In this document: positions 1 through 64,000 of the stretch, one piece after another
Layout of the letters: the number at the start of each line of letters is the position of its first letter
Numbering within the stretch: the first letter of the stretch is position 1
Source of the DNA: Patescibacteria group bacterium
Lineage (GTDB): Bacteria; Patescibacteriota; Minisyncoccia; 2-02-FULL-40-12
DNA: 64,000 bases
Assembly: GCA_038062015.1 (NCBI GenBank)
Contig: JBBTXZ010000002.1
Span: 1,266-65,265, forward strand
Reading direction: 5' to 3'
Made by a program: the position numbers and the translations under genes
Notes under the pieces: generated by a model
Databases searched by the model: none
Seen by the model: only the letters and a program-made list of their open reading frames with translations
Told to the model about the DNA's origin: nothing

Positions 1-334
1 GTGAGGCCACGGGAACATCAAAGGGGTGATCCAGAACCAATACCTCATTCAACGAGCGAAGAGGGATTTGTGCGGCCTTGGGTATTGCCGACAATGAGCG
101 CCTAGGCTGCATAATCGTCAACTTAAGCCAGGCGACATACTCTGTTTTGAGCTCCACGGAGAAAAGCAACACGCTTAGTATGGTGGGGCTTTTCTGTTTT
201 TCATATATTATCTGGTTCTGTATCTGTCTCCAAACCCTCAATCCCTCTATAATCTGGTTCCCCCCTTAATCTGGTTCCCCCCTTCGCTAAAGCTTCGGAA
301 GGGTAAGCAAGCGGCTCCTACGAGGCGGACTAAA

Positions 335-1849
335 TTATTTCTTTTCAACCTCTTCCAACGCTTTTCTTAACCCCTCCAAATCCGGCTCAACGTTTTTTCT
401 CTTAAAATTCTCCGGTTCGCGCTTGATTAATTCGTCAAGCGATACGCTTTTCTCTCTCGGAATCGGAACTTCAGGCGATTGAACCCTTAGTTTCATCGCT
501 TTTGGTTTTGAAGGCCGAGCGCTTAGCGTCCCGAACGGCCCCGCTGAACGGAGGGCCGGCCCTATTGCCAGGCTCCAACTTTCAATCTCTTTTTCAACCG
601 CTTCAACCGGTCGGCTGTATTTTTTTCTTGACGCACCAATAATAATCTCTTTAATGCTGGCTCTCGATTCCAAAGGAATCGGCGGCAGAGTCAAAGCTGA
701 AAACGGTCTTGAGGAAATACCGTCAACCAGAAGCTTCAGATAAACATTGTAATTAGACAGGTTGACAAAATCTTGGGAGATAAGTTCCGGAGCAAACTGG
801 ATTTCCAAAAATTCGGCGTCGGTGGCGCCGACCCTGAATGTAATCATAGTTCCGACATTGCCAAAAACGGCGTCTCGGACCCGAGTGGAAGTTTCGGTTA
901 TCAGTTGGCCGATGTATTGATGAGCAATAATTAAAGCCAAACCGTATTTTCTTGACTCCGATAAAATTGTGGCAAAAGCATCGGTGGCAAAGTTTTGAAA
1001 TTCATCCACATAAAGAAAAAATGGGTGACGCTCTTCTTTATGAACCTTGATTCTTTCCATGGCCGTCAACTGAATTTTAGTTATCAGCATCGCTCCCAAT
1101 AAAGCCGAATTGTCTTCGCCGATAAGCCCCTTGGAAACATTGACCAAAAGAATTTTTCGATTCTCAATTATGTCTTCGATGTCCAAAGTGCTTTTTGACT
1201 GGCCGACGATATTTCTAACCATTTTAGTGGCCAAAAACTGACCGACTTTATTTTGAATGGGCACAATTGCTTCATTCCTGAACTTTTGTTCCCAAGCTTC
1301 GTACTCGGTTGTCCAAAATGCCCTAACTACCGGGTCCTTAATATTGCTGATTATTTTTTTGCGGTATTCTTTATCTACTAAGAGCCGTGGAATCCCCATT
1401 AAAGTTGAATCCGGCGTGTCTAAAAGCGCTAAAACGCAGTTATTTAAAATATATTCCATTCTGGCTGACCAGACTCCGGCCCAGATTTTAGTGAAAACAG
1501 CCATCAAACCTGAAGCAACCAAGTGCTTATGTTCCGGATTTTTGACTTCCAAAATATTAAAACCAATCGGGTATTCCGAATCAACCGGATTAAAATAAAT
1601 GGTATCGCCGACTCGCTCCTTTGGGATTGAATCCAATAAATCTTCGACAAATTCGCCGTGAGGGTCGATTACGGCCAAACCCTGGCCGGTTTTAATGTCC
1701 TGAACCGCCAGATTCTTCAAAAGAGTGGTCTTGCCGGTGCCGGTCTGGCCGATGACGTACATATGCTGGAGCCGGTCTTTTTCCTTGATGCCGAAAATCC
1801 GGTCCTGCCCCCGAAAATTGGTTTTGGCGAAATAGGTAATGTCAGACAT
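335..1849 (-). CDS. FtsK/HerA-superfamily P-loop ATPase (DUF87/VirB4-VirD4-like, no TM or HAS-barrel seen)
   Basis: Walker A GQTGTGKTT at residues 33-41 and Walker B-like FFLYVDEFQNF; 504 aa with a low-complexity charged C-tail; 23 bp downstream of the membrane-protein gene (1873..3156) on the same strand. Confidence 0.55.
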   Translation of the reverse strand: MSDITYFAKTNFRGQDRIFGIKEKDRLQHMYVIGQTGTGKTTLLKNLAVQDIKTGQGLAVIDPHGEFVEDLLDSIPKERVGDTIYFNPVDSEYPIGFNILEVKNPEHKHLVASGLMAVFTKIWAGVWSARMEYILNNCVLALLDTPDSTLMGIPRLLVDKEYRKKIISNIKDPVVRAFWTTEYEAWEQKFRNEAIVPIQNKVGQFLATKMVRNIVGQSKSTLDIEDIIENRKILLVNVSKGLIGEDNSALLGAMLITKIQLTAMERIKVHKEERHPFFLYVDEFQNFATDAFATILSESRKYGLALIIAHQYIGQLITETSTRVRDAVFGNVGTMITFRVGATDAEFLEIQFAPELISQDFVNLSNYNVYLKLLVDGISSRPFSALTLPPIPLESRASIKEIIIGASRKKYSRPVEAVEKEIESWSLAIGPALRSAGPFGTLSARPSKPKAMKLRVQSPEVPIPREKSVSLDELIKREPENFKRKNVEPDLEGLRKALEEVEKK

Positions 1850-1872
1850 ATCAAAATATCGAAATTTCGAGT

Positions 1873-3156
1873 TTAAAACGGTATGTAGCCGGGCGGACTT
1901 ACCTTTTTACTCTCTACTCTATCCAAAGTCGGCGCGGTCAAAACCACATTGGTCGGCGGATGATACAAAGTGGCCAGCTCCTCTGAATTTAAAATTGAAA
2001 TTGAAGAATTGAAATCTTTATCCGGCCTGTTAGGATCAGCCAGCCGCCCGACAAAAGTTTCTTCCGGAATGTATCTTGTTTTGTAGCGGTATAAAAGCCT
2101 TTTTTTTCTTGCTTTGGTCCGGCGGCCCGTCAGGATAAACGGCCATTTCCACCATCTTGTGCTGGTAAGAGCATTAGCGTTGATGGCGAAATAATTCATG
2201 GAAGAAGCATACTGATTAAAATAGCCCAGCATATTTTTCCAGGCGCCTCTATTAAATATGTCTTTGGGCGCCAAATAAGCCAGCCTGATTAAAACTTCAA
2301 AACCGCGCTTTGAAACTTTCTGACTCACCGCCTTAAGCGATGCTTCTTCGGCCGGACTCAAAATCGGGAATGAAATCGCTGTCTGACCGGGCAGCGGCTT
2401 TAAACGGGTTTTTTCTTTCAATTCTTTGATTATATTCTCTCCTTCTTTCTCCCAACCGGGCTTGGCCGGCCGGACTATCAATTGAATCCAGGTCCTTTCC
2501 TCCGGCCTGGTTCTGGCTATTAGTTCTAAAATATGCGAAATCGGATCAATAATTCTTTCTTCTCCGCCCTTTTCCTCAAAAAGCATATAGGTGTTTATGG
2601 GATGAGGCGAGGGGTTCTTCAATTTTGACTCCAAACCGAAAAAGTCATATCCGGTCCGTTCCAAATCATCAAAAGAATCGGGGAATTCAGCCGTATAATC
2701 CTCGACTCCGGCTATTTCAATATCCGGGTATTGGGCGTAAAGCATTGATTCCACCGAGTGGCGGAGTTTTTTCGGGGTTCTGATGTAAAAATGAGCTTTG
2801 CCGCCAGTGCCGACGATTTCAAAACTGAACCAAAGAATCACTTCGCCGTCCACGTATTTTTCCTTCCAGCTCATCGGTATGTTTATCAAAGTCCAGAGTC
2901 CGGTAAAAAACTGGTCCATCGCCTTGGGCCCTTTTTCAACCTCCCGGGGGACGCGGATTTCAAACATGTCCCATTCAATCTCGCTTCTGAATTTTGCCTG
3001 CCGATAAAAAAGCAGCGCGTTTCGGACAATTAAAAAAACCAGAAAAGCCAAAACCGGCAAGATAACCCGCTTAAAAGGCGCGAGGAAAGAAACTAAAAAT
3101 TTTAAATCTTCGTAAGTCCCAAAGAGAAGCTGAAAATCCAAAAAGTTCATCAACAA
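1873..3156 (-). CDS. hypothetical membrane-anchored protein (single N-terminal TM), partner of the upstream ATPase
   Basis: 427-aa ORF; N-terminal hydrophobic helix VILPVLAFLVFLIVRNALLF, the rest soluble; tight same-strand spacing with 335..1849. Confidence 0.45.
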   Translation of the reverse strand: MLMNFLDFQLLFGTYEDLKFLVSFLAPFKRVILPVLAFLVFLIVRNALLFYRQAKFRSEIEWDMFEIRVPREVEKGPKAMDQFFTGLWTLINIPMSWKEKYVDGEVILWFSFEIVGTGGKAHFYIRTPKKLRHSVESMLYAQYPDIEIAGVEDYTAEFPDSFDDLERTGYDFFGLESKLKNPSPHPINTYMLFEEKGGEERIIDPISHILELIARTRPEERTWIQLIVRPAKPGWEKEGENIIKELKEKTRLKPLPGQTAISFPILSPAEEASLKAVSQKVSKRGFEVLIRLAYLAPKDIFNRGAWKNMLGYFNQYASSMNYFAINANALTSTRWWKWPFILTGRRTKARKKRLLYRYKTRYIPEETFVGRLADPNRPDKDFNSSISILNSEELATLYHPPTNVVLTAPTLDRVESKKVSPPGYIPF

Positions 3157-3172
3157 TAATTATACCACCTAA

Positions 3173-4225
3173 TTAACTTCTTTCAATAAGTCTGTAAAAA
3201 CCGTCTTTATCTTTCTTAAAGAGTTTTTTGTCCTGAAGATTCAAAACTATGGTATTGGGTTTGACAAAGCGGGCCTCGGCGGTTTTAGCGATAATCTTTT
3301 CTCTAGGCATCGGGCCGTGTTTTTTTAAAATACTCGTTAAAACGTCCTTAACTGTGCCGGCTTCAAAGCCCCAATCCGAAAGAGCATAAAGGCCGCGGCC
3401 GACCAAAACAAATCTTTTGTCTTTTATAAGCTCGTTATGGACGGTCTGAAAGTTGGCTTTTTTAGAATCAAAATTATGGCTATTGATGGCATCGGTAATT
3501 TCTCTGAAATGGAGAGGTTTATTAATTCTTTTAAAAATAAGATAAGCTTTGTCTTTTATGCCTTTGGGCCGAATCTCGGGCCAGCTGACTAAGCCGGCTT
3601 CGCCGAAAATATTTTTACCCATGGCTTTATGCAGTCCCAAATAAGACAGGACTATTTTAGGGTCGCTTGCGTTTTCCTGAGAAGTTTTATTGAAAAACGA
3701 AACAAGCTCTGTTTCCGGAACGACAGAATTCTGTTTTTTAAAGGCATGAACTAATTTTTCGGTTGCCTCTTTGGCTTTATCTATATAGAAGGGATCTTTA
3801 ACCGTCCAGATAGAGTGATAATGATCGTCTTCGGGACAACGTTCAAAGTTACTTGATACGGTCATTAAAAAGACCAGAGCTCCGTTGGTTTTATTATACC
3901 GGCTGGAGCCCGAAAATTCATGGAATAAAAGATCTTCCCGGATGACATTTTCATAGCCTTGAAGAATCGCTTTTATCTTAAAAACCTGATCGCTCAAATT
4001 GAAACCGTCGAATTTTTTTCTGAACTCGCGCAAAGCCACTTCTTCAATCTGGCGGACCCTCTCCCGAGTGATATTGTATTTTTGACCAATAGATTCCAAG
4101 GTTTCAATATTACCGGTTTTAAGGCCAAATCTCCGGGAAACTATGTCCTGGGTTCGAGGATTCAAAGATTTTAAAATCTCTAAAATAGAATTTATAAAAT
4201 TGACTTTTTCTTGCTCATTTAACAT
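3173..4225 (-). CDS. sigma-70 region-4 HTH protein with C-terminal HARE-HTH-like winged-helix domain(s)
   Basis: N-terminus DIVSRRFGLKTGNIETLESIGQKYNITRERVRQIEEVALREF matches sigma70 region 4; C-terminal PLHFREITDAINSH...RFVLVGRGLYALSDWG resembles the HARE-HTH found in RpoE-delta and restriction-enzyme N-domains. Confidence 0.5.
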   Translation of the reverse strand: MLNEQEKVNFINSILEILKSLNPRTQDIVSRRFGLKTGNIETLESIGQKYNITRERVRQIEEVALREFRKKFDGFNLSDQVFKIKAILQGYENVIREDLLFHEFSGSSRYNKTNGALVFLMTVSSNFERCPEDDHYHSIWTVKDPFYIDKAKEATEKLVHAFKKQNSVVPETELVSFFNKTSQENASDPKIVLSYLGLHKAMGKNIFGEAGLVSWPEIRPKGIKDKAYLIFKRINKPLHFREITDAINSHNFDSKKANFQTVHNELIKDKRFVLVGRGLYALSDWGFEAGTVKDVLTSILKKHGPMPREKIIAKTAEARFVKPNTIVLNLQDKKLFKKDKDGFYRLIERS

Positions 4226-4253
4226 GTGAAAGCTATAATAGCACTCATCAGAA

Positions 4254-5522
4254 ATGTTGTCAAACTATTTTTTAAAACAAGAGGAAAACAAGAAAATAGC
4301 AGTTTTGGGGCTTGGCCGTGAGGGTCGGGCTACCTTGAATTTTTTTAAAAAAAATAAAATAAAGGCCGAGGCCCTCGATGCTAAATTTGACAGAAATTAT
4401 ATTAATAAACTTAAAAAATACAACCTTATTTTTAGAACGCCGGGATTCCCCCGCCTCCATCCCAAGCTTTTAGCCGCCGAAAAAAACGGAGCCGCTATCT
4501 CAAGCCACATTAAATTATTTTTTGATTTGTGTCCGGCGAAAATTATCGGCGTGACCGGAACCAAAGGTAAAACCACAACTGCTTTATTGATATATCAAAT
4601 ATTAAAAACTAAATATAAAAATTCGGTTTTTGTGGCTGGCAATCTTGGAAAACCGGCCCTGGATATATTGTCGAAATTAAATAAAAAATCATTGGTCATT
4701 TTAGAACTTTCAAGTTTCCAGCTTCAGGACTTGGACAAGAGTCCTCATATCGCCGTGATTACCAATATTACTATTGATCATCTTGATCCTTCAGGAAAAT
4801 TCGGACCAGCCACCCACCAAACCGCCAAAGAATACTTTGACGCCAAAGTAAATATAATCAAATATCAATCTGCCAAAGACTTTGCCGTAATTAATCCTTC
4901 GCTTAAAAATAAAATAAAAAAGACGGGTAGAGGTAAGAAAATCTATCCCAATCCCCTATTCTTTCAAACAAAGCTAAGGGGCCTATACAATCTTAAAAAC
5001 ATCGCTTTGGCGATTCAAGTCGGAAAAACTTTGAAAGTTCCGGAAAAAAATATATTGAAAGCAGTTAAAAATTTCAAAGGAGTCGAGCATCGACTTAAAT
5101 TCATAAAAAAAATAAACGGAGTTTCATTTTACAACGATTCAGCCGCCACTAATCCTGACGCAACTTTAGCCGCCCTAAAATCTTTTAATGAACCGATCCA
5201 CTTGATTCTTGGCGGTTCGGATAAAGGATTAAACTACCAAAAACTAGCTGGCTATATTTCAAAATCTAAAAATGTAAAGTCAGTAATGCTAATCGGCCAG
5301 CTAAAAAATAAAATATATCGAATTTTTAAACCAAGACTCGAATTTCAAGTTAAAAAAATAAAAAGTTTAAAAACTGCTGTCTTGACCGCTTTTAAAAATA
5401 CTGCTAAAAATGAAGTGGTTCTTTTGTCTCCCGGAGCGGCAAGCTTTGATATGTTCGAAAGTTATGCCGAGCGAGGGGAGAAGTTCAAAAAACTGGTGCG
5501 CGGTTTGAAATCAAGGAGGTGA
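4254..5522 (+). CDS. murD: UDP-N-acetylmuramoyl-L-alanine--D-glutamate ligase
   Basis: Rossmann-like N-domain KIAVLGLGREGRA; Mur ligase P-loop GVTGTKGKTTT; central DHLD motif; 422 aa. Confidence 0.75.
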   Translation: MLSNYFLKQEENKKIAVLGLGREGRATLNFFKKNKIKAEALDAKFDRNYINKLKKYNLIFRTPGFPRLHPKLLAAEKNGAAISSHIKLFFDLCPAKIIGVTGTKGKTTTALLIYQILKTKYKNSVFVAGNLGKPALDILSKLNKKSLVILELSSFQLQDLDKSPHIAVITNITIDHLDPSGKFGPATHQTAKEYFDAKVNIIKYQSAKDFAVINPSLKNKIKKTGRGKKIYPNPLFFQTKLRGLYNLKNIALAIQVGKTLKVPEKNILKAVKNFKGVEHRLKFIKKINGVSFYNDSAATNPDATLAALKSFNEPIHLILGGSDKGLNYQKLAGYISKSKNVKSVMLIGQLKNKIYRIFKPRLEFQVKKIKSLKTAVLTAFKNTAKNEVVLLSPGAASFDMFESYAERGEKFKKLVRGLKSRR

Positions 5523-5525
5523 AAA

Positions 5526-5852
5526 TTGGCAATAAAAGTCATACCGAATCGGCCAGAATCAGTAGTGGACGACAAAGTCGTGGTAAGGCATCTGGTTGCG
5601 AGAGGATCAGAATTAGTGAGAATTCTTCTTGAGGCCGGAGGCCTTATCGAAGGTATTTCTCCGACCAAAACGGACGCTTCCGGCATAACAATAGAAAAAA
5701 CGATCTACTTTAATAGGCCGGACTCTCTTGATGAAGGTGTCGTTAATAGGTACGTCGAAGAATTCGGCGGCATCGTTAAAAAACTGGAGGAGGTCTCTGT
5801 TTCGCTAACTTCCTGCATTTCACCATTTCGCTCTCCAGAAGGGGTCCACTGA
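5526..5852 (+). CDS. hypothetical small protein (108 aa), coding status uncertain; lies in a GC-elevated stretch
   Basis: ORF starts 4 bp after murD and ends just before a hairpin+T-run terminator; no recognisable family; local GC is clearly above the window background. Confidence 0.25.
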   Translation: MAIKVIPNRPESVVDDKVVVRHLVARGSELVRILLEAGGLIEGISPTKTDASGITIEKTIYFNRPDSLDEGVVNRYVEEFGGIVKKLEEVSVSLTSCISPFRSPEGVH

Positions 5853-5876
5853 AATTCGTGGACCCTTATTTTTTTA
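5842..5876 (+). terminator. rho-independent terminator closing the murD transcription unit
   Basis: gggtccac-tgaaattc-gtggaccc stem-loop followed by ttattttttt. Confidence 0.55.
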
Positions 5877-5881
5877 CGCGG

Positions 5882-6763
5882 CTAAGCGCCGCGATTATCA
5901 CGCTTAGCGTGATGAAACAACATCAAAATCGGGCTGGCTAAAAAAATTGAAGAATAAGCGCCGGAAGCGATGCCAATAATCAAGGCCAAAGAAAAATTCT
6001 TCAAGGTCGGCCCGCCAAAAATATAAATGGCGATTACGGCAAAGAGAGTGGTTAGGGTTGTATTTATTGAACGAACTAAAGTTTGCTTTATACTCTTATG
6101 AACTACCTCATTAAAGTTGCCGGATGGATTTTTTAAAATATTTTCTCTGATCCGATCATACACAACCACGGTATCATTTATTGAATACCCTAAAATCGCC
6201 AGAGCCGCGGCAATAAGCGGCGCGTCAATGGCTACTCCTTTAAACTGACCAAGCCAAGAAAAAACTCCGATCGGCAAAAGTAAATCATGAATTAAAGCCA
6301 CAATTGCCCCTAAAGCCAAAACCCAAGGACTAATTATTCCGCCGACTTTTGAAAAAACGACAGCCAAATAAAGAGAAATCAAAATTAAAGCAATAACTAT
6401 CGCGATAATGCTTTTTCTTTTCAATTCCGAGCCCAAAACCGAACCGATTGAATCAAAACGAATTTCTTCCACTTCTCCGAAATTCCGGAATTCCGATAAA
6501 ATCTGCTGATGAGTTTCTTCTGAAATTTCAGACATCTTGATTAAAAACCCGTCTTCGGTCTGGGAAACAGTCGAGTTGCTAACTCCTGATTTTTCCAACG
6601 ATTCTTTTATTATTCTAAATTCTATATTCTGCGTTCTAAGTTCTAATAATGTTCCGCCCGTGAAATCAATGCCTAAATTCAGACCGTAAATTAAAAACAA
6701 ACCTAAACATACGGCCATCAAAACCAGCGAAATTGAAAACATTACTTTGTAGAGTTTAGACAT
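5882..6763 (-). CDS. secF: protein translocase subunit SecF
   Basis: N-terminus LGIDFTGGTLLELR and a polytopic C-half typical of SecF; 293 aa; no SecD ORF adjacent. Confidence 0.85.
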   Translation of the reverse strand: MSKLYKVMFSISLVLMAVCLGLFLIYGLNLGIDFTGGTLLELRTQNIEFRIIKESLEKSGVSNSTVSQTEDGFLIKMSEISEETHQQILSEFRNFGEVEEIRFDSIGSVLGSELKRKSIIAIVIALILISLYLAVVFSKVGGIISPWVLALGAIVALIHDLLLPIGVFSWLGQFKGVAIDAPLIAAALAILGYSINDTVVVYDRIRENILKNPSGNFNEVVHKSIKQTLVRSINTTLTTLFAVIAIYIFGGPTLKNFSLALIIGIASGAYSSIFLASPILMLFHHAKRDNRGA

Positions 6764-6839
6764 TGAACAATTTTACCACAATAACAAATATTATCTTTCT
6801 TCAAAATCAAGACACCTCGATTTTAATTTTTTATTTGAT

Positions 6840-6857
6840 ATTATGATATATCATAAT
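6840..6857. promoter_or_regulatory. perfect 18-bp palindrome ATTATGATATATCATAAT in the secF upstream region (candidate operator)
   Basis: exact reverse-complement symmetry read directly from the sequence; lies in the AT-rich 133-bp spacer between the secA stop and the secF start. Confidence 0.25.
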
Positions 6858-6896
6858 ATCATATTTTCATATAATTAAACTCATAATTAATAAACT

Positions 6897-9662
6897 TTAT
6901 TTTCCATGGCATTTCTTAAACTTCTTTTTTGAACCGCACCAGCAGGGGTCGTTCCGGCCTAATGACGCTGATCTTTGCGGATTAGGTGCCGACTGACGCG
7001 GGATATTCTCTGAGTTTATCCGCATAGTTTCCGCACCTGTCCGCGATTGGATGCTGACTTTAAAAATCATATTCACCACCTGAAATTTTATTGATTTTAA
7101 TAACTGCTCGAACATCTTCTGCCCCTCGATCCGGTACTCAACCAATGGGTCGCGCTGGCCGTAAGCCCGCAAACTGACCGAGTTTCTCAAATAATCCATT
7201 GCTTCCAGATGATCAACCCAAAGTTCGTCAATCACCCGAAGCAAAACGAATTTTTCAAGCTGACGCATAATCTCTTCACCAACTTGTTTTTCTTTTTCAG
7301 AATATGCTTTTTCAAAAGTTTCCAAAATATCTTGTTTTAAGTTTTCTTTATTTTGAATTTGATTTAAAATTGAAAATTTAAAATTTAAAATTGCGCTTAC
7401 CGTTTCTTCTATCTCCCTCACATTCCACTCCGGCCCGGCAGTATGAATTTCTACTAATTCATTAACCACTCCTTCAATATAGTTTAGAATTTTAGATTTT
7501 GGTCTTTGGATTTCATCTGGATTTTGCCCGGCCTTCGCAGCCGAAGCTGCTTCGGCGGAGTGGGCGATTTTGTCATTGGTCATTACAATTTCTCGCCGCA
7601 GGCGATAAATTGTCTCCCGGTGCTTATTCATTACATTATCAAATTCCAAAACATATTTTCGGGCGTCAAAATGATGACCTTCAATTTTGCTTTGGGCCTG
7701 TTCAATTGCCCGACTGACAAAATTATGTTCAATCGGTTGATCTTCCGGAAAGCCGAGCCGTTCCATCAATCCTTTAATTCTTTCCCCGCCGAAAATCCTG
7801 ATAACTTCGTCTTCCAAAGAGACAAAAAATTGGCTTGAACCTTGATCACCCTGTCTTCCGGACCGGCCCCGAAGCTGATTATCAATCCGTCGCGCTTCGT
7901 GTCTTTCTGTTCCAATTACATGTAATCCGCCACTCTGGCGAACTAGATGCTGGGCACTGGAATCTGACGGATTACCTCCTAAAATAATATCTACTCCCCT
8001 GCCGGCCATATTGGTCGCCACCGTAACCTGGCCGAAGCGACCGGCTTGAGCAATAATCTGACCTTCTGACTCATGGTTTTTGGCGTTTAAAACATTATGC
8101 GGGATTCCTTCTCTCTTCAGCATCGCCGAAAGCAGTTCGTTTTTTTCAATCGAAACCGTGCCCACCAAAATTGGCTGGCCCCTTGAATGCCTTTCCTTAA
8201 TTTCTTCAACCACGGCTTTCCATTTGGCGCTTACGGTTTTATAAATCCGGTCAGGTAAATTTCCCCTTATCATCGGCATATTAGTCGGCACCTTGATAAC
8301 GTCAATATTATAAACTTTATGGAATTCCTCGGAAGATGTGGCCGCGGTTCCGGTCATGCCGGCCAATTTTTTATACATCCGAAAATAATTCTGGAAAGTG
8401 ATTGTGGCCAGAGTCCGCGATTCTTTCTGAACCGCCACGCCTTCTTTTGCTTCCACGGCTTGATGAAGCCCTTCTGACCAGCGCCGGCCCGGCAACAGGC
8501 GCCCCGTGAATTCATCAACGATTATCACTTCGCCGTTTTTTACCACATAGTCGCGGTCGCGCTTAAATAAAACATGGGCTTTTAAAGCCTCTTCAAGATG
8601 GTGAACGTGACGCATTCCAGCCTGATCATAGATATTCTGGAGGCCAAGTATTTTTTCAACTTTATCAATTCCGGCATCGGTAATGGTCACGGCCTTCAGT
8701 TTTTCATCAATGTTATAATCTTCGTTTTCATGAAGCCCCGGCGCGACTTTGGCAAAAGTTTTATAAAGTTCTCCTGATTCGGCGTCGGGGCTAGATATAA
8801 TTAATGGCGTCCTGGCTTCATCGATTAAAATTGAGTCAACCTCATCAACAATAACAAAGTTATGTCCAGCTTCCGGCCTCTGGCTCATCTGGTCTCTAGA
8901 GTAAGCCATATTATCCCGGAGATAATCAAATCCGAATTCGTTGTTGGTGCCGTAAGTTATATCCGCTTCATAGGCCTCGCGCCTTGTGACCGGTCTTAAA
9001 AATTCATGAACTATCTTAAACGCTCCTTGAGTATCTCTGACTTTATCTAAATTGTTTTGTTCATTTGGATTTTGGATTTTATTTGAAATTTGCCCGGCCT
9101 TCGCAGCCGAAACTGCTTCGGCGGAGTAGGCGATTTTGTCATTTGGAATTTGTGTATGACTCGGGTCATAAATATAACTCGCATCATGATTAATACCGCC
9201 GACACTCATCCCTAACGCATTATAAATCTGCCCCATCCAGACCGTGTCGCGCCGGGCCAGATAGTCGTTAACAGTAATGACATGAACTCCTTTTCCCAAC
9301 AAAGAATTCAAATAAACCGCCAGAGTCGCGGTCAAAGTCTTTCCCTCACCGGTTTTCATTTCGGCAATCTTGCCTTGATGCAAAACAATTCCGCCAATTA
9401 ACTGAACATCAAAGTGGCGCTGGCCCAAGGTTCTTTTTGCCGCCTCGCGGACTACCGCAAAAGATTCAGGTAATAAATCATCTAACAGCTCACCGCCATT
9501 GAGCCGTTGCTTAAATTCTTCTGTTTTTTCTTTTAGTTGAGTATCTGAAAACTGCTTGTATTCATTCTCAAGCTTATTTATCTTTTCAACCAGCGGCTGA
9601 ACCTTTTTTAGGTATCGTTCATTAGCATCGCCAAAAAGTTTCCCGAATATTGACATTGCCAA
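6897..9662 (-). CDS. secA: preprotein translocase ATPase SecA
   Basis: MKTGEGKTLTATL Walker A, ITYGTNNEFGFDYLRDNM, TERHEARRIDNQLRGRSGRQGD, C-terminal Zn finger GRNDPCWCGSKKKFKKCHGK; 921 aa. Confidence 0.9.
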   Translation of the reverse strand: MAMSIFGKLFGDANERYLKKVQPLVEKINKLENEYKQFSDTQLKEKTEEFKQRLNGGELLDDLLPESFAVVREAAKRTLGQRHFDVQLIGGIVLHQGKIAEMKTGEGKTLTATLAVYLNSLLGKGVHVITVNDYLARRDTVWMGQIYNALGMSVGGINHDASYIYDPSHTQIPNDKIAYSAEAVSAAKAGQISNKIQNPNEQNNLDKVRDTQGAFKIVHEFLRPVTRREAYEADITYGTNNEFGFDYLRDNMAYSRDQMSQRPEAGHNFVIVDEVDSILIDEARTPLIISSPDAESGELYKTFAKVAPGLHENEDYNIDEKLKAVTITDAGIDKVEKILGLQNIYDQAGMRHVHHLEEALKAHVLFKRDRDYVVKNGEVIIVDEFTGRLLPGRRWSEGLHQAVEAKEGVAVQKESRTLATITFQNYFRMYKKLAGMTGTAATSSEEFHKVYNIDVIKVPTNMPMIRGNLPDRIYKTVSAKWKAVVEEIKERHSRGQPILVGTVSIEKNELLSAMLKREGIPHNVLNAKNHESEGQIIAQAGRFGQVTVATNMAGRGVDIILGGNPSDSSAQHLVRQSGGLHVIGTERHEARRIDNQLRGRSGRQGDQGSSQFFVSLEDEVIRIFGGERIKGLMERLGFPEDQPIEHNFVSRAIEQAQSKIEGHHFDARKYVLEFDNVMNKHRETIYRLRREIVMTNDKIAHSAEAASAAKAGQNPDEIQRPKSKILNYIEGVVNELVEIHTAGPEWNVREIEETVSAILNFKFSILNQIQNKENLKQDILETFEKAYSEKEKQVGEEIMRQLEKFVLLRVIDELWVDHLEAMDYLRNSVSLRAYGQRDPLVEYRIEGQKMFEQLLKSIKFQVVNMIFKVSIQSRTGAETMRINSENIPRQSAPNPQRSASLGRNDPCWCGSKKKFKKCHGK
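7505..7580. repeat. copy 1 of an in-frame ~56-80 bp repeat inside secA (encodes NDKIAHSAEAASAAKAGQ...)
   Basis: near-identical to 9070..9146 (core tttgcccggccttcgcagccgaaRctgcttcggcggagtRggcgattttgtcatt, 2 mismatches); contains the palindrome gccgaagc-t-gcttcggc. Confidence 0.6.
9070..9146. repeat. copy 2 of the in-frame repeat inside secA (encodes NDKIAYSAEAVSAAKAGQ...)
   Basis: see copy 1; located in the NBD1 region just before the conserved REAYxADITYGTNNE block. Confidence 0.6.
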
Positions 9663-9683
9663 AAAATCTTAACAGAAAATGGG

Positions 9684-11389
<1,706 letters not shown>

Positions 11390-11390
<1 letters not shown>

Positions 11391-13633
11391 TATCTAAGAG
11401 AATTTATAAAATCCTGGGCTTCCTTGGCAAAAGAAGGATCAATTATGGCTGCGGCTTGAGCTTCTTTAATAGCTTTATCTCTCTCCCCTATTTCCCGATA
11501 AGCCACCGCCAAAGAGGCGTGATACTGGGGATCTTTAGGATTAATTTTTATCAAAGCCTCGTAAACTTCGGCAACTTTATGGAAATCCTTTAAGTTGAAG
11601 TAAATATCCAGCATCCTCAAGGCGTCAGTTTCAGTTGATTTATAATTATATTCTGATTTTTCTATAATCTCGGCGCCCTTTCGAAGCTGACCGGCCTGGG
11701 CGGTGGTAATTCCTAAATACCAATGGGAAAGCCCGACTTCCGGATTCAACTCAACTACTTTTTCAAACCACTCTATCGCTTTTTGGTAGTCTTTTTTATT
11801 GAGATAAGCCTGGGCGATTTCGTAATAAGTTCTTACAAAGGTCGGAGAAACTTCAAAAGCTTTGAGGCTGTACTCTAAAGCAGTATCATTGTGAGGCGAT
11901 TCCGGATCGCTTTTGCCAAGGATAATGTAAAGACGGCTTAAATACAGATAAGGAAGATAATCCTCTGGCGATTCTTCGGCGTTCTTTTTGATGTTTTCAA
12001 TAGCCGTGAAAAGACGATCCTGATTCTTTTTATCTATTGCTGAAGCGGCGTTGGTCCTTTCAAGAATATACTGGCCGTAACGGTGGCGTATTTCGTACTT
12101 CCCGAAAGTGTTATAGCTCATTGCTTTATTGAATTTTTCAAAAGCCAAATCATTATCCCCCGCCCAGGAAGCGATAATGCCTCTAGTGGTGGCATAGTTT
12201 GCCCGAGCCGGTCGGATTTCGAAAAAATAAATCGAAAACCCGACTAAAACCGCTAAAATCAGGCCAATGACATTCGCCTCCAAAAACATTCTGGTCTTTA
12301 AATTTTCGGGCGTCGGCCCCGCTGAGCGGGGCGCCGGTTTAAGATTACGGGCTGTTAAAAAATTAATAAATCCGATGACTAGGAAAAACATGATGTAATT
12401 GGCTGAAGTGTCAAAAATGAAGGCGTTATGGATTGCGTAAGCGACTAAGGCGGAGATCAGGCCGATTTTAAAAACTTTGTTTTCAGCGGTGTCATTTAGT
12501 TTTCTAACGACCTGAAAAGCCAGGATAAAAATTAAAATATAGGCGATAAAACCAATTATCCCCATGGTAAAAAGAATTTCCAAAAACTGGTTATGGGCCC
12601 GGTCAAAAAGAGTTTCCGAACCAAGTCCCCGGAAAAACTTGGGATTAAAATGTTTTGAAAAAGGGACGTTGAACATTTCCGGCCCCCAGCCAAAAACCAT
12701 TGTTTTTAAAGAATCATTCCAGCCGTCAAAGCCGGCTTGCCAGGCCCAGAAACGGGTTTGGACAGTAAAAGACTTGGGCGAAATATCGGCGTAACGGGAC
12801 AAATAGTGGCTTTCTTTTACAAATTCGGTATTCCGCAAAGAATATAAAATTCCAGCAGTAGTAATTACCAATACTAAGAAATAAATGGTGTATTTTTTGA
12901 TTTTCGCTGAGCCAAAATCAAATGAATAAAACAAACCGAAAACAATAATTCCGGTTATCACTCCCAAAACTGATCCCCTGACTCCAGTCATTAAAACCGC
13001 CAAAACGCCGATAAGAAAAACAAACCCGTAAAAATATTTTTCGTTCTTTGAGTTGGCCGGCCGGAAATAAAGCATCAAAGCTAAAAAAGCGTTGACGATC
13101 ATATAGCCGGCAAACAGGGCCGGATTGCCGATGGTCCCGAAAATTTTATTCCGGCCGCCGGAGCCGATTACCCACTTCAAATCGGTTTTCTGCAAAAATC
13201 CGTAAAAAGCCGAGAGCAAGCTGGCTACCAGAGAAAGTTTGATAAAGGTCAGCCAATCTTCTTTTTTTCTTAAAACTGCGGTAGCCATCACAAAAAACAG
13301 CCAAAAGTGGAAAAAACTAAACCAGCCACCCATCCGTTCAAGAGTCCCGAAAAAGCTTTGATAAAAATTGACGCTGGTAAAAGTGGTTAAACCGAAAGCC
13401 AGAGTAAAAAGAGTAACCGCCCAAAATAAAGGGGTCCGGGGCGGAAGATAAGCCTTTCCTTTTTGAATCAGCAAAATAACATAAAAAACGGCTAAAATTT
13501 CAACTAAAGAACGAAAAACAAGCACCTTCCCGAAATGGAAAGGAGACATAAACTCGCTGAATATCACCAAAGGAATCAAAGCTGAAAGATAGATTCCGTA
13601 TTTTATGATATTTTCCAGATTGACTTTAGGCAT
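11390..13633 (-). CDS. O-antigen ligase/polymerase-like (Wzy_C-type) polytopic membrane protein with C-terminal TPR repeats
   Basis: about 10 predicted TM helices in the first ~450 aa; C-terminal TPR-like repeats (YYEIAQAYLNKKDYQKAIEWFEKVVELNP...); 747 aa. Confidence 0.45.
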
Positions 13634-13659
13634 GGCTTTATGATATTTAAAGTTTAGTT

Positions 13660-15021
13660 ATGAAGCGACTTTTTCTTTTCTTAGGTGATGTTTTAATCCT
13701 TTATCTTTCTCTTTATTTAACCTTGTTTTTCCGATACGGAAGTAATTTCAGTTCTCAAATTTCCATCCATCTTCTCCCCTTCTCTCTGCTTTTCATCTTC
13801 TGGATTATTGTTTTTTACATTGCCGGGCTTTATGAACTTAATTTATCAAAAAATCTGCCCGACTTCTATTCTTCCCTATTCAAATCAATTGCTATTTCTA
13901 TAGCTTTATCCGTAATTTTTTTCTACCTGATCACTATTGAAATAGTCCAAATCGCTCCTAGAAGAAATCTTTTGATATATCTTGCCGTCTTCACCGGTCT
14001 TATCTCTCTATGGCGCTACCTTTACAACCGGCTCTTGGAAAAAACCTTTAAAAATAATACCATCATCGTCGGTTTTGATCAAATTTCTTTTGAGTTCGCC
14101 AAGTTTTTAAACCGCAATCCCCAGTACGGCTACAATTTAAGGTACGCCTTTGATATTTCCGAACAGGCCGCCTTTTCTTTCCGGGACATTGATTTCAGAC
14201 AACTTCGGGGGACGAGAGATATGGAAAGAATCTTGAACGACGAACATATCAATACCATAATTTTGAGTCCGGAGGCTTACCGCCTCCCCAACATTATAGA
14301 TTTTTTCTACAAAGCCAGCAAAAAAGGAATCCAGTTTGTGAATCTAGCCACGGCTTATGAAAGAATTCTCAAAAAAGTGCCTCTGGAAGCGATCAGCCAG
14401 CTCTGGTTTTTGGAAAAAGTTTCCCGGGCGGAAAAAAGATTTTATGAATTCGTGAAACGGTTGATTGATATAGTTTTATCTTTAATCGGCTTGGCCGCTT
14501 TAATCGTAATTTTTCCATTTGCCGGTTCGGCAATAAAACTTACATCGCCTGGACCCCTATTTTACAGGCAAAAAAGAATCGGAAAAGGCGGAAAAATTTT
14601 TGAAGTCATAAAATTCAGAACAATGATGGATGAAGCCGAAAAAAACGGAGCGGTCTGGGCCACAAAAGATGATCATAGAGTCACTAAGTTCGGCCGGTTT
14701 TTAAGAAAAACAAGACTGGACGAATTGCCTCAAGTTTTAAACATTCTAAAAGGAGAAATGTCTGTTGTCGGTCCACGCGCTGAACGGCCAGAATTCGTCG
14801 AAAAATTTAAAAAGGAAATACCATTTTATGAAGAAAGGCTTCTGGTTCGTCCAGGCCTTTCAGGCTGGGCCCAGATTAATTACGGCAAAGACTTGAATCA
14901 ATCTGATACTAAAGAAAAACTCCAGTACGATTTGTATTATATTAAAAACAGATCTCTCACTATTGACTTAGCAGTAATTCTTAAAACGATTAAAACTGTT
15001 TTATCGGCAACAGGCTGGTAA
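13660..15021 (+). CDS. polyprenyl-phosphate hexose-1-phosphate transferase (bacterial sugar transferase, WbaP/WcaJ family)
   Basis: N-terminal TM bundle; C-terminal PF02397-like block PLFYRQKRIGKGGKIFEVIKFRTM...VGPRAERPEF...LLVRPGLSGWAQIN. Confidence 0.85.
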   Translation: MKRLFLFLGDVLILYLSLYLTLFFRYGSNFSSQISIHLLPFSLLFIFWIIVFYIAGLYELNLSKNLPDFYSSLFKSIAISIALSVIFFYLITIEIVQIAPRRNLLIYLAVFTGLISLWRYLYNRLLEKTFKNNTIIVGFDQISFEFAKFLNRNPQYGYNLRYAFDISEQAAFSFRDIDFRQLRGTRDMERILNDEHINTIILSPEAYRLPNIIDFFYKASKKGIQFVNLATAYERILKKVPLEAISQLWFLEKVSRAEKRFYEFVKRLIDIVLSLIGLAALIVIFPFAGSAIKLTSPGPLFYRQKRIGKGGKIFEVIKFRTMMDEAEKNGAVWATKDDHRVTKFGRFLRKTRLDELPQVLNILKGEMSVVGPRAERPEFVEKFKKEIPFYEERLLVRPGLSGWAQINYGKDLNQSDTKEKLQYDLYYIKNRSLTIDLAVILKTIKTVLSATGW

Positions 15022-15125
15022 GTCCTCGGAGGGGGCTTCGCCCCCTTCCGACACTCGCTCCGCTCGTTGCCTCCCCCGATTTCGCCTGTTGTCGGTGCAG
15101 CGGCTCCTCCAACGGCGAAATCTAA
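15022..15125 (+). other. GC-rich structured element (two strong hairpins) immediately after the sugar-transferase stop
   Basis: ggagggggcTTCGcccccttcc and gatttcgcctgttg...caacggcgaaatc; about 65% GC in a ~38% GC context; no tRNA or known ncRNA hallmarks seen. Confidence 0.3.
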
Positions 15126-15218
15126 GAAACTTATCAACAATTTCTTATTTACTTCTTTTTTGGTTTTTCTAAAATTAAATCAGCACTTCTAACTTCGCGT
15201 TCATTTTGGAAAGGAAAG

Positions 15219-15410
15219 TTGAAAAGAATGGAAAGAATGGACAAAAATTCTGAAATCGCCGCGAAGCCGTCAGCACCCACCAAAGGAATTCCGTCACTCC
15301 CACAAAAAACGAAGCCAAGAAGAATTCACCATCACTACGAGATGGAAGAAACGCCAGAAGCTTCTTCCCCTAGTCGCGGCAGTATCAGCCGCGATCCAAG
15401 AATGGAGTGA
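15219..15410 (+). CDS. possible small disordered protein (about 60 aa) or ncRNA within a short terminated transcription unit
   Basis: RBS-like aaggaaag about 10 nt before ATG 15228; product rich in P/S/K/E/R with no fold signal; unit ends at the 15428..15461 terminator. Confidence 0.2.
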   Translation: MKRMERMDKNSEIAAKPSAPTKGIPSLPQKTKPRRIHHHYEMEETPEASSPSRGSISRDPRME

Positions 15411-15427
15411 CTGATTCCGAACAAAAA

Positions 15428-15461
15428 ACGGGACCCTAACCAAGTCCCGTATTCTTTTTTG
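15428..15461 (+). terminator. rho-independent terminator
   Basis: acgggac-cctaaccaa-gtcccgt hairpin followed by attctttttt. Confidence 0.5.
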
Positions 15462-15702
15462 TTTATTCTTCAAAAGTTTCGTCAATCATCTGGCAAATTA
15501 AAAGAGTTTACAATTTCTTCTCCCGCTGATTTAATGCTCTGAATTTGAGACCGGTTCAACAAACCGATTTTCGTTTCTATTGATTTTTTGATTAAGTCAA
15601 TAATATCCATAAATTGAAAAATTCTTATTTTTATGCTTCTATAAAGGTCGGCTCATCATAATACCTAACAGTTTAAAAAACAAGTTATCCAGCTAATTTA
15701 AA

Positions 15703-16989
15703 ATGCTTTCAAAAACAAAAAAAAGAGTTAATGATTTTTTGACCCAGCTTCAAGAATCTACCGGCATCGATATGCATTATATCGCCCGAGGCGGCGGCTG
15801 GTCTCTGTTTAGTTTTGTAATAAACTCTTCCCTTTCCTTAATCACGGCTGTTCTTTTTGCCAATCTTCTTCCAAAAGAAACATACGGAACTTATAAGTAT
15901 CTTCTTGCGATTGTAGGTTCAATTGGATTTTTGACTTTAACCGGAATGAATACGGCTGTTGTACAGGCTGTCTCCCGTGGTCAAGAAGGAGCGCTTCAAT
16001 TTTCAGTAAAACTTCAGCTGAAATGGAACCTGCTTCTTACTATTGCGGCGGTGGGAATCGGTTTATATTATCTTATAAAAGGAAATTTAATTTTCGCCTA
16101 TTCCATTTTTATTTTATCTGTTTTCTCCCCTCTTAACGCCACTCTAAATACTTACGGGGCATTTCTAGCCGGCAAAAAAGAATTCAGAAAAATTAATCTT
16201 TACGGTATCGCGGCCACTGTTTTTTTTGTCGGCCTAATGGCTGTTGTTTTAATTTTAACTGAAAATATAATCGCGTTAATAACGACCTACTCATTGGCTA
16301 CATTATTGCCAAAATTAATTTTCTACAGAAAGACCCTTAAAATTTTTCGGCCAAAAAAGATCCCCGAAGAAGAAAAGAAAAAACTTATTTCATACAGCGG
16401 CCATCTATCTTTAGTAAATGTTTTTTCCATCATATCCCAATATATAGATAAAATCGCCGTCTTTCAATTTTTAGGTCCCGTCCAGTTAGCAGTATACTCG
16501 TTTGCATTAGTAATGCCTGACAGAATCAAAGGTTTTTTAAAAAACGCAAGTGCAATTCTTATCTCTAAACTAGTCGAAAAAGAAATAAAGGAAATAAGAA
16601 AAGTGTTTTATAAGAGAGTTCTGCAGGGATTAGCTGTTGGAGCGACAATCAGTTTAGTTTATATACTTTTCGCTCCGATTATTTTTGGATTATTTTTCCC
16701 TAAGTATTTAGAATCTATAATTTACTCCCAAGTTTTATCTCTTTCTTTAGTTACTTTAATTCCGGCAATTTATATGGGCAGCGTATTCAGAAGCCATAAA
16801 ATGATCAGAATAATTTATCTAAGCAGTGCCGTTCCTCATATTGCCAGAATTATTTTATTTCTGACTTTGGGAAAAATCTGGGGAGTCTGGGGAATAATCT
16901 GGGCGGCTCTTTTAATCTCTGTTGTCGGCCCTTTCTATAATTTTCTGCTTTGGGGAATAGAAATGAGAAAACTTGAAAAATCCGGTTAA
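15703..16989 (+). CDS. Wzx-like oligosaccharide flippase (MOP/PST polysaccharide biosynthesis protein family)
   Basis: 428 aa, about 12 TM helices; N-terminal pattern typical of RfbX/Wzx proteins. Confidence 0.65.
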   Translation: MLSKTKKRVNDFLTQLQESTGIDMHYIARGGGWSLFSFVINSSLSLITAVLFANLLPKETYGTYKYLLAIVGSIGFLTLTGMNTAVVQAVSRGQEGALQFSVKLQLKWNLLLTIAAVGIGLYYLIKGNLIFAYSIFILSVFSPLNATLNTYGAFLAGKKEFRKINLYGIAATVFFVGLMAVVLILTENIIALITTYSLATLLPKLIFYRKTLKIFRPKKIPEEEKKKLISYSGHLSLVNVFSIISQYIDKIAVFQFLGPVQLAVYSFALVMPDRIKGFLKNASAILISKLVEKEIKEIRKVFYKRVLQGLAVGATISLVYILFAPIIFGLFFPKYLESIIYSQVLSLSLVTLIPAIYMGSVFRSHKMIRIIYLSSAVPHIARIILFLTLGKIWGVWGIIWAALLISVVGPFYNFLLWGIEMRKLEKSG

Positions 16990-16997
16990 TTCTATAC

Positions 16998-17891
16998 TTA
17001 TTGCAGCAACTTTCGCTTTAAAAATTTAAAAGTTTCGAGTTCTCTATAATCAACAAAAATTAAATGCCTTGGTTTAGTAGTCTTATGGGTACCCCGGCGA
17101 TGAAAGCCCATTGTATTTGCTATGACTAAGGTATTGGCTTTACCAGTAAACGGAATAACCTTCATCCCCTGTCTTTCAAGAGCTTCTCTCTCTACTTCCA
17201 TCGGCTCTTCTCCCTGGCGATTTCTAGACCACCGCCCAAAAGCTATACTCATTTTATATTCCATCCATAATCTTTTTAGGGTTAATTTTTGAGAGCCTCT
17301 GGCGTATTCAAAAGCGGCATTGCTATCGTCTATATCATTTAAATAATAAAGGCATTTAACCGTCGGATAGCTGACATCGAAATGAACCTGATCCTGAGTA
17401 TCAACGGCCCGCTTCCCGATATCTTCCTTATGGTAAAAAGTTTCTTCAAAGGAAACTTTTGGTTTAACTAAAATATCTTTGCCTAAAACAGCAGAAACAA
17501 TTTCATTGATGAAACTGTTGCTGGCTAAGTGTTTATCAAGAATAAAATTTGAATCCTTCTTATCATCCCTGACTAAAGCTGCTCGAGCCATATAGGGCGA
17601 CCGTTCGTTCATAATTTCTTTCTTTGCTTTATCACACTCATTTTTAATTTGTAAAAAAACCTCTTCCGGAAAAAAATTTGGAATAACGGCAATACCGTCA
17701 GCCATAATCTTTTCATAGATCGCTTTGCCTTGTTTGTCTTGAAGAAATTTTTTCCCCCGTAATCCATAAAAAGTATTAAAAACCAGAACTCTTAAGATAT
17801 GGTAGCCTAAAAGATTGGAAATGAATCCTCCCGCAAATCTGGGCGGGTAAGTATATAGTTTTTTAACCAGCGATTTAATAAATCCAATCAT
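16998..17891 (-). CDS. PhyH-like Fe(II)/2-oxoglutarate-dependent dioxygenase family protein
   Basis: H-x-D (HFDVSYPTV) and distal His (MGFHRRGTH) spacing typical of the PhyH fold; embedded in the sugar-modification operon. Confidence 0.4.
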   Translation of the reverse strand: MIGFIKSLVKKLYTYPPRFAGGFISNLLGYHILRVLVFNTFYGLRGKKFLQDKQGKAIYEKIMADGIAVIPNFFPEEVFLQIKNECDKAKKEIMNERSPYMARAALVRDDKKDSNFILDKHLASNSFINEIVSAVLGKDILVKPKVSFEETFYHKEDIGKRAVDTQDQVHFDVSYPTVKCLYYLNDIDDSNAAFEYARGSQKLTLKRLWMEYKMSIAFGRWSRNRQGEEPMEVEREALERQGMKVIPFTGKANTLVIANTMGFHRRGTHKTTKPRHLIFVDYRELETFKFLKRKLLQ

Positions 17892-17903
17892 TTTTTCAAT
17901 CTA

Positions 17904-18848
17904 TCACTGCTTGCTTTTATAAGCAATTAACAATGAAATCTCTTTGGGAAAATAATTTATTAAGCCGCTATAAACTTTATTTTCCTGAGATAGAATAAAC
18001 TTATGGCTGAATTTTGATTCTGGGAGTAATTTGTTAATTTTAGTTTGCACCCAAACCGGCATCACAGATAAAAATCTTTTGATAAACCGCTTATTTAATT
18101 TTGCCAAATAATAATTTTCGATCTTGGTAAAACCGGCCTTGTTAAAAAAATCATTCCAATCTTTCAAGCGATATTCTTTTTCTCCATTCATTCTTCTGGT
18201 AAATCTTTTATCTAAAGAAAAATCATATAACTTTTTGTCATTTTCGCTGTATTCCGTATCCAGTAATTCATTCAAGTCTTTTTCGGTAAAATAATCTGGA
18301 CGGGCTTTATCAAAACAAAAAATAAAACCGTCTTTTTTCAAGATTCTGAAGCATTCCTTAAGGGTTACAGCGAGATTATTTGAATGATGCAAAGAAAAGA
18401 AATCAAAAACAAAATCAACGGATTCATCAGGCAATTCCATATTGTCAAAACTGCCGATTACCCCTATGACTTTTTCTGATTTGCCGTTTAAAACATAGTC
18501 AGCAATTTTAGGCGCTAAGAGCTTTACTATCGGCTCACAAACTTCAACTGCATACATTTTTTCGATTGGTTTTCTTTTAGCTAAAACTGAACTAAAGGTC
18601 GCTGGACCAGCCCCAACTTCTAAACCAATCCCTTTTATTTTATTTTTTAAAAAATTATTTTCGACAAAATCAATTAGATTTTCCAAATCTTTTATTTCAA
18701 TATTCGGCGCTACTTTATCAAAAGTAATTTGTCGAATAATCGTAAGGGGTTCTTCATTTTTTAGGTCTAAAGCAAATTGAGTCCGATAATGCTCCTCGGT
18801 TTCCTTTTTTAATTCATCATTGATAGACCACTGAAGGATATTAAACAT
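17904..18848 (-). CDS. class I SAM-dependent methyltransferase
   Basis: motif I GLEVGAGPATF; motif post-I/II FDFFSLHH...LKKDGFIFCFD. Confidence 0.7.
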   Translation of the reverse strand: MFNILQWSINDELKKETEEHYRTQFALDLKNEEPLTIIRQITFDKVAPNIEIKDLENLIDFVENNFLKNKIKGIGLEVGAGPATFSSVLAKRKPIEKMYAVEVCEPIVKLLAPKIADYVLNGKSEKVIGVIGSFDNMELPDESVDFVFDFFSLHHSNNLAVTLKECFRILKKDGFIFCFDKARPDYFTEKDLNELLDTEYSENDKKLYDFSLDKRFTRRMNGEKEYRLKDWNDFFNKAGFTKIENYYLAKLNKRFIKRFLSVMPVWVQTKINKLLPESKFSHKFILSQENKVYSGLINYFPKEISLLIAYKSKQ

Positions 18849-19557
18849 AATTTTTGCTTATTATTATCGTCCCATGTGAATCAGGAATGGGAATTCCTGA
18901 AAGTTTATTTTCGGTTAGAAACTCATCAACTGCCTTCTTAACTCCTTCCCAGTGATCATTGTTGTAATCATGAACAAAAATATAGCCTCCCTTGCTTAAT
19001 TTTGGATAAAAACTCTTTAATCCTTCCAGTATCGGTTCATATAAATCAACATCAATTCTAACGAAAGAAAAATTGGTATCCGGGACTGAATCTTTATTGA
19101 ACTTTCCCACGTGCAATTGGCACACTTCTGGATATTTCATTTTTAAAAGAATGTCTTCTGGTGAAACTTCGGCAAATTTAAAGTTTCTCTCTATGTTCTG
19201 GGCTAAGTTTTTATTTACATCATGTTCAACGTGTTCTTTAATAAATCCTCCAAAAGTATCAAATAAATGAAGTTTTCTATCTGGGAATGCTTGATTTATT
19301 TTTTCAGCAAAATCGCCTCTATAGACTCCCAGTTCAGCCACATCTCCGTCAATTTTTTTTCTCTTTATTTCATCAACGCATAATTCAAAAGTGGCGAGAA
19401 GAATATAATCAGAATAAAAATTAGAGATTCTTGTTTGGAAATTAAGCGGCCGACTCATATTCACTAATGTCCTTGTGATGATAGCATTATTTTCCCAAAA
19501 CCACCTTACTATCAAACGATATAAAAATCTTTTAACTTTATCTTTTATTCTCTTCAT
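18841..19557 (-). CDS. TylF/MycF-family (macrocin-type) sugar O-methyltransferase
   Basis: DVAELGVYRGDFA...KLHLFDTFGGF and GGYIFVHDYNNDHWEGVKKAVDEF match PF05711 hallmarks. Confidence 0.65.
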   Translation of the reverse strand: MKRIKDKVKRFLYRLIVRWFWENNAIITRTLVNMSRPLNFQTRISNFYSDYILLATFELCVDEIKRKKIDGDVAELGVYRGDFAEKINQAFPDRKLHLFDTFGGFIKEHVEHDVNKNLAQNIERNFKFAEVSPEDILLKMKYPEVCQLHVGKFNKDSVPDTNFSFVRIDVDLYEPILEGLKSFYPKLSKGGYIFVHDYNNDHWEGVKKAVDEFLTENKLSGIPIPDSHGTIIISKNYV

Positions 19558-20468
19558 TCTTGATTTTTTAATCTTCCAAAATTTGAAAAATTTTTAATCT
19601 TATTCCAAATCAGTCGCAAAACGAATTTATATTTCTTCTTATAAATATATAGGAGCAAGACTTGCCAGCGGTTGTATTTATCAGGAAACTTTCGTAAGTA
19701 CTTGGGCAAAACTTGAATTTTTTCTTGGTCAATTTTAACCGAGGTCCATAAAAGCTTATTGCGACCCTCTTTAAGAACGAGTGTTCCATCATAAAGCTGA
19801 AAAATCTGCATTTGAGCCGACATATCTTTATGAATACAATATGGTTTATCGCAATCAATCTTGAAAAGTGGTAAAAATTCGTTTTTTACAAAAAAAGCAT
19901 TTAAGTAAGTAGTGGCAACTAATCTATAGCCTTTCTTTATAGCAAGATTGTAAAGTGCTAATAATGAATTACCGTGATTGATATCTTTATTCTTTTCTTG
20001 AATAAACTCAATATCAAGCGGAATTGAAGGATTAAATTCGATTACAACAACTTTCGGTTCATAAGTTTTAAGAGAATACCAAAGGTGGTAATCATTGCCA
20101 TCAACGTCAATAGAAAGTAAATCAAAATCTCTTAGTATATTTGTATTTTTTAAAATACTATCTAAACTATTTTCCCCTTCAAAATCAATGAATTTATTCA
20201 AACAGTCAACTTTATCTTTCTCTTTATAATTTTCCGACAATTTTTTAAATCTTTTTGGGTCGGCTTCAATTAAAACAGCACTCCATCCATAATTAACAAT
20301 TAAATTTCTGGTATTACTTAAATGTTCACCATCGTAAGCACCAAACTCCACGCACCATTTATCTCCTTTAATAATTTCAAATATTTTTTCTAAAATACCG
20401 TCCTCGCCGTATTGAGAGAAGATTTTTTTTGCGTGAGTGTTAAGCCAATCGTTTTGAATCGTATCCAT
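19554..20468 (-). CDS. FkbM-family methyltransferase-like protein
   Basis: N-terminal FSQYGEDGILEKIF and CVEFGAYDGEHLSN resemble FkbM-domain proteins found in glycan clusters. Confidence 0.4.
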   Translation of the reverse strand: MDTIQNDWLNTHAKKIFSQYGEDGILEKIFEIIKGDKWCVEFGAYDGEHLSNTRNLIVNYGWSAVLIEADPKRFKKLSENYKEKDKVDCLNKFIDFEGENSLDSILKNTNILRDFDLLSIDVDGNDYHLWYSLKTYEPKVVVIEFNPSIPLDIEFIQEKNKDINHGNSLLALYNLAIKKGYRLVATTYLNAFFVKNEFLPLFKIDCDKPYCIHKDMSAQMQIFQLYDGTLVLKEGRNKLLWTSVKIDQEKIQVLPKYLRKFPDKYNRWQVLLLYIYKKKYKFVLRLIWNKIKNFSNFGRLKNQE

Positions 20469-20598
20469 ATCTTTACTTCCCTCTTATTCTGTCTCTGATT
20501 TTTCTCACCTAATTATTCTACCTGATCCGGCACGATAATCAAATCTGCCTTGATATTTTCCTTATAACTATGTCTTTTAAAAATCTATAAAATGAGCT

Positions 20599-21792
20599 AT
20601 GATAGTGCGTGCGATGCTTTCAGCAAAAGAAATCAAACGCCTAATTCTAAAAAAGAAAGGGATTATTACGGCTTCAAGCGCCCGGGTTTTTCGCCAGTCG
20701 TATTTCGGCAATGACATCATCGCGCCAAATAGCGACCCGACTCCGGATAAAACCGACTGGCGCGGATACGCGCCGGTCGAACTCTGGATTATGTCTATAG
20801 TCGAAGCTGATAATCAAGTCCGGATGCCCGGCGAAGGAATAACAAAGGTATTAATCGACAGTGAGAAAATTCCCTTAACGCAAATCAAAGACCTTTTAGG
20901 CGAATTTGTTTTCGGTTCATATATAAACCATTGGCCGCTTACGAAAATTCTTGATATCGGCGGCCGAACTACAAGGACAAGTTTCGGCACAAAAGAAATT
21001 CCGCCGATCCCGGCACATGTTCACGGCGGAAAAATTTCAAAAGGAAAAGTCCTTAAGCCCGGAAAATCAGAAGCCTACTTTTTCCCGCCAACTAATTTAG
21101 AGCCTTATAACAAAAAAATTTCTGCCAAGACAAGAATCGGATTAAAACCAAAGGTAAAAAAAGAAGATATCCGAAAAAAACTTAAAGAATTCGGCAAGAA
21201 TGATTTAATGTACACATTGCTTAACGAATTTAAAATAAGACCGATGACCGGCTGGACCGTTCCCCAAGGAATCATCCACGCTCCGGGCCCCTACCTTACC
21301 TTTGAAATCCAGCTTCCTCAAGATGACTATAACTTGGCTTCGTGGAGACTAGGAGAACGTCTTGAAGAACAGGAAAGAAACCGCCGTTATGGGGAACTCG
21401 TCTTAAGGGGTCTAAAAAATGAAGGCGTCTTTGTGGAGTTGCTTCTTGACTGGCCCGCAAATACGGATAAAGATTTTGAGAAAAAATATTTCCGCGAACC
21501 GAAAGTAATCGAGTCGGGTTCATGGGGCAGAAGATTGCAGATATTCTTTGACCAGTTTTACGGCGAGGGATGGGAACTGTTTCCCGGACAAACCAAAACT
21601 TTACCGGTGAAAAACGTGCCCGTTGCCGGAGTTGTCTGGAGTGGCCAAGCGGCCATTAACGACAGCCGCCTCGAGCAAGGCGGCCAAAATGAATTTCTCG
21701 CCATTCCAGATACAAAAATCACCGTAACTAACCCGGGTATCCTACCTCTTTTCATTTACACCGTCGAACCGATTAAAAACCAGACTTCCTGA
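20599..21792 (+). CDS. cupin-fold protein resembling type I mannose-6-phosphate isomerase (tentative)
   Basis: 397 aa (E. coli ManA is 391 aa); YAPVELWIMS vs PMI ELWMGAHP; IPAHVHGG vs QVHP metal-ligand block; GIIHAPGPYLTFE vs ETPHAYLQG. Confidence 0.35.
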   Translation: MIVRAMLSAKEIKRLILKKKGIITASSARVFRQSYFGNDIIAPNSDPTPDKTDWRGYAPVELWIMSIVEADNQVRMPGEGITKVLIDSEKIPLTQIKDLLGEFVFGSYINHWPLTKILDIGGRTTRTSFGTKEIPPIPAHVHGGKISKGKVLKPGKSEAYFFPPTNLEPYNKKISAKTRIGLKPKVKKEDIRKKLKEFGKNDLMYTLLNEFKIRPMTGWTVPQGIIHAPGPYLTFEIQLPQDDYNLASWRLGERLEEQERNRRYGELVLRGLKNEGVFVELLLDWPANTDKDFEKKYFREPKVIESGSWGRRLQIFFDQFYGEGWELFPGQTKTLPVKNVPVAGVVWSGQAAINDSRLEQGGQNEFLAIPDTKITVTNPGILPLFIYTVEPIKNQTS

Positions 21793-21859
21793 TCCATCAT
21801 TCTGCTCTCTGTATTGAATTTGACTATAATTTAAATCTGATTTAAAATTTTATCTCGCA

Positions 21860-22621
21860 ATGAAATCAAAGAGATATAAATCAATACTCTTAGACGTAGA
21901 CGGAACCATTGTCCCAATTGGGCCCCATACCGTTCCCTCCAAAAAGGTAGTGCGTTATTTAAATAAGGCAAAAAGTAAAGTGATCGTTTCGCTTGTTTCG
22001 GGACGTCCCGTCAGCTGGCTCACTGATATTTTCCGACTGTTGAACATAACAAATCCCTGCATAGTCAACGGTGGCAGCCAGATTATTGATCCGAAAACTC
22101 AAAAGGTCCTCTGGGAAAAAAAGATTGACAAAAAATCTTTGGCTAAGATCCTAAAAATCATCCAAAACAACAAATTATCTTTTCTTGTGAATGACGGCGG
22201 GGTGGAATACAGAAATCCGAAAATTCTTAAATTCAGCCGGCCGATTGCAATTCAGGTATCATATTTAAACTCCGGAAAAATCTCCAAGTATTTAGAAAAA
22301 TTTAATAAAATTCCAAATATAACGGCACACTCTTTCCCCTCATGGGGAAAGAACAAAGTTGACATCTATATTACTCACGAAAAAGCCACCAAGCGCTCCG
22401 CGGTAGAAAAACTAGCGGCACTCTTAAAAATAGATATTTCCGACATGATTGCTGTTGGGGATGGGGAGAACGATGTCCCGCTCCTCATCGGGTGCGGCCT
22501 AAAAATTGCGATGGGAAATGCCGCAGAAAAACTTAAAAAAATAGCGGATTACGTCGCCCCATCTATCGATAATCACGGCGTGGCTCATATAATAGAAAAA
22601 TTCATCCTGCATCCGAACTAA
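21860..22621 (+). CDS. HAD-IIB (Cof-type) sugar-phosphate phosphatase
   Basis: LLDVDGTIV motif I; AVGDGENDVPLL motif IV; 253 aa. Confidence 0.7.
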   Translation: MKSKRYKSILLDVDGTIVPIGPHTVPSKKVVRYLNKAKSKVIVSLVSGRPVSWLTDIFRLLNITNPCIVNGGSQIIDPKTQKVLWEKKIDKKSLAKILKIIQNNKLSFLVNDGGVEYRNPKILKFSRPIAIQVSYLNSGKISKYLEKFNKIPNITAHSFPSWGKNKVDIYITHEKATKRSAVEKLAALLKIDISDMIAVGDGENDVPLLIGCGLKIAMGNAAEKLKKIADYVAPSIDNHGVAHIIEKFILHPN

Positions 22622-22647
22622 AACACGATATGCCTATCGCCTAATAG

Positions 22648-23235
22648 TTATTCAGATTCGTCAAACACAAAACGCACAGCTTCTCTAATCATATTTTCAA
22701 CACTGCTCTGCGGTATTCGTATAAGGCAGGACTCGGCAATGTTTTTATAATAATCATCGATGCGGCCGGCGCTTCTTAAAAAACTGGCCCGGATCGCCGG
22801 ATCCGACCAATTCTTCATGTCCGAATAGTCGTCAGGCAACATAAATTCCGAGCGGCGCTTGGCTTCTTCAAGATCGGGTGATTCAAGAACTATGAATTTA
22901 AGAGAAAACCCGAAACGCCGTGAAAGCTCTTTTATATACTCGTACGTTTCTACAAAATCGTGATCCATAACGACAACCGGAATTCCTCCGGAATCCAATA
23001 CTGCGGGCGCCATAACCTTGCACATGGCCCGGGCAACCCAGTGCCGATAACCAAGGCTCTCGGCTGAATCCGGCTTACCAGTATTCTCGCCGAAAATCTT
23101 CATTCTGATTTCATCCATATCAACCAGCGCCGGCTTTAGGCCTTTTAAACGAAGCGCCTCAATAATACCTTTTGCAACCGTTGTTTTGCCCGCGCGTTTT
23201 GCACCGTCTATATGAATCTGCAGTCGCTGTTTCAT
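22648..23235 (-). CDS. P-loop kinase (NK-superfamily small-molecule kinase, AAA_33/gluconokinase-like)
   Basis: IHIDGAKRAGKTTVAKGI Walker A; start moved to the internal Met (MKQRLQIHIDG) to avoid a 29-bp overlap with the upstream gene. Confidence 0.45.
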   Translation of the reverse strand: MKQRLQIHIDGAKRAGKTTVAKGIIEALRLKGLKPALVDMDEIRMKIFGENTGKPDSAESLGYRHWVARAMCKVMAPAVLDSGGIPVVVMDHDFVETYEYIKELSRRFGFSLKFIVLESPDLEEAKRRSEFMLPDDYSDMKNWSDPAIRASFLRSAGRIDDYYKNIAESCLIRIPQSSVENMIREAVRFVFDESE

Positions 23236-23236
23236 T

Positions 23237-23911
23237 TTATAGTTTATAGCCTGCTTCCTTGCCATCGTTATAAAACATTTTAACCGTCTCCAAAGATAAT
23301 TCCTTTAAATCCATGCCTTTAAATTTTTCGTATTTGGCTATCAGTTCAGAAGTACAGGTAATTATATCTGCTCCGGCTTCTTCGGCCTGATAAATATTTA
23401 AAACTTCGCGGGGCGATGCCCAAAGTATTTGAGCCAGCCCGCCGATTAAACTTTTAGATTTTGAAACATATTCACCGGGTTCTCTCCCTGTATCAGCAAT
23501 CCTTCCGGCAAAAATTGATATTATGCTTTTAGAGTTAATCACGGGTTTTAAATTTTCAACTTGGTCTAATTCCGTAACTGCCGTAATATTTAATTTTAAA
23601 TCAGAGAGTTTCTTTATTAATCCAACAGAGTACTCCCCTTTTGTGTTTGTAATCGGTACCTTCACATACACGTTTTCACCCCAGCCTGAAATTAATCTAG
23701 CTTGTCTTTCCATTTGATCAAAGTCATCAGCAAAAACCTCAAATGACACCGGCTTATCTCTAACTTCGGCAAGAACTTCTTTACAGAACTTTTCATAATC
23801 AACGACTCCGGCCTTCCTCATCAGAGTCGGATTTGTCGTAAAACCCTGTACTTTATCCTTATATTCCCTTATGGCATTTAAATCGCTTGAGTCCAGAAAT
23901 ATTTTAATCAT
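23237..23911 (-). CDS. transaldolase-family aldolase (TalC/fructose-6-phosphate aldolase-like, ~220-aa subfamily)
   Basis: MIKIFLDSSDLNAIREY...GFTTNPTLM matches the MKIFLDTA...GVTTNPTL signature; 224 aa. Confidence 0.75.
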   Translation of the reverse strand: MIKIFLDSSDLNAIREYKDKVQGFTTNPTLMRKAGVVDYEKFCKEVLAEVRDKPVSFEVFADDFDQMERQARLISGWGENVYVKVPITNTKGEYSVGLIKKLSDLKLNITAVTELDQVENLKPVINSKSIISIFAGRIADTGREPGEYVSKSKSLIGGLAQILWASPREVLNIYQAEEAGADIITCTSELIAKYEKFKGMDLKELSLETVKMFYNDGKEAGYKL

Positions 23912-23927
23912 ATTAGTAAATATTCTA

Positions 23928-24431
23928 TTAAACCTTCCGGGCGCCTAAAATCAAATCACACACTTCCCGCAAGGCATGATCGCCGCCTTGGCGCTTGGTT
24001 GCATAATCAGCAATTTTCAGACATTCGGAGGCGCCATCTTTAACCGTAAAAGCAACGCCGGCATATTTTAGACAATCCAAATCATTCAAGTCATCGCCCA
24101 TATAAGCGACTTCTTCTATGTTCATTCTTTCCCGTTTAATAAGGCTCTTAAATGAAGATAACTTATCATCCGGACTGTAAAGCATCTCTATTTTCAGCTT
24201 TTCACATCTTTTAGCGACGACGGGGCTTGATTCCATGGAAATAACCACAAATTTTATACCTTCTTTTTTGAGTAGATTCATGCCTAAACTGTCACGGCGG
24301 CTGCAAACAACCGTTTCGATTCCATCCTGATTCAAATAAACTTTAGCGTCGGTAAAAACCCCGTCAAAGTCCAAAGCAAATAGTTTTATTTTCTTAAGTT
24401 TACGATTTAAATCCGCACTTATTTTTTTCAT
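23928..24431 (-). CDS. KdsC-family HAD phosphatase (ulosonate-phosphate phosphatase; Kdo-8-P or KDN/Neu5Ac-9-P type)
   Basis: ALDFDGVFTDAKVY, VISMESSPVVAKR and EVAYMGDDLNDLDCL match the YrbI/KdsC subfamily. Confidence 0.75.
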   Translation of the reverse strand: MKKISADLNRKLKKIKLFALDFDGVFTDAKVYLNQDGIETVVCSRRDSLGMNLLKKEGIKFVVISMESSPVVAKRCEKLKIEMLYSPDDKLSSFKSLIKRERMNIEEVAYMGDDLNDLDCLKYAGVAFTVKDGASECLKIADYATKRQGGDHALREVCDLILGARKV

Positions 24432-24541
24432 AGGTTTATGCCTTTATTTTATCTTAAGTTGAATATCTTAATCATAGAAATCTAATTTTAACAAAATTCC
24501 CGGTTTTGTAAATATTCGCCAATTCTGATATTGTTTGTTAA

Positions 24542-24820
24542 ATGACCATTTTAAAAATATTTGACTATCTAACCATCGCCAGTTTAGCTTTTTTAAGTTA
24601 CGGGGTTTTATCGCAATGGCATTATATTTTTAAAAGCAAGTCGATTCGCGATATTGTTGTCCAAGATGTTTTAATCAGGTGGATTGCCACTTTAGTTTTG
24701 TTAATCAAAATAGTATTTGTTGGCGACCTTTATTTAATAATCGGACAGTCAATTTTTTCATTAGCTATTTCGACATACGCATTAACTTTATTATATATAA
24801 AGTCAAGGTATAAACAATGA
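24542..24820 (+). CDS. small membrane protein (3 TM), 4-bp overlap with the cytidylyltransferase gene
   Basis: 92 aa, hydrophobic segments; translationally coupled (ATGA) to the downstream gene. Confidence 0.35.
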   Translation: MTILKIFDYLTIASLAFLSYGVLSQWHYIFKSKSIRDIVVQDVLIRWIATLVLLIKIVFVGDLYLIIGQSIFSLAISTYALTLLYIKSRYKQ

Positions 24821-25557
24821 AAATTGTAGCTGTAATTCCGGCTCGGGGCGGGTCAAAAAGAATTCCCCGGAAAAATATAAAAAACTTCTGCGGCAAGCCG
24901 TTAATTGCCTGGACGATTTTAGGGGCGCTTAAAAGTAAATACCTGGATCGGGTGATTGTTTCAACCGACGATGAAGAAATTGCCAAAATCGCCAAAAAAT
25001 ACGGCGCCGAAGCGCCGTTTTTGCGGCCGGCAGAACTGGCAATCCCGACTATCGGCCTTGAACCAGTGCTTAAACACTCTTATGAATGGCTTTTAGAAAA
25101 CGAGAATTATAAAGCTGACGCGCTGGCGCTTTTGCTGCCGACAGCCCCCTTAAGACAAACACGTCATATTGACGATGCAATTGAAATTTTTAAAAAGAAA
25201 AAATCTGATTCAGTGGTGGCAATCAATGAAACGCCGGCCAGCCACTCGCCTTATTGGACTTTGGTTATAAATAAAAAAGGCAAAGTAACTTTATGGAACG
25301 GCTCTGGTTTAGAAAACAGAATAACCCGCAGTCAGGATTTTCCCCAAAAGTGCTATTCCTGGAACGATTTGGCATATGTTTTTAAGCCAAAAAACTTGTT
25401 TAAAAAAGTGCCTAATCTTTATGGCGACAATGTGGAACCATATATAATCCCTGATCCTTCCAGATACGAAGCTGATATAAATACTCCGGACGACTGGGAA
25501 GCCGCCGAAATAAAATTCAAAATACTCCAGAGAAAAAACTTTCTTAAAAACCGCTAA
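24817..25557 (+). CDS. CMP-ulosonate (acylneuraminate/KDN) cytidylyltransferase, NeuA family
   Basis: MKIVAVIPARGGSKRIPRKNIKNFCGKPLIAWTI...RVIVSTDDEEIAKIAKKYGAEAPFLRP is the NeuA/CMP-NeuAc synthetase N-terminal signature. Confidence 0.8.
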   Translation: MKIVAVIPARGGSKRIPRKNIKNFCGKPLIAWTILGALKSKYLDRVIVSTDDEEIAKIAKKYGAEAPFLRPAELAIPTIGLEPVLKHSYEWLLENENYKADALALLLPTAPLRQTRHIDDAIEIFKKKKSDSVVAINETPASHSPYWTLVINKKGKVTLWNGSGLENRITRSQDFPQKCYSWNDLAYVFKPKNLFKKVPNLYGDNVEPYIIPDPSRYEADINTPDDWEAAEIKFKILQRKNFLKNR

Positions 25558-26338
25558 CTGACCAGCCGCCGTCAACTGTAATATCCGACCCCGTCACATA
25601 ACTTGAAGCGCCTGATGCCAAAAAAACTGCGGCGCCGACAAGCTCTTTTGGTTCGCCGTATCTTTTAATCATGGCCCGTTCAAGCCTCGCAGCGCGAGCT
25701 TCAGGATCAGCATAACTTTTTGCAGTCATGGCTGTATGCATATAGCCGGGGCTAATGCTGTTTACCCTGATTCCATACTTTGCCCAATCTTTAGCCAAAG
25801 CCCTCGTCAAAGAAGCTAAGCCGCCTTTAGCCGCAACGTAAGCCGGATTATTAGAATATCCAAATTTACTGCTTATGCTTGCTATATTGATAATGCTGCC
25901 CTCTTTCTTTGATTTTATCATTTCTCTGGCAACCAGCTGGCTTAGTTGAAAATGAGCAGTTAAGTTGACGGCTATTGTTTTTTCCCATTGATCTATCGGA
26001 TATTCTTCAGATGGGTACCCCACTGTTATGCCGGCGTTATTGACTAAAGTATCAATTGTTCGGCCGGATTTTTTAATTTTTGAAATAATCCTTTCTAAAT
26101 CTTCTTTTTTGCTGATATCGGCATTTATAAAAACTGCTTGGCTTTGCTTTTTAAAAAGTTCTGGTTCTTCCGGATTGATAATATCCACAAAGTAAACAAA
26201 AGCTCCGGCGGCAAGAAAGCCGTTAGCAATTGCTTGACCATTTCCTCTTGCCGCGCCGGTAACTATCGCCGTTTTACCTTCCAAAGAAAAAATGCCGTCT
26301 AAGAATTGGCTGTTTTTTTGCTTACTTTTTTTATTCAT
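25544..26338 (-). CDS. SDR-family oxidoreductase
   Basis: TGAARGNGQAIA Rossmann motif, NNAG, and a YxxxK catalytic dyad region. Confidence 0.8.
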   Translation of the reverse strand: MNKKSKQKNSQFLDGIFSLEGKTAIVTGAARGNGQAIANGFLAAGAFVYFVDIINPEEPELFKKQSQAVFINADISKKEDLERIISKIKKSGRTIDTLVNNAGITVGYPSEEYPIDQWEKTIAVNLTAHFQLSQLVAREMIKSKKEGSIINIASISSKFGYSNNPAYVAAKGGLASLTRALAKDWAKYGIRVNSISPGYMHTAMTAKSYADPEARAARLERAMIKRYGEPKELVGAAVFLASGASSYVTGSDITVDGGWSVSGF

Positions 26339-26542
26339 AACTTAAGAGTCTACCTCTTTTTGTTCTATTTATCAAATCTCCGGAAAAATACTCCAACTGC
26401 TTCCATGCGGATCCGAGGCAGAAGATTGTAGATGGTGTACATTCTCATATTTTAACAAAGGGGTGGTTCCAAGGTATTGAACCATAACATAATTTAGACA
26501 TTTATTATATTTATTTTATAAAAAAACAATAAAATCACAAAA

Positions 26543-27250
26543 CTACTTATCAACACTGATTTCAACAAAAATCCCTTGGCCAAACAAAGACGGCCAGAGA
26601 CGGTTCAAAATCGGCATACCTTCATAAAGATGAATTTTGAAATTCTTATAACTCTGGTTTTTTAGCCACCAAGCCATATCGCGAACTGTCCAAAACCTTA
26701 AATGTTCTGATGGCCGCACCCGCCATTGAAGCGGAAATCGGCCAAAAAGTAACCTAAACCGATGCACAAAAAATCCGGTATTAGGTACGGAAAAAAACAC
26801 TCCTTTTTTCGAATTTTTAAAAGCCCACTTTAAAATTTCTTCCGAATTAGACAAATGCTCAATTACCTCAAAAAGAAAAACATAATCCGCTTGGGGAAGT
26901 CTGTTTAACTCTTCAACTTTTGAAATATCTAAATTAAGTATCTCAATTCCCTTCTCTTTAGCTAAAGCCAAAACCTCTTTTGAAAAATCCACACCAATCA
27001 TCCTGCCTAGCTTTTTTCTTTGATTAATATAAAAAAGAATTCCGCCGTCGCCGCAGCCGACATCAATCACTGAACTTCCCGATTCAATCGCCTTAACTAC
27101 AAAATCAGCTCTCTTTTTTTGAAAGCTATTTAGCGGTTTCTGGGATGCTGACTTTCTTTCTTTCCAATAAAGAGTATAGTCCGGGTCGTTGTCTTTCAAC
27201 GCCGGGTAAATAAATAATTCCTTAAGCCACTTTTTCAAAGTATAGAGCAT
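26543..27250 (-). CDS. class I SAM-dependent methyltransferase
   Basis: VIDVGCGDGGILFYIN motif I. Confidence 0.7.
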   Translation of the reverse strand: MLYTLKKWLKELFIYPALKDNDPDYTLYWKERKSASQKPLNSFQKKRADFVVKAIESGSSVIDVGCGDGGILFYINQRKKLGRMIGVDFSKEVLALAKEKGIEILNLDISKVEELNRLPQADYVFLFEVIEHLSNSEEILKWAFKNSKKGVFFSVPNTGFFVHRFRLLFGRFPLQWRVRPSEHLRFWTVRDMAWWLKNQSYKNFKIHLYEGMPILNRLWPSLFGQGIFVEISVDK

Positions 27251-28272
27251 TAAAAATCCTGGGTTTTTCGAAGCATCTTGATAATCGGAATTTCGGCTTC
27301 CAAAACGGTTTTTACGCCGGTGCCGGTTGCCGCGCTCATCGCTCTCACGGCTTTGACAAGTTCGACAAATTCCTGGGGCTCCAGACTGGCGGCTTGATCG
27401 CCGCCGAACATTTTTTTATCCAAAGTGATATGACGCTCAATCAGTCGGGCGCCGATGGTTGCCGCGGCAACAGAAGCAACAATCCCCTTCTCATGGCCGC
27501 TGTATCCTACTTGTACCGCTGGAAAAAATTTCCTGAATTTAATAATTGTTCTCAAATTCAGGTCCTTTTCTTCGGCCGGATAAGTAGAGACGGTATGAAG
27601 CAGGATTAAATTTCTGGTTCCCAAAATACTAAGCGCCTTTCTGACTTGTTCCATCGTACTCATACCGGTTGAAAGAATCACCGGCCTGCCGGTTTGCTTA
27701 ACTTTTCTTAAAAGCCCGGCATTAGTCAACATCGCCGAAGCGATTTTATGGCAGGGCGGATCAAGTTTTTCGAGAAAATCAAGGCTTTCTTCATCCCATG
27801 GAGAAGCAAAACACAAAAGCCCTTTCTGATTCGCGTAAGAAAACAATTCTCTGTATTCGGCTTCATTAAATTCACGGGCGTATTTTAGATCTCCGTCGGT
27901 AGAATCTTGAAAATCGGATTTGATTAATCGTTCAACCGATTCTTTCGGAAGAGCCTCTCGTTTAATCGCATTTTCCAAAAGATCTCTGGGCACGGCCCGA
28001 GGTTTAGCCAATTCTTCAGCCGAATAAACCATCGGAATAGTTCTTTTTTGAAATTTGACGGCTTGGGCGCCGGCCTCAGACGCTATATCAATCAGTTTTT
28101 TTGCAATCTCCATACCGCCGTTATGGTTAACCCCGATTTCAGCTACAAAAAAAACCGGCTGTGTTCTAGAAACCGGAATTTTACCTAAATAAACATCAGG
28201 CGGTTCTGATGGAATTTTCTTAACAATCCTTACAAATTTAGTGACAGCTCGATTGACCAAATTCGTAAACAT
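27250..28272 (-). CDS. NeuB-family PEP-dependent nonulosonic acid (phosphate) synthase
   Basis: PVFFVAEIGVNHNGGMEIAKKLIDIASEAGAQAVKFQKRT matches the NeuB/NANS N-terminal signature; 340 aa. Confidence 0.8.
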   Translation of the reverse strand: MFTNLVNRAVTKFVRIVKKIPSEPPDVYLGKIPVSRTQPVFFVAEIGVNHNGGMEIAKKLIDIASEAGAQAVKFQKRTIPMVYSAEELAKPRAVPRDLLENAIKREALPKESVERLIKSDFQDSTDGDLKYAREFNEAEYRELFSYANQKGLLCFASPWDEESLDFLEKLDPPCHKIASAMLTNAGLLRKVKQTGRPVILSTGMSTMEQVRKALSILGTRNLILLHTVSTYPAEEKDLNLRTIIKFRKFFPAVQVGYSGHEKGIVASVAAATIGARLIERHITLDKKMFGGDQAASLEPQEFVELVKAVRAMSAATGTGVKTVLEAEIPIIKMLRKTQDF

Positions 28273-28298
28273 AATAGCATTATAATCTTATTGCTTAA

Positions 28299-29675
28299 TT
28301 AAGCTGATGTCAATTGAGCCGATATCAAGTTAGCGATCCGTTCGCCCGCTTTCCCATCAAGCGAAAAAAGATGGTTTCTAACAATATTATCTCTCCCATC
28401 TTGATCAATGGCAGGATCAGTCAAATAATTATTGATCCATAAAATCAAGTCTTTTTTATTTTCAACCACTCTCGTCCCGCCCTGAATTATCAAGCTTCTT
28501 ATATTATCTTCATTATGATATCTTTTTACACTAATTTCGTAATCCTTTTTCTCCCAGCCGTCAAAACTGACAATAATCTGGGGCTTGTTAAAAACTGCGG
28601 CATCCAAGCCAAGAGAAGTAGCGATATAAATTATTATGTCGGAGTAAAAAACAGAATTACGGAGGTGGCTTTCGTCATCCGGATTAATCTCTGTTACTCT
28701 CACATTGGTACCGAATTTTGTGCCCGGGTTTTCGATTATAAAATTTTCATCGGCCTCAAACTTTGAAAAATCAGCCGGGTGGGACGGATGGTTTCTGACT
28801 AAAAACTGAATATCATCTGGCAAAGCGCCATCTTTAATTGCATCTTTAAGAATTCGGCAGATTTGCCAATCTGTGTCTGAAAGAATTTTTCCGGCCGGGG
28901 CAAAAAGGATTAGCCTCTTTTTCGGGTTAACCCCGATTTTAGAAAAAAATTCTTCCCGGCTTAAAGTCGGGCCTTTAATAAAACTATCGAACTGAGGCAG
29001 ACCGACGACAGAAATAATTTTTTCTGAAACACTGTGAAACCTCACTGCCTCTTCTTTGGCCAACTTACTGTTAACAATAGCTTTATTAGGAATGATTCTT
29101 AAAACTCCTTTGGTTGTGGTATTATCCCAGGAACGAACCATCCCTATGGTTTTTATGCCTGCTTTTTTTGCCTGTCTCAAAAAGAGCGCATCGTATTCGG
29201 AAAAAATATCAGTTGAAAAAAATAAATCAGGCTTATATTTCAAAAAATATCCTTTAAAAATTTCTTTTGGAGAAAATATAAAATCTAAAAATCTATACAC
29301 TCCTCTTAGGGCGCTGACGTGGCTTAAAATCGAAGCAGAAGTATTAACCAAAAAGTAGTTCAAATAGCCAATAATATTTCGGTGTTCATATAATCTTGTT
29401 TTTCTTTGATCCTGGATATAAAAACTATTTTGAAGCAAAAAGGCCAGCCGATACCAAAATTTATTGTATGATGAACGAATTATTTTATCTAAATCTATAC
29501 CTTCAATTTCAATATTGGCCCCGCTGTAATATTTATTAATAAAATCTTTTTTATACTCATGAGTAAAAATAACAATTTTAATATCTTTTTGATTTTTTAA
29601 AATCCTAAACGCATCCGTATTTAAGATATTCCGGGAAACAAATGGATGGAAACAGCTTAGAAAAATCGTTTTCAT
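28299..29675 (-). CDS. hypothetical glycan-biosynthesis protein (possibly a TagF/KpsS-like transferase); family unresolved
   Basis: 458 aa, soluble, first gene of the long overlapping minus-strand operon directly downstream of the NeuB-like gene; no unambiguous motif. Confidence 0.25.
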   Translation of the reverse strand: MKTIFLSCFHPFVSRNILNTDAFRILKNQKDIKIVIFTHEYKKDFINKYYSGANIEIEGIDLDKIIRSSYNKFWYRLAFLLQNSFYIQDQRKTRLYEHRNIIGYLNYFLVNTSASILSHVSALRGVYRFLDFIFSPKEIFKGYFLKYKPDLFFSTDIFSEYDALFLRQAKKAGIKTIGMVRSWDNTTTKGVLRIIPNKAIVNSKLAKEEAVRFHSVSEKIISVVGLPQFDSFIKGPTLSREEFFSKIGVNPKKRLILFAPAGKILSDTDWQICRILKDAIKDGALPDDIQFLVRNHPSHPADFSKFEADENFIIENPGTKFGTNVRVTEINPDDESHLRNSVFYSDIIIYIATSLGLDAAVFNKPQIIVSFDGWEKKDYEISVKRYHNEDNIRSLIIQGGTRVVENKKDLILWINNYLTDPAIDQDGRDNIVRNHLFSLDGKAGERIANLISAQLTSA

Positions 29676-30733
29676 AAAATTTCTTTATAAACCTTTAAAT
29701 ATTCATCAACGGTTTTATTTAAATTATGGCTCTGGGCCCATTCTAAACTCGCTTGGCTCATTTGATAATATTTCTTTGAATTAATAATCTCTAAAATCGC
29801 TTCTGCTGTTTTTTCGATATTTTTTTGAGGAATTAAAATACCGTTATACCCGTTTTTAACTGCATCTCCAATACCATTGCCCAAAGTGCCAATCACTGGT
29901 AAACCAGCGGCGGCGGCTTCTAAAAAACCCAGGCCGAATCCCTCAAAATGATAATTATGATTGATCGATGTCAAAACAAACAATTTAGCGGTTTGATAAA
30001 GTTTTTTTAATTCCTCGTCCCCCATTTCTTCCAAAAATCCGATATCATTCCCAATATTATTATCTTTTACTAATTTTTTAAGATGCCCAAAATAACTTTT
30101 ATCGCCCTGATTCCCAACTATTTTATATTTTAAATCCGGAATTTCTTTTTTTGCTAAAACAAAAGCCGGTATGGAAATATGATAGCCTTTTCGAAACTTC
30201 AAAGCTCCGACACTAAGAATAAATTTTTCATCAGTTTTAATATGGGGCCTGTAAAATTTTTCAAAGTTTATTCCTGGATTTATTACTTTTATATTTTCAA
30301 GTCTTATTTTCTTAATAATTTCGGATTTAGTGAAATTACTTATTGTAATTATTTGGTTGGCTTTTTTATAAGCCCATTTTAATAATAGAGAAGTTCTAAA
30401 ATTGTATAATGGTTCAACCGCATAAGTGCCAACCCCGGTAATTATCAGCTTTTTACTTAGCCCCGTATTGGCTATAGCGCCAATTACGCCATAAGGATAT
30501 CCATCTAAAGCATGGATTATATCACAATCTTTTAGTAATTTTTTAATTTTAAAAGCGGGAGTAAAAACTCTTATGCCTCTTCTAAGTATTGGCATGCCTT
30601 CAAGCCCGTCATCCTCTTCTTTTAAAATAACGATTTCGTGGCCACTTTTTTTTACGCCATAAATCAAATCAGAAGCGTATCGGCCCCAGCCGTTTTTAGA
30701 ATTTAAATTATTAATTAGGTAAGCAATTTTCAT
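29672..30733 (-). CDS. GT4-family glycosyltransferase (GT-B)
   Basis: C-terminal FEGFGLGFLEAAAAGLPVIGT (E-x7-E-like GT4 motif). Confidence 0.8.
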   Translation of the reverse strand: MKIAYLINNLNSKNGWGRYASDLIYGVKKSGHEIVILKEEDDGLEGMPILRRGIRVFTPAFKIKKLLKDCDIIHALDGYPYGVIGAIANTGLSKKLIITGVGTYAVEPLYNFRTSLLLKWAYKKANQIITISNFTKSEIIKKIRLENIKVINPGINFEKFYRPHIKTDEKFILSVGALKFRKGYHISIPAFVLAKKEIPDLKYKIVGNQGDKSYFGHLKKLVKDNNIGNDIGFLEEMGDEELKKLYQTAKLFVLTSINHNYHFEGFGLGFLEAAAAGLPVIGTLGNGIGDAVKNGYNGILIPQKNIEKTAEAILEIINSKKYYQMSQASLEWAQSHNLNKTVDEYLKVYKEIL

Positions 30734-31782
30734 TTCTTAATTAAATTTGAGCTAATTAAATAATCAAGCAAGGCTTCGGCTACCCACTGGTTACCGGTTT
30801 CATTCCAGTGGCCGTCGCAGGGCCAGGTAAAATCGCTTTTTTCACTGACGTATTTTTCTATAAAAACCGGCATCAAGTCAAAATAATCAAAAGTGGAATG
30901 GTCGGCTATCAACTTTAATCTTTTTGCTTCTTCTGTTCCCCCCATAAAATCATAAGCTCTGGCATCAGCCAAAGATGCCAATAAAAATTTCGAAGACGAA
31001 TTTTTAACTATATTATTAAAAGAAGTTAAAAGTTTTTCCTCAGTTTCCCACGCTTGGTTTATTTTTTCAGGATCATCGCTTATTGGTGTATTTATAGTCT
31101 TTTTTTCAAGTTTTGATTTTAATTGCAAAATCTCTTTTCGCAACGTCGTCACCAAAACTGACTTTCTTAAATTTTTTTTGAAAAAAGCTTCGACTGTTTG
31201 AATAACTGACTTATATTCAACCAGGCTAATTTCCAAAACCGGCTGGCCATATTCATTAAATTGAATCATTTCCCGGAAATCATCTTCCAGATCATTTAAA
31301 GAATAGGCGGCAATAACTAAATCAGGCTTAAAATCCAAAGCATAGGCCTTCAAATAAAAAAGGCTCTTATAAGTCCCGTGGCTTGAAATACCAAAAGGCA
31401 TAACTTCATAACTATATTGTTTATCCGTCTGATTATTTAACTTTTTTTCCAAAAGATAGGCAAAAGTTTTTTCAATCGGCACCTGCGAGGCTTCAATAAA
31501 AGAATCACCAATGACTGCTATCCTAAAAACACCTGCAGTTTTTTCAAGATTATATTCTTTAGAGTGAAATCCTAAACTATTTGTTTTAATAACATTCGAA
31601 AAACACTCGCTTCGGATGTAAATGGAACTATCTGGCTTAAAAGTCAAGAGGCCAGTTTTTTCATCAACCCTATAAATACTACTCGCCGGAAAACCTAAAA
31701 ACCTCAAAAATACTTCAGAAAAAAAAATAGCGATTAGCAAACCAACCAGAACCAAACTAATCTTTTTGTATAACCCTGTCAT
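30730..31782 (-). CDS. membrane-anchored SGNH/GDSL-type hydrolase (possible glycan O-acyl esterase/transferase)
   Basis: N-terminal TM; block I VIGDSFIEAS; C-terminal DGHWN (D-x-x-H block V). Confidence 0.5.
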   Translation of the reverse strand: MTGLYKKISLVLVGLLIAIFFSEVFLRFLGFPASSIYRVDEKTGLLTFKPDSSIYIRSECFSNVIKTNSLGFHSKEYNLEKTAGVFRIAVIGDSFIEASQVPIEKTFAYLLEKKLNNQTDKQYSYEVMPFGISSHGTYKSLFYLKAYALDFKPDLVIAAYSLNDLEDDFREMIQFNEYGQPVLEISLVEYKSVIQTVEAFFKKNLRKSVLVTTLRKEILQLKSKLEKKTINTPISDDPEKINQAWETEEKLLTSFNNIVKNSSSKFLLASLADARAYDFMGGTEEAKRLKLIADHSTFDYFDLMPVFIEKYVSEKSDFTWPCDGHWNETGNQWVAEALLDYLISSNLIKK

Positions 31783-33524
31783 TTTGCCATATATATCACA
31801 AAATCACTGTTTTCAAAAACACTTTCCAAGAATTTCTGATTATTTAACTGCCAGTCGGGATTTCTGTTTTTGTCCCAGATAAAGTAATCGGCTTTATAAT
31901 CCTTAGTCCCCTCTTCAATCCCCTCTTCCAAAGAATTATTTTGTATTTCTGCGGCCCTAGTTAAAACTTTATTTATTTCTTCTTCAGGTAAACGAGTTTC
32001 ATCTTTCAACTCCAAACCTAAAAGTTTTCGCCATTTATTTGCCTGAACCGCATCGCCGTATTTATCCACATATCTGACTCCCCAAATTGCTCTTTCATTT
32101 TCAACCGCAAAATCCCGATCAAACTCTTCAAAAAAATTATTGAGAATAAACCTTTCGCCTACCTCATTATCGGCCATTATGAATAAATTAGCGTAGCGGG
32201 AATAAAAAACATTATTTGACGTGTAAACTGGAATTAAACCTGAAATTTCTTCGTTGGCGTAAATAACCGAATCAGCCGGAGTATTTTCATTAAACCAGTC
32301 AAAAATTATTCTGTAGTTTTGGGCATAAATATCCTTATTGGAAACTCTTGTAATTCTTTGAGCATAGTCGTAAGCACCATTGACGCTAAGAATAACCATT
32401 AAAAAAGCGATGATAAATTTAAACCTGAAATTAACCTTGCTCCACAAATAGTAAAGTCCAAAAACCAAAAAGAATACCGCCGGCATCCGGTAATGGCCGA
32501 ATTCAAACTTCTGGCCGGTCAAAATATTCTGATTGGTGATTAATAGAATCGAGACAATGCCAATAATAAAAAATAAGATCTCTTTATTTATTTTTATAAA
32601 CTTAAAGCGGTATAAAATAATAAACAGAATTAGAATGAGAAATGACGGTAAAACGGTTTTAATCTCAGACGGAGAGCGGGAAAAAACCAATTGAACCCTG
32701 GTTAAAGTTTCCTGATACTCTGGAAGCTGATTAGTTAAAAAAGAAAGATAAAAATAAAAAGAGCCAATAATGAACCCGCCGGCTAAAATTTTAAAGAATT
32801 GTTTTGATAATAATCTTTCTCCAAAAAAATAAATCAAAGCGACTGCCGCGAAGAAAACCAAATAAAAAGTCCAATAAAACGGATAGAGATAAAATAACAA
32901 ACCGAAGTTAAAAATATTTAATATCAGAAGTAGTCTTTTGGAAATACGATGATATAATGATATATAATCGTATTTATATTCTACTAATAACCAAAGAAAA
33001 ATGAACTGTATCAACCAGAATAGAAAAACAAATTGCGGAATCACCGGCCGGGTGAATTTAAAAAGGTAAAGACCGAAAAACAAAAATACTGCAAAAAAAT
33101 TAGCCCAAAATCTTGAAGGATAAATCAAATAAAAAACTGTATAAGTCAGGATAAAAGCCAGAGCCGGAAGAACGAAATTATATACAATCCTTCCTTGAAT
33201 TACATCAAGATTAAATAACTTAAGCGGCTGGGCTAAAAGCCATTCCGGTAAAAATAACTGCTGGGGTAATTGATTTTTATATTCTGCTAAATAAGCATTG
33301 CCTAAAGTTGGATGACCGTCTAAAACGTCTTTAATTCTAGCCATATAAAAGAGTTCATCATCAATGATTTGACTAAGTATGCCTTCATATTGGCCGCCTA
33401 ATGATATCTGAAAATAAAAAAACGGCAGAATCATCAAAAAACCTAAAATAAAAGCTATTAAAATAGCCGGCCAGTGATTCTTAATTCTTAAAATAATTTT
33501 TAATTTTACATTGTCATTTTTCAT
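31779..33524 (-). CDS. polytopic membrane protein (GT-C-like transferase or polymerase candidate)
   Basis: about 12 TM helices in the first ~390 aa, then a soluble C-domain; sits next to a polyprenyl-P sugar synthase gene. Confidence 0.3.
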   Translation of the reverse strand: MKNDNVKLKIILRIKNHWPAILIAFILGFLMILPFFYFQISLGGQYEGILSQIIDDELFYMARIKDVLDGHPTLGNAYLAEYKNQLPQQLFLPEWLLAQPLKLFNLDVIQGRIVYNFVLPALAFILTYTVFYLIYPSRFWANFFAVFLFFGLYLFKFTRPVIPQFVFLFWLIQFIFLWLLVEYKYDYISLYHRISKRLLLILNIFNFGLLFYLYPFYWTFYLVFFAAVALIYFFGERLLSKQFFKILAGGFIIGSFYFYLSFLTNQLPEYQETLTRVQLVFSRSPSEIKTVLPSFLILILFIILYRFKFIKINKEILFFIIGIVSILLITNQNILTGQKFEFGHYRMPAVFFLVFGLYYLWSKVNFRFKFIIAFLMVILSVNGAYDYAQRITRVSNKDIYAQNYRIIFDWFNENTPADSVIYANEEISGLIPVYTSNNVFYSRYANLFIMADNEVGERFILNNFFEEFDRDFAVENERAIWGVRYVDKYGDAVQANKWRKLLGLELKDETRLPEEEINKVLTRAAEIQNNSLEEGIEEGTKDYKADYFIWDKNRNPDWQLNNQKFLESVFENSDFVIYMAK

Positions 33525-34221
33525 TTTTAACTTTTAATTTTATTGGCAGCCATATTGCTTCCCAGATATTTTCAAAAGACATTTTTGATTCCCCTTCTCT
33601 TCTTTCAGTAAAAGTAATCGGATGCTCAAAAATTTTATATCCAGCTTTAAAAATTTTATATTTAAATTCAACCAAAAAGGCGTAGCCCTCCGATTTTATT
33701 GAATCTAAATCAATGCTTCTCAAAATATTCTTGCGAAAACAGACAAAGCCCGTAGTCATATCGTTAACTGGAATTCCAAGAATCATTCTGACGTAAAAAT
33801 TGGCGAATCGGCTTAAAAACCGGCGCGACCAAGTCCAGTTTTCAATTCTTCCCCCTTTAACATAGCGAGAGCCGACAATAACATCGAGATCAGAAAGTTT
33901 TTCAATCATTTTTGGAATTTCTTTCGGATCATGAGAAAAATCCGCATCCATCATCACAATTTTTTCACACTGCTTCAGGTTAGCCGCTTTCTTAAAGCCA
34001 TCAATATAAGATTTGCCAAAACCTCGATCGGCTATTCTTTGATGACAAATTAATTGCGAAAATTCATTTTGCAATCCCCCGACGACCCCAGCCGTACCGT
34101 CTGGAGAATTGTCATCTACCACTAAAATTGAAATATCCGGAAGATTTTCAAAAATAGCACGAACCAAAGAAATAATGTTTTCTTTTTCATTATAAGTCGG
34201 AATAATAATTAAAGTCTGCAT
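33514..34221 (-). CDS. GT2 polyprenol-phosphate sugar synthase (Dpm1/ArnC-like)
   Basis: IIIPTYNEKENI...VVDDNSPDGT...MDADFSHDP. Confidence 0.8.
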   Translation of the reverse strand: MQTLIIIPTYNEKENIISLVRAIFENLPDISILVVDDNSPDGTAGVVGGLQNEFSQLICHQRIADRGFGKSYIDGFKKAANLKQCEKIVMMDADFSHDPKEIPKMIEKLSDLDVIVGSRYVKGGRIENWTWSRRFLSRFANFYVRMILGIPVNDMTTGFVCFRKNILRSIDLDSIKSEGYAFLVEFKYKIFKAGYKIFEHPITFTERREGESKMSFENIWEAIWLPIKLKVKNEK

Positions 34222-36012
34222 TTATGATTTATAAATTAAGAAACTTTCGATAACTAAAACATCCATTTCGCTTTTCCTGAATGTATTAATGGCTTCGGCT
34301 GGCGTATTAACTATCGGCTCTCCTTTAAGATTAAATGAGGTATTTAAAACCATTGGCACGCCGGTTCTTTGACGAAATCGGTCAATCAGATTCCAATAGC
34401 GGGGCGAAATCTCTTTAAAAACAAGCTGGGGCCGAGCCGTGCCGTCAACATGAGTAATAGCCGGAATAACGCTTTGTTTTTCTTTTTTTACCGGCACTAC
34501 ATAAAGCATGAATCTCGCCGGATAATGATTTTGGGCGTTGGGAATTTCAAAAAAATCTTCGGCGTATTCAGCTAAAACTGACGGCGCAAAAGGTCTATAT
34601 GGTTCCCGAAACTTAATTTTAGTGTTAACTATATCTTTCATTTCGGCTCGCCTCGGATCAGCGATAATGGAACGGTTGCCCAAAGCTCTCGGCCCCCACT
34701 CAAAACGGCCCTGAAACCAACCGATAACTTTTCCTTTTTCCAAGTTTTCTGAAACAGAATTTATCAATTTTTCTTCATCATCAAAGTATTCAAAACTATC
34801 AATATTTTTATTCCTTAAAGTTTCTTTAATTTCGTCATTTGAATAACTTTTTCCGTAATAAGCATGTTCAAACACAAACTTTCTGTCATTCTTCAAGCCC
34901 ATATGCCAAATTGCTAAAGCCGCCCCCAAAGCTCCGCCGCCGTCGCCGGCCGAAGGTTGGATGAAAATTTCTCTAAAAGGAGTCCCCTGAATAATTTTCC
35001 AATTTGCCACCGAATTTAAAGCCACGCCGCCTGCCAGGCATAATTTATCGCAACCGGTAATCTTATAAGCTTCTTTTGCAAGATTAATCACGCCTTCCTC
35101 TAAAACACTCTGAATTGAAGCGGCAATATCAGCATAATATTCCTGTTCTTTTGCCAACTGTTCAAATTTTTCATCTTCCGGCTTTAACCCGAAATAAGAA
35201 GGCCAACCAGTGGATCTGGTGAAAAATTTTGATTTGGGATCTCGGGGCCGGCCGAACAGCTCAATAAACTTTTTTGAAAATGTTTTTTTGTCTGATCGGT
35301 GAAATAAAAAATAATTAAGATTTAAAACAAATGATCCATCACCAAAAAAAGTAATCAGTTTTTTAATTTTATCATGGTAAATCGGTTTTCCATAAGGAGC
35401 CATGCCCATAACCTTATACTCGCCTTCGTTAACTTCAAAACCCAAAAAAGCCGTAAAAGCCGAATATAAAAGGCCAAGCGAATGCGGGAAATAGACTTTT
35501 TTTAAAACCTTAATCTTGTTACCTTCGCCTATGCCAATAGTTGTCGTAGCCCACTCACCCACTCCGTCAATCGTTAAAATAGCGGCCTTTTCATAAGGCG
35601 AACATAAAAAGGCGGAAGCGGCGTGGGAAAGGTGGTGCTCTGAAAATAAAATCTTATCCGGACTGATTCCTATTTCTTTTGAAATTATTTCCCTTATCCA
35701 AATTTTTGAAATGAATAAGTTTTTCATCCCGTGAATAAAAGCCAGAGGCGAATAAGGAAAGGTTGAAAGAAAAGTTTTGAAAATTCTTTCAAGTTTAAGG
35801 AACGGTTTCTCATAAAAAACCACATGATCTAACTCTTCAAGTTTTATACTCCCTTCTTTTAAAACAAATTCTATGGCGTTTTTAGGAAAATCAGAATCGT
35901 GTTTTTTTCTGGAAAAACGCTCTTCTTCGGCCATCGCTCGAGGAACACCGTTAATAAGCAAGGCTGCTGCTGAATCGTGATAATAAAAAGAGAGGCCCAG
36001 TATCTTACTCAT
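34222..36012 (-). CDS. carbamoyltransferase (NodU/CmcH/TobZ family)
   Basis: ILGLSFYYHDSAAALLINGV...AMAEEERFSRKKHD N-domain (ASKHA-like) and a C-terminal YrdC-like region; 596 aa. Confidence 0.85.
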   Translation of the reverse strand: MSKILGLSFYYHDSAAALLINGVPRAMAEEERFSRKKHDSDFPKNAIEFVLKEGSIKLEELDHVVFYEKPFLKLERIFKTFLSTFPYSPLAFIHGMKNLFISKIWIREIISKEIGISPDKILFSEHHLSHAASAFLCSPYEKAAILTIDGVGEWATTTIGIGEGNKIKVLKKVYFPHSLGLLYSAFTAFLGFEVNEGEYKVMGMAPYGKPIYHDKIKKLITFFGDGSFVLNLNYFLFHRSDKKTFSKKFIELFGRPRDPKSKFFTRSTGWPSYFGLKPEDEKFEQLAKEQEYYADIAASIQSVLEEGVINLAKEAYKITGCDKLCLAGGVALNSVANWKIIQGTPFREIFIQPSAGDGGGALGAALAIWHMGLKNDRKFVFEHAYYGKSYSNDEIKETLRNKNIDSFEYFDDEEKLINSVSENLEKGKVIGWFQGRFEWGPRALGNRSIIADPRRAEMKDIVNTKIKFREPYRPFAPSVLAEYAEDFFEIPNAQNHYPARFMLYVVPVKKEKQSVIPAITHVDGTARPQLVFKEISPRYWNLIDRFRQRTGVPMVLNTSFNLKGEPIVNTPAEAINTFRKSEMDVLVIESFLIYKS

Positions 36013-36223
36013 TTATAAAATCTGGCATAGTAAATGAATTCTTTGATCTAACCAGCCAGTTAGAAAAGTCTGTTTTTGATGTTAATGGATTCGAAAATAA
36101 TTTGAAGATAACGGCAAAAATCATAAAGATAGTGTAATAAAAAACAAACAAAAAAATACCGGAGATGATATTGCCGATAAAAAAGAGAGTTTTTTGGAGT
36201 CTATTCCAAAGGGCTTTAAACAT
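36005..36223 (-). CDS. small membrane protein often paired with carbamoyltransferases (SxtJ-like)
   Basis: 72 aa, 2 TM; overlaps the carbamoyltransferase gene by 8 bp. Confidence 0.3.
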   Translation of the reverse strand: MFKALWNRLQKTLFFIGNIISGIFLFVFYYTIFMIFAVIFKLFSNPLTSKTDFSNWLVRSKNSFTMPDFINE

Positions 36224-36229
36224 AGAGTT

Positions 36230-36424
36230 TCAAAAAATAGTGTAAATAAGCGGGCCAAGCGGAGAGCTCTGGGCAAAAATTATAATCAAGAAAAAAACAA
36301 CTAACAGCGCCACTATTGGGATCATCCACCACATCTTATTTATCCATAAAAAACCGAACAAACGGCCAATAATAGAAAATTTAAGTTTAATGGTTCGGAT
36401 AGCAGATTGTATAAATCCCATCAA
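36230..36424 (-). CDS. small membrane protein (DUF5989/SxtK-like)
   Basis: 64 aa; WWMIPIVALLVVFFLIIIF...SPLGPLIYTIF resembles the W-W-x-IP ... P-F-IYTLF pattern of this family. Confidence 0.35.
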   Translation of the reverse strand: MMGFIQSAIRTIKLKFSIIGRLFGFLWINKMWWMIPIVALLVVFFLIIIFAQSSPLGPLIYTIF

Positions 36425-36466
36425 AACTAATCTATCATTTTATTAACTTTTTATCAAAGAGGTTTT

Positions 36467-36531
36467 ACTCCCACACTCATCCCAAATACTCAAATTTAAG
36501 TAGTGGGGGCTTTCATGTATGAGTGTGGGGG
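36467..36531. repeat. GC-rich palindromic mini-element, copy A (arms actcccacactcat / atgagtgtggggg)
   Basis: inverted repeat read directly; right arm encodes the last residues NPHTHT* of gene 36513..37778; same termini as copies at 46046 and 61146. Confidence 0.55.
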
Positions 36532-37778
36532 TTTACCAAATCAAGACCGTTTTTAAAACCTAAAAGGCCGGTTAAAATAAATAACGGCTCAACCACAAAG
36601 CGCAATCCGGCTGAACTAACTGCACCGCTTAAAGCCGCAAAATAAAAAATCAGCAAAGCAAAAAATAAAATCAGTTCTTTATCTTGAGAATTTCTTCTAA
36701 AAAACGAGGATAAATAAAAAATCATCCCGGCAAAAATAACAAAAAGAGAGATTCTTTCAATCAAAATCAAACTAAATTCGTCTTGTTCTAGCCAGTACCT
36801 TATTCCATCCCGAACAAAGAATTTAAACCCTAAAATGCCTCTTGTGGCTAAAAGCCCAAGCGGCGACTCAAAAAAAACTTCTTTGGCTCTTTGTTTTAAA
36901 ATATCAGAATGAAAATAAGTGAAATATTCATCGAAAGATACAATTTGAGTTTGCTCGTTCATTTTATTCTCTAAAAATTCTCGGGCTTGAGCAAAAGAAA
37001 GATCATGATTAAAAGAATAAACTGCCGGGGCATCGTAAAAATACAGCTGATATGGACCAATTGAGGATAATGAAAATTCTCCAAAAAGACGGTAATTTCT
37101 TATCATCCACGGCAAAAGAATCAAAAAGAAAATAAAAATTAGCCCGAAAGATTTGTAAAGAAATAACTTCTTATTTAAAAACCTTTGGTTGTAAAAAAAT
37201 GAAATCAAAAATGGAATATAAATAAAAACTGCTATTGGCCTGATTAAAGCCAAAACCGGCAATAAAAACGAAACATATAAAAAGAACTTGTTTTGATTAG
37301 TTTTTAAAAACAAAACCCAGAACCAAACTGCAAGCATCAATGTAAAAAGAAAAAGCGGCTGGGTAAGAAACTGCAAAGAAACCTGCAAAGAAAAAGGCAT
37401 AAAAAGAAAAATTGCGGCGGCCAGCTCCCCTATTCTTTTCTTACCCGATATTTCGGCTAGCAAAAATAAAATGTAAGCCGAAGCAACAACCAGAATTGAC
37501 TGGACAACTAATGCGGCCAGATAATTCCCAAAAATGGCCTTATGTAAAAACAAAAAGAAAGGATATCCGGGAGTACGGAAAGAATTTGGTACGAATGGCT
37601 CATCGGCCTCCCAAGAGAAAATTTTATTTACCCTCATATTTTCGGCTAACTGGACATAGCCAAAAGAATCATCATCGTAAAAAAACTCCTGACTATCTAA
37701 AAAATTGAAAAACAGGAAAAGCCTCGCCAATAAACCGGCTAGAAGAATTAAATAAATTACTTTTCTGTTCTGATTCAT
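36513..37778 (-). CDS. GT-C glycosyltransferase of the ArnT/PMT (GT39/GT83-like) family
   Basis: N-terminal TM bundle with an acidic loop (FFYDDDSFGY) and RTPGYPFFLFL; 421 aa polytopic. Confidence 0.55.
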   Translation of the reverse strand: MNQNRKVIYLILLAGLLARLFLFFNFLDSQEFFYDDDSFGYVQLAENMRVNKIFSWEADEPFVPNSFRTPGYPFFLFLHKAIFGNYLAALVVQSILVVASAYILFLLAEISGKKRIGELAAAIFLFMPFSLQVSLQFLTQPLFLFTLMLAVWFWVLFLKTNQNKFFLYVSFLLPVLALIRPIAVFIYIPFLISFFYNQRFLNKKLFLYKSFGLIFIFFLILLPWMIRNYRLFGEFSLSSIGPYQLYFYDAPAVYSFNHDLSFAQAREFLENKMNEQTQIVSFDEYFTYFHSDILKQRAKEVFFESPLGLLATRGILGFKFFVRDGIRYWLEQDEFSLILIERISLFVIFAGMIFYLSSFFRRNSQDKELILFFALLIFYFAALSGAVSSAGLRFVVEPLFILTGLLGFKNGLDLVNPHTHT

Positions 37779-37779
37779 T

Positions 37780-38913
37780 TTAACCTACAAAATCTAGAAT
37801 TTTTTTTGCTCTATTCTCCCAAGTATGATTCTTAACTTTTTCAAAAGCTCTACTACTGATAGATCGGCCTAAATTTTCATTATTAAGAATATTTTTAATG
37901 CTTTCAGCTAATTGACTCGAATCGCCTGACTCAAAAAATACCGCACTATTTTCATCTAAAACTTCTCTAAGGGATGGCAAATCAGAAGCAATAATCGGCC
38001 GACCAGAAGCCATATACTCAAAAAGTTTTAAAGGCGAGGTATATAATTCGGATATTTTTTCTTCTTTTTTGTTAGGTAAAACTAAAGCGTCAGCGGCTTT
38101 CAAATAAAAAGGAATATCGCGGTAAGGCTTATGACCTAAAAATAAAATATTCTTTGCCTGATGTTCTTTAATTAAAACTTTAGAATCTTTTATATCTTTA
38201 TCAGTTCCTCCTATAAAAACAAAAAGAAATTCTTTAAGGATTAAGGCTGCTTCAATTAAAGTGTCTACACCCTTCCATTTAAACAAATGGCCAGAGTACG
38301 CCACTATTTTTTTATCCAAGGGAAGATTTAGTTTTTTTCTAGCTTCAGTTTTTGATACATTGATATCGAAATCTTTTAAATCAACAGCATCAAAAGCAAC
38401 CAAAATATTATTGGAATCAAAGCCGATTTTTTGAAATTCATTTTTAATGCCATTGGAAATAGCGATTATTTTTATTTTTCTGTTTTTAAACCTTTTATAT
38501 AAAAAAATCCTCTTTTTTGAAAATTTATGGACTTCAAAAAATAAATTTTCCCTAAAAAAACTCAAAAGATAAAGAGGCAGTTCGTCGCGGGAATAAATTA
38601 TATTGGCTTCATGACTCAAAGCATAAATCGCTAGAATAAAAGCTGAAATTAAATGTTTAATTTGAAAAGCAATCTGATCGAGACGACCAGGCAGATAAAA
38701 ATCCAAAGAAAAAATCTTTTTAAACTCAAAATTTTCTTTTACACCGTAGTATCTAAAAAAGTTTTCTTTTATTTTGCTGATTCGATACGGAGCAACTAAA
38801 CGAACTTTCATTCCGGCATCGCTAAAAACCTCACACATCTTAGAAATCTGTATCCCATAAGCTTTTTCAGTCGGCAGACGGTGATTGGCAAGGTATAGAA
38901 TCTTCAACGTCAA
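37780..38913 (-). CDS. GT4-family glycosyltransferase
   Basis: ELYTSPLKLFEYMASGRPIIASDLPSLREVL. Confidence 0.8.
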   Translation of the reverse strand: MTLKILYLANHRLPTEKAYGIQISKMCEVFSDAGMKVRLVAPYRISKIKENFFRYYGVKENFEFKKIFSLDFYLPGRLDQIAFQIKHLISAFILAIYALSHEANIIYSRDELPLYLLSFFRENLFFEVHKFSKKRIFLYKRFKNRKIKIIAISNGIKNEFQKIGFDSNNILVAFDAVDLKDFDINVSKTEARKKLNLPLDKKIVAYSGHLFKWKGVDTLIEAALILKEFLFVFIGGTDKDIKDSKVLIKEHQAKNILFLGHKPYRDIPFYLKAADALVLPNKKEEKISELYTSPLKLFEYMASGRPIIASDLPSLREVLDENSAVFFESGDSSQLAESIKNILNNENLGRSISSRAFEKVKNHTWENRAKKILDFVG

Positions 38914-38923
38914 TTTCTCTAAA

Positions 38924-39880
38924 TTATTTATTTGTGCTGACTAATCGACCGTCTTGATTAATTGATTTTTCTGCGGCCTCTAAAATTTCAACTACGGCAA
39001 TCCCCTCTTTGACCCCCGTTTTTGGCTTTTCTTTTAATCTAATATTTCTAAAAAACGACCTAAGTTCTAAAGTAAGCGGCGCGCCTTGATCGTATGAAGG
39101 ATGGATTATTTCAGGTTCTTTTCGCAATACCTCTGTTATATTTTTATTTTTCTTAAGCGCCGGGCCCATATTTTCATAAAGAGTGAGCTTCTGTTCTGCC
39201 GTATCATCAAAAATAATACTGCTTTTCTGCCCTATTATTGTGAGCCGTTTTCTTTTTTCAGGGAAAAGCCAGGAATTAAAAATGAAGCCCGCTGTTCCAT
39301 TAGAAAAACTAAGTTTTATATAGACAGTATCGTGAAGTTTTGTATTTGACCGCAGGGACGAAACACCCCAGGCCTGAACAGAAATCGGCCTGCTATCTAT
39401 AAGATCAAGCATCATGGCAATATCATGCGGCGCCCAGTCCCACATTGCCGATATATCGTTGCGATAAGGCCCGTTACTGGATCCCTCGCCGTATAGAAAA
39501 CGAACAGGCCCAATTTTTTTGACCAGTTCTTTTACCTTTTTGTAAGCCGGATTATAAAGATGGATGTGTCCGACAAAAACCAAACTCCAGCTTTTTTGGG
39601 CGGCTGCCTCAAGCCGTTTTGCGTCAGCAAGATTCGTGGTCATTGGTTTTTCAATAAAAACCGGCAGGCCTTGCTTTATAAAAGGCAGAGCAACCCGGGC
39701 GTGGGTGGAGGCCGGAGTAGCGACAATGATCGCATCAATATCTTTCTTTAGAATGAGTTTCTGGTAATTATGAGTTTCAATATAAGCCAAAACTGCCTCT
39801 GGCAGTTTTTCAAGCGCTGCAATGATTTTTTGACCCCATAGCCCTTTTCCTATGACAGCGGTTCTGTATGATTTTTTCAT
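38924..39880 (-). CDS. Gfo/Idh/MocA-family NAD(P)-dependent sugar oxidoreductase
   Basis: Rossmann start MKKSYRTAVIGKGLWGQKIIAAL; start moved to the internal Met to remove a 43-bp overlap. Confidence 0.65.
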   Translation of the reverse strand: MKKSYRTAVIGKGLWGQKIIAALEKLPEAVLAYIETHNYQKLILKKDIDAIIVATPASTHARVALPFIKQGLPVFIEKPMTTNLADAKRLEAAAQKSWSLVFVGHIHLYNPAYKKVKELVKKIGPVRFLYGEGSSNGPYRNDISAMWDWAPHDIAMMLDLIDSRPISVQAWGVSSLRSNTKLHDTVYIKLSFSNGTAGFIFNSWLFPEKRKRLTIIGQKSSIIFDDTAEQKLTLYENMGPALKKNKNITEVLRKEPEIIHPSYDQGAPLTLELRSFFRNIRLKEKPKTGVKEGIAVVEILEAAEKSINQDGRLVSTNK

Positions 39881-39900
39881 AGTGCGGCAAAGATTATAAA

Positions 39901-40980
39901 CTAAATAACGCCGGCCAGATAGTGCGGGTCGTTTCTGCACCACGATATAAATCGTGAGATGCCTTCTTGAAGAGAGGTTTGAGGCACAAAATTAAGATGT
40001 TCTTTCGCTTTTGAAATATCAGGACAGCGCCGCATCGGTTCGCCAGCCGGATAACTTTCGGGATAAGGAATTAAATTGTATGACGCGCCGTTGCCTTCCA
40101 GTGATACTACTAATTGAGCAAGATCCTTCATTGAAATTTCATTTGCGTCGTTGCCGATATTGTAGGCCTCGCCCGCTTGACCTTTTGCAAGAACTCTAAG
40201 AAAGCCATCGATAGCATCGGTAATATAACAAAATGTGCGCGTCTGGAGTCCATCGCCGTGCACGGGTATAGGTTTTCTATTTAAAACCATATAAGTGAAC
40301 ATAGGCAGTACCCGGCGATCATTATGAGACATACCCGGGCCAAACACATTAAATGGGCGCACGATTTTTGTCGGCAAGCCAAACTGTTCATTATAAATTA
40401 TAGCCAGGGTCTCGCCTAATCGTTTTGATTCGTCATAACAAGCGCGGGGACCGACAGAAGAAACAAACCCGTGGTATGTTTCAGGCGTCGGAACTGCGGC
40501 TGGATCCGGATCGCCGTAAATTTCGCTGGAGCTGAAAAAAAGAAACCCTTCTAGATTTTTATTTTTTCGTCCAAGATCGAGCAGATTTTTCGCCCCGGAA
40601 ACGGCGCTCTCAATAGTTTCGAGAGGATATTTCTTATAATAAACCGGCGAAGCAAGCCCGGCGGCGTGAATTATATAATGAATGTCTTCCCGCACCGGCA
40701 AAGGATGTATAACATCAGCCCAGACTTCAAGAACATCGGACCGGTCTCGATAGTTAAAATGAGGGTGGCGCTGACCGGTAATATAATTATCAGCTGAAAT
40801 TATCCGGCAAGGCCGGGAAAATACAGTATCGTTCAAATCGCATAAAGCGCCTACGATATATTTACCCAAAAAACCGGCGCCGCCGCTGATTAAAATAGTT
40901 TTGCCTTCAAAATTTTTTGCCGTTTCGCCTAATTTTTTGGTAATAGCGGCTATATCTTCTCTAACTATCTCCTCGTACAT
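39901..40980 (-). CDS. NAD-dependent NDP-sugar epimerase/dehydratase (extended SDR; UDP-glucuronate decarboxylase-like)
   Basis: GKTILISGGAGFLGKYIV; catalytic YDESKRLGE (YxxxK). Confidence 0.75.
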   Translation of the reverse strand: MYEEIVREDIAAITKKLGETAKNFEGKTILISGGAGFLGKYIVGALCDLNDTVFSRPCRIISADNYITGQRHPHFNYRDRSDVLEVWADVIHPLPVREDIHYIIHAAGLASPVYYKKYPLETIESAVSGAKNLLDLGRKNKNLEGFLFFSSSEIYGDPDPAAVPTPETYHGFVSSVGPRACYDESKRLGETLAIIYNEQFGLPTKIVRPFNVFGPGMSHNDRRVLPMFTYMVLNRKPIPVHGDGLQTRTFCYITDAIDGFLRVLAKGQAGEAYNIGNDANEISMKDLAQLVVSLEGNGASYNLIPYPESYPAGEPMRRCPDISKAKEHLNFVPQTSLQEGISRFISWCRNDPHYLAGVI

Positions 40981-40993
40981 AGAATTTATATTA

Positions 40994-42175
40994 TCACACT
41001 ACTTCTCTCGGTGGAATAGGGATTAAGTATCTATAAGAATTATTTGTTTTTTTCTTTATATCATCTAAGTACTCATAAGCAAACACCACTAAAATATCAG
41101 GCTTATGTTCATCTAAATAAGTTTTAGGAACAATCGGGATATGAGTTCCGGGGCTAAAACGATTCTGCTTCAGGGGACTGTCATCAATAATAAACTCAAT
41201 GAGCGACGAATCTATATTCCCGTAATTACAAATAGTGGCGACCCGGGCTGGCGCGCTATAACCGGCCACCTTGAGGCCGGCTTTTTTATATTCATTTAAT
41301 TTTTCACGAAAAGCAGAAATGTAAGAGTAAACTTTTTGTTTAAAGTCTTCTAATTTCAAACTATTTAAAGTAGTTTCTTCTTCGTCAAGAAGATTTTTAA
41401 CGGCGTCTGATATTAAGAAATCTGATCCGTTTTTACGGACAAAAATCCTGAGAGAACCGCCGTGAGGCTCTATTTTTTCCACATCAGATATATACATACC
41501 ATGTCCAGCAAATAATTTTGAAAGTGAAGTCAGCGAATAGTAAAATATTCTGTCCAAATAAAATCTTTCAAATTGAATATCAACTAAAATATTACCGATG
41601 TACTCGACCTCCAGTATAAAAACACCATCATCAGCCATAACTTTTTTTATATCTTCAATAAACTGATGAGGATTCTCTACATGAGTAAAAATACTGCTTG
41701 CCACGACTATGTCCGGACTTTCAAAATCTTTTTTTATCTTTTCTGACGTTTCCGAGTTAAAAAACGAAGTCAGCGTTGTTAATCCATAATCATTGGCTAT
41801 TTTTGAAACATTAATAGATGGATCAACGCCAACAGCTTTTACTCCTAATTGTTTTAAAGGTTTTAATAGTATACCGTCATTAGAACCGACATCAACCACA
41901 AACCGGGCCGAAATAAGCTTCTTGGCTAAATCTTCGAAATGCCTTACCAAACCGGGATTCACTGAAGAAAGATAATAATAATCTTCAAACATCCTTTCGC
42001 GGGAAATCATTTTCCCAAGCTGAACATTTTTGCAGTTTTTACAGAAAAATATCTGAAGCGGAAAAAAATCTTCTGTCTCAAAATTCTCTTTCTTGGGATA
42101 CTTATTCGCCAAAGGCTGACTCCCGAGATCAAGAAACAAAAAAATGTCCGAATGATTGCACAAATGGCATTTCAT
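40994..42175 (-). CDS. NDP-hexose C-methyltransferase (TylC3/NovU-like; Zn-ribbon + SAM MTase + C-MT C-domain)
   Basis: N-terminal Cys pairs CHLC...CKNC; SAM motif VVDVGSNDGILLKPL; about 390 aa as in sugar 3-C-methyltransferases. Confidence 0.6.
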   Translation of the reverse strand: MKCHLCNHSDIFLFLDLGSQPLANKYPKKENFETEDFFPLQIFFCKNCKNVQLGKMISRERMFEDYYYLSSVNPGLVRHFEDLAKKLISARFVVDVGSNDGILLKPLKQLGVKAVGVDPSINVSKIANDYGLTTLTSFFNSETSEKIKKDFESPDIVVASSIFTHVENPHQFIEDIKKVMADDGVFILEVEYIGNILVDIQFERFYLDRIFYYSLTSLSKLFAGHGMYISDVEKIEPHGGSLRIFVRKNGSDFLISDAVKNLLDEEETTLNSLKLEDFKQKVYSYISAFREKLNEYKKAGLKVAGYSAPARVATICNYGNIDSSLIEFIIDDSPLKQNRFSPGTHIPIVPKTYLDEHKPDILVVFAYEYLDDIKKKTNNSYRYLIPIPPREVV

Positions 42176-42196
42176 AGTAAGAATAATATCTTCGTT

Positions 42197-42724
42197 TTAG
42201 GGACTTTTCAAGGGGATATTATTAACAATTTCCCATTGATCAACGGCCCCAAAAGCCCGGCAAAGACAGATTGAGTTAACTGTAAAGCTTAGGGATTTAA
42301 TCGTTGAAGAATTAAATAAACGTATAGCTTTGTCTTTTAAACTATCACTGATACTCCCATATACCACACTCATATGGGGATTATAAGCATACTTTTTGTT
42401 AAAAAGTTTTTGAGCAAGATTATTTGTCCCCATAAGTCCTTTTGATTTTCTGCATCTCAAAAAAATAGATTTGTAAAATTCGTATGACTTAACCGGATTT
42501 ATAAAGGTAATCTTGAAAGGAGCAGTTTCCCGGGCGATTTGCTTCATTATCTTTATTATCTTTTCGGGTTTAAACTTAACGTCATTAATCAAAGTTACAT
42601 GGGGCTTAAAAGAAATAGTGTTGGTTTGTTTATTTACATTATTTAAAAAACCGGCCATAAATTCCAGTTTTTTATTATCAGGAACCAACCATAAAGAATA
42701 TTCTTTTAATGAATTATCCTTCAT
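42197..42724 (-). CDS. 2H phosphoesterase (LigT/cyclic phosphodiesterase-like)
   Basis: two H-x-[TS]-x motifs (HVTL and HMSV) about 80 aa apart; 175 aa. Confidence 0.5.
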   Translation of the reverse strand: MKDNSLKEYSLWLVPDNKKLEFMAGFLNNVNKQTNTISFKPHVTLINDVKFKPEKIIKIMKQIARETAPFKITFINPVKSYEFYKSIFLRCRKSKGLMGTNNLAQKLFNKKYAYNPHMSVVYGSISDSLKDKAIRLFNSSTIKSLSFTVNSICLCRAFGAVDQWEIVNNIPLKSP

Positions 42725-43566
42725 TAATTTTTCTTTAGTATATCTTTGAATACCAGCCGCAGGCGTTTTCTAAGTTCCGGATGACGAAGAGCAAAGATAA
42801 GTTCTGTTTTAATAAGATCAGCCTTATTCCCGGTATCAAAATGTCTATTTTTGCAAGTATAAGCGCATAGTTTATAATCTTTGGCGTAATCACGAAGAGC
42901 ATTAGCCAGCTTAACTTCTTCATTTGGCCCTCTTTCTTTTAAGAGTTTCCCAAGATAACCAAAGATCTTTGGCGTGAGAATATACTTTCCGGTCATAGCG
43001 TATTCGCTGGGCGCTTCTTTGGGCTCTGGTTTTTCGATTATTGACTTTAAAAAATGAATCCTGCCATCGCTTTTTTCTGGATCAATTATGCCATACTGTC
43101 TGCTTTTGCTGCGGTCAATTTTTTCAACTGAAATAACCGGAATTTTATTTTTCAAATAAATATTTTTCAATTCGCCGATAAGCGAAGTCCCAGGAAAGGA
43201 AATAAGATCACCCATCGTCACCGCGAATGCTTTTTCCCGTTTGAGAATATTCCTAGCTTCAAAAAGGCACTGGCCATCACCTAAGCGCTGGTCAGTTTCT
43301 AAAAATCTAAGGTTAATATTAGAAAACTCTTTTAATAATTCTCTAGCTCCTTTGCTTTTCAAAAAATTCCTCAAGTCTTTTCTCTCAACATGGGTGATAA
43401 AAATAACATTATGAATGCCAGCCTCATAAGCTTCTTTAATCAAATAATAAATGATTGGTTTATCAACCAACCTTAATAATTCTTTAGGCGTAACATAGGT
43501 TATAGGCCGCAATCTTGTTCCAGCTCCGGCAACGGGAATAACAATTGTATTAACAGCATCTTTCAT
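42724..43566 (-). CDS. sugar-1-phosphate nucleotidyltransferase (UTP--glucose-1-phosphate uridylyltransferase, GalU-like)
   Basis: VIPVAGAGTRLRPITYVTPKELL...DKPIIYY. Confidence 0.8.
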   Translation of the reverse strand: MKDAVNTIVIPVAGAGTRLRPITYVTPKELLRLVDKPIIYYLIKEAYEAGIHNVIFITHVERKDLRNFLKSKGARELLKEFSNINLRFLETDQRLGDGQCLFEARNILKREKAFAVTMGDLISFPGTSLIGELKNIYLKNKIPVISVEKIDRSKSRQYGIIDPEKSDGRIHFLKSIIEKPEPKEAPSEYAMTGKYILTPKIFGYLGKLLKERGPNEEVKLANALRDYAKDYKLCAYTCKNRHFDTGNKADLIKTELIFALRHPELRKRLRLVFKDILKKN

Positions 43567-43584
43567 AGTCTTAATAAATTACAC

Positions 43585-43616
43585 TAATTTTATTAAAAAA
43601 GGAAGCGGGACGATTG
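43585..43616 (-). terminator. rho-independent terminator after the GC-rich two-gene island
   Basis: minus-strand agcgggac-aatc-gtcccgct hairpin followed by tccttttttaat. Confidence 0.45.
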
Positions 43617-43639
43617 TCCCGCTTCTAGCGAAAGGTTCT

Positions 43640-44017
43640 TCACTTTCCGATGACTTGACTTGCGTCCGGGTGCGACGGCCAGCGAATCGTATCGCCGAAT
43701 GCCGGCACTTCTTTCACGATGACCCGCTTCTTGGTTCCGGGCGGAAGTATGATAAATTCATGCCTATCCCCCCTCAACGTAATCTCCAACTTCTCACCAT
43801 TTGGCAGCTCTAACTCAAATCTGAGCACGCCTCCATAGATGGTGATGAACTCGACACCAGCAAAGGTTTTCTGATCGTAATCAAAAGGTTTGTCGTAATG
43901 CCAAAGCTTGATTTCGAGATCGGCACTATGTGCTAAACCCTCTTGCATATGACCAACAGCCCAACCATTTGTGCAAGACGAGTTTATCTGTTGAGCGTTT
44001 CCGGTGATGATTTCCAA
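43640..44017 (-). CDS. hypothetical small beta-rich (cupin-like?) protein, GC-rich
   Basis: 125 aa; about 50% GC vs ~38% background; no firm family. Confidence 0.35.
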   Translation of the reverse strand: MEIITGNAQQINSSCTNGWAVGHMQEGLAHSADLEIKLWHYDKPFDYDQKTFAGVEFITIYGGVLRFELELPNGEKLEITLRGDRHEFIILPPGTKKRVIVKEVPAFGDTIRWPSHPDASQVIGK

Positions 44018-44028
44018 GACTTCCTCCT

Positions 44029-44859
44029 TTATGGCAACCTACCGGGCCAATGATGGGTATATTCCAAAACCAAATCGGCAAGTCCCTGATTTACCGCCAA
44101 AACCCAATCGCAGTTGACGTTATCCCACCGAAGCGGATTACCGTAGGGATCACAGGCAACCCCTCCGGCTTCTTGAACCGCGAGAGCCATTGCGGCGGCA
44201 TCCCAGATTTTGGCGATTCCGAGATTATAGTAAACGCCGGTCTGACCCAAAAGAACCCTGCGGCCGCCTTCCACCGCGGCCATTGCACTCAACATGTTGA
44301 AACGCTGCGACAGAGGTTTCAACACCAGATCGAAAACTTTCTGTTTGTGACTCCACGAACCAACGTCTGTTCCGATCTGGGTCTTATCCATCACGCCGTG
44401 CCAATATATCTCTATCGGCATTGGCACCCGGCAGCCAGATGTCAAAACCCAACAACCCTTATCTTTCTCGGCAGTAATAAGCATATTACGAACCGGGAAA
44501 TAAGTGGCTGAACAGACTGTCTGGCCAGTCCGCAGAGTGCAGGCAGTCACGCCGAATTCATCCAAACCGTTGAAGAAATTCGTCGTGCCGTCAAGCGGAT
44601 CGAAAACAGTGCAGTCAGGTGGTATTTCTCTGGCATTCTCCTGTTCTTCGGCAACAATCGTTTCTGCCGGCATGGCCCGGCTGAAAATTGAGAGTCCCTT
44701 TTTTAAAGACTCTCGGTCAGCTGTCGTGGAAAAGTGTTGACCAGGGCTTTCGTTTTTCTCTACAACTCCCTGATCTTCTTCACGCAGAGAAATCACCAGT
44801 TCTCCGCAAGCCAAAACGACCTCTCTAAGCACATCAAGTATCGCCATACGACACCTCAA
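44029..44859 (-). CDS. inositol monophosphatase-family phosphatase (IMPase/CysQ/FBPase-like)
   Basis: DPLDGTTNF and WDAAAMALAVQEAGG motifs; GC-rich. Confidence 0.8.
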   Translation of the reverse strand: MRCRMAILDVLREVVLACGELVISLREEDQGVVEKNESPGQHFSTTADRESLKKGLSIFSRAMPAETIVAEEQENAREIPPDCTVFDPLDGTTNFFNGLDEFGVTACTLRTGQTVCSATYFPVRNMLITAEKDKGCWVLTSGCRVPMPIEIYWHGVMDKTQIGTDVGSWSHKQKVFDLVLKPLSQRFNMLSAMAAVEGGRRVLLGQTGVYYNLGIAKIWDAAAMALAVQEAGGVACDPYGNPLRWDNVNCDWVLAVNQGLADLVLEYTHHWPGRLP

Positions 44860-44924
44860 TTCAGTCCAGTCGGCGTAAAAGACTTGTCAGTAAAGTACAC
44901 GATGATGCTTATTTTGTCAATGTC

Positions 44925-46181
44925 TTACTTTTTCAAACTATGGAAAAAATCCCAGAGTTTTTGGGCCACTGATTCGTGGCTAAAGTTGGCAATCATAAAT
45001 TCACGGGCCGCTTTACCTAGGCGCTCACGCAAATTTTTATCTTTTCCTAATTTTAACATCGGATCATAAACACCCTGAACATCATAAGGCGGTCCAACCA
45101 AAAAACCTGTTTCGCCGTCTTTAACCACTTCGTCCATAGAACCGGAACGGGTAGTTATAACCGGGAGCTCCATTAAAGACGCTTCCATCGTGGCGTAGCC
45201 TAATTGGTCTTCCCAACCTTTGTGAGGTAAACTGGGATAAACAAAGACGTCAGTTACCGAAAGCAATTCTCTCATTTCCTCATGGTCGATCCACGGAAAC
45301 CGATAGATTCGTTCTCTGAATTGAGAACCATTTATAAGCCCGTTAATCTCTTTTTCATAATCATCTTCACCCGTACCGACAATATACAAAACTGCATTTG
45401 GTATTTCTTTTGCCAAATTATTAAATGCCTTGATAATCAAATGAATGCCTTTTCTAAAACTGATTGAACCGACAAAAGAATAAACGATTTTACCCTCAAG
45501 GTTTTGACCGCGAAACTTTTTTGGAATATTTAATTTTTTGAAAAAATGACCGTTCACACCGCTGGCTGGAATCAAGGGATGGAGCCGCCCGGGAATGAAA
45601 CTATCAATTATCTTCCGGGCTTTCTGATTCCCGCAAATAACCCCGTCGCTGAATAAAAGACTAAATTTCAAAATAAAAAGTTTTATCCGGCCGCGCAATC
45701 CAAAAAGTTTTTCCCGATAATGTATGTTTTCCCAGGTCAAACAAAAGAATTTCGCGCCGTATAGTTTAGTCCAAATTAACTGCCAGGTAGTTGATAAAAG
45801 AGGCGGCTCGCTGCAGGCAAAGACAATGTCAATTTTTTTCTTAAATCCTAAACGCCACAGCCAAAACGGAAAAAACGGCGTTAAGCCTTTTAAAAGCCCG
45901 CCGATCAAAAAATAGTTAGAGTGGTAAAACCAAGTTCGCGCTCCAAAGACATTTTTCTTTTCCGGCGTCCGGTAAACAACTTTTCCACCTTTAATAGGCC
46001 ATTTTGAAGGCAGTAAAAAATAAAGCTCATCGCCATCGGGACTAGCCCCCACACTCATCGAGCGATTACCGCTTTGCGGTCCAGTTTTTAAACTTTCGCT
46101 CGTATGAGTGTGGGGGTAAAAATCAAAAACCTCTAAAATATTCTTTCTAACATAAGGGAAACCAGTAATAAGTATCTTCAT
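44925..46181 (-). CDS. GT4-family glycosyltransferase carrying an in-frame palindromic-element insertion near the N-terminus
   Basis: N-terminus MKILITGFPYV; C-terminal HKGWEDQLGYATMEASLMELPVITT; residues YPHTHTSESLKTGPQSGNRSMSVGASPDG are encoded by element copy B. Confidence 0.65.
   Translation of the reverse strand: MKILITGFPYVRKNILEVFDFYPHTHTSESLKTGPQSGNRSMSVGASPDGDELYFLLPSKWPIKGGKVVYRTPEKKNVFGARTWFYHSNYFLIGGLLKGLTPFFPFWLWRLGFKKKIDIVFACSEPPLLSTTWQLIWTKLYGAKFFCLTWENIHYREKLFGLRGRIKLFILKFSLLFSDGVICGNQKARKIIDSFIPGRLHPLIPASGVNGHFFKKLNIPKKFRGQNLEGKIVYSFVGSISFRKGIHLIIKAFNNLAKEIPNAVLYIVGTGEDDYEKEINGLINGSQFRERIYRFPWIDHEEMRELLSVTDVFVYPSLPHKGWEDQLGYATMEASLMELPVITTRSGSMDEVVKDGETGFLVGPPYDVQGVYDPMLKLGKDKNLRERLGKAAREFMIANFSHESVAQKLWDFFHSLKK
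46046..46117. repeat. GC-rich palindromic mini-element, copy B (19-nt arms cccccacactcatcgagcg / cgctcgtatgagtgtggggg) inside a GT4 gene
   Basis: inverted repeat with 1 indel and an internal accgc-ttt-gcggt hairpin; translated in-frame on the minus strand. Confidence 0.55.
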
Positions 46182-46852
46182 TGCTTTTTTGCTTTTACGA
46201 CGAATTGACGGACGAAAAGACTAGGCCACAACTTTAGAATCTTAGTTAGTTTGCCGGGGAAAATAATATGTTTTTCATTGGTAATTGTAAAGCCGCTTTC
46301 GGCTAAAACTTTTTTTAAATAAGGATAGGTAAACCAACGAATATGCCCAAAATCAAACATACCCTCTCTTTCGTATTTGAAAAAGCCAAAAAGGAAGCGA
46401 AAACGGTTGGTCCAGGTAAGAAAATTAGGAGTAGTTAAAATAATCTCTCCGGCCGGCTTTAATACCGCCGAAGATTTTTTTAAAACATAGACTGGATCAA
46501 ATACATGCTCTAAAATTTCAGATAAAATCACCAAATCAAACTTCTGACTCAAAATATCAGCTGACCACTCGCTTTCAACATCAAAAACATAAACTTTATC
46601 AAGCACTTTTTTGGCTTGGGCCGCGGCTGATTCTGAAATTTCAATCCCGGCGACATAATGGCCAAGTTTTTTAATTTCCCGGCCGAGGCGGCCGGAAGCA
46701 CATCCGACTTCAAGAACTCTTTGCTTCGACTTCCTACCCAAAAGTGATAAAATCCTTTTTAGCCGGGTATGGCTGACGCCGTAATTCAAGCTCTTATTCT
46801 CATAGTGAGATTTTTTAGTCAATTGATTCATAAAGTATTCATAATCTAGCAT
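46178..46852 (-). CDS. class I SAM-dependent methyltransferase
   Basis: VLEVGCASGRLGREI motif I. Confidence 0.7.
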   Translation of the reverse strand: MLDYEYFMNQLTKKSHYENKSLNYGVSHTRLKRILSLLGRKSKQRVLEVGCASGRLGREIKKLGHYVAGIEISESAAAQAKKVLDKVYVFDVESEWSADILSQKFDLVILSEILEHVFDPVYVLKKSSAVLKPAGEIILTTPNFLTWTNRFRFLFGFFKYEREGMFDFGHIRWFTYPYLKKVLAESGFTITNEKHIIFPGKLTKILKLWPSLFVRQFVVKAKKQ

Positions 46853-46899
46853 TATTTAAACATCTTGCAAAATCTTGAAAAAATCGTTATTTTAATTTA

Positions 46900-47934
46900 A
46901 TGCCCAGACAAAATAAGACTAAAACTGCTCTAATTTTTGGGGTCACCGGCCAAGACGGCAGTTATTTAACCGAATTGCTTCTAAAAAAGGGTTATCAAGT
47001 TCATGGAATTATCAGAAGAGCTTCTACTTTTAATACCGGGAGGATTGACCATATTTTCCAGGACCCTCATGAAAAAAACCTGAAGCTCGTCTTGCATTAC
47101 GGCGACTTAGCTGACGGAAACACCATTCGAAAACTTATATATAAAGTCCAGCCTGATGAAATATATAATCTGGGTGCCCAGTCCCATGTCCGGGTTTCTT
47201 TTGATATTCCGGAATACACCGCAAACATTACGGCTCTTGGCGTTTTAAGAATATTGGAAGCAATCAAAGATTTTCAGCAAAACGGCGGCAAAAAAGTTAA
47301 ATTTTATCAAGCCAGCTCAAGTGAGATGTTCGGCTCTGCTCCCCCGCCCCAAAACGAAAGTACGCCTTTTAAACCAGAAAGCCCTTATGGAATCGCTAAA
47401 GTTTTTGGCTATCATGTTACCAAATTATATCGCGAAGCCTATGGCATTTTTGCAGTAAACGGAATTCTTTTTAACCACGAAAGTCCTAGGCGCGGTGAAA
47501 CTTTTGTCACCAGAAAAATTACCCGAGGCATTGCCCGAATTTTAGCCGGCCTTGATAAAAAAATATACTTAGGCAATTTGGAGGCCCGGCGCGACTGGGG
47601 CTATGCACCCGAATATATGGAAGCGGCATACCTCATGATGCAGAAATCAAAGCCGGATGATTACGTCATCGGCACCGGCGAAAGCCATTCGGTTAAAGAA
47701 TTTCTGGAAGAAGCTTTTAGTTTAGTCGGCATTAAAAACTGGAAAAAATATATCGGCATAGATCCGCGCTATTTTAGGCCAAGAGAAGTAACCAGCCTTA
47801 TCGCTGATATAAGTAAAGCAAAAAAAGAACTTGGCTGGAAACCAAAAACAAAATTTAAAGATCTAGTAAGAATAATGCTTAAAGAAGATCTAAAAAAACA
47901 CAACCTCTCTGATATTGCCCGAAAAATCAAATAG
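46900..47934 (+). CDS. gmd: GDP-mannose 4,6-dehydratase
   Basis: [31 protein letters not shown]...; catalytic YGIAK; 344 aa. Confidence 0.9.
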
Positions 47935-47944
47935 GTATTTTCAA

Positions 47945-47989
47945 ACCAAAAAGACGCAGTGAGTATTCCCCTAAAACTCACTGCGTCTT
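47945..47989 (-). terminator. rho-independent terminator for the GC-rich gene 48011..48772 (13-bp perfect stem)
   Basis: agacgcagtgagt / actcactgcgtct stem with attcccctaaa loop; T-run (ctttttgg) on the minus strand. Confidence 0.5.
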
Positions 47990-48010
47990 CGCTTGCGAAA
48001 GAACTAAGGG

Positions 48011-48772
48011 CTACGAAGTCACTCTTTCTCTAAGCAGCTGGACCTCACACTCCACTGCCTCGATGAGTGAAGTGAGCTGAAGCATCCGTTTCTTGTAGTC
48101 GGTGAAGCCTTCCTCGGCGGCGGTTTGCTCTTGAGGGTGGATATAATCCACTACCACCTCTCCCACTCTCTGGCCTTCCGTAATCGCCCGAACTAACGGA
48201 ATAAAAATGGAATCCCAGCGATCGCCGTAGTATTTTGATCCATCAAGGGACTTCCCATCATAGGCGAGAAAGTATTTTGCCGCTTCAGTGGAAAAGGCGC
48301 GCGGGCCAAACCAAACATCCAGCGCCTTACCGGTCAGCAGACGGAACCCATCATTGCCGTAGAGCTCCGCATGCATTTGAAACTCGGGGTACGAGGCAAG
48401 GCAGTCCCTTCTTCGAGGCACGACGATCTCATACTGGCCATCGAGAATTGGCTGGACCATTTGATGGATGAATGACACCAGAGGATTCTTTTCCGGCTCC
48501 ATCCACACAACCACTCCATCCTCTCCAGCCAAGCGTACTGCTTCTCTGATGGCTTGGCGGCGGCTCAAACCCATCGTCCCCTTTTCCTCGGCCAGTAAGA
48601 CCGCACGCAAATCAATGAGCCGAGCTTTCACCTCCATGGAAGGAGAACCGTCGACAACCACAATCGGAAGGCTCGAGCTGGTTGCCGACCTGACTGTCTT
48701 GAACGCTTCTTTGGCCCTGACTTCGTCCGGCGACCGATACCAAGTAGTCGTAGCAATCACAACCCGTCCCAC
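48011..48772 (-). CDS. hypothetical protein, strongly GC-rich (~55%); possible GT-A-like nucleotide-sugar transferase
   Basis: 253 aa; PIVVVDGSPS segment faintly GT-A-like; composition very different from its neighbours; has its own terminator. Confidence 0.35.
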   Translation of the reverse strand: MGRVVIATTTWYRSPDEVRAKEAFKTVRSATSSSLPIVVVDGSPSMEVKARLIDLRAVLLAEEKGTMGLSRRQAIREAVRLAGEDGVVVWMEPEKNPLVSFIHQMVQPILDGQYEIVVPRRRDCLASYPEFQMHAELYGNDGFRLLTGKALDVWFGPRAFSTEAAKYFLAYDGKSLDGSKYYGDRWDSIFIPLVRAITEGQRVGEVVVDYIHPQEQTAAEEGFTDYKKRMLQLTSLIEAVECEVQLLRERVTS

Positions 48773-48907
48773 TTCATACCTCCAATCGAAAAATTCTAAT
48801 CCGCTTAAATACTTGCTATAAATTACAGTAATATATTTTAATTAAAAAGTCAAGTTTACTTAGATGTATTTTGATGTTTTAATTAATAGCGGCTTCAAAT
48901 AATTTCA

Positions 48908-50086
48908 ATGATTAAACTGATCAAATCAACCTTCTATAACGAGGCTGAAACTAAAGATAAGCTGATAAAATTCATAAAAACCAAGAGCCAGCTTAGTTTC
49001 GGGTCCGAGTGCGAAAAGTTTGAAAAAAACTTTGCCAAATACCAAGGAAGAAAATTCTGCGTTTTTTTTAACAGCGGCAGTTCGGCTAATTTAGCTTTAA
49101 TCCAAGCACTTTTAAATCTGGGGAAAATTAAAAAGGATAACACCACCGCTTTTTCTGCCTTAACTTGGTCAACTAATGTGATGCCTTTTATTCAACTCGG
49201 CCTTGAAGCTCTGCCGGTTGATGTCGAACTTGAAACTCTTAATGTTTCGAGCCGTAAATTTCTTGAATTTTTAAAACACTATCAGGTCAAGGTCTTTTTT
49301 CTGACAAATTTACTCGGTTTTTGCGATGATATAGATAAAATTAAAGAAATTTGCGATAAACGGGGGATAATTCTTTTGGAAGATAACTGCGAGGCATTGG
49401 GTACGGTTTATAAAGGTAAAAAACTTGGCAATTTCGGTCTTGCCAGTACATTTTCTTTTTATGTCGGCCACCATATGTCAACTATTGAAGGCGGGGCGGT
49501 TTGTACTAACGATAAAGATTTAGCCCAAATGCTTAAAATCGTCCGGGCTCATGGCTGGGATAGAAATCTTAATCCTAATGAACAAAAAAAAATAAGAATC
49601 GCTTTTAATAATCACTCTGACTTTTACGCCCGTTATACTTTTTATGATTTGGGTTATAATTTAAGACCCACGGAAATAAATGGGTTTCTCGGTAATAATC
49701 AGCTTAAGTTTATTGATAAAATCATAAAACAAAGAAACAAGAATTTTTTGCAATTAGCAAAACATATTTATAAAAATAATGGCCGCTATCTGCCGATAAA
49801 ATACAATCACATTGATTTCGTTTCCAGCTTTGCCATGCCGGTTGTTTGCAAAAACTCTAAAATAAAAGATGGCCTGGTTTCAACCTGCAAAGATAAAATT
49901 GAAATCAGGCCGATTCTATCGGGCAATGTACTCCAACAGCCATTCGCTAAAAAACACCTTACTCCCAAAGGCCATAAAATTAATTGTCCTAATGCCCGCC
50001 TGATTCATGAACAGGGTTTATATTTTGCCAATAATCCGGAACTTACTAAAAAAGAAATGAATCAAATTGTGAGTATCTTTGCATAG
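48908..50086 (+). CDS. DegT/DnrJ/EryC1-family PLP enzyme with His replacing the Schiff-base Lys (ColD-type GDP-4-keto-6-deoxymannose 3-dehydratase-like)
   Basis: FNSGSSANLALIQA; active-site block STFSFYVGHHMSTIEGG where a Lys is normally found; no E1-type Cys cluster. Confidence 0.65.
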   Translation: MIKLIKSTFYNEAETKDKLIKFIKTKSQLSFGSECEKFEKNFAKYQGRKFCVFFNSGSSANLALIQALLNLGKIKKDNTTAFSALTWSTNVMPFIQLGLEALPVDVELETLNVSSRKFLEFLKHYQVKVFFLTNLLGFCDDIDKIKEICDKRGIILLEDNCEALGTVYKGKKLGNFGLASTFSFYVGHHMSTIEGGAVCTNDKDLAQMLKIVRAHGWDRNLNPNEQKKIRIAFNNHSDFYARYTFYDLGYNLRPTEINGFLGNNQLKFIDKIIKQRNKNFLQLAKHIYKNNGRYLPIKYNHIDFVSSFAMPVVCKNSKIKDGLVSTCKDKIEIRPILSGNVLQQPFAKKHLTPKGHKINCPNARLIHEQGLYFANNPELTKKEMNQIVSIFA

Positions 50087-50088
50087 AT

Positions 50089-51054
50089 ATGAAACTAACC
50101 GATAAAACTTCGATAAAACTCAGTTCAAGTAAAATACTTTTAACCGGAGGCGCCGGTTTTTTAGGTTCTCAAGTTTATAAAAAACTAATTGAGCGGGGCG
50201 TTAAACCCAAAAATATCTTAATCCCCCGCTCTAAAAATCTTGATTTAAGAAATTTTGAGAATAGCCAAAAAGCAGTAAAAAATAAAGATTTAGTTATTCA
50301 TATAGCCGGTACTGTCGGCGGAATCGGCTTCAACCGGGAACATCCGGCTAGGGCTTTTTATAATAACGCCGCGATGGCTCTTAATTTAATTGAAGCCTCG
50401 TGCCGGACCGGGGTTCAAAAGTTTGTCGGCATCGGTTCGGTCTGTGCTTACCCAAAATTTACGCCCGTGCCATTTAAGGAAACAAACTTATGGGACGGTT
50501 ATCCCGAAGAAACAAATGCCTCTTATGGCTTAGCCAAAAAATTTATGATGGTTCAATCGCAAGCCTATGCCCAAGAATACGGTTTTCCGGCGATTCATCT
50601 TTTAATGGTTAACCTTTACGGGCCGAGGGATAATTTTGACCCTAAAAGCTCTCATGTCATCCCGGCTTTAATTAAAAAAATTCACGAAGCAAAAACAAAG
50701 AATAGTAAATTTATTGAAGTTTGGGGAACCGGTAAGGCCAGCCGCGAATTTCTTTATGTTGAAGATGCCGCTGAAGCAATTGTTTTGGCGACTGAAAGAT
50801 ATGAAAAGCCCGAACCGGTGAATCTTGGCTCTGGAATGGAAATCACAATTAAGGATTTAGTTAAATTAATCTGTAAGCTAATGAACTATAAAGGTCAAAT
50901 AAAATGGGATAAAACTAAGCCTGACGGCCAACCAAGACGTGCTCTTGATGTTTCTTTAGCTAAAAAAGAATTTGGCTTTAAAGCCAAAACCAGTTTTGAA
51001 AAAGGCCTTAAAAAAACAGTCGATTGGTACCTAAAAAACCAAGACCGAATTTAA
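50089..51054 (+). CDS. GDP-L-fucose synthase-family epimerase/reductase (Fcl/ColC-like)
   Basis: KILLTGGAGFLGSQV; YGLAKK catalytic pair; 321 aa; immediately after the ColD-like gene. Confidence 0.7.
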   Translation: MKLTDKTSIKLSSSKILLTGGAGFLGSQVYKKLIERGVKPKNILIPRSKNLDLRNFENSQKAVKNKDLVIHIAGTVGGIGFNREHPARAFYNNAAMALNLIEASCRTGVQKFVGIGSVCAYPKFTPVPFKETNLWDGYPEETNASYGLAKKFMMVQSQAYAQEYGFPAIHLLMVNLYGPRDNFDPKSSHVIPALIKKIHEAKTKNSKFIEVWGTGKASREFLYVEDAAEAIVLATERYEKPEPVNLGSGMEITIKDLVKLICKLMNYKGQIKWDKTKPDGQPRRALDVSLAKKEFGFKAKTSFEKGLKKTVDWYLKNQDRI

Positions 51055-51055
51055 G

Positions 51056-51910
51056 ATGATCACTTCCAGAAAATTTAAATTCGGCCGGTCAGGATTAGGC
51101 AATTGGCTTTTTAACTATGCCGGAACGAGGCTTTACGCCGAAAAAAACGGTTTTGATTTTGCGATGCCTGACTGGATCGGTACCAGAATTTTCCAGAATA
51201 TTAAACCTTGGACAGCGACGGAAAAAATCAAATCTTTTTTCTGCCGCGAAACCCAATTAGATGATTTAGATTCCTACACTAAACTTGATGCTCTTTTATG
51301 GTTATTCTCCAAAAATATAAAACTGCCCCAAACTCAAAGCCTGGAATCGCTTTATGAAAAACCAAAAGACAATATCAGTTTATACGCATACTTGCAGGAT
51401 GAATTCAGTCTTCAGCTTCTTAAACAAAACCGCGAAAAAATAAAAGACTGGTTCACATTTAATGAAAAAATACAGAAAGAATTCCAAAAACAAACTAAAG
51501 ATTTAAAGCCTTGGATAGGCGTTCATATAAGAAGAGGAGATTATATAAAACTCGGGATCAGCTTACCTGTTTCACAGTATAAATCTAAGCTTGATGAAAT
51601 ATTAAAGCAACTGCCTAATTATAAGGTTTTTATCGCCACCAATGATAGAAACATTATCTCGGAGTTCAAAGATTATAATTTATTGAAGGCATCTAATCCT
51701 CTATCTGATATACCTGATTATGTTTTTGATTTCTGGATGCTGGTTAATTCAGAATGGATTATCGGCGGTGGCTCAACCTTTTCCTGGTGGGCGGCATTTT
51801 TAAGCGATAAAGACTATTATCATAGCCCTCTCCTTACTAACTTTTGGACAAAAGATTATAGACCGGAATTCGCACTCCAAGATTTCTCTAAAGATTCCGC
51901 TATTAAATAA
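51056..51910 (+). CDS. GT11-family alpha-1,2-fucosyl(6-deoxyhexosyl)transferase
   Basis: N-terminal GRSGLGNWLFNYA and GT11 motif I GVHIRRGDYIK. Confidence 0.75.
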   Translation: MITSRKFKFGRSGLGNWLFNYAGTRLYAEKNGFDFAMPDWIGTRIFQNIKPWTATEKIKSFFCRETQLDDLDSYTKLDALLWLFSKNIKLPQTQSLESLYEKPKDNISLYAYLQDEFSLQLLKQNREKIKDWFTFNEKIQKEFQKQTKDLKPWIGVHIRRGDYIKLGISLPVSQYKSKLDEILKQLPNYKVFIATNDRNIISEFKDYNLLKASNPLSDIPDYVFDFWMLVNSEWIIGGGSTFSWWAAFLSDKDYYHSPLLTNFWTKDYRPEFALQDFSKDSAIK

Positions 51911-52937
51911 GTTTTGCTTTCCAGGTTTGAGGAAGATTCTTATGATCTAAATCCATCGAAGTAAGATAGACAAAAGACTGAGGACCTACTTCTTTAGCCC
52001 AAAAAATCATCTTTCTTAAACCGGTTCTTAAATCTGTTTTTGCTTTATAGCCTAAAAGTTTTTGAGCGACTTTGTGACTGCAATAGGCATACTTAACTTC
52101 TTGGGGTCGGTCCGGAAGATATTCAGGCTTAAATTTATCAGACATTTTGCCGTTTAAAAATTCGGATAAAAGCGTATCCGTTAATTCGTTTAGGGTAAAA
52201 GCTTTATCAGAACCTATATTTATTATTTCCCCTTCACATGATTTTAAAAAAGCAGATTTTGCCATTGCCGGAATGACATCATCAATATAAGAAAAGGCGC
52301 GTTTTTGCTTGCCATCTCCGTAAATATAGAAATTTTTGCTATGCATCAGCCGGTTTATAAAAATTCCGATAACATTCCGGTAAGGATCGCGCAGATTCTG
52401 CCTCGGGCCATAAACATTATGGGGCCTGAAAATTACGTATTTAAACCCATAGACCTGACTCATCACCCTGGTTTTTGCTTCCATAGCGGCTTTGGAAATC
52501 CCATAAATATCTTCAGGCAAGGGTGTCATGTCTTCTTTAAAAGGAGTCTGCTGGGCGCCGTAAACGCTCATAGAACTGGTTAAAATCATCTTCTTGAGGC
52601 CGTTTTTAATAGCCGGAACCAATAGATTTGTATAAGCGACAACATTGTTATCAATAGCGCTAAATGGCGTGAACTGGCTCCTGCCTTCGGTTGCGTCGGC
52701 AGCCAAATGAAATATTATTTCCGGTTTAAGTGATCCAATGTATTTTGCTGTTTTCTCACGGTCTCTCAAATCCAGTTTTGTGAATCTTGACTTGTCAGAG
52801 ACATTCCGCATAAACCCGCCGGATAAATCATCTACTCCATAAACATCATGACCCTTCTCTAAAAGATCATCAAAAAGATGACTGCCCATAAACCCGGCTG
52901 ACCCAGTAACCAGTATTTTGGTTTTATTTTTTTTCAT
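51903..52937 (-). CDS. NAD-dependent NDP-sugar epimerase/dehydratase (extended SDR)
   Basis: KILVTGSAGFMGSHL; YGISKAAME (YxxxK). Confidence 0.75.
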   Translation of the reverse strand: MKKNKTKILVTGSAGFMGSHLFDDLLEKGHDVYGVDDLSGGFMRNVSDKSRFTKLDLRDREKTAKYIGSLKPEIIFHLAADATEGRSQFTPFSAIDNNVVAYTNLLVPAIKNGLKKMILTSSMSVYGAQQTPFKEDMTPLPEDIYGISKAAMEAKTRVMSQVYGFKYVIFRPHNVYGPRQNLRDPYRNVIGIFINRLMHSKNFYIYGDGKQKRAFSYIDDVIPAMAKSAFLKSCEGEIINIGSDKAFTLNELTDTLLSEFLNGKMSDKFKPEYLPDRPQEVKYAYCSHKVAQKLLGYKAKTDLRTGLRKMIFWAKEVGPQSFVYLTSMDLDHKNLPQTWKAKLI

Positions 52938-54012
52938 TTATTTGAGTTAAATTACTGATTAACAATTTCAGTTCTCCGCCAAGAACTTTTGGAGTGCAGT
53001 ATTTTATAAATTTATTATAGCCGTTTTCAACCAATTTGCCTCTTAAATCCAAATTATTTTTTAATTCAAGGATTGCTTTGGCTAAACTTTCGGAGTCCGC
53101 TGGCTGAACCATCATCAAATTATCGTCACTAAATAATTCGCGGCAAGCAGAAGTATCGCCGCTTATCACCGGTCTTCTCATTGCTAATGATTCATAAATT
53201 TTATTCGGAATAACCAAAGCTGTTTTAGGCGTGTCTCCAAAAATCCCTAAACAAAGATGACACTTCTTAGCTTCTGTTAAAATACCTTCTGATAACATTT
53301 TACCCTTAAATTCGATATTTTTCAAATTCAGTTGGTGATTCAATTCAAGGATTGACTCTTTCTCTTGCCCGTCGCCGATAATAGTAAAAAATATATTTTG
53401 GTCCTCTAGAATTTTAACGGCCTGCAATATATACTTTATTCCTTGAAGCGGGATAAAAGTCCCGAAAAATAAAACCCTAAAAACATTTTTTTCTACTGGA
53501 AACGGCAAAGGCTTAAAAACTTTATCATCGGCCCCGATCCAGATTCTTCTGAATTTTTCGGGCGGAAGATTAAATTCTTCAACGAAAAAATTTATATGAG
53601 CTTGGGTATCGAGCAAAACCAAATCGGCCAAGCGGCAAGACCATTTATCAAGAAAACGATAGTATTTGGCCATTAAACTTGTTTTTGGATATTTTTTTCT
53701 ATCAATAATATAACCGCCGTAATGAGAAGCAAAGGCGTCAAAAATTATAGGTTTTCGGGCTTGCCCTGAGAAAAATCGAAGGGTTAAAAAACGGGCTAAG
53801 AACATCACTTCTTGTCCCGGGAATCCGACTATCATCACATCGTATGAAGTTTTTAATTTCAGATATTTTAAAAAAAGTTTCGGCAAGGCTCTAAAACCGC
53901 CGCCTTGAACATTGCATTCAAGAACTTCAACGCCGTTTTCTCTCAAACCGTCAATCAAAATACGGTTGCGGGCGTAATTAGGATTATAATTCCCAAAATA
54001 TAAAATCCTCAT
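52924..54012 (-). CDS. GT-B glycosyltransferase (GT4/GT1-like)
   Basis: MRILYFGNYNP N-terminus and a C-terminal nucleotide-binding-half pattern; 362 aa. Confidence 0.5.
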   Translation of the reverse strand: MRILYFGNYNPNYARNRILIDGLRENGVEVLECNVQGGGFRALPKLFLKYLKLKTSYDVMIVGFPGQEVMFLARFLTLRFFSGQARKPIIFDAFASHYGGYIIDRKKYPKTSLMAKYYRFLDKWSCRLADLVLLDTQAHINFFVEEFNLPPEKFRRIWIGADDKVFKPLPFPVEKNVFRVLFFGTFIPLQGIKYILQAVKILEDQNIFFTIIGDGQEKESILELNHQLNLKNIEFKGKMLSEGILTEAKKCHLCLGIFGDTPKTALVIPNKIYESLAMRRPVISGDTSACRELFSDDNLMMVQPADSESLAKAILELKNNLDLRGKLVENGYNKFIKYCTPKVLGGELKLLISNLTQINEKK

Positions 54013-55022
54013 TAGGTTTTTATTGTATCCAATATAGTTTTAACCCTATGATTTATTGTGTGGTCTTGTAAAATTCTCTGATACCCGGCCAAAGCAATTT
54101 CTTTTCTTTTTTCTTCGTTCGATAAATAAAACATAATTTTATCCAAAAGTTCGCCGGGTGTTTTATAAGTTTCAACCTCTTTCCCGGGCTGTAAAATATT
54201 TTTTAGTTCCGGCTGGCTGTCTGAAAGCTGAAAACCGCCGGCCGCCGGAATTTCAAAAGTCTTTAAATTCACTCCCCCATTTTGAGGCTGTAAGTTGCTG
54301 TTTAAGGAAATTTTTGACAAAGAATAAGCTTTGGCAATTTTTTCTGTAGAAAGCAAAGGCCCGCAGTAATTTTCAGCCAAAGAAGTGTTAAACCAGTCTT
54401 TCCAGCCAAAAATTTTAAGATTAACTCCCAACTTTTTTACTTCGGATAAGAGTTTTTCCCGCTCCGGATACAAAGCACCGACAAAACAAACATCGCAACT
54501 GTAAAATTCTTTGTCTTTTTGAGATAAATCACTGACTCTATAATAATCAGGATTCACTGCTACGGGTAAATATTTAAGGTTGCCAGACCCAAATTTATCC
54601 GTTATTGCCGGATCATAGTTAAAAAAATGGTCATAATAATGATGAGCCTTTAAAAACCAGCGATTATAATTTGGATGGTCAACATTTTCATAAAACCAGT
54701 TTATTAAAGTAGTACCCATGGCCTTTATTTTTACCAGCGTCTCCGGATAAATTATCACCCCTTTTGTGGTAAATAAAAAGTCGGGCTTTACTTTTTCGCA
54801 AAAGCTAATTAGCCTTTTATTCCACCTTTTATTATTTATCCCTTTTAAACGAGAGAACCTTTTGAGTAAACTCCAGGCCAATTTATTTTGACTTAAAAAA
54901 GAAGGCAAAAAAGTATTAATTCGTTCGTTAAAACGAAAAACCTCGGCGTCATGTTGCTTAAACGCTTTTTCAATATGCCGGTTAACAGGTGAATCTGCTG
55001 AAACAAATAAAATTTTCATCAT
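54012..55022 (-). CDS. CgeB-like/DUF3880-type glycosyltransferase-like protein
   Basis: C-terminal KISLNSNLQ...NLKTFEIPAAGGFQLSD resembles the CgeB/Glyco_trans_1_2 family. Confidence 0.4.
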   Translation of the reverse strand: MMKILFVSADSPVNRHIEKAFKQHDAEVFRFNERINTFLPSFLSQNKLAWSLLKRFSRLKGINNKRWNKRLISFCEKVKPDFLFTTKGVIIYPETLVKIKAMGTTLINWFYENVDHPNYNRWFLKAHHYYDHFFNYDPAITDKFGSGNLKYLPVAVNPDYYRVSDLSQKDKEFYSCDVCFVGALYPEREKLLSEVKKLGVNLKIFGWKDWFNTSLAENYCGPLLSTEKIAKAYSLSKISLNSNLQPQNGGVNLKTFEIPAAGGFQLSDSQPELKNILQPGKEVETYKTPGELLDKIMFYLSNEEKRKEIALAGYQRILQDHTINHRVKTILDTIKT

Positions 55023-56086
55023 TATAGTAACTCTGAAATTTTTCTTACTGTATCAGATAAATTGTGATTTTTAATGACTGATTCTTCCAAATAATCAATA
55101 ATATGCTTTGTTTTTTGTTCTGGCAAATTCAATAAATTCTGGATCTTTTCAGCTAAATCTCCGGCGGCGCCGTGTTTAAAAATCAAAAATCGGTTAAAAT
55201 CGCCAAAGTATCTTTTAAATATTTCATTGGCGACTAAAGTCAAAGAACCCGCTGCCATCGCCTCAAGAACAACTTTATCAATACCGCCTTTTGGAGCAAG
55301 ATTTACAAAAATATCGGCTTCTTTATAGTAACCGGCGATGCCGCTATAAGGAATAAAGCCGGTAAATTCGATGGAGCCTTCCAATTCCAAATCTTTGACC
55401 ATTTTTTTTAATTCATCGAAATATTCTATATCGTAATCCATTATTGGACGTCCAATTATATTAACCTTAAACGTTAGTCCATTGTCTTTTAAAATTTTTA
55501 CTGCCTTAATTAAGGTTTCGTAATTTTTAATTCTTGATATCCGGCCAACGCTTAAAATTCTGACCTCCCTAGAGTTTAAGTTATCTTGTTTCCTTTCGGT
55601 TTTAAATTTTTGAACATCAATCCCGTGTCCTACTTCAATTATTTTCTTGCTTTTGATATTCAAACTTTCAGCGGTTGAAGTTACGATTTTATAACAGAGT
55701 TTCTCGGCCAGTTTAAGGCGCCTTGTAACTGAACGGTGCAAATACCAAAGGACAATTCTTTTTCTAAAAATTGTGGCGACCGGCCAAGACAAAACCGCAA
55801 AAATCGGAGACATATGAATAAAAACCCCATCTGATTTCGGAATTAATCTAAATAAATACCAATAAAACTTTATGAACATTTTGATCTTTGAACTTCGAAA
55901 CTCTTTGCCCAATGAATAAATAAATACATTTTTAGGCAAATTATGACTTCCTTGTCCCAAAGTTATGACAAAAACTCTATCAAAATTATTGGCAAACTCT
56001 TTAAGCCACGAAACAAAAAAACCCAAAAGATCGTCATCCTGGTCAACTTTCTGGGTAATTATCAAAAGATTTTCCATTTTGTCCAC
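55022..56086 (-). CDS. GT4-family glycosyltransferase
   Basis: GGIDKVVLEAMAAGSLTLVANE. Confidence 0.7.
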   Translation of the reverse strand: MDKMENLLIITQKVDQDDDLLGFFVSWLKEFANNFDRVFVITLGQGSHNLPKNVFIYSLGKEFRSSKIKMFIKFYWYLFRLIPKSDGVFIHMSPIFAVLSWPVATIFRKRIVLWYLHRSVTRRLKLAEKLCYKIVTSTAESLNIKSKKIIEVGHGIDVQKFKTERKQDNLNSREVRILSVGRISRIKNYETLIKAVKILKDNGLTFKVNIIGRPIMDYDIEYFDELKKMVKDLELEGSIEFTGFIPYSGIAGYYKEADIFVNLAPKGGIDKVVLEAMAAGSLTLVANEIFKRYFGDFNRFLIFKHGAAGDLAEKIQNLLNLPEQKTKHIIDYLEESVIKNHNLSDTVRKISELL

Positions 56087-56123
56087 TCTTGAATTAAATT
56101 ACATATGTAAGATAACTCAAGAA

Positions 56124-57839
56124 TCATTTGCTAAAAGTAAAAGTATAAAAACTATCCAATTCTTTAAACTCTCCTCTTAAAATCTTCAAAGCTGATTCAT
56201 CTTTTACATCAGGGCCGAAGAAATCATAGATTGTCTGACTGGCCTCTTCAAAATGTCGATTTTTCGCCTGAATCAAGGCATAAAAAATAACATTGCCTTT
56301 CCCGCCGTATTCGAAAACTAAAATTTTAAGCGTTTCTTCGGCTTCCGGATATTTTTTCCTAGTGAAATAAACCCGGCTTAGATTCTGTAAAGTGTTTTGG
56401 TGCTTCGGTCTTAATTCAAGGACCCGTTCCAAAAATTTTTCCGCTTCGGCATAATCGCCTTCCTGAACTTCAACCGCCCCTCTAAGATTCAGATTTTGAA
56501 TATAATCGGGATATTTTTCATAAACCTCCAGAGATAACTTTTTGGCTAATTCTTTATCCTGATTAAGAATCAAGATTCCATAATTAGTCTTAGCCGCGAC
56601 GCTATTGGGCGACTTCTTAAAACTGTCGGTTAAAAGAGCTTCGCGGTTGGCCCAGACACGGTTCTGGCTGACAGTTATAAAACCATAAACAACCGATAAA
56701 ATCAATAAAATGGCTAAACCTAACCGCTTTGACAACTTGAATAACTGCTCGATGAATACAGCTAAAATCATCAACGCGCCCAAAGAAGGGAAATACATCA
56801 GCCGTTCAGCCATTATTGTTCCGGTCGGAAAAATCAGATTTGAAATTACAAGATAAGGAAGGAAAAAAAATATAAAGAGCCAACCTAAAACCGAACTCTT
56901 TTTTCGCGTTAGAATCTTGTAACCCTCCCAAAACATCAATCCTAAAAAAACGAGGCCCAATAATGAAAGTGGCGAAGAAAATAAGTTCGTTACTATCGAA
57001 ATCTGGTCATAAGAATAATCAGCCGAAAGATTGTAAGGCACAAAAACTTTTTGAAGATAAAGAACTAAAATTTTTAAAGCCGTAAAAATCCGTTCAAAAA
57101 AAGAAGCATAAGCCAGAGGATTAAAAACAAATTCAACCTGCGATTTGAAGGCGTATTGACCCAGAACAGCGATCCGAAGAATAAAATAAAAAATCATCGC
57201 TGCAAAATAATAAATCGGCCACCGCCAGCCCCGGTGATAATATAAGTTGAACAGAAAAATAATAGCCAGTACCATTATCACACTTTCCTTATTTAAAAAA
57301 GCTAAAAACAAAACTATAGCCGAGAGAAAATACTTTGAATCAAACCACAAAAGCAAAGTTAAAATTCCGAAAAAAAGCGAAAGCAGTTCGGTCCGGCCGC
57401 TAATTGCCGTCACGGCCTCAACGTGAATTGGCAAGACCAAGAATAATAAAGAAGCAATCAAACTGAGACGGCTATTGCTAGTCAACTTTTTCAAAAGTAA
57501 ATAAACCAAAAATGAGTTAATAATATGCAACAAAACATTGACCAGATGAAAACCGAACGGCGAAGAGCCGATTAAAAAATTAAGGCCGAAGCTGATTTGA
57601 ACCAAGGGCCGGTAAAGTCCGGCTTGGTAAAAATCTTCGAAATACGGCTGGCTGAAAAAAGAAAATATTTTGCTTGGCTGACCGAAAAGACTGTGCGATA
57701 AAATTAAATGATCATCATGGACAAATTCACCGTTCAGACCATTAGAAAAGACGGAAGAACCGATCAATAAAAAAAGAATGAAAACAGCCTTATTTGACTT
57801 CATAAGTAAAACTTTATCTAAAAACAAAAAACGGCGCAA
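56124..57839 (-). CDS. TMTC-like GT-C membrane glycosyltransferase with C-terminal TPR repeats
   Basis: N-terminal FVHDDH acidic motif in the first loop; about 11 TM helices; C-terminal TPR repeats (AEAEKFLERVLELRPKHQNTLQNLSRVYF...). Confidence 0.5.
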   Translation of the reverse strand: MRRFLFLDKVLLMKSNKAVFILFLLIGSSVFSNGLNGEFVHDDHLILSHSLFGQPSKIFSFFSQPYFEDFYQAGLYRPLVQISFGLNFLIGSSPFGFHLVNVLLHIINSFLVYLLLKKLTSNSRLSLIASLLFLVLPIHVEAVTAISGRTELLSLFFGILTLLLWFDSKYFLSAIVLFLAFLNKESVIMVLAIIFLFNLYYHRGWRWPIYYFAAMIFYFILRIAVLGQYAFKSQVEFVFNPLAYASFFERIFTALKILVLYLQKVFVPYNLSADYSYDQISIVTNLFSSPLSLLGLVFLGLMFWEGYKILTRKKSSVLGWLFIFFFLPYLVISNLIFPTGTIMAERLMYFPSLGALMILAVFIEQLFKLSKRLGLAILLILSVVYGFITVSQNRVWANREALLTDSFKKSPNSVAAKTNYGILILNQDKELAKKLSLEVYEKYPDYIQNLNLRGAVEVQEGDYAEAEKFLERVLELRPKHQNTLQNLSRVYFTRKKYPEAEETLKILVFEYGGKGNVIFYALIQAKNRHFEEASQTIYDFFGPDVKDESALKILRGEFKELDSFYTFTFSK

Positions 57840-57868
57840 TTACGGCCATTTTTCGTTTAAAAATCAAA

Positions 57869-58951
57869 TTATTTATTTATTAGCTTAAGATACTTGGCTT
57901 TGGATAAAGGTCCAAAGTAGCCGCTAGCCGGCGATATGTTGTTAGCTTTCTGCCAAGCGGCTACGGCCGCTTGAGTCACTGCTCCGAAACGACCAGTTGA
58001 ACCACCAGAATAAGTAAAATGCCCTGTAGTAGTCAGATAATCCTGCAAAGCCTTAACATCCGCGCCTTGAGAACCGACTGTCAGACTGCGGGTAAAATTA
58101 AAAGCAGCACCAAGAGCTTGAGGCGTCTGAACCGGAGTGGCCACCGGAACAGAAACAGAAGTAATTTTTGCCCTTGTTAACGGCCCAAAATAACCGCTCG
58201 CCGGGGGAACACCGTTAGCCACCTGCCATTTTGCCAAAGCCGTTTTGGTCAAAGAACCGAATAAATTGGTTTCACTACCCGGGGAACCGGGTCCGGAATT
58301 AGCAATTTTAAAACCTGCGGAGTTAAGGAATTTCTGCAAACTTTTAACGTCTTCTCCACTGGAACCAATAGTCAGGTTTCTGACAAATTGGGAAACTGAA
58401 GCTGGGCCTGATAATCCGGCTATCTTTGCCTGTAAGGCCGATATTTGAGAAGTTATCGCTTCTGCGCCTGCGGCCGGAGTTGGGGTCGGACTTGGAGTTG
58501 CTGAAGAAGTTGAGGAATCACTTCCGCCGCCAGTTCCGCCTCCGCCGCCTCCTCCACCACCACCACCAGTAAGAGTGGAACAACCGGACGAACTTGGTGT
58601 CACTTTTATCGTTCTCTGTCCGGAACCAGAAGGCAAGGTAATTGATATTTCAGAATAGGTGCTGGGGCAATTCTGACTAAGGCCGCCATCATTAGTCAAA
58701 ATTTTCCGGTCCGTTGATCTTAAAGTAAATGTCTGCCCTCCTGAAATTTTAAAGGTAAGAGTGGAGGTCTCGGTGCTTATTTCATCAGCGCTTGAACCGC
58801 CAATAATCGTAAAATTAGTAGATGATCCACCTATGGTTAGATTAATCGTGGTATCTTCCGGAAAAGTAAGGGCTGCGGCTGAGACTACGCCCGGAATTAA
58901 AAATAATGAAAGAACTAAAAAGAGATATGATTTTTTAATTAGTTTTTTCAT
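57869..58951 (-). CDS. secreted protein with Gly/Ser/Thr/Pro linker and two peptidoglycan-binding (PG_binding_1-like) domains
   Basis: signal peptide ...GVVSAAA; poly-Gly run; two repeats of the ...GxDVKxLQxxL...GYFGPLTxAK pattern. Confidence 0.65.
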   Translation of the reverse strand: MKKLIKKSYLFLVLSLFLIPGVVSAAALTFPEDTTINLTIGGSSTNFTIIGGSSADEISTETSTLTFKISGGQTFTLRSTDRKILTNDGGLSQNCPSTYSEISITLPSGSGQRTIKVTPSSSGCSTLTGGGGGGGGGGGTGGGSDSSTSSATPSPTPTPAAGAEAITSQISALQAKIAGLSGPASVSQFVRNLTIGSSGEDVKSLQKFLNSAGFKIANSGPGSPGSETNLFGSLTKTALAKWQVANGVPPASGYFGPLTRAKITSVSVPVATPVQTPQALGAAFNFTRSLTVGSQGADVKALQDYLTTTGHFTYSGGSTGRFGAVTQAAVAAWQKANNISPASGYFGPLSKAKYLKLINK

Positions 58952-59370
58952 TGTTTAAGTTTCGAATTGATAATCGTTTGGACTACTTGCGAATCCGGTT
59001 TTAAATTCTCCCAAAAAAGAATGTGATCTCGGTTAAGAATCATTTGATTCTTGGGGCTATGGGGTTCTGTTTCGCCCAATCTCACTAATCTACCGGAAGC
59101 AGAGCCCTCGCTTTCCAACTTAACATAATATACGTCCTCCAAAATCGGGTATTGCGAATCAATATCTCTTAATCTACCAAAATATATTTGCTTGTCATCA
59201 AGGAAAATCGCCTGATAAGTTGTTTGATCAATCCTCTCTTCTTCTCCGGCGCCTTTTAACAGCAACCAATATGCTTTAAAGCCCAAAACGAAAATCAATA
59301 ACAGCCCGACTATTACAGCCAGTCCCGTTAAAATTGGAGAAGATTGATTCTTTTTTAATAGCCACGCCAT
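58948..59370 (-). CDS. hypothetical membrane-anchored protein
   Basis: 140 aa with N-terminal TM LTGLAVIVGLLLIFVLGF; 4-bp overlap with the downstream gene. Confidence 0.4.
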   Translation of the reverse strand: MAWLLKKNQSSPILTGLAVIVGLLLIFVLGFKAYWLLLKGAGEEERIDQTTYQAIFLDDKQIYFGRLRDIDSQYPILEDVYYVKLESEGSASGRLVRLGETEPHSPKNQMILNRDHILFWENLKPDSQVVQTIINSKLKQ

Positions 59371-59388
59371 TAAAACATCCGCTATAAC

Positions 59389-61035
59389 CTATCTGCAATC
59401 AGTCGTGTTTATAGTTAAAGTTGACCCGAAAAGCCTTAGATACTGAACCGTGCCAGCGGTGTTTGTCATGACAAGACAAACGCCCTTGGTAGTCGAGCTT
59501 GTTTCGAAAATGATACTCGTCGTGGCGGTTGAAACCTCGCCGACATTTAAGTTAGTCCCGACAGAAGCCGTGCCGCCAACCTCAAATATCGTATCCTGAT
59601 ATCCGGTGGTGCCCACCCGAGCTGCCCTTGTAACAGTCAGGTCGCCTTTAAACGAGTGGGAAGCAGCAGTATCAGCAATAAATCTGCCTGAAATCTGAAG
59701 GTTGGAAGAAATAGATGCCTTTGAGTCAAAAAAGGCATTTGAATCCACTTCAAGCAAACCCGTGACAAGAAGGTCGTTGGCTGCTGCTAAGGAGCGGGTG
59801 GTGGCGCCAGTACCAAATCTTGAGTATGCCACAGAGGCGTTGCCGGCAAACTGGGCCGCATTCTGAGAAAAGAAATAAGCGGCCGAGGCGGTAGCGTCAA
59901 AGTAAGTTCTATTTTGATGTTCAGTAAAACCGGTTATCAGCAAATCATTACTTGCTGATAGGCCGTGATTAGTCGTATCGGTGCCGAGTCGGGAATATGC
60001 CACTGACGCATTGCCGGCGAACTGAACAGCACCCGAAATCATCAAATTGGTTGCCGAGGCCGTGCCGCCGACTTCAAATTTGGTATCCAAATCAGTACCA
60101 GGGCTCACTCCCACTCTGGTGTTGCTTGTATCAATAATTAATATGTTGGTTGTCCCGGCTGTATTCTGGAATCTAAAGGCGGTGGCAGAATTGGAATTTG
60201 GCCTGAAACGGCCGTCATTCATTGTAAATACGCCTGAAACAGAAGCAGTGCCGCCGAAAGAAACCGAACCTCTAATTTCAACATCGCCCGAAACCAGAAG
60301 GTCATTGGATGCTGAAATATAATTGGCATGATTGGTGGTAGTGGTGCCGAAACGGGAATAGGCCACGGAGGCATTGCCGGCGACCTGCAAGGTATTGCCG
60401 GTTAAGAGGTAAGAAGCAGAGGCGGTGCCTTGAATTTCAGCCCGGTCATCCACTGTTAAGACACCATCAGCAGTGATTAAACCAATCCCGGTTAAGGCGC
60501 CAGTTGAAGAGATATCCCAGTCTGAAGTATTAACCTCCCCAGTATCACCATTATCTCCGAAGACGAATCTGCCCCCAGTCTGAAAGTTGCCAGAGATTGA
60601 AGCTTTACCGTCTAAGAAAGCATTACCATCTACTTCTAAGGCCCCGGAGATTAGAAGATCATTAGAAGCATCAAGGTCTGATGAGTAGCCAGTGGTAGCA
60701 GTGCCGAAACGAGAGTAAGCCACTGACGCATTGCCGGCGAACTGAACAGCACCCGAAATCATCAAGTTGGTTGCCGAGGCCGTGCCGCCGACTTCAAATT
60801 TGGTATCCAATGACCCGAAATTTACTCCCAATCTGGTACTGGTACCGTCAAAAACTAATAAATTAGTTCCTGATCCGTTTTGAAATCTTACTGCTGTCGC
60901 AGAACCACTATTAACCGTAAGAGTTCCGGTAGTGGACATATTGACGCCGATAGTTGAATCAGCCCAAGCTCCATTTATTAAAACAAAAGAAAACACCATC
61001 GACCCGACTGCGAGAAAAGAAATTAATTTTTTCAT
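59389..61035 (-). CDS. secreted repetitive (beta-helix-like) surface protein
   Basis: signal peptide ...INGAWA; four or more copies of ...GTASATNLMISGAVQFAGNASVAYSRFGT...; Gly/Ser/Thr/Asn/Ala-rich. Confidence 0.55.
   Translation of the reverse strand: MKKLISFLAVGSMVFSFVLINGAWADSTIGVNMSTTGTLTVNSGSATAVRFQNGSGTNLLVFDGTSTRLGVNFGSLDTKFEVGGTASATNLMISGAVQFAGNASVAYSRFGTATTGYSSDLDASNDLLISGALEVDGNAFLDGKASISGNFQTGGRFVFGDNGDTGEVNTSDWDISSTGALTGIGLITADGVLTVDDRAEIQGTASASYLLTGNTLQVAGNASVAYSRFGTTTTNHANYISASNDLLVSGDVEIRGSVSFGGTASVSGVFTMNDGRFRPNSNSATAFRFQNTAGTTNILIIDTSNTRVGVSPGTDLDTKFEVGGTASATNLMISGAVQFAGNASVAYSRLGTDTTNHGLSASNDLLITGFTEHQNRTYFDATASAAYFFSQNAAQFAGNASVAYSRFGTGATTRSLAAANDLLVTGLLEVDSNAFFDSKASISSNLQISGRFIADTAASHSFKGDLTVTRAARVGTTGYQDTIFEVGGTASVGTNLNVGEVSTATTSIIFETSSTTKGVCLVMTNTAGTVQYLRLFGSTLTINTTDCR
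60001..60090. repeat. 90-bp near-identical intragenic repeat, copy 1 (partner at 60721..60810)
   Basis: cactgacgcattgccggcgaactgaacagcacccgaaatcatcaaRttggttgccgaggccgtgccgccgacttcaaatttggtatccaa occurs twice with 1 mismatch. Confidence 0.7.
60721..60810. repeat. 90-bp intragenic repeat, copy 2
   Basis: see copy 1. Confidence 0.7.
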
Positions 61036-61145
61036 ACTAAAATTATAAAACTTATTACTAACAAAGACCTGTGGATAAATAATTATCCTTTAAAAGCATT
61101 ATATCAGGGAAAAAAACATTACACTGTGGATAACTTTAAAAGTAA

Positions 61146-61247
61146 ACCCCCACACCCTTACGGGTGTGGCATTGGCCGATACGCGCTTCGCGCGAACAGA
61201 AACCATTCATCCACGGGCTTACGCCCGTGGCATTCTGGGTGTGGGGG
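61146..61247. repeat. GC-rich palindromic element, copy C (intergenic; termini cccccacaccc...gggtgtggggg with nested hairpins)
   Basis: outer inverted repeat plus nested hairpins cacaccc-ttac-gggtgtg, cgcgc-ttc-gcgcg and ccacgggc-ttac-gcccgtgg; same TA-CCCCCACAC termini as copies A and B. Confidence 0.5.
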
Positions 61248-61252
61248 TAAAG

Positions 61253-62377
61253 TTAAATCAATTCCTGTAGTCTTTCGGCATAATTTTTTATTGCCGATTT
61301 TTTTTCAAAACGAGTTGCTATTTCTATGGCCGACTCACTATATTTTTGAATTGATTCTTTAACAAAAAAATAACTTGCCTTTTTAGCAATATCTTCTGCA
61401 TCCCAATCTATTAATTGGCCAAGTTGGCCATCTTTAATGATATCGGCCACTATTCCGACCGGCGTGGCCAGTATTGGCAAACCGCAAGCCATTGCTTCTA
61501 CCACTACTCTTGGCCCGCCTTCATTATAAGAAGGCATCACTAGAATCTTTGACTGATTAAGTAGTCTGGCGACTTCATGCGAATCTTTAGCCCAACCGTG
61601 AAAAACAATATTATCTTTTAATCCCAACTTCTTACTTATTACTTCTAACTTCTTCCTTAATGGCCCATTTCCAATAACAAGCATTTTAAAATTTGAATTT
61701 TGGATTTTGAGCTTACTTGCTGCTTCCAGCAGCAAGTAAATCCCTTTATTTTTAGCCAGCCGGCCGACAAAAATTAAATCGTATTTTTTCTCCAAGTTCA
61801 TGGGCCTGAAAATATCCAAATCAATATAAATAGCCGGAATTAGTTTAATTTTTGATTCCGGAATTCCTAAATTTGCAAGTTTTTCGGCTATCTGACTATT
61901 CATTACTCTCACCGCTTTTGATTTTTTAGAGTCATATTTAATAAAAGAATAAAAAAGCAGCCGGTATATTTTTTCTTTCAGGCTCGCCGCTTTTGGATAA
62001 CCGGGGATATGGAAAATTTCCAAAATATAGGGGAGCTTAATTTTGCTCCATAATAATCTCGTACCGATGCCGTTATAAAACGGCGGATACTCATGAACTG
62101 TGACCAAATCGAATTTTTGTTCTCGGTAAATTTCGCGTCCTTTTTTGAGAATCCAAAAAGATTGGAAAATAAGCGGCCACGGCGACGGATGTAAAAAAAC
62201 ATTATCAAAAGGGGCGAGGGGCGACTCGACTGGGGATCCTCCAGCCCTTGGAATAATAATATCAATTCTTTCCCAGTATTTATGAAATTCTTCCAAAGTA
62301 TTATAAAAAGCACCCTTTTCCCCGGAAGCCAGATCAATGGCGCTGCCCCGCCCGGTTATCATTAATAATTTAGCCAT
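61253..62377 (-). CDS. GT4-family glycosyltransferase
   Basis: KILVMPSYNEGGPRVVVEAMACGLPILATPVG. Confidence 0.75.
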   Translation of the reverse strand: MAKLLMITGRGSAIDLASGEKGAFYNTLEEFHKYWERIDIIIPRAGGSPVESPLAPFDNVFLHPSPWPLIFQSFWILKKGREIYREQKFDLVTVHEYPPFYNGIGTRLLWSKIKLPYILEIFHIPGYPKAASLKEKIYRLLFYSFIKYDSKKSKAVRVMNSQIAEKLANLGIPESKIKLIPAIYIDLDIFRPMNLEKKYDLIFVGRLAKNKGIYLLLEAASKLKIQNSNFKMLVIGNGPLRKKLEVISKKLGLKDNIVFHGWAKDSHEVARLLNQSKILVMPSYNEGGPRVVVEAMACGLPILATPVGIVADIIKDGQLGQLIDWDAEDIAKKASYFFVKESIQKYSESAIEIATRFEKKSAIKNYAERLQELI

Positions 62378-63578
62378 TTTTAATTAACGAATTTAGAATT
62401 TCAACCGTTTCATCGGCCATCTTTTCCACAGTGAATTTTTCGGCCGTCTTTTTCCCTTCTTCGATAAATTTTCCTCTGATATCTTCGTGATCAAAGAGAG
62501 CCTTAATTGCTTCAATAAGATTCAACTCGTCATTATACAAAACCATAAAACCGTTCTCCCCCTGTTTTATTAATTCCGGATTCCCGCCGGCGTTAGTGGT
62601 GACTACCGGCACACCAAGAGCCATCGCTTCTAAAAGCTGATGAGAAAAACCTTCATAGGCCGTATTCAAAACAAACATGTCAGCCGCGGCCAGGTAGATT
62701 TTCAATTCTTCCGGCGATTTCTTGCCGACCAAATAAACCTTATTCTGGAGGCCTAAATTATTTTTCATCGTTTCTAAAATCTCTTTGTCAGGGCCGTCGC
62801 CGACTATCACCAACCTCGCAAAATTATATTCTTTTATCAGTTCGGGCATTATTTTTATCAACATCTTAAATCCCTTCCAAGGCACGAGGCGGCCGGCCGA
62901 TAAAATTATGTTGCCGGAGATGCCGATTTCTTTCCTTGCTTTTTCCTTGCCTTGAGCCACCGGTTTAAAATCAGTCCCATTATAAATAACTTCTATATTC
63001 TTATCTTCCACGCCCCAATACCCGACTACCTTAGCTAAAAATTTAGACGGAACGATAATTTTATCGGCCGCGTGACAAACTTTCATCTGGATTTTTCTTA
63101 AAGTGTGGAACTTGCCGGAAACTTTTTTATTCTGAAAATCCAAGACGTCAATTATTGATTTTGTATCTGACTTATTATTTATTACTTTTAGCTTATTACT
63201 TATATGATATTGCTCCCAAGCATAGTCGCCGGTTATTTTGACGACGAATTTCTTTTTCAAAAACTTATTGGCCAAATAACTTGGATAGCCGGAGCTTGCC
63301 GGCCCCTGGGCATAAATGATATCGCTCGACTTGGCGACTTTCAGTAATTTTAAAAAATAACGGAGATAATTTACCGGTTTTCCGGGCCAGTCTTTAAGCC
63401 GGTGAATCCTGTAATCCGAAACGGCGTCTTCCGGATATTTTCTTTTTTTTGAACGAGTTACTAAATCAATACCAAAACCGCCCTCTTTTAATTTTGGGAG
63501 TATCGCTTTTAGATAACTTGACGGCCCGCCGATTTCCGGCCAGAAAGAACCAGCGGCTATAGTGATTTTTTTAGTCAT
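62370..63578 (-). CDS. GT4-family glycosyltransferase
   Basis: YEGFSHQLLEAMALGVPVVTTNAGGNPELI. Confidence 0.75.
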   Translation of the reverse strand: MTKKITIAAGSFWPEIGGPSSYLKAILPKLKEGGFGIDLVTRSKKRKYPEDAVSDYRIHRLKDWPGKPVNYLRYFLKLLKVAKSSDIIYAQGPASSGYPSYLANKFLKKKFVVKITGDYAWEQYHISNKLKVINNKSDTKSIIDVLDFQNKKVSGKFHTLRKIQMKVCHAADKIIVPSKFLAKVVGYWGVEDKNIEVIYNGTDFKPVAQGKEKARKEIGISGNIILSAGRLVPWKGFKMLIKIMPELIKEYNFARLVIVGDGPDKEILETMKNNLGLQNKVYLVGKKSPEELKIYLAAADMFVLNTAYEGFSHQLLEAMALGVPVVTTNAGGNPELIKQGENGFMVLYNDELNLIEAIKALFDHEDIRGKFIEEGKKTAEKFTVEKMADETVEILNSLIKNG

Positions 63579-64000
63579 ATTTTAGTTAACAAGTTAAACC
63601 TGACTATATGCCAAATCGCGGCCAAACCGTCTTTCCAGTTTATCTTTTTCCCTTCTTCGTAAGTTCGGCCATAATATGATATGGGGATTTCAAAAACTCT
63701 GAATTTATTTTTCGCCGCCAAGGCGGTCAATTCAGGGTCTATCCCAAATCTATCAGATTCTATGACGGGAATAATTTTTTGGATTGCTTCTTTTGAAAAA
63801 ACTTTATAACAGGTATACATATCAGATAGCTTTAGTCCGCTCAAAAAACCAGAAAACCAGTTTAAAAAACGGCTGAACAAATATCCCCTTCTATAGATAA
63901 TTTTTGAATGAGAATTTTTTAAAAACCTCGAACCATAAACTGCATCAGCCCAGCCTTCAATTATTGGTTGAATTAATTTTGGATAATCGCTAGGATCGTA
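63575..64000 (-). CDS. GT2 (Dpm1-like) glycosyltransferase, 3' portion; gene continues beyond the right window edge
   Basis: frame stays open upstream of the listed TTG to position 64000 (...YDPSDYPKLIQPIIEGWADAVYGSRFLKN...); GSRF and the downstream pattern are typical of the GT2 C-region. Confidence 0.65.
   Translation of the reverse strand, partial: YDPSDYPKLIQPIIEGWADAVYGSRFLKNSHSKIIYRRGYLFSRFLNWFSGFLSGLKLSDMYTCYKVFSKEAIQKIIPVIESDRFGIDPELTALAAKNKFRVFEIPISYYGRTYEEGKKINWKDGLAAIWHIVRFNLLTKI

What the first reader, a model, noticed from the sequence alone, without database searches (positions are those of the whole stretch)
7505..9146. Same ~56-80 bp hairpin-containing segment inserted in-frame at two different positions inside secA
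secA contains two near-identical DNA segments (7505-7580 and 9070-9146; the 56-bp core differs at 2 positions). They encode ...NDKIA[HY]SAEA[AV]SAAKAGQ... in two unrelated parts of the protein. One is in the NBD1 loop just before the conserved REAYxADITYGTNNE block, the other in the C-terminal helical region after ...RETIYRLRREI.... Both positions are extra sequence relative to E. coli SecA. The segment carries overlapping palindromes (cttcg-cagc-cgaag and gccgaagc-t-gcttcggc). A repeated, structured, in-frame insertion in an essential translocase ATPase is unusual. Possible explanations are a small in-frame mobile module, an intragenic duplication with function at the protein level, or an mRNA regulatory structure.
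Basis: seen in the sequence. Interest (0 to 1): 0.62.

Follow-up and report, generated by a model that had tools for sequence, protein, structure and literature searches.

The report
Tiny palindromic mobile element inside secA
The two near-identical stretches in secA are copies of a 39-base GC-rich palindromic repeat, apparently undescribed, that sits in frame in many essential genes of ultra-small groundwater bacteria and between genes in unrelated phyla; it is a new example of the 'selfish DNA inside protein-coding genes' first seen in Rickettsia.

Summary
secA (6897-9662, minus strand) carries two copies of one segment: 87 nt at 87% identity, with a 39-nt core differing at 2 positions, 1566 nt apart and in frame.

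The core (CCCGGCCTTCGCAGCCGAAGCTGCTTCGGCGGAGTAGGC, 13 codons) belongs to a repeat family.
- A 26-nt exact pattern found 56 loci in genomes of Patescibacteria, Nitrospira, Planctomycetota/Brocadiaceae, Actinomycetes and others, several per genome. A longer pattern found 18 metagenome loci.
- In AT-rich Patescibacteria it lies in frame in LigA, LeuRS, IleRS, TopA, a Mur ligase, a class II aaRS and glycosyltransferases. Elsewhere, where checked, it is mostly intergenic.
- Against a relative's secA, the NBD1 copy is an exact 39-nt insertion with no target duplication, at a junction of AT-rich heptamer repeats.
- The closest SecA (78% identity) lacks both copies.
- Both encoded peptides model as low-confidence surface loops.
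- Rfam, the literature search, plasmids and phages gave no match.

Best reading: a REP/RPE-like selfish palindromic element, translated and tolerated. The mobilising enzyme is unknown.

Unexplained: the core stays nearly invariant across phyla, and in orthologous genes whose synonymous sites are highly diverged.

Verdict: new member of a known kind, moderately interesting.

The parts
6897..9662 (-). secA coding sequence (921 aa), host gene of both copies
   Evidence: ORF; E 1.7e-248 to B. subtilis SecA 1tf2; P0001 is the same protein, annotated SecA in a Patescibacteria MAG
9093..9131 (+). Copy A of the 39-nt palindromic core. The strand given is that of the model consensus CCCGGCC...GTAGGC; the gene reads the reverse complement as AYSAEAVSAAKAG (SecA residues about 178-190, NBD1 loop).
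   Evidence: CM hit of 66.5 bits, E 1.3e-15. Exact 39-nt insertion relative to P0013 secA, no target duplication.
7527..7565 (+). Copy B of the 39-nt core. It reads AHSAEAASAAKAG on the gene strand (SecA residues about 700-712, junction of scaffold helix and helical wing domain).
   Evidence: CM hit of 64.6 bits, E 4.2e-15. Absent from P0002, P0013, P0011 and P0005.
9064..9092 (.). AT-rich degenerate heptamer array, (GGATTTT)-type, on the left of copy A. It ends in TTG and encodes QISNKIQNPN on the gene strand.
   Evidence: TRF period 7 at 9064-9080. Homologous array without a core in P0013, P0011 and P0005. 94% nt identity to P0013.
9132..9150 (.). AT-rich flank on the right of copy A (GATTTTGTCATTTGGAATT); encodes IPNDKI on the gene strand
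7498..7526 (.). AT-rich degenerate heptamer flank on the left of copy B (ends GGATTTTG); encodes QNPDEIQRPK
7566..7584 (.). AT-rich flank on the right of copy B (GATTTTGTCATTGGTCATT); encodes MTNDKI

Best explanation
Each segment is a copy of a small, non-autonomous, GC-rich palindromic repeat element of the REP/RPE kind. The minimal unit is 39 nt (13 codons), so it can never shift a reading frame. The coding orientation used here has no stop codon in any of its three frames.

The element has landed twice in secA. Each time it sits at a junction between AT-rich heptamer repeats, immediately 3' of TTG on the T-rich strand. Both sites lie in loops that tolerate extra residues: one in NBD1, one between the helical scaffold and the helical wing domain. 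The copies are translated as part of SecA, giving an Ala-rich 13-residue peptide (AYSAEAxSAAKAG) flanked by Asn/Gln/Lys/Ile-rich residues, and are tolerated rather than needed.

Shown here: family membership, multi-copy and multi-phylum distribution, in-frame residence in many essential genes, exact 39-nt insertion without target duplication at one site, and absence from the closest SecA.

Inferred:
- The two secA copies are separate insertions into two of the few suitable heptamer targets in this genome.
- The orientation and frame biases reflect selection: the other orientation resembles a terminator, and the Ala-rich frame is the most benign.
- Mobilisation is by a trans-acting enzyme that recognises a DNA hairpin and inserts without duplication. 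A Y1/HUH transposase of the RAYT or IS200/IS605 type is the best guess and is the weakest step.
For: - Family and spread: a 26-nt exact pattern gave 56 loci in MAGs of at least six phylum-level groups, with up to 5-6 loci per genome. The positions not fixed by the pattern (YCCR and GGAGTAGGC) are also conserved. There are 18 further metagenome loci.
- In-frame hosts: LigA, LeuRS, IleRS, Mur ligase, TopA, class II aaRS, starch-synthase-like and GT1 transferases, O-antigen ligase, MnmE.
- Filled vs empty site: the window NBD1 site equals the P0013 site plus exactly 39 nt, with no duplication. Cores nested in a smaller hairpin likewise show no duplication.
- Recent gain: P0002 (78% aa identity) lacks both copies. 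P0013, P0011 and P0005 have the NBD1 array without the core.
- Target: all 9 CPR copies with heptamer flanks that were found without constraining the flank follow TTG. Only 5 sites in the window match (GGATTTT)2 at up to 2 mismatches, and 2 of them flank the secA cores.
- Biases: 16 of 17 distinct intragenic events share one orientation (p 0.002 against a 0.6 expectation). Frames are AYS 12, PTPP 4, LLRR 0 (p 0.0009). The opposite orientation has TAG in one frame and scores as terminator-like.
- DNA rather than RNA: non-CPR copies have 99 vs 98 G-U pairs on the two strands and no energy preference.
- Tolerated loops: pLDDT is below 50 for residues 172-219 and about 50-60 for 694-720, between confident elements.
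- Precedent: intragenic in-frame REPs, two per gene, nesting in small palindromes, and hosts such as DNA ligase and tRNA synthetases are described in PMC3733652; RPEs in PMC10969869.
Against: - No transposase of any kind was found near any copy. The one Y1_Tnp gene seen (L059) is flanked by unrelated hairpins. No plasmid, phage or viral contig carries the core. Mobility is therefore inferred from distribution, not observed.
- The core is nearly invariant across phyla. It is 100% identical in orthologous genes that share only 64% nt and 45% third-position identity. Old neutral selfish insertions should decay, so this needs recurrent insertion at hot spots, homogenisation, or selection on the DNA.
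- At the secA C-site and in L054/L072 the heptamer flanks appear together with the core, so the moving unit may sometimes be larger than 39 nt.
- Translation of the insert has not been shown experimentally.
Confidence: 0.64

Rival explanations
1. Intragenic duplication or gene conversion. One composite segment of about 80 nt (heptamer flanks plus core) was copied from one secA site to the other, rather than the core inserting twice. The core would still belong to the same repeat family.
For: The similarity extends beyond the core: 16 of 19 nt on one side and 23 of 29 nt on the other, in register. At the C-site neither flanks nor core occur in near relatives. Both copies in 64 kb are in one gene. 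L054 and L072 also share flanks plus core.
Against: The flanks are heptamer arrays of a type that also flanks copies in other genes and genomes (L027, L055, L074), so flank similarity is expected from target choice. The flanks differ more than the core: 9 of 48 vs 2 of 39 mismatches (Fisher p 0.10, not decisive). The two cores differ at position 20 (A vs G), a polymorphism shared with copies in other genomes. At the NBD1 site the array pre-exists without a core in relatives.
Confidence: 0.2
2. A conserved functional nucleic-acid motif, either a protein-binding DNA hairpin or an RNA structure used by the host (for example transcription punctuation, mRNA stability or translational pausing in secA). 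It would be kept by selection rather than by selfish spread.
For: The 39-nt core is nearly invariant across phyla. It is 100% identical in orthologs whose third positions are only 45% identical. Basal stems extend the hairpin with lineage-specific complementary flanks (L008 dG -51.8, z -6.9). One compensatory C-G to T-A change occurs in the inner stem of diverged copies. The + orientation resembles a terminator.
Against: The closest SecA and many relatives lack it. Hosts and positions are unrelated to each other. Distribution across genomes is patchy. There is no strand preference in non-CPR copies. The sense-strand fold in secA is not exceptional (z -1.8 and -1.0). No Rfam family matches.
Confidence: 0.1
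3. A protein-level module: the Ala-rich peptide was selected for a function in SecA, such as a helix or interaction site.
For: The Ala-rich frame is preferred (12 of 16). Short helices are predicted at 181-187 and 704-710.
Against: The same DNA is read in another frame (PTPPKQLRLRRPG) in IleRS, a class II aaRS and others. It is intergenic in other phyla. P0002 SecA lacks both copies. Model confidence at both sites is low.
Confidence: 0.04
4. The insert is not translated: it is bypassed by the ribosome (as in T4 gene 60 or mitochondrial byps) or removed from the mRNA.
For: A GC-rich hairpin in an AT-rich gene, flanked by direct CAAAATC repeats in copy B, superficially recalls bypass elements.
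Against: Reading straight through keeps the frame and the conserved SecA C-terminus. The repeat-to-repeat distance is 46 nt, so a hop between the repeats would shift the frame and soon hit a stop (from the sequence). There is no stop codon at a take-off site. No ribozyme or intron family matched in Rfam.
Confidence: 0.01
5. Assembly or chimera artefact.
For: Repeats can cause metagenome misassembly. All data here are MAGs or metagenome contigs.
Against: The identical SecA was recovered on 4 contigs, including an independent Hainich assembly. Copies come from many studies, with flanks of 34-70% GC, always in frame in AT-rich genomes.
Confidence: 0.01

Closest known systems
Intragenic REPs (GTAG/CGTC-tagged repetitive extragenic palindromes; Di Nocera et al. 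2013, PMC3733652)
   Same: A 20-40 bp GC-rich imperfect palindrome. Multi-copy. Mostly extragenic in several phyla but also found in frame inside known genes (DNA ligase, tRNA synthetases, uvrA/uvrB), sometimes twice in one gene. Can be nested inside other small palindromes. The core carries a conserved GTAG.
   Different: The GTAG lies 3' of the apical stem-loop and partly inside the outer stem, not as an unpaired 5' tag. No RAYT gene was found. The core is almost identical across phyla, whereas REP families are usually species- or genus-specific. In Patescibacteria it sits in AT-rich heptamer arrays. The sequence is not in that paper's text or supplements.
Rickettsia palindromic elements (RPE; Ogata et al. 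2000, 2002, as summarised in PMC10969869 and PMC3733652)
   Same: Palindromic selfish DNA inserted in frame in many unrelated housekeeping genes of a small-genome bacterium. It is translated into an extra peptide judged compatible with the protein fold.
   Different: RPE-1 type elements are about 100-150 bp and restricted to Rickettsia; this one is 39 nt and spans several phyla. No sequence comparison with RPEs was run here.
IS200/IS605-type single-strand transposition and its small derivatives (REP/RAYT, PATE); my own knowledge of the family
   Same: A hairpin-defined element. Insertion without target-site duplication. Insertion next to a short specific motif (here TTG) in a fixed polarity.
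   Different: No Y1 transposase is linked to it. A single 39-nt hairpin unit replaces two distinct ends. The mechanism was not tested.
Mobile GC clusters and bypass elements of yeast mitochondria (my own knowledge: S. cerevisiae GC clusters in var1; Magnusiomyces byps)
   Same: Short GC-rich hairpins spreading in an AT-rich genome and residing inside coding sequences.
   Different: Those are organellar, and byps are skipped by the ribosome. Here straight read-through preserves the frame and a hop would not.

Membership tests
REP (repetitive extragenic palindrome), general | Short (20-40 bp) GC-rich imperfect palindrome able to form a stem-loop | tested here: met
   39-nt core. The consensus fold has a 6-7 bp apical stem plus a GCCT/AGGC outer stem. 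Extended hairpins in non-CPR copies reach dG -51.8, z -6.9.
REP (repetitive extragenic palindrome), general | Many dispersed copies per genome | tested here: inconclusive
   There are 5 exact-pattern loci in Parcubacteria Gr01-1014_2, 6 in one Brocadiaceae MAG and 3 in one Actinomycetes MAG, but only 2 in this 64-kb window. No whole-genome census was possible.
GTAG-REP superfamily (PMC3733652) | Unpaired GTAG tetranucleotide tagging one end of the stem-loop | tested here: inconclusive
   GTAG is conserved at 90% or more outside the search pattern. However, it lies 3' of the apical hairpin, separated from it by GGA, and its AG pairs within the outer stem. This is not the canonical arrangement.
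GTAG-REP superfamily (PMC3733652) | Association with a RAYT (Y1 transposase) gene flanked by the repeats | tested here: inconclusive
   tblastn with the L059 Y1_Tnp found no homolog in the window or in any element-bearing locus. That gene is flanked by unrelated hairpins. Whole genomes could not be searched.
Rickettsia palindromic elements (RPE) | In-frame insertion in unrelated housekeeping genes, with the host ORF kept intact | tested here: met
   SecA (twice), LigA, LeuRS, IleRS, TopA, Mur ligase, class II aaRS and others have intact long ORFs with Pfam domains on both sides of the insert.
Rickettsia palindromic elements (RPE) | Sequence homology to RPE-1..10 families; Rickettsia host | not tested
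   No RPE sequences were compared. The host is Patescibacteria and the size differs (39 nt vs about 100-150 bp; PMC10969869).
MITE | Terminal inverted repeats plus target-site duplication | tested here: not met
   The filled/empty comparison shows an exact 39-nt difference with no duplication. Cores nested in small hairpins show none either.
IS200/IS605-like single-strand elements | No target duplication; insertion 3' of a short specific motif in a fixed polarity; Y1 TnpA | tested here: inconclusive
   No duplication. TTG precedes the CCCG end in 9 of 9 unbiased CPR copies with heptamer flanks, but not in L002 or L029. No TnpA was found.
Programmed translational bypass element | Matched take-off and landing codons, with bypass restoring the reading frame | tested here: not met
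   Read-through is in frame and gives the conserved C-terminus. The distance between the flanking direct repeats is 46 nt, which would shift the frame.
Any Rfam RNA family | Covariance-model match | tested here: not met
   No hit at gathering score in 12 element-bearing loci. No hit on either copy at E up to 1.

The most novel reading that the evidence does not exclude
The 39-nt hairpin is more than decaying selfish DNA. It would be a broad-host-range element, or a conserved protein-recognition site, kept nearly invariant across Patescibacteria, Nitrospirota, Planctomycetota and Actinomycetota in groundwater and engineered-water communities. It would be repeatedly delivered to, or homogenised at, single-strand-prone targets (heptamer-array junctions and hairpin loops) by an unidentified trans-acting enzyme. 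Its 13-codon, largely stop-free design would be an adaptation for survival inside the genes of streamlined genomes with little intergenic space. Together with the in-frame heptamer arrays, it would be a general engine of loop insertions in CPR proteins.
Probability: 0.25. Interest if true: 0.75.

Novelty: new member of a known kind. Interest (0 to 1): 0.56.

Why it matters
Patescibacteria (CPR) have tiny genomes and many unexplained insertions in conserved proteins. This finding shows that at least some of those insertions are copies of a specific 39-nt palindromic repeat, and of period-7 AT-rich arrays, rather than lineage-specific protein features. That matters in three ways:
- for annotating and aligning CPR proteins;
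- for using such insertions as phylogenetic markers;
- for understanding how essential genes tolerate mobile DNA.

The element's near-identity across distant phyla that share habitats offers a tractable marker of recent DNA exchange. It also gives a handle for finding the enzyme that moves REP-like hairpins, a question still open for REPs in general.

Tried and rejected
- **Rfam.** No family at gathering score in 12 loci, and nothing on either copy at E up to 1.
- **More copies in the window.** An unfiltered CM search finds only the two in secA.
- **Linked transposase.** The Y1_Tnp next to secA in L059 is flanked by unrelated hairpins and has no homolog in the element loci. The RVT_1 gene next to secA in L057 is likewise unique to that locus.
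- **Autonomous element between paired copies.** L012 and L004 have ordinary housekeeping genes between their copies.
- **Vectors.** No hit in viral contigs, plasmids or phages.
- **7-bp target duplication or excision footprints as the origin of the heptamer arrays.** Rejected. The NBD1 filled/empty pair differs by exactly 39 nt. Cores nested in small hairpins have no duplication. Arrays of unrelated units exist without cores.
- **Translational bypass.** Rejected on frame arithmetic.
- **Strand-specific RNA function.** No G-U asymmetry in non-CPR copies. In CPR the more stable strand is antisense to the genes, owing to G/U-rich heptamers.
- **Literature.** The core and peptide strings occur in none of about 8 million full texts, nor in the supplements of PMC3733652.
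- **Orthologs of other host genes in the window as extra empty sites.** Only distant matches, not informative at nucleotide level.
Full report
**Observation**

The window's secA gene runs 6897-9662 on the minus strand and encodes 921 aa. It is unambiguous SecA: E 1.7e-248 to B. subtilis SecA 1tf2, and identical to a protein annotated SecA in a Patescibacteria MAG. That MAG comes from Hainich groundwater well H51.

The gene holds a direct repeat, 7498-7584 vs 9064-9150. It is 87 nt long and 87% identical, with a spacing of 1566 nt, which is 522 codons. The central ~56 nt differ at two positions. A 36-nt core pattern allowing 3 mismatches hits only these two places in 64 kb, and none are expected by chance. 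The encoded peptides are NDKIAYSAEAVSAAKAGQ and NDKIAHSAEAASAAKAGQ.

Copy A lies where B. subtilis SecA has 8 residues against 68 here (query 158-225). Copy B follows the end of the scaffold helix.

**What the segment is**

A scan of one genome per species for 26 nt of the core returned 56 loci. They come from MAGs labelled Saccharibacteria, Parcubacteria, Paceibacterota, Nitrospira, Planctomycetota/Brocadiaceae, Actinomycetes, Gammaproteobacteria and Binatia. Several genomes have 3-6 loci.

Aligning them shows that conservation extends beyond the searched pattern to a 39-nt unit, YCCR-GCCTTCGCAGCCGAANCTGCTTCGGC-GGAGTAGGC. The sequence outside it is unrelated between lineages.

- In GC-rich genomes the flanks are lineage-specific inverted repeats that lengthen the hairpin. 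L008, for example, folds at dG -51.8 kcal/mol, z -6.9.
- Where I checked, these copies are intergenic or at gene ends. L004 lies between mraZ and rsmH, and L012 is at the 3' end of a gene.
- A few diverged copies sit next to exact ones.

A second scan for the Patescibacteria-type junction found 18 metagenome loci, many from the same Hainich aquifer. Viral contigs, plasmids and phages have none. Rfam has no matching family. Neither the sequence nor the peptide occurs in the searchable literature.

**In-frame residence in genes**

In AT-rich (34-45% GC) Patescibacteria contigs the 39 nt lie inside long intact ORFs. Pfam domains flank the insert.

| Host gene | Locus |
|---|---|
| DNA ligase LigA | L027 |
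| LeuRS | L055 |
| IleRS | L048 |
| Mur ligase | L045 |
| Topoisomerase I | L070 |
| Class II aaRS | L066 |
| Starch-synthase-like transferase | L075 |
| GT1 transferase | L071 |
| GalT/HIT-like protein | L073 |
| O-antigen ligases | L054, L072 |
| Other membrane proteins | L011, L015, L067 |

Two Planctomycetota genes also carry it: MnmE (L007) and a TPR protein (L022).

Of 17 distinct intragenic events, 16 have the gene reading the reverse complement of the consensus as written above (p 0.0003 against 0.5; p 0.002 against the 0.6 expected from stop-free frames). The frame giving AYSAEAASAAKAG is used 12 times, PTPPKQLRLRRPG 4 times, and the third frame never (p 0.0009).

The unused orientation has TAG in one frame. 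Both secA copies score as terminator-like on that strand, with a hairpin followed by GCGATTTTGT. These points suggest selection acting after insertion. A strand-specific insertion mechanism is an alternative I cannot separate from it.

**Boundaries and target**

P0013's secA is 70% identical to the window's in protein. It has the same AT-rich stretch at the NBD1 site but no core. At nucleotide level the window equals P0013 plus exactly GCCTAC...GCCGGG (39 nt), inserted between GACAAAATY and CAAATTTCAAAT, with no duplicated target.

The same 39-nt boundaries are seen where the core interrupts a smaller GC hairpin in L002, L029, L066, L071 and L075. That smaller hairpin on its own encodes PSFAKASEG-like peptides, seen in P0016 and P0036 SecA.

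In Patescibacteria the usual surroundings are degenerate tandem heptamers ending in TTG: GGATTTT, AAAATTG, AATCTTG and GAGATTT types. All 9 copies with heptamer flanks that were found without constraining the flank follow TTG in the same polarity.

Perfect arrays of three or more units occur 7 times for period 7, and never for periods 5, 6 or 8-11, in the window plus 11 CPR loci. Three heptamers make 21 nt, so the arrays are themselves frame-neutral. They explain the ISNKIQN and FQFSISN peptides seen in SecA relatives.

Only five sites in the window match (GGATTTT)2 at up to 2 mismatches. Two of them flank the secA cores. That offers a simple reason why both copies ended up in one gene.

**History in secA**

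The closest SecA, P0002 (78% aa, 80% nt identity), has neither arrays nor cores. P0013, P0011 and P0005 share a homologous array at the NBD1 site without the core. None has the C-site insert.

So the NBD1 core is a recent addition to an older array. At the C-site the flanks and the core are both new.

The two cores differ at position 20 (A vs G), which is polymorphic across the family, and at one private position. The flanks differ more than the core: 9 of 48 vs 2 of 39 mismatches (Fisher p 0.10). I favour two separate insertions but cannot exclude copying of a composite of about 80 nt from one site to the other.

**Structure and strand**

An AlphaFold2 model built with 48 homologs has mean pLDDT 69. 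Residues 172-219 fall below pLDDT 50 and 694-720 are at about 50-60. Each stretch contains only a short Ala-rich helix (181-187 and 704-710) and is bracketed by confident NBD1 strands or by the scaffold and wing helices. This fits tolerated surface loops.

As RNA, the sense strand of the secA copies is not exceptionally stable (z -1.8 and -1.0). Across 46 non-CPR copies the two strands fold equally well, with equal numbers of G-U pairs (99 vs 98; p 0.23). That favours a DNA palindrome over a strand-specific RNA.

Diverged copies keep the overlapping-palindrome layout. One shows a compensatory C-G to T-A change in the inner stem, but L012 and L047 are orthologous loci, so this is effectively a single event.

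**Comparison with known systems**

Di Nocera et al. (PMC3733652) describe REPs of 20-40 bp in eight phyla. Their account includes:
- copies inside genes for DNA ligase, tRNA synthetases and uvrA/uvrB;
- genes hit twice;
- REPs nested in small palindromes.

Rickettsia RPEs are the classic in-frame case (PMC10969869). The present element behaves like these.

As a member of the GTAG-REP superfamily it is doubtful. GTAG is conserved but sits on the other side of the apical hairpin and partly pairs, and no RAYT gene was found. It is not a MITE, since it has no terminal repeats beyond the palindrome and no target duplication. It is not a bypass element either: read-through keeps the frame, and the 46-nt repeat-to-repeat distance would not.

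**What remains unexplained**

The core is far better conserved than its hosts. L054 and L072 are orthologous O-antigen-ligase genes with 64% nt and 45% third-position identity. They carry the core at the same position with 100% identity, and the core plus 7 codons on each side is 92% identical (96% at third positions).

The AT-rich array at the secA NBD1 site is the most conserved 15-codon window between the window's gene and P0013's: 94% nt and 91% third-position identity, against medians of 76% and 52%. Together with the near-identity across phyla, this argues against old, neutrally decaying insertions.

Three readings remain open:
- recurrent insertion at hot spots;
- homogenisation by gene conversion from other copies;
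- selection on the DNA sequence itself.

The agent that moves the element is unknown.

**Verdict**

The kind is known (REP/RPE-like in-frame palindromic repeats). The family, its Patescibacteria hosts, its heptamer-array habitat and its cross-phylum invariance appear undescribed. I rate it a new member of a known kind, with interest 0.56.

Noticed in passing
window 11312-11344, 33494-33541, 61627-61710, 63170-63203, 7362-7392; L015 2351-2382, L027 7213-7244, L048 3055-3085, L058 12374-12407: Tandem heptanucleotide arrays are specifically enriched in this and related Patescibacteria sequences. There are 7 perfect arrays of at least 3 units for period 7 and none for periods 5, 6 or 8-11. About 10 of the 49 TRF rows in the window have period 7. 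Several lie inside genes, and 3 units (21 nt) keep the frame. They recall the cyanobacterial STRR heptamers (my own knowledge).
   Followed up: partly
window 9064-9092 and 9132-9150 vs L057 (P0013 secA): The AT-rich heptamer stretch at the secA NBD1 site is the most nucleotide-conserved 15-codon window between two secA genes: 94% nt and 91% third-position identity, against medians of 76% and 52%. The array may itself be exchanged or constrained at the DNA level.
   Followed up: partly
window 276-303 (intergenic, about 30 nt beyond the stop of the 504-aa ORF 335-1849 on the minus strand); L058 (P0036 secA NBD1 site); L059 (P0016 secA C-site); L066, L071, L075: There is a second, smaller GC-rich hairpin family (CCYKCC-GAAGCTTTAGCG-GGMRGG type). 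When in frame it encodes PSFAKASEG or PAFAKASAGK. It occurs in relatives' secA at the same two loop positions and serves as a host for nested 39-nt cores.
   Followed up: partly
window 250-284: A perfect 17-nt direct repeat (TAATCTGGTTCCCCCCT, 2.1 copies) lies immediately upstream of the small hairpin.
   Followed up: no
L057 7992-8849: A small stand-alone reverse-transcriptase gene (RVT_1, 285 aa) sits directly upstream of secA in the contig of relative P0013. The window has none at that position.
   Followed up: no
L059 3798-4481: A Y1_Tnp (IS200/RAYT-type) gene lies about 400 nt downstream of secA in relative P0016. It is bracketed by inverted copies of an unrelated hairpin (caacgacttgcgatgtcgttg), which is a classic REP/RAYT arrangement in a Patescibacteria contig.
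   Followed up: partly
window 59971-60810: Three copies of a 120-nt repeat are spaced about 360 nt apart (63-93% identity). This is probably a repeated domain in a large protein.
   Followed up: no
L003 1737-1982, L047 6008-6124, L016 3890-4055: In Nitrospira and Planctomycetota MAGs the element occurs in same-orientation clusters about 80-120 nt apart, with diverged neighbours. Many copies share a further conserved extension, GTAGGCTCGGCGGG.
   Followed up: partly
L019, L028 (MAGs labelled Gammaproteobacteria): L019's element has AT-rich, heptamer-like flanks. L028 has the same outer small hairpin as the Hainich contig L067. These contigs may be mis-binned Patescibacteria DNA, or they may point to exchange between phyla.
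   Followed up: no

Follow-up and report, generated by a model that had tools for sequence, protein, structure and literature searches.

A large lipid-linked surface-glycan island in a Patescibacteria bacterium, with a WaaL-like TPR protein as candidate O-oligosaccharyltransferase

In the S-layer O-glycosylation locus of Paenibacillus alvei (WsfB/WsfP), the O-oligosaccharyltransferase WsfB combines Wzy_C with a C-terminal TPR motif and occurs with a WbaP-like initiating enzyme (PMC2943079). The Pfam family Wzy_C does not by itself tell O-oligosaccharyltransferases from WaaL or Wzy (PMC12645811). Lipid A, the classical acceptor of WaaL, is absent from CPR genomes, and one whole Parcubacteria genome has been reported with 20 transferase genes (PMC5220378). 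We analyzed a stretch of 64,000 nucleotides (hereafter, the window) on a metagenome-assembled contig of a CPR bacterium (Patescibacteria/Parcubacteria) that comes from groundwater at Hainich. Its features are collected in Table 1.

Table 1 Position, strand and supporting evidence of the features of the glycan locus.
Feature	Position	Strand	Evidence or remark
Secreted/membrane-anchored 568-aa protein, HEFQH (HExxH) motif, C-terminal PG_binding_1	9684..11390	-	Pfam PG_binding_1 E 1.1e-10; N-terminal TM segment
WaaL-like Wzy_C membrane transferase, 13 TM helices, C-terminal TPR (Wzy_C-TPR)	11390..13633	-	Pfam Wzy_C 63.7 bits (cutoff 31.7) + TPR
WbaP/WcaJ-type polyprenyl-phosphate hexose-1-phosphate transferase (initiating)	13660..15021	+	Bac_transf E 5e-67; TIGR03025 384.8 bits (cutoff 295.6)
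Wzx-type flippase (Polysacc_synt), at least 8 predicted TM helices	15703..16989	+	Pfam 74.2 bits (cutoff 28.2); hydropathy
Tailoring block: PhyH-like dioxygenase, Methyltransf_11, TylF O-methyltransferase, FkbM methyltransferase	16998..20468	-	GC low, 0.30-0.37
397-aa protein, then Cof-type HAD sugar phosphatase	20599..22621	+	397-aa protein: marginal mannose-phosphate-isomerase-like PDB match
Ulosonic-acid module: P-loop kinase-like, transaldolase/FSA-like, KdsC-family phosphatase, CMP-sugar synthetase (+), SDR, methyltransferase, NeuB-family synthase	22648..28272	.	
TagB/BFO_1060-like GT-B (candidate ulosonic-acid transferase), then GT4	28299..30733	-	
Membrane-anchored SGNH/GDSL esterase/acyltransferase-like, weak call	30730..31782	-	Pfam Lipase_GDSL E 1e-3; NCBIfam GDSL_LA_2486 E 9e-9, below cutoff
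GT-C-fold glycosyltransferase, 581 aa, about 10-12 TM helices + soluble C-terminal domain	31779..33524	-	AF2 + Foldseek
DPM1/GtrB/ArnC-type GT2	33514..34221	-	Glycos_transf_2 E 3e-25; DAD + RREGESK motifs
NodU/CmcH-type O-carbamoyltransferase + two small hydrophobic ORFs (72, 64 aa) just upstream	34222..36424	-	
PMT_2 (ArnT/PMT-like) GT-C, 421 aa, about 10 TM helices	36513..37778	-	PMT_2 38.1 bits (cutoff 26.1); hydropathy
GT4	37780..38913	-	Conserved core
Inserted NDP-sugar tailoring cassette	38924..44859	-	GC 0.32 to 0.51
GT4 + Methyltransf_23	44925..46852	-	Conserved core
Inserted GDP-deoxyhexose cassette	46900..52937	.	GDP-mannose 4,6-dehydratase, RfbH/ColD-like PLP enzyme, Fcl/ColC-like SDR, GT11, SDR epimerase
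Three GT-B transferases: GT4, Glyco_trans_1_2/DUF3880, GT4	52924..56086	-	Genes at 52924 and 55022 in conserved core
TMTC-like GT-C, about 10-11 TM helices, C-terminal TPR	56124..57839	-	TMTC_DUF1736 24-25 bits, just under cutoff 27
Surface-protein triad, candidate glycan acceptors	57869..61035	-	PG_binding_1 81 bits; signal peptides
Two GT4	61253..63578	-	Conserved core
Second DPM1-like GT2, C-terminal part, runs off window	63575..64000	-	

The glycan island exceeds 52 kb and extends from 11.4 kb through the edge of the window. Between 11,390 and 63,578 it is tiled, with minimal gaps, by 48 tightly packed ORFs (counting those of at least 120 aa), nearly all of them glycan-related in Pfam and NCBIfam scans. 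Within this interval the same scans found no clearly unrelated housekeeping gene; the sole arguable one, the transaldolase-like gene 23237-23911, sits within the ulosonic-acid module. The large and diverse island proposed in a preliminary description of this DNA is thereby borne out. The clustering of glycan genes is far beyond chance, since about 18 transferase genes fall within 52 kb, against 20 in the whole Parcubacteria genome cited above. The GT-B-fold enzymes of the window (eight GT4-type, one TagB/BFO_1060-like and GT11) come to ten, which corrects the earlier count of at least ten with GT11 added to it. The scans also upheld the earlier assignments of Wzy_C/TPR, WbaP-type, Wzx, GT2, GT11, carbamoyltransferase, C-methyltransferase, TylF, PhyH and Gfo/Idh/MocA proteins and of several SDR epimerases.

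At its left end the locus is anchored in a conserved backbone beside secA. The gene for the 568-aa PG_binding_1 protein adjoins secA and the Wzy_C-TPR gene and is syntenic in about 22 relatives; it precedes the start previously given for the island, yet it is part of this backbone. Downstream of secA, Wzy_C-TPR and WbaP, gene content differs between relatives. In the closest one, identity is 92% for WbaP, 78% for SecA and 76% for Wzy_C-TPR, and the downstream glycan genes differ. More broadly, Wzy_C-TPR is 70-87% identical among relatives that differ in these genes, and identities of about 46% or higher connect more than 120 clusters. Because Wzy_C-TPR and WbaP are conserved about as strongly as SecA, or more strongly, while the glycan genes differ, the conservation of Wzy_C-TPR is, as judged from sequence, the pattern of a ligase or O-oligosaccharyltransferase of relaxed specificity and not of a repeat-unit-specific Wzy.

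The membrane-domain profile of Wzy_C-TPR matched WaaL (7TPG, E 1.8e-8), and its invariant DRAHN motif (residues 344-348) falls within this match. In the AF2 model (pLDDT 89.2), the TPR domain is predicted to be placed by the 13th TM helix outside the membrane, beside the catalytic loop, as in the protein-modifying TMTC and WsfB, though it could instead serve other protein contacts. PglL_A and Wzy_C_2, the marker domains of the PglL/PglS O-oligosaccharyltransferases, were not detected in the Wzy_C-TPR region with Pfam. Wzy_C-TPR is a candidate O-oligosaccharyltransferase or ligase, or alternatively a polymerase. Protein O-glycosylation had been tentatively linked with the PMT/TMTC-type enzymes of the locus; it is a plausible candidate end point, but the strongest candidate enzyme is Wzy_C-TPR, which has the architecture of WsfB (PMC2943079).

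We tentatively favor, at slightly less than an even chance, the reading that the region assembles a lipid-linked surface glycan in a CPR bacterium of monoderm-like build, with glycosylated secreted, wall-bound surface proteins as the most likely end point, much as in Gram-positive S-layer glycosylation loci. For lipid-linked assembly as such, which had been proposed before, the support is good: PGT, Wzx, DPM1/GtrB-type GT2 enzymes and GT-C enzymes are all encoded. From the observed gene content, folds, motifs, synteny and conservation pattern, we infer the following donors, acceptors, succession of steps and protein end point. The WbaP-type transferase would load hexose-1-phosphate onto undecaprenyl phosphate, and about ten cytoplasmic GT-B/GT-A enzymes would lengthen the Und-P-linked glycan with CMP-ulosonic acid, GDP-6-deoxy or 3,6-dideoxyhexose, and C-methylated, O-methylated and carbamoylated sugars supplied by the in-locus cassettes. 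Wzx would flip the lipid-linked oligosaccharide. Outside the membrane, the three GT-C enzymes would use polyprenyl-phosphate monosaccharides, the products of DPM1/GtrB-type GT2 enzymes, to add more residues, and the SGNH enzyme would edit acyl groups. Finally, Wzy_C-TPR would hand over the glycan as one block to its acceptor, for which the in-locus Ser/Thr-rich PG-binding and beta-helix proteins are the best candidates and type IV pilins another option.

A serious rival, which we consider possible and less probable, is that the product is a heteropolysaccharide made by the Wzx/Wzy route, be it a secondary cell-wall polymer, a capsule or EPS. Wzy_C-TPR would then be the polymerase, with its TPR as a scaffold or as an element of chain-length control, the polymer would be released or linked to PG by an LCP enzyme encoded elsewhere, and the embedded PG-binding proteins would be wall-remodelling or anchoring factors instead of acceptors. 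The classical triad of PGT, Wzx and Wzy_C is in place, the best family of the PGT is 'exopolysaccharide biosynthesis polyprenyl glycosylphosphotransferase', and O-antigen and CPS loci likewise show many GT genes, mosaic GC and turnover of cassettes. Yet Pfam and NCBIfam scans of the 64-kb window found no Wzz/PCP, export or LCP gene and no second Wzy; an LCP ligase, a Wzz or a lipid carrier may be encoded elsewhere in the genome. Wzy polymerases track repeat-unit structure, and housekeeping-like conservation across differing glycan gene sets, as seen for Wzy_C-TPR, is unusual for a Wzy. Its alignment with WaaL and the predicted outward TPR also argue against a polymerase.

Wzy_C-TPR is a fourth membrane transferase besides three GT-C enzymes, the number already proposed. 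PMT_2 scored above its cutoff, the TMTC-like enzyme was recognized by its motifs and TPR, and the third (31779-33524) by AlphaFold and Foldseek. This third enzyme had no Pfam, NCBIfam or PDB sequence match, and its GT-C fold, verifiable only by structure prediction, is that of an AF2 model (pLDDT 91.9, pTM 0.91) whose top Foldseek matches were all GT-C: DPY19, STT3/PglB, AftA, ArnT and Emb (E 4e-6, probability 1.0). Extracytoplasmic loop 1 bears an Asp motif (consensus DDE in distant members); D56 never varies in close homologues (A1) and reaches 90% conservation or more in distant ones (A6). The family comprises 2,549 clusters at 50% identity, and in 20 diverse members the GT-C body gave no Pfam match. 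Among distant members, one is fused to a GtrA/DPMS TM domain and a polysaccharide deacetylase fusion also occurs, which fits polymer decoration.

This Pfam-less GT-C is always coupled to a DPM1/GtrB-type GT2, here presumed from its sequence to be a polyprenyl-phosphate sugar synthase, whose best NCBIfam matches (AglJ, PpgS, ArnC and dolichyl-P hexose transferase) were all below cutoff. The GT2 gene overlaps the start of the GT-C gene, and the pair moves as a unit across relatives: the genes overlap in four loci, which include L081, L083 and L085, and form a single fused gene in L082 (P0075) and P0070. No GtrA-type flippase for polyprenyl-P sugars was found in the window. Pairs of GT2 and GT-C are at least as well known for polysaccharide decoration (Gtr, ArnC/ArnT, CsbB/YfhO) as for protein modification; if the product were a heteropolysaccharide, those of this locus would decorate it externally, as in these and rhamnose-polysaccharide systems.

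In the family of the TMTC-like enzyme, 10 of 11 members match TMTC_DUF1736 (best E 5e-9), one matches PMT_2 and one GT87. In an alignment, the DD, YRP and KET motifs of TMTC (PMC7801869) fall on its residues D42-D43, Y76-R77-P78 and K184-E185-T186; the DD, R-P and K-E residues are invariant. Instead of extending the lipid-linked glycan, the enzyme may act directly on Ser/Thr of proteins.

Two sugar-nucleotide pathways had gone unrecognized. The ulosonic-acid module (22.6-28.3 kb; NeuB, KdsC and CMP-transferase) has Pfam matches to NeuB (E 8e-72), CTP_transf_3 and TAL_FSA; in NCBIfam the KdsC subfamily reached 121 bits (cutoff 107) and the PseF-like match 184 bits (below its cutoff of 206), and the NeuB-family synthase did not reach the NeuB/PseI equivalog cutoffs. 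In the GDP-deoxyhexose pathway (46.9-52.9 kb; GMD, ColD-RfbH-like and Fcl-like), gmd scored 501 bits (equivalog cutoff 415), the RfbH-like enzyme E 3e-58, the Fcl-like SDR 286 bits (below cutoff 500) and GT11 28.5 bits (cutoff 23.9); a 253-aa weak GT-A-like protein (GC 0.54) also belongs to this cassette. The NDP-sugar cassette comprises a Gfo/Idh/MocA protein (UDP-GlcNAc 3-dehydrogenase-like), an SDR dehydratase/epimerase, a sugar C-methyltransferase, a 2H phosphoesterase, a GalU-like nucleotidyltransferase, a 125-aa protein of no named family and an IMPase/CysQ-like phosphatase; L082 has a compact core without it. The SGNH esterase/acyltransferase named earlier does have matches, but weak ones; it has one N-terminal TM segment and a homologue in L081, where the carbamoyltransferase homologue is likewise preceded by small ORFs.

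These cassettes are inserted into a core that is collinear in distant relatives between the GT4 genes of 62370-63578 and the Pfam-less GT-C, and in which three surface-protein genes are embedded. They encode a secreted protein of 360 aa that carries two PG_binding_1 domains and a poly-Gly/Ser-Thr-Pro linker (57869-58951), a 140-aa single-TM protein, and a 548-aa secreted, repetitive, beta-helix-like protein (59389-61035), which agrees with the secreted PG_binding_1 and beta-helix-like proteins described before. Ser and Thr make up 25.6% and 24.8% of two of them, against a background of 11%, and 22-27% of the triad that L089 and L082 have at the corresponding place. The candidate acceptors contain no SLH and no recognized S-layer domain. 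The island had been said to end in these proteins; instead, the triad lies inside the core, followed in the window by two GT4 genes and a GT2. Contig L087, 99.94% identical to window positions 60756-64000 and reaching 3.4 kb further, carries three glycosyltransferase genes beyond the edge, namely the rest of the second DPM1-like GT2 (241 aa) and two more GT4.

It is also conceivable, though rather unlikely in our view, that several independent glycosylation systems lie side by side and that the roughly 18 transferases work on two or more distinct glycans and do not feed one product. One would consist of the conserved WbaP/Wzy_C-TPR pair with Wzx; in another, the TMTC-like enzyme, PMT_2 or both would glycosylate protein directly and stepwise, putting single sugars from polyprenyl-P sugars on Ser/Thr of the adjacent surface proteins, like actinobacterial Pmt and eukaryotic PMT/TMTC; in a third, the GT2 and Pfam-less GT-C would act as a Gtr-like module on another polymer or lipid. 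The conserved motifs and TPR of the TMTC-like enzyme and the joint travel of the GT2/GT-C pair fit this arrangement. The TMTC-like gene directly adjoins the triad in the window and in L089, but L082 has the triad and core without it and L090 has it without the triad, so the modules are separable. Against separate systems, the collinearity of the core, surface genes included, in distant relatives suggests one functional unit, a single PGT and a single Wzx stand beside about ten cytoplasmic GT enzymes, and bacterial TMTC homologues have no demonstrated activity (PMC7801869).

It is very improbable that the clustering is an artefact, whether through chimeric assembly or binning or through a mobile element that entered the CPR genome recently and is foreign to it, despite the per-gene GC of 0.30 to 0.54 and the metagenomic assembly, given that independent contigs from the same site (L087, L088, L092) are 99.9-100% identical over the parts covered, the left end lies in the syntenic backbone, other Patescibacteria contigs (58-210 kb) show a collinear core, and no integrase, transposase or tRNA was found in the window.

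Loci of this kind are already familiar. The island, which had been called exceptional, is indeed very large and diverse, but relatives bear comparable islands of at least 40 kb, and a large glycan island is therefore a trait of the lineage and not a singular event. Its size is notable for CPR bacteria, a group with small genomes, as are its four membrane transferases and the presence among them of an enzyme family that the databases do not recognize.

The window holds 55 open reading frames (ORFs) of at least 120 aa, densely packed and predominantly on the minus strand; a 56th listed ORF (44050-44511, plus strand), which overlaps another gene, is probably not genuine. From position 11,390 to the window edge there are 48 ORFs, nearly all of them glycan-related in the Pfam and NCBIfam scans, which covered every ORF. 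These scans bore out nearly all the gene calls of the preliminary description: the Wzy_C protein with TPR repeats, the WbaP-type initiating phosphotransferase (PGT), the Wzx flippase, the DPM1-like GT2, the PMT_2 GT-C, the TPR membrane protein with a TMTC_DUF1736 match, the GT11, the carbamoyltransferase, the C-methyltransferase, the TylF and PhyH proteins, the Gfo/Idh/MocA oxidoreductase, the SDR epimerases, the PG-binding secreted proteins and the repetitive beta-helix-like protein. A division of the island by unrelated housekeeping genes, which would have spoken against it, was not seen: the full ORF annotation contained no clearly unrelated housekeeping gene within it. Five polytopic membrane proteins were recognized in the island by hydropathy analysis.

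Features of the window and their coordinates
Feature	Position	Remarks
Housekeeping backbone	1-11.4 kb	TrwB-like ATPase, 427-aa membrane protein, sigma-70-like factor, Mur ligase, SecF, SecA, secreted HExxH/PG_binding_1 protein
TrwB/VirD4-like ATPase	335-1849	backbone
ATPase gene set	335-3156	backbone
Secreted HExxH/PG_binding_1 protein	9684-11390	568 aa
Wzy_C-TPR protein	11390-13633
WbaP-type PGT	13660-15021
Wzx	15703-16989
Ulosonic-acid module	22648-28272
Conserved core, in the order of L082	63,578 down to 31,779	GT4, GT4; beta-helix protein, small TM protein, wall-binding protein; GT4, GT4; methyltransferase; GT4, GT4; GT2 fused to GT-C (in L082)
Pfam-less GT-C	31779-33524
GT2 partner	33514-34221	overlaps the Pfam-less GT-C gene
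Two small hydrophobic ORFs	36005-36424	72 and 64 aa
Carbamoyltransferase		insertion
PMT_2 GT-C	36513-37778	insertion
NDP-sugar cassette with C-methyltransferase	38.9-44.9 kb	insertion
GDP-deoxyhexose cassette with GT11	46.9-52.9 kb	insertion
TMTC-like GT-C	56124-57839	insertion, together with a GT
Wall-binding protein	57869-58951	two PG_binding_1 domains
Beta-helix-like protein	59389-61035
DNA repeat in the beta-helix gene	60036-60090 and about 60756-60810
GT4	61253-62377

In the backbone, the coupling ATPase and the membrane protein, which has no Pfam match, adjoin a sigma-70 region 4/HARE-HTH protein, and about 19-23 relatives keep this gene set. The set resembles a backbone module, which might serve DNA uptake or secretion, more than it does a mobile element; the ATPase was considered as a marker of a conjugative element and rejected, since about 19 relatives carry it within the syntenic backbone. 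Scans of the window for tRNA genes and Rfam families gave no match, hence no tRNA-anchored integration signature. In the secreted protein that closes the backbone, a metalloprotease-like HEFQH motif and a coiled-coil stretch are combined with PG_binding_1 at the C terminus, the main body being assigned to no family; about 22 relatives have its gene in the same place, flanked by secA and the Wzy_C-TPR gene.

The Wzy_C-TPR protein is a fourth membrane transferase, of the WaaL-like type. Across the catalytic loop, the profile of its membrane domain matched WaaL structure 7TPG with E 1.8e-8; R294 and D344-R345-A346-H347-N348 were invariant in 10 of 10 homologues. The full-length profile and the Foldseek search of the model were swamped by TPR matches, WaaL being recovered after trimming to the membrane domain. 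The AlphaFold model (pLDDT 89.2) comprises 12 WaaL-like helices, a short Lys/Arg-rich loop, a 13th helix and then a TPR domain of about 250 aa, which, from the WaaL topology and the positive-inside rule, is predicted to be extracytoplasmic, like the catalytic loop. The gene is syntenic with secA in about 22 relatives, together with the PGT and HExxH/PG-binding genes. In the closest relative the Wzy_C-TPR protein, WbaP and SecA are 76%, 92% and 78% identical to those of the window, and the genes that follow WbaP are different ones. Clusters with at least about 46% identity to the Wzy_C-TPR protein number more than 120. A Wzy polymerase is expected to co-vary with its repeat unit. The conservation of this protein fits a ligase of relaxed specificity, or an oligosaccharyltransferase, that would recognize a conserved reducing end. 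The PGT (Bac_transf, E 5e-67; TIGR03025, 385 bits for a cutoff of 296) and Wzx (Polysacc_synt, 74 bits for a cutoff of 28) were clearly identified, and a lipid-linked pathway is well supported.

As the end point of this pathway we favor protein O-glycosylation in the manner of the slg loci of Gram-positive bacteria, which glycosylate S-layer proteins; to this we give a little less than an even chance. In Paenibacillus alvei, the pathway begins with a WbaP homologue, and its O-oligosaccharyltransferase (O-OTase), WsfB, has a Wzy_C domain and, C-terminally, a TPR motif (PMC2943079). The same architecture, likened from its description, is present in the window, with a WbaP-like enzyme in the locus. 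The slg loci of P. alvei (WsfP/WsfB) and Geobacillus stearothermophilus (WsaP/WsaB) also share with the window a monoderm-type envelope without LPS, lipid-linked assembly, and the grouping of methyltransferase and nucleotide-sugar genes in one locus. Yet the window locus is two to three times larger, contains three extra GT-C enzymes and DPM1-type GT2 genes, lacks an SLH or recognized S-layer protein gene as well as a separate Wzy or an ABC transporter, and belongs to a lineage, the CPR, without any glycoprotein shown to date.

We considered the possibility that the product is instead a wall or capsular polysaccharide, which we hold to be possible but rather doubtful. Wzy_C alone cannot tell O-OTases from WaaL, and a PglL_A and/or Wzy_C_2 domain beside Wzy_C is the criterion for an O-OTase of the PglL/PglS type (PMC12645811); neither domain was among the Pfam matches of the Wzy_C-TPR protein at E ≤ 1e-3. 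The locus resembles Wzx/Wzy O-antigen and capsule loci in its PGT, its Wzx and a Wzy_C protein homologous to WaaL, and also in its mosaic GC content and in sugar-nucleotide genes that turn over like cassettes. In contrast to those loci, it has no outer-membrane export genes, and Pfam scans of the window disclosed no Wzz/PCP domain in any ORF. The window has a single Wzy_C protein, which differs from WaaL by the additional TM helix and the extracytoplasmic TPR domain. CPR genomes reportedly lack lipid A biosynthesis, and published Parcubacteria genomes lack lpxC and kdsA (PMC5220378), so that no lipid A-core acceptor is expected. This reported lack of lipid A in the lineage, with no Wzz or export genes in the window, led to the rejection of an LPS O-antigen locus.

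The preliminary description had counted at least three GT-C enzymes besides this ligase-like protein, and this number stood: one was established by its PMT_2 match, one by TMTC motifs and one by AlphaFold and Foldseek. The last had no Pfam, NCBIfam or PDB sequence match. Its model (pLDDT 91.9, built on 42 homologues) gave probability-1.0 matches exclusively to GT-C proteins, i.e., DPY19, STT3/PglB, AftA, ArnT and Emb, and displays the multi-TM GT-C architecture with an acidic residue in extracytoplasmic loop 1. This residue, D56, is invariant in close homologues and at least 90% conserved in distant ones, where the consensus is DDE. The family, for which neither Pfam nor NCBIfam has a model, comprises 2,549 clusters at 50% identity (E ≤ 1e-3), and no Pfam match to the GT-C body was found in 20 of 20 diverse members; it is a candidate new glycosyltransferase family. 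Its members that were named or checked for context (among P0001-P0096 and P0337-P0475) were all from Patescibacteria, except one labelled Nanoarchaeota. Single-sequence PDB searches with the three GT-C candidates were uninformative.

An overlapping GT2 gene (about 234 aa) precedes the Pfam-less GT-C gene in the window and in three related loci (L081, L083 and L085), and the two are fused in the homologues P0070 and P0075 (for P0075, in L082, a 210-kb Patescibacteria contig). The GT2 contains DAD and RREGESK motifs, its best NCBIfam matches being AglJ, PpgS, ArnC and dolichyl-P hexose transferase. To judge from sequence, such an arrangement marks the two genes as a Gtr-like pair: a putative polyprenyl-phosphate sugar synthase with its GT-C. 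A short DPM1-like GT2 translationally coupled to a GT-C-fold enzyme is also seen in Gtr-type systems (GtrA/GtrB/GtrC, ArnC/ArnT, CsbB/YfhO, PpgS-type); unlike these, the window pair has a GT-C partner from a family without a Pfam model, and Pfam scans of the window gave no GtrA_DPMS_TM match, hence no GtrA gene. Two single distant members of the family are fused, one to a GtrA/DPMS TM domain and the other to a polysaccharide deacetylase.

The TMTC-like protein scored 24-25 bits against Pfam TMTC_DUF1736, just under the cutoff of 27; 10 of 11 members of its family matched this model at E ≤ 0.01 (best 5e-9); one matched PMT_2 and one GT87. It displays DD in loop 1, (Y)RP and KE(T), followed by C-terminal TPR repeats (residues 400-540), and D42-D43, R77-P78 and K184-E185 are invariant in the family alignment. 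DD, YRP and KET are motifs M1, M2 and M4 of TMTC proteins, whose bacterial homologues are uncharacterised (PMC7801869). These features, with the PMT_2 match above threshold of the other enzyme, recall protein O-mannosyltransferases, namely eukaryotic TMTC1-4 and PMT and actinobacterial Pmt. In contrast to these, the membrane-domain profile of the TMTC-like family found no sequence in the PDB, the PMT_2 protein has no MIR or large loop domains, and an undecaprenyl-based lipid donor would take the place of a dolichyl-based one.

The locus also encodes candidate acceptors. The wall-binding and beta-helix-like proteins have Sec signal peptides and contain 25% Ser+Thr, against a background of 11%, a composition kept by their homologues in L082 and in the related locus L089; in the former protein, a poly-Gly/Ser-Thr-Pro linker precedes the PG_binding_1 domains. 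From this composition, both are candidates for carrying the glycan. The beta-helix-like protein contains an exact 29-aa repeat, EVGGTASATNLMISGAVQFAGNASVAYSR, at residues 81-109 and 321-349, with a matching repeat in the DNA, where recombination might produce length variants.

Comparison of all window proteins with the related loci by tblastn defined a collinear conserved core in the island, of which L082 has a compact 12.4-kb version. The triad of surface-protein genes is retained in L089 between GT4 genes and the TMTC-like gene, and L081 and L083 retain the order of the homologues of the genes at 52924, 46178, 44925, 37780, 33514 and 31779. The window consists of this core plus insertions. 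Per-gene GC ranges from 0.30 (19554-20468) to 0.51 (44029-44859) and 0.54 (48011-48772) across the island, a spread consistent with mosaic acquisition; the contrasts point to separate horizontal origins of individual cassette genes. The Pfam-less GT-C and its GT2 belong to the collinear core, as do the candidate acceptors, and the TMTC-like and PMT_2 genes are among the insertions. A comparison by hhalign detected no profile similarity between the TMTC-like and Pfam-less GT-C families. That several independent systems lie side by side here we judge unlikely. A mobile element or an assembly chimera was rejected on account of the conserved backbone, the collinear core in relatives and the identity of independent contigs, and a clustering artefact is very unlikely.

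A SecA search returned matches exclusively from Patescibacteria/Parcubacteria MAGs, the best being 78% identical (JBBTQD010000013.1). Proteins 100% identical to those of the window occur on groundwater contigs from Hainich well H51 and on NCBI MAG contigs of 68,997 and 121,540 bp, which places the window in a CPR bacterium; P0097 is 100% identical to the TMTC-like protein from a different start codon. The contig L087 is 99.94% identical to the last 3.2 kb of the window and runs 3.4 kb further, with the remainder of a second DPM1-like GT2 gene and two more GT4 genes. At its position 5310 (window 62122), a G-to-T change replaces a GAA codon by a TAA stop, dividing the GT4 into ORFs of 85 and 284 aa; this may reflect natural on/off variation of the glycan, or an error due to low coverage (4x). 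In the closest relative, a 58-kb contig, the glycan island spans at least 40 kb, indicating that large islands are a trait of the lineage. The L083 and L085 islands carry cassettes missing from the window: B12-binding radical SAM enzymes, PEP mutase (phosphonate) with a cytidylyltransferase, asparagine-synthase-like amidotransferases, and CotH kinase/beta-helix proteins with VTC/DUF4956; a Y1 transposase adjoins a GT2 and GT-C pair there.

With respect to sugar chemistry, a GDP-mannose 4,6-dehydratase, GMD (gmd equivalog, 501 bits for a cutoff of 415), accompanies an Fcl/ColC-like SDR (286 bits for a cutoff of 500), an RfbH/ColD-like PLP enzyme (E 3e-58, under its cutoff) and the GT11 (28.5 bits for a cutoff of 23.9), a combination that would suggest GDP-fucose or GDP-colitose. 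The ulosonic-acid module comprises a NeuB-family synthase (E 8e-72), a PseF/KdsB-like cytidylyltransferase (CTP_transf_3, E 2e-23) and a phosphatase that exceeds the cutoff of the KdsC subfamily, together with an SDR, a methyltransferase and proteins resembling a transaldolase and a kinase. All specific equivalog cutoffs were missed (NeuB, 251 of 400 bits; PseI, 211 of 340; PseF, 184 of 206; KDN-9-P phosphatase, 101 of 180), so that the product is not assignable and the module may represent an undescribed ulosonic-acid route. Synthase, phosphatase (of the KdsC/KDN-9-P-phosphatase HAD family) and cytidylyltransferase occur together as in the KDN, sialic acid and pseudaminic acid pathways; unlike these, the module has no adjacent UDP-GlcNAc tailoring set of the PseB/PseC or LegB/LegC type, and its additional genes suggest a different ulosonic acid, possibly derived from a phosphosugar. 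An adjacent TagB/BFO_1060-like GT is a candidate transferase. The NeuB gene recurs beside WbaP in two related loci (L001 and L007). Further tailoring enzymes include six methyltransferases, the carbamoyltransferase, the PhyH dioxygenase and an SGNH protein. The two small ORFs lie directly upstream of the O-carbamoyltransferase gene, as small ORFs do for its homologue in L081, and resemble carbamoyltransferase partners of the SxtJ/SxtK type.

This kind of locus is already known, and similar islands occur in relatives. It is set apart as a variant by its CPR setting, by a WaaL-like enzyme with an outward TPR domain kept by a lineage that reportedly has no LPS, by acceptor candidates embedded in the locus and by the Pfam-less GT-C family. 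In the literature searched, neither such islands nor O-antigen-ligase-like genes had been described from CPR. For one curated Parcubacteria genome, a total of 20 glycosyltransferases and the lack of a lipid A pathway have been reported, and how the CPR envelope is structured and formed has been called unclear (PMC5220378); glycosylation in Patescibacteria has been called unexplored (PMC11623550). A glycan island of more than 52 kb is notable given its CPR origin. CPR genomes are typically about 1 Mb. For a genome of that size, more than 52 kb for one surface glycan system would be a large investment, implying strong selection on the coat. CPR are thought to live attached to hosts, and the surface coat is therefore probably central to host recognition and phage defence.

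The locus supplies a testable parts list: a conserved pair of initiating enzyme and ligase by secA, a collinear core with embedded candidate acceptors, exchangeable sugar cassettes, and a large GT-C family, so far unannotated, whose genes are tied to those of a putative polyprenyl-phosphate sugar synthase. Tentatively, and with considerable doubt, we propose that CPR of the Paceibacteria type possess general O-glycosylation of surface proteins by two routes, the targets being Ser/Thr-rich wall-bound proteins encoded in the locus or type IV pilins. In the first route, the WaaL-like enzyme with its outward-facing TPR domain would transfer the glycan en bloc; in the second, TMTC-like enzymes and the unrecognized GT-C family (about 2,500 clusters) would add sugars stepwise. 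If this is true, the Pfam-less GT-C would found a glycosyltransferase family of its own, and the rapid exchange of sugar cassettes would diversify a coat that mediates host attachment and phage evasion.

Follow-up and report, generated by a model that had tools for sequence, protein, structure and literature searches.

A candidate heptose-fed CMP-ulosonate pathway in a Patescibacteria genome

A block of genes in a Patescibacteria genome may combine two coupled modules, in which heptose-7-P feeds the synthesis of a ten-carbon CMP-ulosonate; this is the reading that we tentatively favour. In the feeder module, a transaldolase would supply sedoheptulose-7-P, and a bicupin with the fold of phosphomannose isomerase (PMI) would convert it to D-glycero-D-manno-heptose-7-P, the reaction that GmhA catalyses with another fold. 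A SAF-less NeuB-family synthase would then join PEP to an aldose phosphate, most likely heptose-7-P, after which a KdsC-family phosphatase would remove the terminal phosphate, an SDR (by oxidation, reduction or epimerisation) and a methyltransferase would tailor the acid, a PseF/NeuA-like enzyme would form the CMP-sugar, and a TagF-like protein would transfer it. More speculatively, a P-loop kinase and a Cof-type phosphatase might divert some heptose-7-P to heptose-1-P for an NDP-heptose. Family membership and co-occurrence show the logic of the ulosonate module, and we infer its substrate. With heptose-7-P as that substrate, the product would be a ten-carbon homologue of Kdn and not Kdn itself, although Kdn is a possible product.

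The gene block and its conservation

The block was found in a groundwater Patescibacteria genome. It sits within a surface-glycan locus of roughly 50 kb in the window, by which we mean the whole 64,000-nucleotide stretch of DNA analysed. The preliminary description had read it as a Bacteroides-type Kdn route from Man-6-P and PEP; its parts list and its phosphate, phosphatase and CMP logic have held, and its Kdn assignment is not supported. Every gene that it named is real, each being found in place in the ORF list.

The genes for the KdsC-subfamily (HAD C0) putative ulosonate-phosphate phosphatase (23928–24431), the transaldolase (23237–23911) and the kinase-like protein (22648–23265) lie co-oriented on the reverse strand, separated by 16 nt and about 1 nt, the KdsC-like gene being the first in this putative operon. 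On the forward strand, the Cof-type gene (21860–22621) starts 67 nt downstream of the PMI-fold isomerase gene (20599–21792). A class I SAM methyltransferase gene (26543–27250, reverse strand; PF13489, 59 bits) overlaps the synthase stop codon by 1 nt at its start. The start of the cytidylyltransferase gene is overlapped by 4 nt by a 92-aa hydrophobic ORF (24542–24820, forward strand; ORF list), which had no Pfam match at E ≤ 5 and no homologue in any related locus compared; it may encode a small membrane or transporter protein, and its membership of the pathway is uncertain. A TagF-like protein (28299–29675, reverse strand; PF04464, 36.7 bits) is a candidate CMP-ulosonate transferase, and Pfam matches identify a PhyH-like dioxygenase and Methyltransf_11, TylF and FkbM methyltransferases as tailoring genes (16998–20468, reverse strand).

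An independent Patescibacteria contig (L085/L086) carries the whole block in synteny, with protein identities of 51–76% and the shared order TagF-like, NeuB, SDR, cytidylyltransferase, KdsC, transaldolase, kinase, Cof, cupin, TylF, methyltransferase, PhyH, and hence the grouping exceeds chance. Three of the four tailoring genes (PhyH, Methyltransf_11 and TylF) are still linked to the block there, adjoining the cupin gene. In L085 a DegT aminotransferase gene lies upstream of the synthase gene, and no methyltransferase gene follows the latter.

The ulosonate genes

The synthase (27250–28272, reverse strand), a predicted PEP:aldose-phosphate condensing enzyme, scores 241.9 bits on PF03102 (NeuB) and has no SAF domain. 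It falls below the cut-offs of both the NeuB_NnaB model (250.8 bits, cut-off 399.65) and the PseI model (210.6 bits, cut-off 340.25). Its best PDB match is PseI 8h2c (138.6 bits), and the biochemically characterised Kdn-9-P synthetase of Prymnesium, at 28.6% identity (114 bits), is no nearer to it than the PseI or NeuB matches. The phosphatase exceeds the cut-off of the KdsC-subfamily model TIGR01670 (121.4 bits, cut-off 106.95) and lies below those of KdsC PRK09484 (130.7 bits, cut-off 208) and the Kdn-9-P phosphatase model NF058599 (101 bits, cut-off 180), scoring higher on KdsC; in the PDB it matches KdsC 4um5 with 115 bits and BT1713 with 83.5 bits. The candidate CMP-ulosonate synthetase (24817–25557, forward strand), a cytidylyltransferase of the NeuA/PseF/KdsB family, scores 83.9 bits on PF02348 (CTP_transf_3), and its best NCBIfam match is PseF (184 bits, below the cut-off of 205.7). 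The SDR oxidoreductase (25544–26338, reverse strand; PF13561, 204 bits) is related to gluconate 5-dehydrogenase (224 bits) and KduD (223 bits), both below the NCBIfam cut-offs.

The synthase family is found across many phyla. Of the 103 loci for which neighbours were counted, 86 have a KdsC-like gene no more than 10 kb from the synthase gene, 58 an accompanying SDR gene and 55 a cytidylyltransferase gene; NeuA-KdsC fusions are also present. A TagF-like homologue is found in 23 of these loci, and the gene adjoins the synthase gene in the window, L085 and L087. These associations support the earlier view that the NeuB-type synthase takes a sugar phosphate as substrate, with a KdsC-type phosphatase and a cytidylyltransferase acting after it.

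A GmhA-like gene occurs in 30 of the 103 loci, on the same strand as the synthase gene in 26 of the 30 and within 215 nt in 10, while PfkB, HldE, HldC, GT9 and ARMT1 occur in none. The GmhA-like proteins score 188–230 bits on the gmhA and phosphoheptose-isomerase models, all just under the GmhA equivalog cut-offs, so their specificity could differ. In a neighbour-joining (NJ) ordering, the synthases of the window and of L085/L086, which have the cupin, are sister to those of L087, L090, L093 and L096, where a GmhA-like gene stands beside the synthase gene and neither a heptose kinase nor a nucleotidyltransferase gene is near it; one synthase clade is thus associated with two folds that are unrelated but proposed to have the same activity. 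The GmhA-containing operons also carry AP_endonuc_2, GFO and SDR genes, whose products could alter the sugar ahead of the condensation step. In about 70% of the loci of the synthase family, no isomerase gene is near the synthase gene.

The isomerase and the other feeder genes

The 397-aa bicupin, described earlier as a ManA-like cupin, had no Pfam or NCBIfam match. Its AF2 model (pLDDT 96.1) confirms the PMI fold, as the top 17 Foldseek matches in the PDB are all type I phosphomannose isomerases, with 1zx5 first (E 2.7e-16). Within the family, H142...K156xE158...H227 is invariant and H140 nearly so, and in a partial alignment to 1zx5 this HxH...KxE...H motif parallels the QxH...KxE...H metal site of PMI.

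The company kept by the family is that of heptose genes. One member (P0228) is fused to a full HldE-like kinase and nucleotidyltransferase, another (P0229) to an ARMT1-like phosphatase and HldC, and others to ARMT1 alone or HldC alone. In L171, L174 and L175 the family occurs in operons with transaldolase, PfkB (best match rfaE_dom_I), Cof, HldC and GT9 genes, and in L088 and L089 with HldE and ARMT1. The module in L173 is orthologous to that in L171 (identities of 52% for PfkB, 50% for HldC and 48% for GT9) and has a GmhA-like SIS_2 gene in the cupin's place; its HldC passes the rfaE_dom_II cut-off of 181.5 with a score of 210.7. The window's transaldolase, Cof and cupin are 50–53% identical to the products of the heptose-type module in L171. 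Together with the GmhA-like genes beside synthase relatives, these fusions, clusters and the swap point to sedoheptulose-7-P and heptose-7-P instead of fructose-6-P and Man-6-P. The general idea of a PMI-like isomerase and a transaldolase-family enzyme feeding the pathway from central sugar phosphates is upheld, and Man-6-P as what they feed is not. We propose that the 397-aa protein isomerises sedoheptulose-7-P to D-glycero-D-manno-heptose-7-P, as an analogue of GmhA that is not homologous to it.

The proposed supplier of sedoheptulose-7-P is the transaldolase, an enzyme of the short TalC/Staphylococcus type (PF00923 TAL_FSA, 111.8 bits; TIGR02134, 262 bits against a cut-off of 282). Aligned to the Thermoplasma transaldolase, it conserves the Asp, the Glu and the Schiff-base Lys, and has Phe (in SIFAGR) at the position that switches between TAL and FSA; it is 50% identical to the L171 enzyme. 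The kinase-like protein, described earlier as a P-loop small-molecule kinase, has an NMP-kinase fold and agrees with that description: its sequence matches (APS-kinase, AAA_33, 6PF2K) are all weak, and its AF2 model (pLDDT 78) has its best Foldseek matches in APS kinase and the PFK-2 kinase domain. The gene probably begins at 23235, the start used in the 195-aa NCBI version. One of the five homologues found, that of L173, lies within a GmhA-like/HAD/TAL/PfkB/HldC/GT9 cluster. The Cof-type HAD-IIB sugar phosphatase (PF08282, 142 bits; TIGR00099, 135.4 bits, just under the cut-off of 137) is 51% identical to the product of the L171 Cof/S6PP gene and is a possible GmhB analogue.

Alternative readings and related pathways

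It is unlikely that the two modules are independent, with the four feeder genes making heptose-1-P for an NDP-heptose activated by a distant nucleotidyltransferase, and the NeuB/KdsC/CMP genes making Kdn or a Kdo-like acid from housekeeping Man-6-P or Ara-5-P. An ulosonate route needs neither the kinase nor the Cof phosphatase, and orthologues of the cupin, transaldolase and Cof stand in PfkB (HldA-like)/HldC/GT9 modules of other Patescibacteria without a NeuB-like gene, so the feeder block may serve NDP-heptose only. Its order of ketose-7-P isomerase, kinase and phosphatase indeed resembles the NDP-D-glycero-D-manno-heptose pathway (GmhA, HldE or HldA/HldC, GmhB); a GalU-like NTP-transferase gene is available (42724–43566, with genes for a dehydratase-like protein and a C-methyltransferase next to it), the KdsC-like protein scores highest on true KdsC, and most synthase-family loci are without a nearby isomerase. 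However, the window contains no PfkB, HldC or GT9, having the P-loop kinase-like protein instead; it also differs from that pathway in its isomerase, a PMI-fold bicupin and not a SIS-fold GmhA, and in its phosphatase, which is of the Cof type (ARMT1-like in other lineages) and not GmhB. Moreover, the GmhA-like genes of 30 synthase loci, the window's sister clade included, run in the same direction as the synthase gene, often next to it, in the absence of a heptose kinase or nucleotidyltransferase, KdsC shares its putative operon with the transaldolase and kinase, and the CMP-transferase is the only nucleotidyltransferase in the 21 kb read of the 26.5-kb L085 contig.

We regard as improbable a Kdn pathway in which the cupin works as a genuine phosphomannose isomerase, the transaldolase yields fructose-6-P, and a Kdn-9-P synthase leads to CMP-Kdn, which is then reduced, oxidised or methylated. 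The PMI fold agrees with it, and the locus also needs Man-6-P for GDP-mannose-derived sugars (Gmd, 46900–47934). The triad of synthase, C0-type HAD (KdsC-like) phosphatase and CMP-transferase matches that of Bacteroides thetaiotaomicron (BT1713–BT1715) and Prymnesium parvum (PMC6200933), whose synthases use a sugar 6-phosphate and PEP; neither pathway has NeuC, the Prymnesium synthetase (312 aa) likewise lacks SAF, and KdsC-like partners in related loci match the Kdn-9-P phosphatase model best (113–127 bits). Yet the synthase is distant from the Kdn-9-P synthase that has been characterised, and the phosphatase shares 34% identity with BT1713 and falls under the NF058599 cut-off. The known Kdn pathways do without a dedicated isomerase, transaldolase, kinase and second phosphatase, all of which the window has; if fructose-6-P were all that the pathway required as precursor, a transaldolase of its own would be difficult to account for, and all informative contexts and fusions of the cupin family involve HldE, HldC, ARMT1 or GT9, besides the GmhA-like swap.

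The Streptomyces members of the synthase family are relevant here. These SAF-less synthases, 44–47% identical to that of the window, are encoded just downstream of a NeuA-KdsC-type ORF, as in the SCO4880 (NeuA)/SCO4881 (NeuB) arrangement of the teichulosonic acid (Kdn polymer) cluster SCO4873–SCO4882 (PMC3479208), and they probably belong to that cluster (PMC3479208, PMC13011467) and make Kdn, which can be methylated there (PMC11481543). Their loci, unlike the window, have no isomerase, transaldolase or kinase nearby, so the synthase family includes probable Man-6-P users.

A pathway to an amino nonulosonic acid (Pse, Leg or Neu5Ac type) is highly improbable: PseI and PseF are the best PDB and NCBIfam matches of the synthase and cytidylyltransferase and a DegT aminotransferase neighbours the L085 synthase, but both enzymes miss the equivalog cut-offs, the synthase has no SAF domain, its close linkage to a KdsC-type phosphatase implies that its substrate carries a phosphate, and a scan of the window ORFs down to 110 aa, which skipped a few that were short or overlapping, gave no Epimerase_2 match, in line with the earlier claim of no NeuC route, no complete Pse or Leg upstream set, and no NeuC/LegG, PseG, PseH or PseB-type dehydratase.

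For the heptose-fed reading, a parallel exists in lincomycin octose assembly, where a dedicated transaldolase (LmbR) makes a ketose phosphate with a longer carbon chain, which is then isomerised (LmbN), phosphorylated at C-1 (LmbP), dephosphorylated (LmbK) and activated by a nucleotidyltransferase (LmbO); the isomerase and kinase families differ from those of the window, and the product is a GDP-octose, not a CMP-ulosonate. No structural description of a 3-deoxy-dec-2-ulosonic acid of this type was found in the literature searched. CMP-activated C10 ulosonic acids have been detected by mass spectrometry in Magnetospirillum, with no genes assigned (bioRxiv 10.64898/2026.04.20.719630). If the Patescibacteria pathway is heptose-fed, it may yield a novel Kdn relative with more carbon atoms.

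Setting of the ulosonate genes

Nearly all of the window between 13660 and 63578, about 50 kb, is given over to glycan biosynthesis and forms one locus. Its parts include at least 12 glycosyltransferases, at least nine methyltransferases, a priming sugar transferase, a flippase, two Wzy_C/TPR proteins, a carbamoyltransferase (34222-36012) and a PhyH-like dioxygenase, and the Patescibacteria organism that carries this ~50 kb has a small genome. A forward-strand sub-cluster (46900-51910) holds a bona fide GDP-mannose 4,6-dehydratase (448 bits), a DegT aminotransferase, an epimerase/reductase and a GT11-like fucosyltransferase, and therefore the same locus also needs mannose phosphates. Another, on the reverse strand (38924-43566), encodes a GalU-like nucleotidyltransferase, a 2H/cyclic-phosphodiesterase-like protein, a sugar C-methyltransferase with a zinc-binding domain, a 4,6-dehydratase-like epimerase and a GFO oxidoreductase; its product is probably a C-methylated deoxy sugar, and its GalU-like gene is the sole candidate NDP-heptose nucleotidyltransferase in the window. 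Housekeeping genes (SecA, SecF, Mur ligase) occupy the first 13 kb. At the window edge is a TrwB/TraG-like type IV secretion coupling-protein ATPase (335-1849, reverse strand), with an unannotated 427-aa ORF and a sigma-70 region 4 protein as neighbours. No tRNA was found in a scan across the window.

The preliminary description picked out the block 20599-28272, and its ORFs are all in place. Its central triad is sound: the synthase (27250-28272, reverse strand) passes the NeuB TIM-barrel model PF03102 (241.9 bits against a cut-off of 22.1), its sole Pfam match; the HAD phosphatase (23928-24431, reverse strand) passes the KdsC/YrbI subfamily model TIGR01670 (121.4 bits against 106.95); and the cytidylyltransferase (24817-25557, forward strand) belongs to PF02348. 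Pfam and NCBIfam profile searches found no SAF (antifreeze-like) domain in the synthase. Profile matches also uphold the assignments of the Cof-type HAD phosphatase (21860-22621, forward strand), the TAL_FSA protein (23237-23911, reverse strand), the SDR (25544-26338, reverse strand) and the SAM methyltransferase. A hydrophobic 92-aa ORF (24542-24820, forward strand) overlaps the start of the cytidylyltransferase gene by 4 nt; it has no Pfam match at E ≤ 5 and no homologue among the related loci, and by eye it looks like a SemiSWEET/PQ-loop transporter with three helices.

The TAL_FSA protein scores 111.8 bits on PF00923 and 262.3 bits on TIGR02134, below the cut-off of 281.95. Alignment to the Thermoplasma transaldolase shows that the catalytic Asp, the Glu and the Schiff-base Lys (in VKVP) are kept, and the motif SIFAGR carries a Phe, not a Tyr, at what we take to be the position separating transaldolases from fructose-6-P aldolases. 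Sequence matches of the adjacent P-loop protein (22648-23265, reverse strand) are faint; its AlphaFold model (five sequences, pLDDT 78) agrees with the kinase assignment made earlier, having a P-loop NMP-kinase fold, for which APS kinase and the kinase domain of 6-phosphofructo-2-kinase are the nearest matches. Five homologues were found among 5.8 billion proteins. In the NCBI version the protein has 195 aa, its start lying ten codons further on, and the apparent 29-nt overlap with the transaldolase gene disappears. The phosphatase, transaldolase and kinase genes make up one tight, co-oriented unit.

One NCBI entry, 'MAG: N-acetylneuraminate synthase family protein [Patescibacteria group bacterium]', has exactly the sequence of the synthase, which is carried by metagenome contigs from Hainich groundwater. 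A second Patescibacteria organism (loci L085/L086) keeps the gene order, namely TagF-like, DegT, NeuB, SDR, CMP-transferase, KdsC, transaldolase, kinase, Cof, cupin, TylF, methyltransferase and PhyH, at 51-76% protein identity, so the block is not a chance neighbourhood.

A predicted PMI-fold family in heptose-type operons

The 397-aa product of 20599-21792 (forward strand) had tentatively been called a type I phosphomannose isomerase (PMI). This holds for the fold but not for profile membership. The AlphaFold model (41 homologues, pLDDT 96.1) has a predicted PMI bicupin fold, and its 17 best Foldseek matches in the PDB are all type I PMIs (against 1zx5, TM-score 0.57 normalised to the query and 0.74 to the target, E 2.7e-16), while no Pfam or NCBIfam model, PMI models included, matches at E ≤ 5. 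The phmmer match to 1zx5 is weak (E 0.38), with H227 aligned to a His of 1zx5 in a partial alignment. The family motif, H140xH142...K156xE158...H227, in which H140 occurs in at least 90% of sequences and the other positions are invariant, parallels at the level of sequence the QxH...KxE...H metal and catalytic site of PMIs.

With 93 representatives at E ≤ 1e-30 in a set of 1.84 billion sequences, this is a small family; homologues are also seen in the sponge Halichondria panicea and in marine protist transcriptomes. Several members are fusions (P0227-P0231, P0153, P0168, P0208, P0211). P0228 (896 aa) joins the cupin to a complete HldE-like kinase plus nucleotidyltransferase, P0229 (859 aa) to an ARMT1-like phosphatase and an HldC-like domain, P0231 and P0168 to ARMT1 alone, and several others to HldC alone. 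In an archaeal operon the cupin gene is followed by genes for HldE-like, ARMT1-like phosphatase, HldC-like and GT9 heptosyltransferase-like proteins. Three Patescibacteria modules (L171, L174, L175) place a cupin, 53-62% identical to that of the window, with a transaldolase, a PfkB kinase whose best match is a heptose-7-P kinase domain, a Cof/S6PP phosphatase, an HldC-like gene (absent from L174) and a GT9 gene. The window transaldolase, Cof phosphatase and cupin are 50-53% identical to their L171 counterparts. No GmhA was found in the cupin-family operons examined (the archaeon, L171, L174 and L175). Near the PMI-fold gene in two Patescibacteria loci (L170:701-3132 and L174:10306-12787) is a KdsD-like SIS+CBS protein of ~320 aa that pairs with an unannotated ~495-aa protein.

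A further locus, L173, has PfkB, HldC and GT9 genes orthologous to those of L171 (48-52% identical), and its HldC passes the heptose-1-P adenylyltransferase cut-off (210.7 against 181.5). The place of the cupin is taken there by a GmhA-like SIS_2 gene. Because of the fusions, the operons without GmhA, the orthology and this swap, we conclude that the cupin family is most likely a PMI-fold analogue of GmhA and that the window transaldolase would be there to supply sedoheptulose-7-P. The cupin is a bicupin by predicted structure and the SIS fold of GmhA is absent, so that its likeness to GmhA, as read from fusions, operons and the swap, would be one of analogy only. These modules could also run the four steps on mannose; the transaldolase, the GT9 genes and the GmhA swap favour heptose.

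Putative isomerase genes near the synthase

The window synthase is one of a large family of proteins, 280-340 aa long and SAF-less, that spans many phyla. We fetched 163 loci and analysed the 103 with a length of at least 9 kb, counting neighbours up to 10 kb from the synthase. A KdsC-like phosphatase is present in 86 of the 103, an SDR in 58, a homologous cytidylyltransferase in 55 and a TagF-like protein in 23, and NeuA-KdsC fusions occur in some. The co-occurrence of phosphatase, cytidylyltransferase and SDR, with these fusions, strongly supports a family route that begins with condensation of PEP and a phosphorylated aldose, continues with loss of the terminal phosphate and ends with CMP activation of the free acid. 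Near some members are ALS-like TPP enzymes, CDP-glucose-type dehydratases and DegT proteins; these were set aside, looking like separate deoxy-sugar pathways and showing no correlation with the GmhA-like gene.

That gene is found in 30 of the 103 loci; in 26 of these it shares the strand of the synthase, and in ten it lies within 215 nt of it. Scores of the proteins against the gmhA and phosphoheptose-isomerase models are 188-230 bits, a little short of the cut-offs, and their specificity may be shifted. Loci with the gene are enriched for an AP_endonuc_2 TIM-barrel protein, an IolG-like GFO oxidoreductase and an SDR, a trio that may remodel the sugar before condensation. The operon (L017:7903-14359, L014, L121, L139, L030 and others) runs TagF-like glycosyltransferase, CMP-transferase, NeuA-KdsC fusion, NeuB-like synthase, AP_endonuc_2, IolG-like oxidoreductase, SDR and GmhA-like gene. 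It is unannotated, conserved in Chloroflexi, Acidobacteria, Myxococcota and other phyla, and we found no description of it in the literature. PtmF of legionaminic-acid clusters was dropped as an SIS-isomerase analogy, its published listing being a 326-aa oxidoreductase.

By neighbour-joining, the cupin-carrying loci (the window and L085/L086) group as sister to L087, L090, L093 and L096, where a GmhA-like gene adjoins the synthase. From these sister groups we conclude that the isomerase adjoining the synthase has, within one clade, been swapped for one of an unrelated fold, as expected if the ulosonate pathway includes an isomerase step.

The product and its significance

D-glycero-D-manno-heptose-7-P is the one-carbon homologue of Man-6-P and, on the simplest reading, would be the aldose phosphate used by the synthase. 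The transaldolase would provide sedoheptulose-7-P, the PMI-fold isomerase would act as a GmhA analogue, and the result would be a ten-carbon homologue of Kdn that the KduD-like SDR and the methyltransferase then modify; for L085, the DegT aminotransferase next to the synthase suggests amination instead. We favour such a heptose-fed CMP-ulosonate tentatively, at somewhat under an even chance. The wider proposal is rather doubtful. It holds that a SAF-less NeuB-like clade with a sedoheptulose-7-P isomerase (GmhA-like in Chloroflexi, Acidobacteria, Myxococcota and several Patescibacteria, PMI-fold here) condenses PEP with D-glycero-D-manno-heptose-7-P to give a CMP-activated ten-carbon 3-deoxy-2-ulosonic acid, and that in Patescibacteria, archaea and some eukaryotes the PMI-fold family is an unrecognised, non-homologous GmhA replacement for making NDP-heptose. 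Literature searches for deculosonic or ten-carbon sugars, and for GmhA with NeuB and KdsC, returned nothing relevant. Such acids are not implausible, since a 2026 preprint on Magnetospirillum reports mass-spectrometric evidence, without genes, for CMP-activated C10 ulosonic acids (bioRxiv 10.64898/2026.04.20.719630), although that compound is of the diamino type and may be unrelated to the window product.

That the block combines two independent modules is unlikely, though better placed than the readings that follow. About 70% of the synthase-family loci have no nearby isomerase, and the kinase and Cof phosphatase are superfluous for a ulosonate route, two points that weigh on the heptose-fed reading too; on either reading the P-loop protein, a homologue of which lies alongside the PfkB kinase in L173, could make heptose-1,7-bisphosphate for an NDP-heptose branch via the distant GalU-like enzyme. 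Against a separate heptose module, the window is without the HldA/HldE-type PfkB kinase, the HldC-type nucleotidyltransferase and the GT9 of NDP-heptose biosynthesis: tblastn of the L171, L173 and L088 proteins against it gave nothing significant. Nor did any of the 103 synthase loci contain a PfkB/HldE kinase, HldC, GT9 or ARMT1, or show a GHMP-kinase cluster.

The Bacteroides-type Kdn-9-P route from Man-6-P and PEP, proposed in the preliminary description, is improbable as the source of the product. A Streptomyces clade of the family, in which the synthase gene is preceded by a NeuA-KdsC-type ORF and there is no isomerase (gene content is rough there, simple ORF calling being unreliable in these high-GC loci), is probably the teichulosonic (Kdn) cluster SCO4879-4881 (PMC3479208, PMC13011467), and the family therefore likely includes Man-6-P users. 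The Kdn references compared, Prymnesium Kdn-9-P synthetase and the phosphatase BT1713 (sequences from the PMC6200933 supplement), lend the window proteins little likeness. The former, biochemically characterised, 312 aa long and likewise SAF-less, shares 28.6% identity with the window synthase (114 bits); PseI and NeuB structures are at least as close. The phosphatase, 34% identical to BT1713, falls short of the Kdn-9-P phosphatase model NF058599 (101.2 bits against 180), and it scores higher against genuine KdsC; it passes the KdsC subfamily model but falls below the KdsC equivalog PRK09484 (130.7 bits against 208). The observation of the gene set is confirmed and its interpretation partly supported, but not the specific Kdn product.

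A Pse-, Leg- or Neu5Ac-type pathway is scarcely credible, even though the cytidylyltransferase is nearest PseF, yet under the PseF cut-off, and a DegT aminotransferase lies next to the synthase in L085: the synthase places outside both NeuB/NnaB (TIGR03569, 250.8 bits against 399.65, the match stopping at model position 279 of 329) and PseI (TIGR03586, 210.6 against 340.25), no PseB/C/H/G genes were found in the window, and its scanned ORFs of at least 110 aa include no NeuC, as previously described, and no complete Pse or Leg upstream set.

Kdo, Kdn and the sialic, pseudaminic and legionaminic acids are ulosonic acids and key surface sugars, and those known have, to our knowledge, all eight or nine carbons. 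The region is a variation on the known scheme of synthase, phosphatase and CMP-transferase, and two testable findings emerge: a PMI-fold family most likely replacing GmhA, and a widespread operon of GmhA-like and NeuB-like genes that may make a higher-carbon ulosonic acid. Should the synthase use a heptose phosphate, this would give a gene-level handle on a ten-carbon ulosonic acid and would explain a conserved, unannotated operon in many uncultured phyla. Within the NDP-heptose-type operons of Patescibacteria and archaea themselves, the PMI-fold family would fill the missing isomerase step. Heptose metabolites are sensed by the innate immune receptor ALPK1, and the family matters for predicting which organisms make them.
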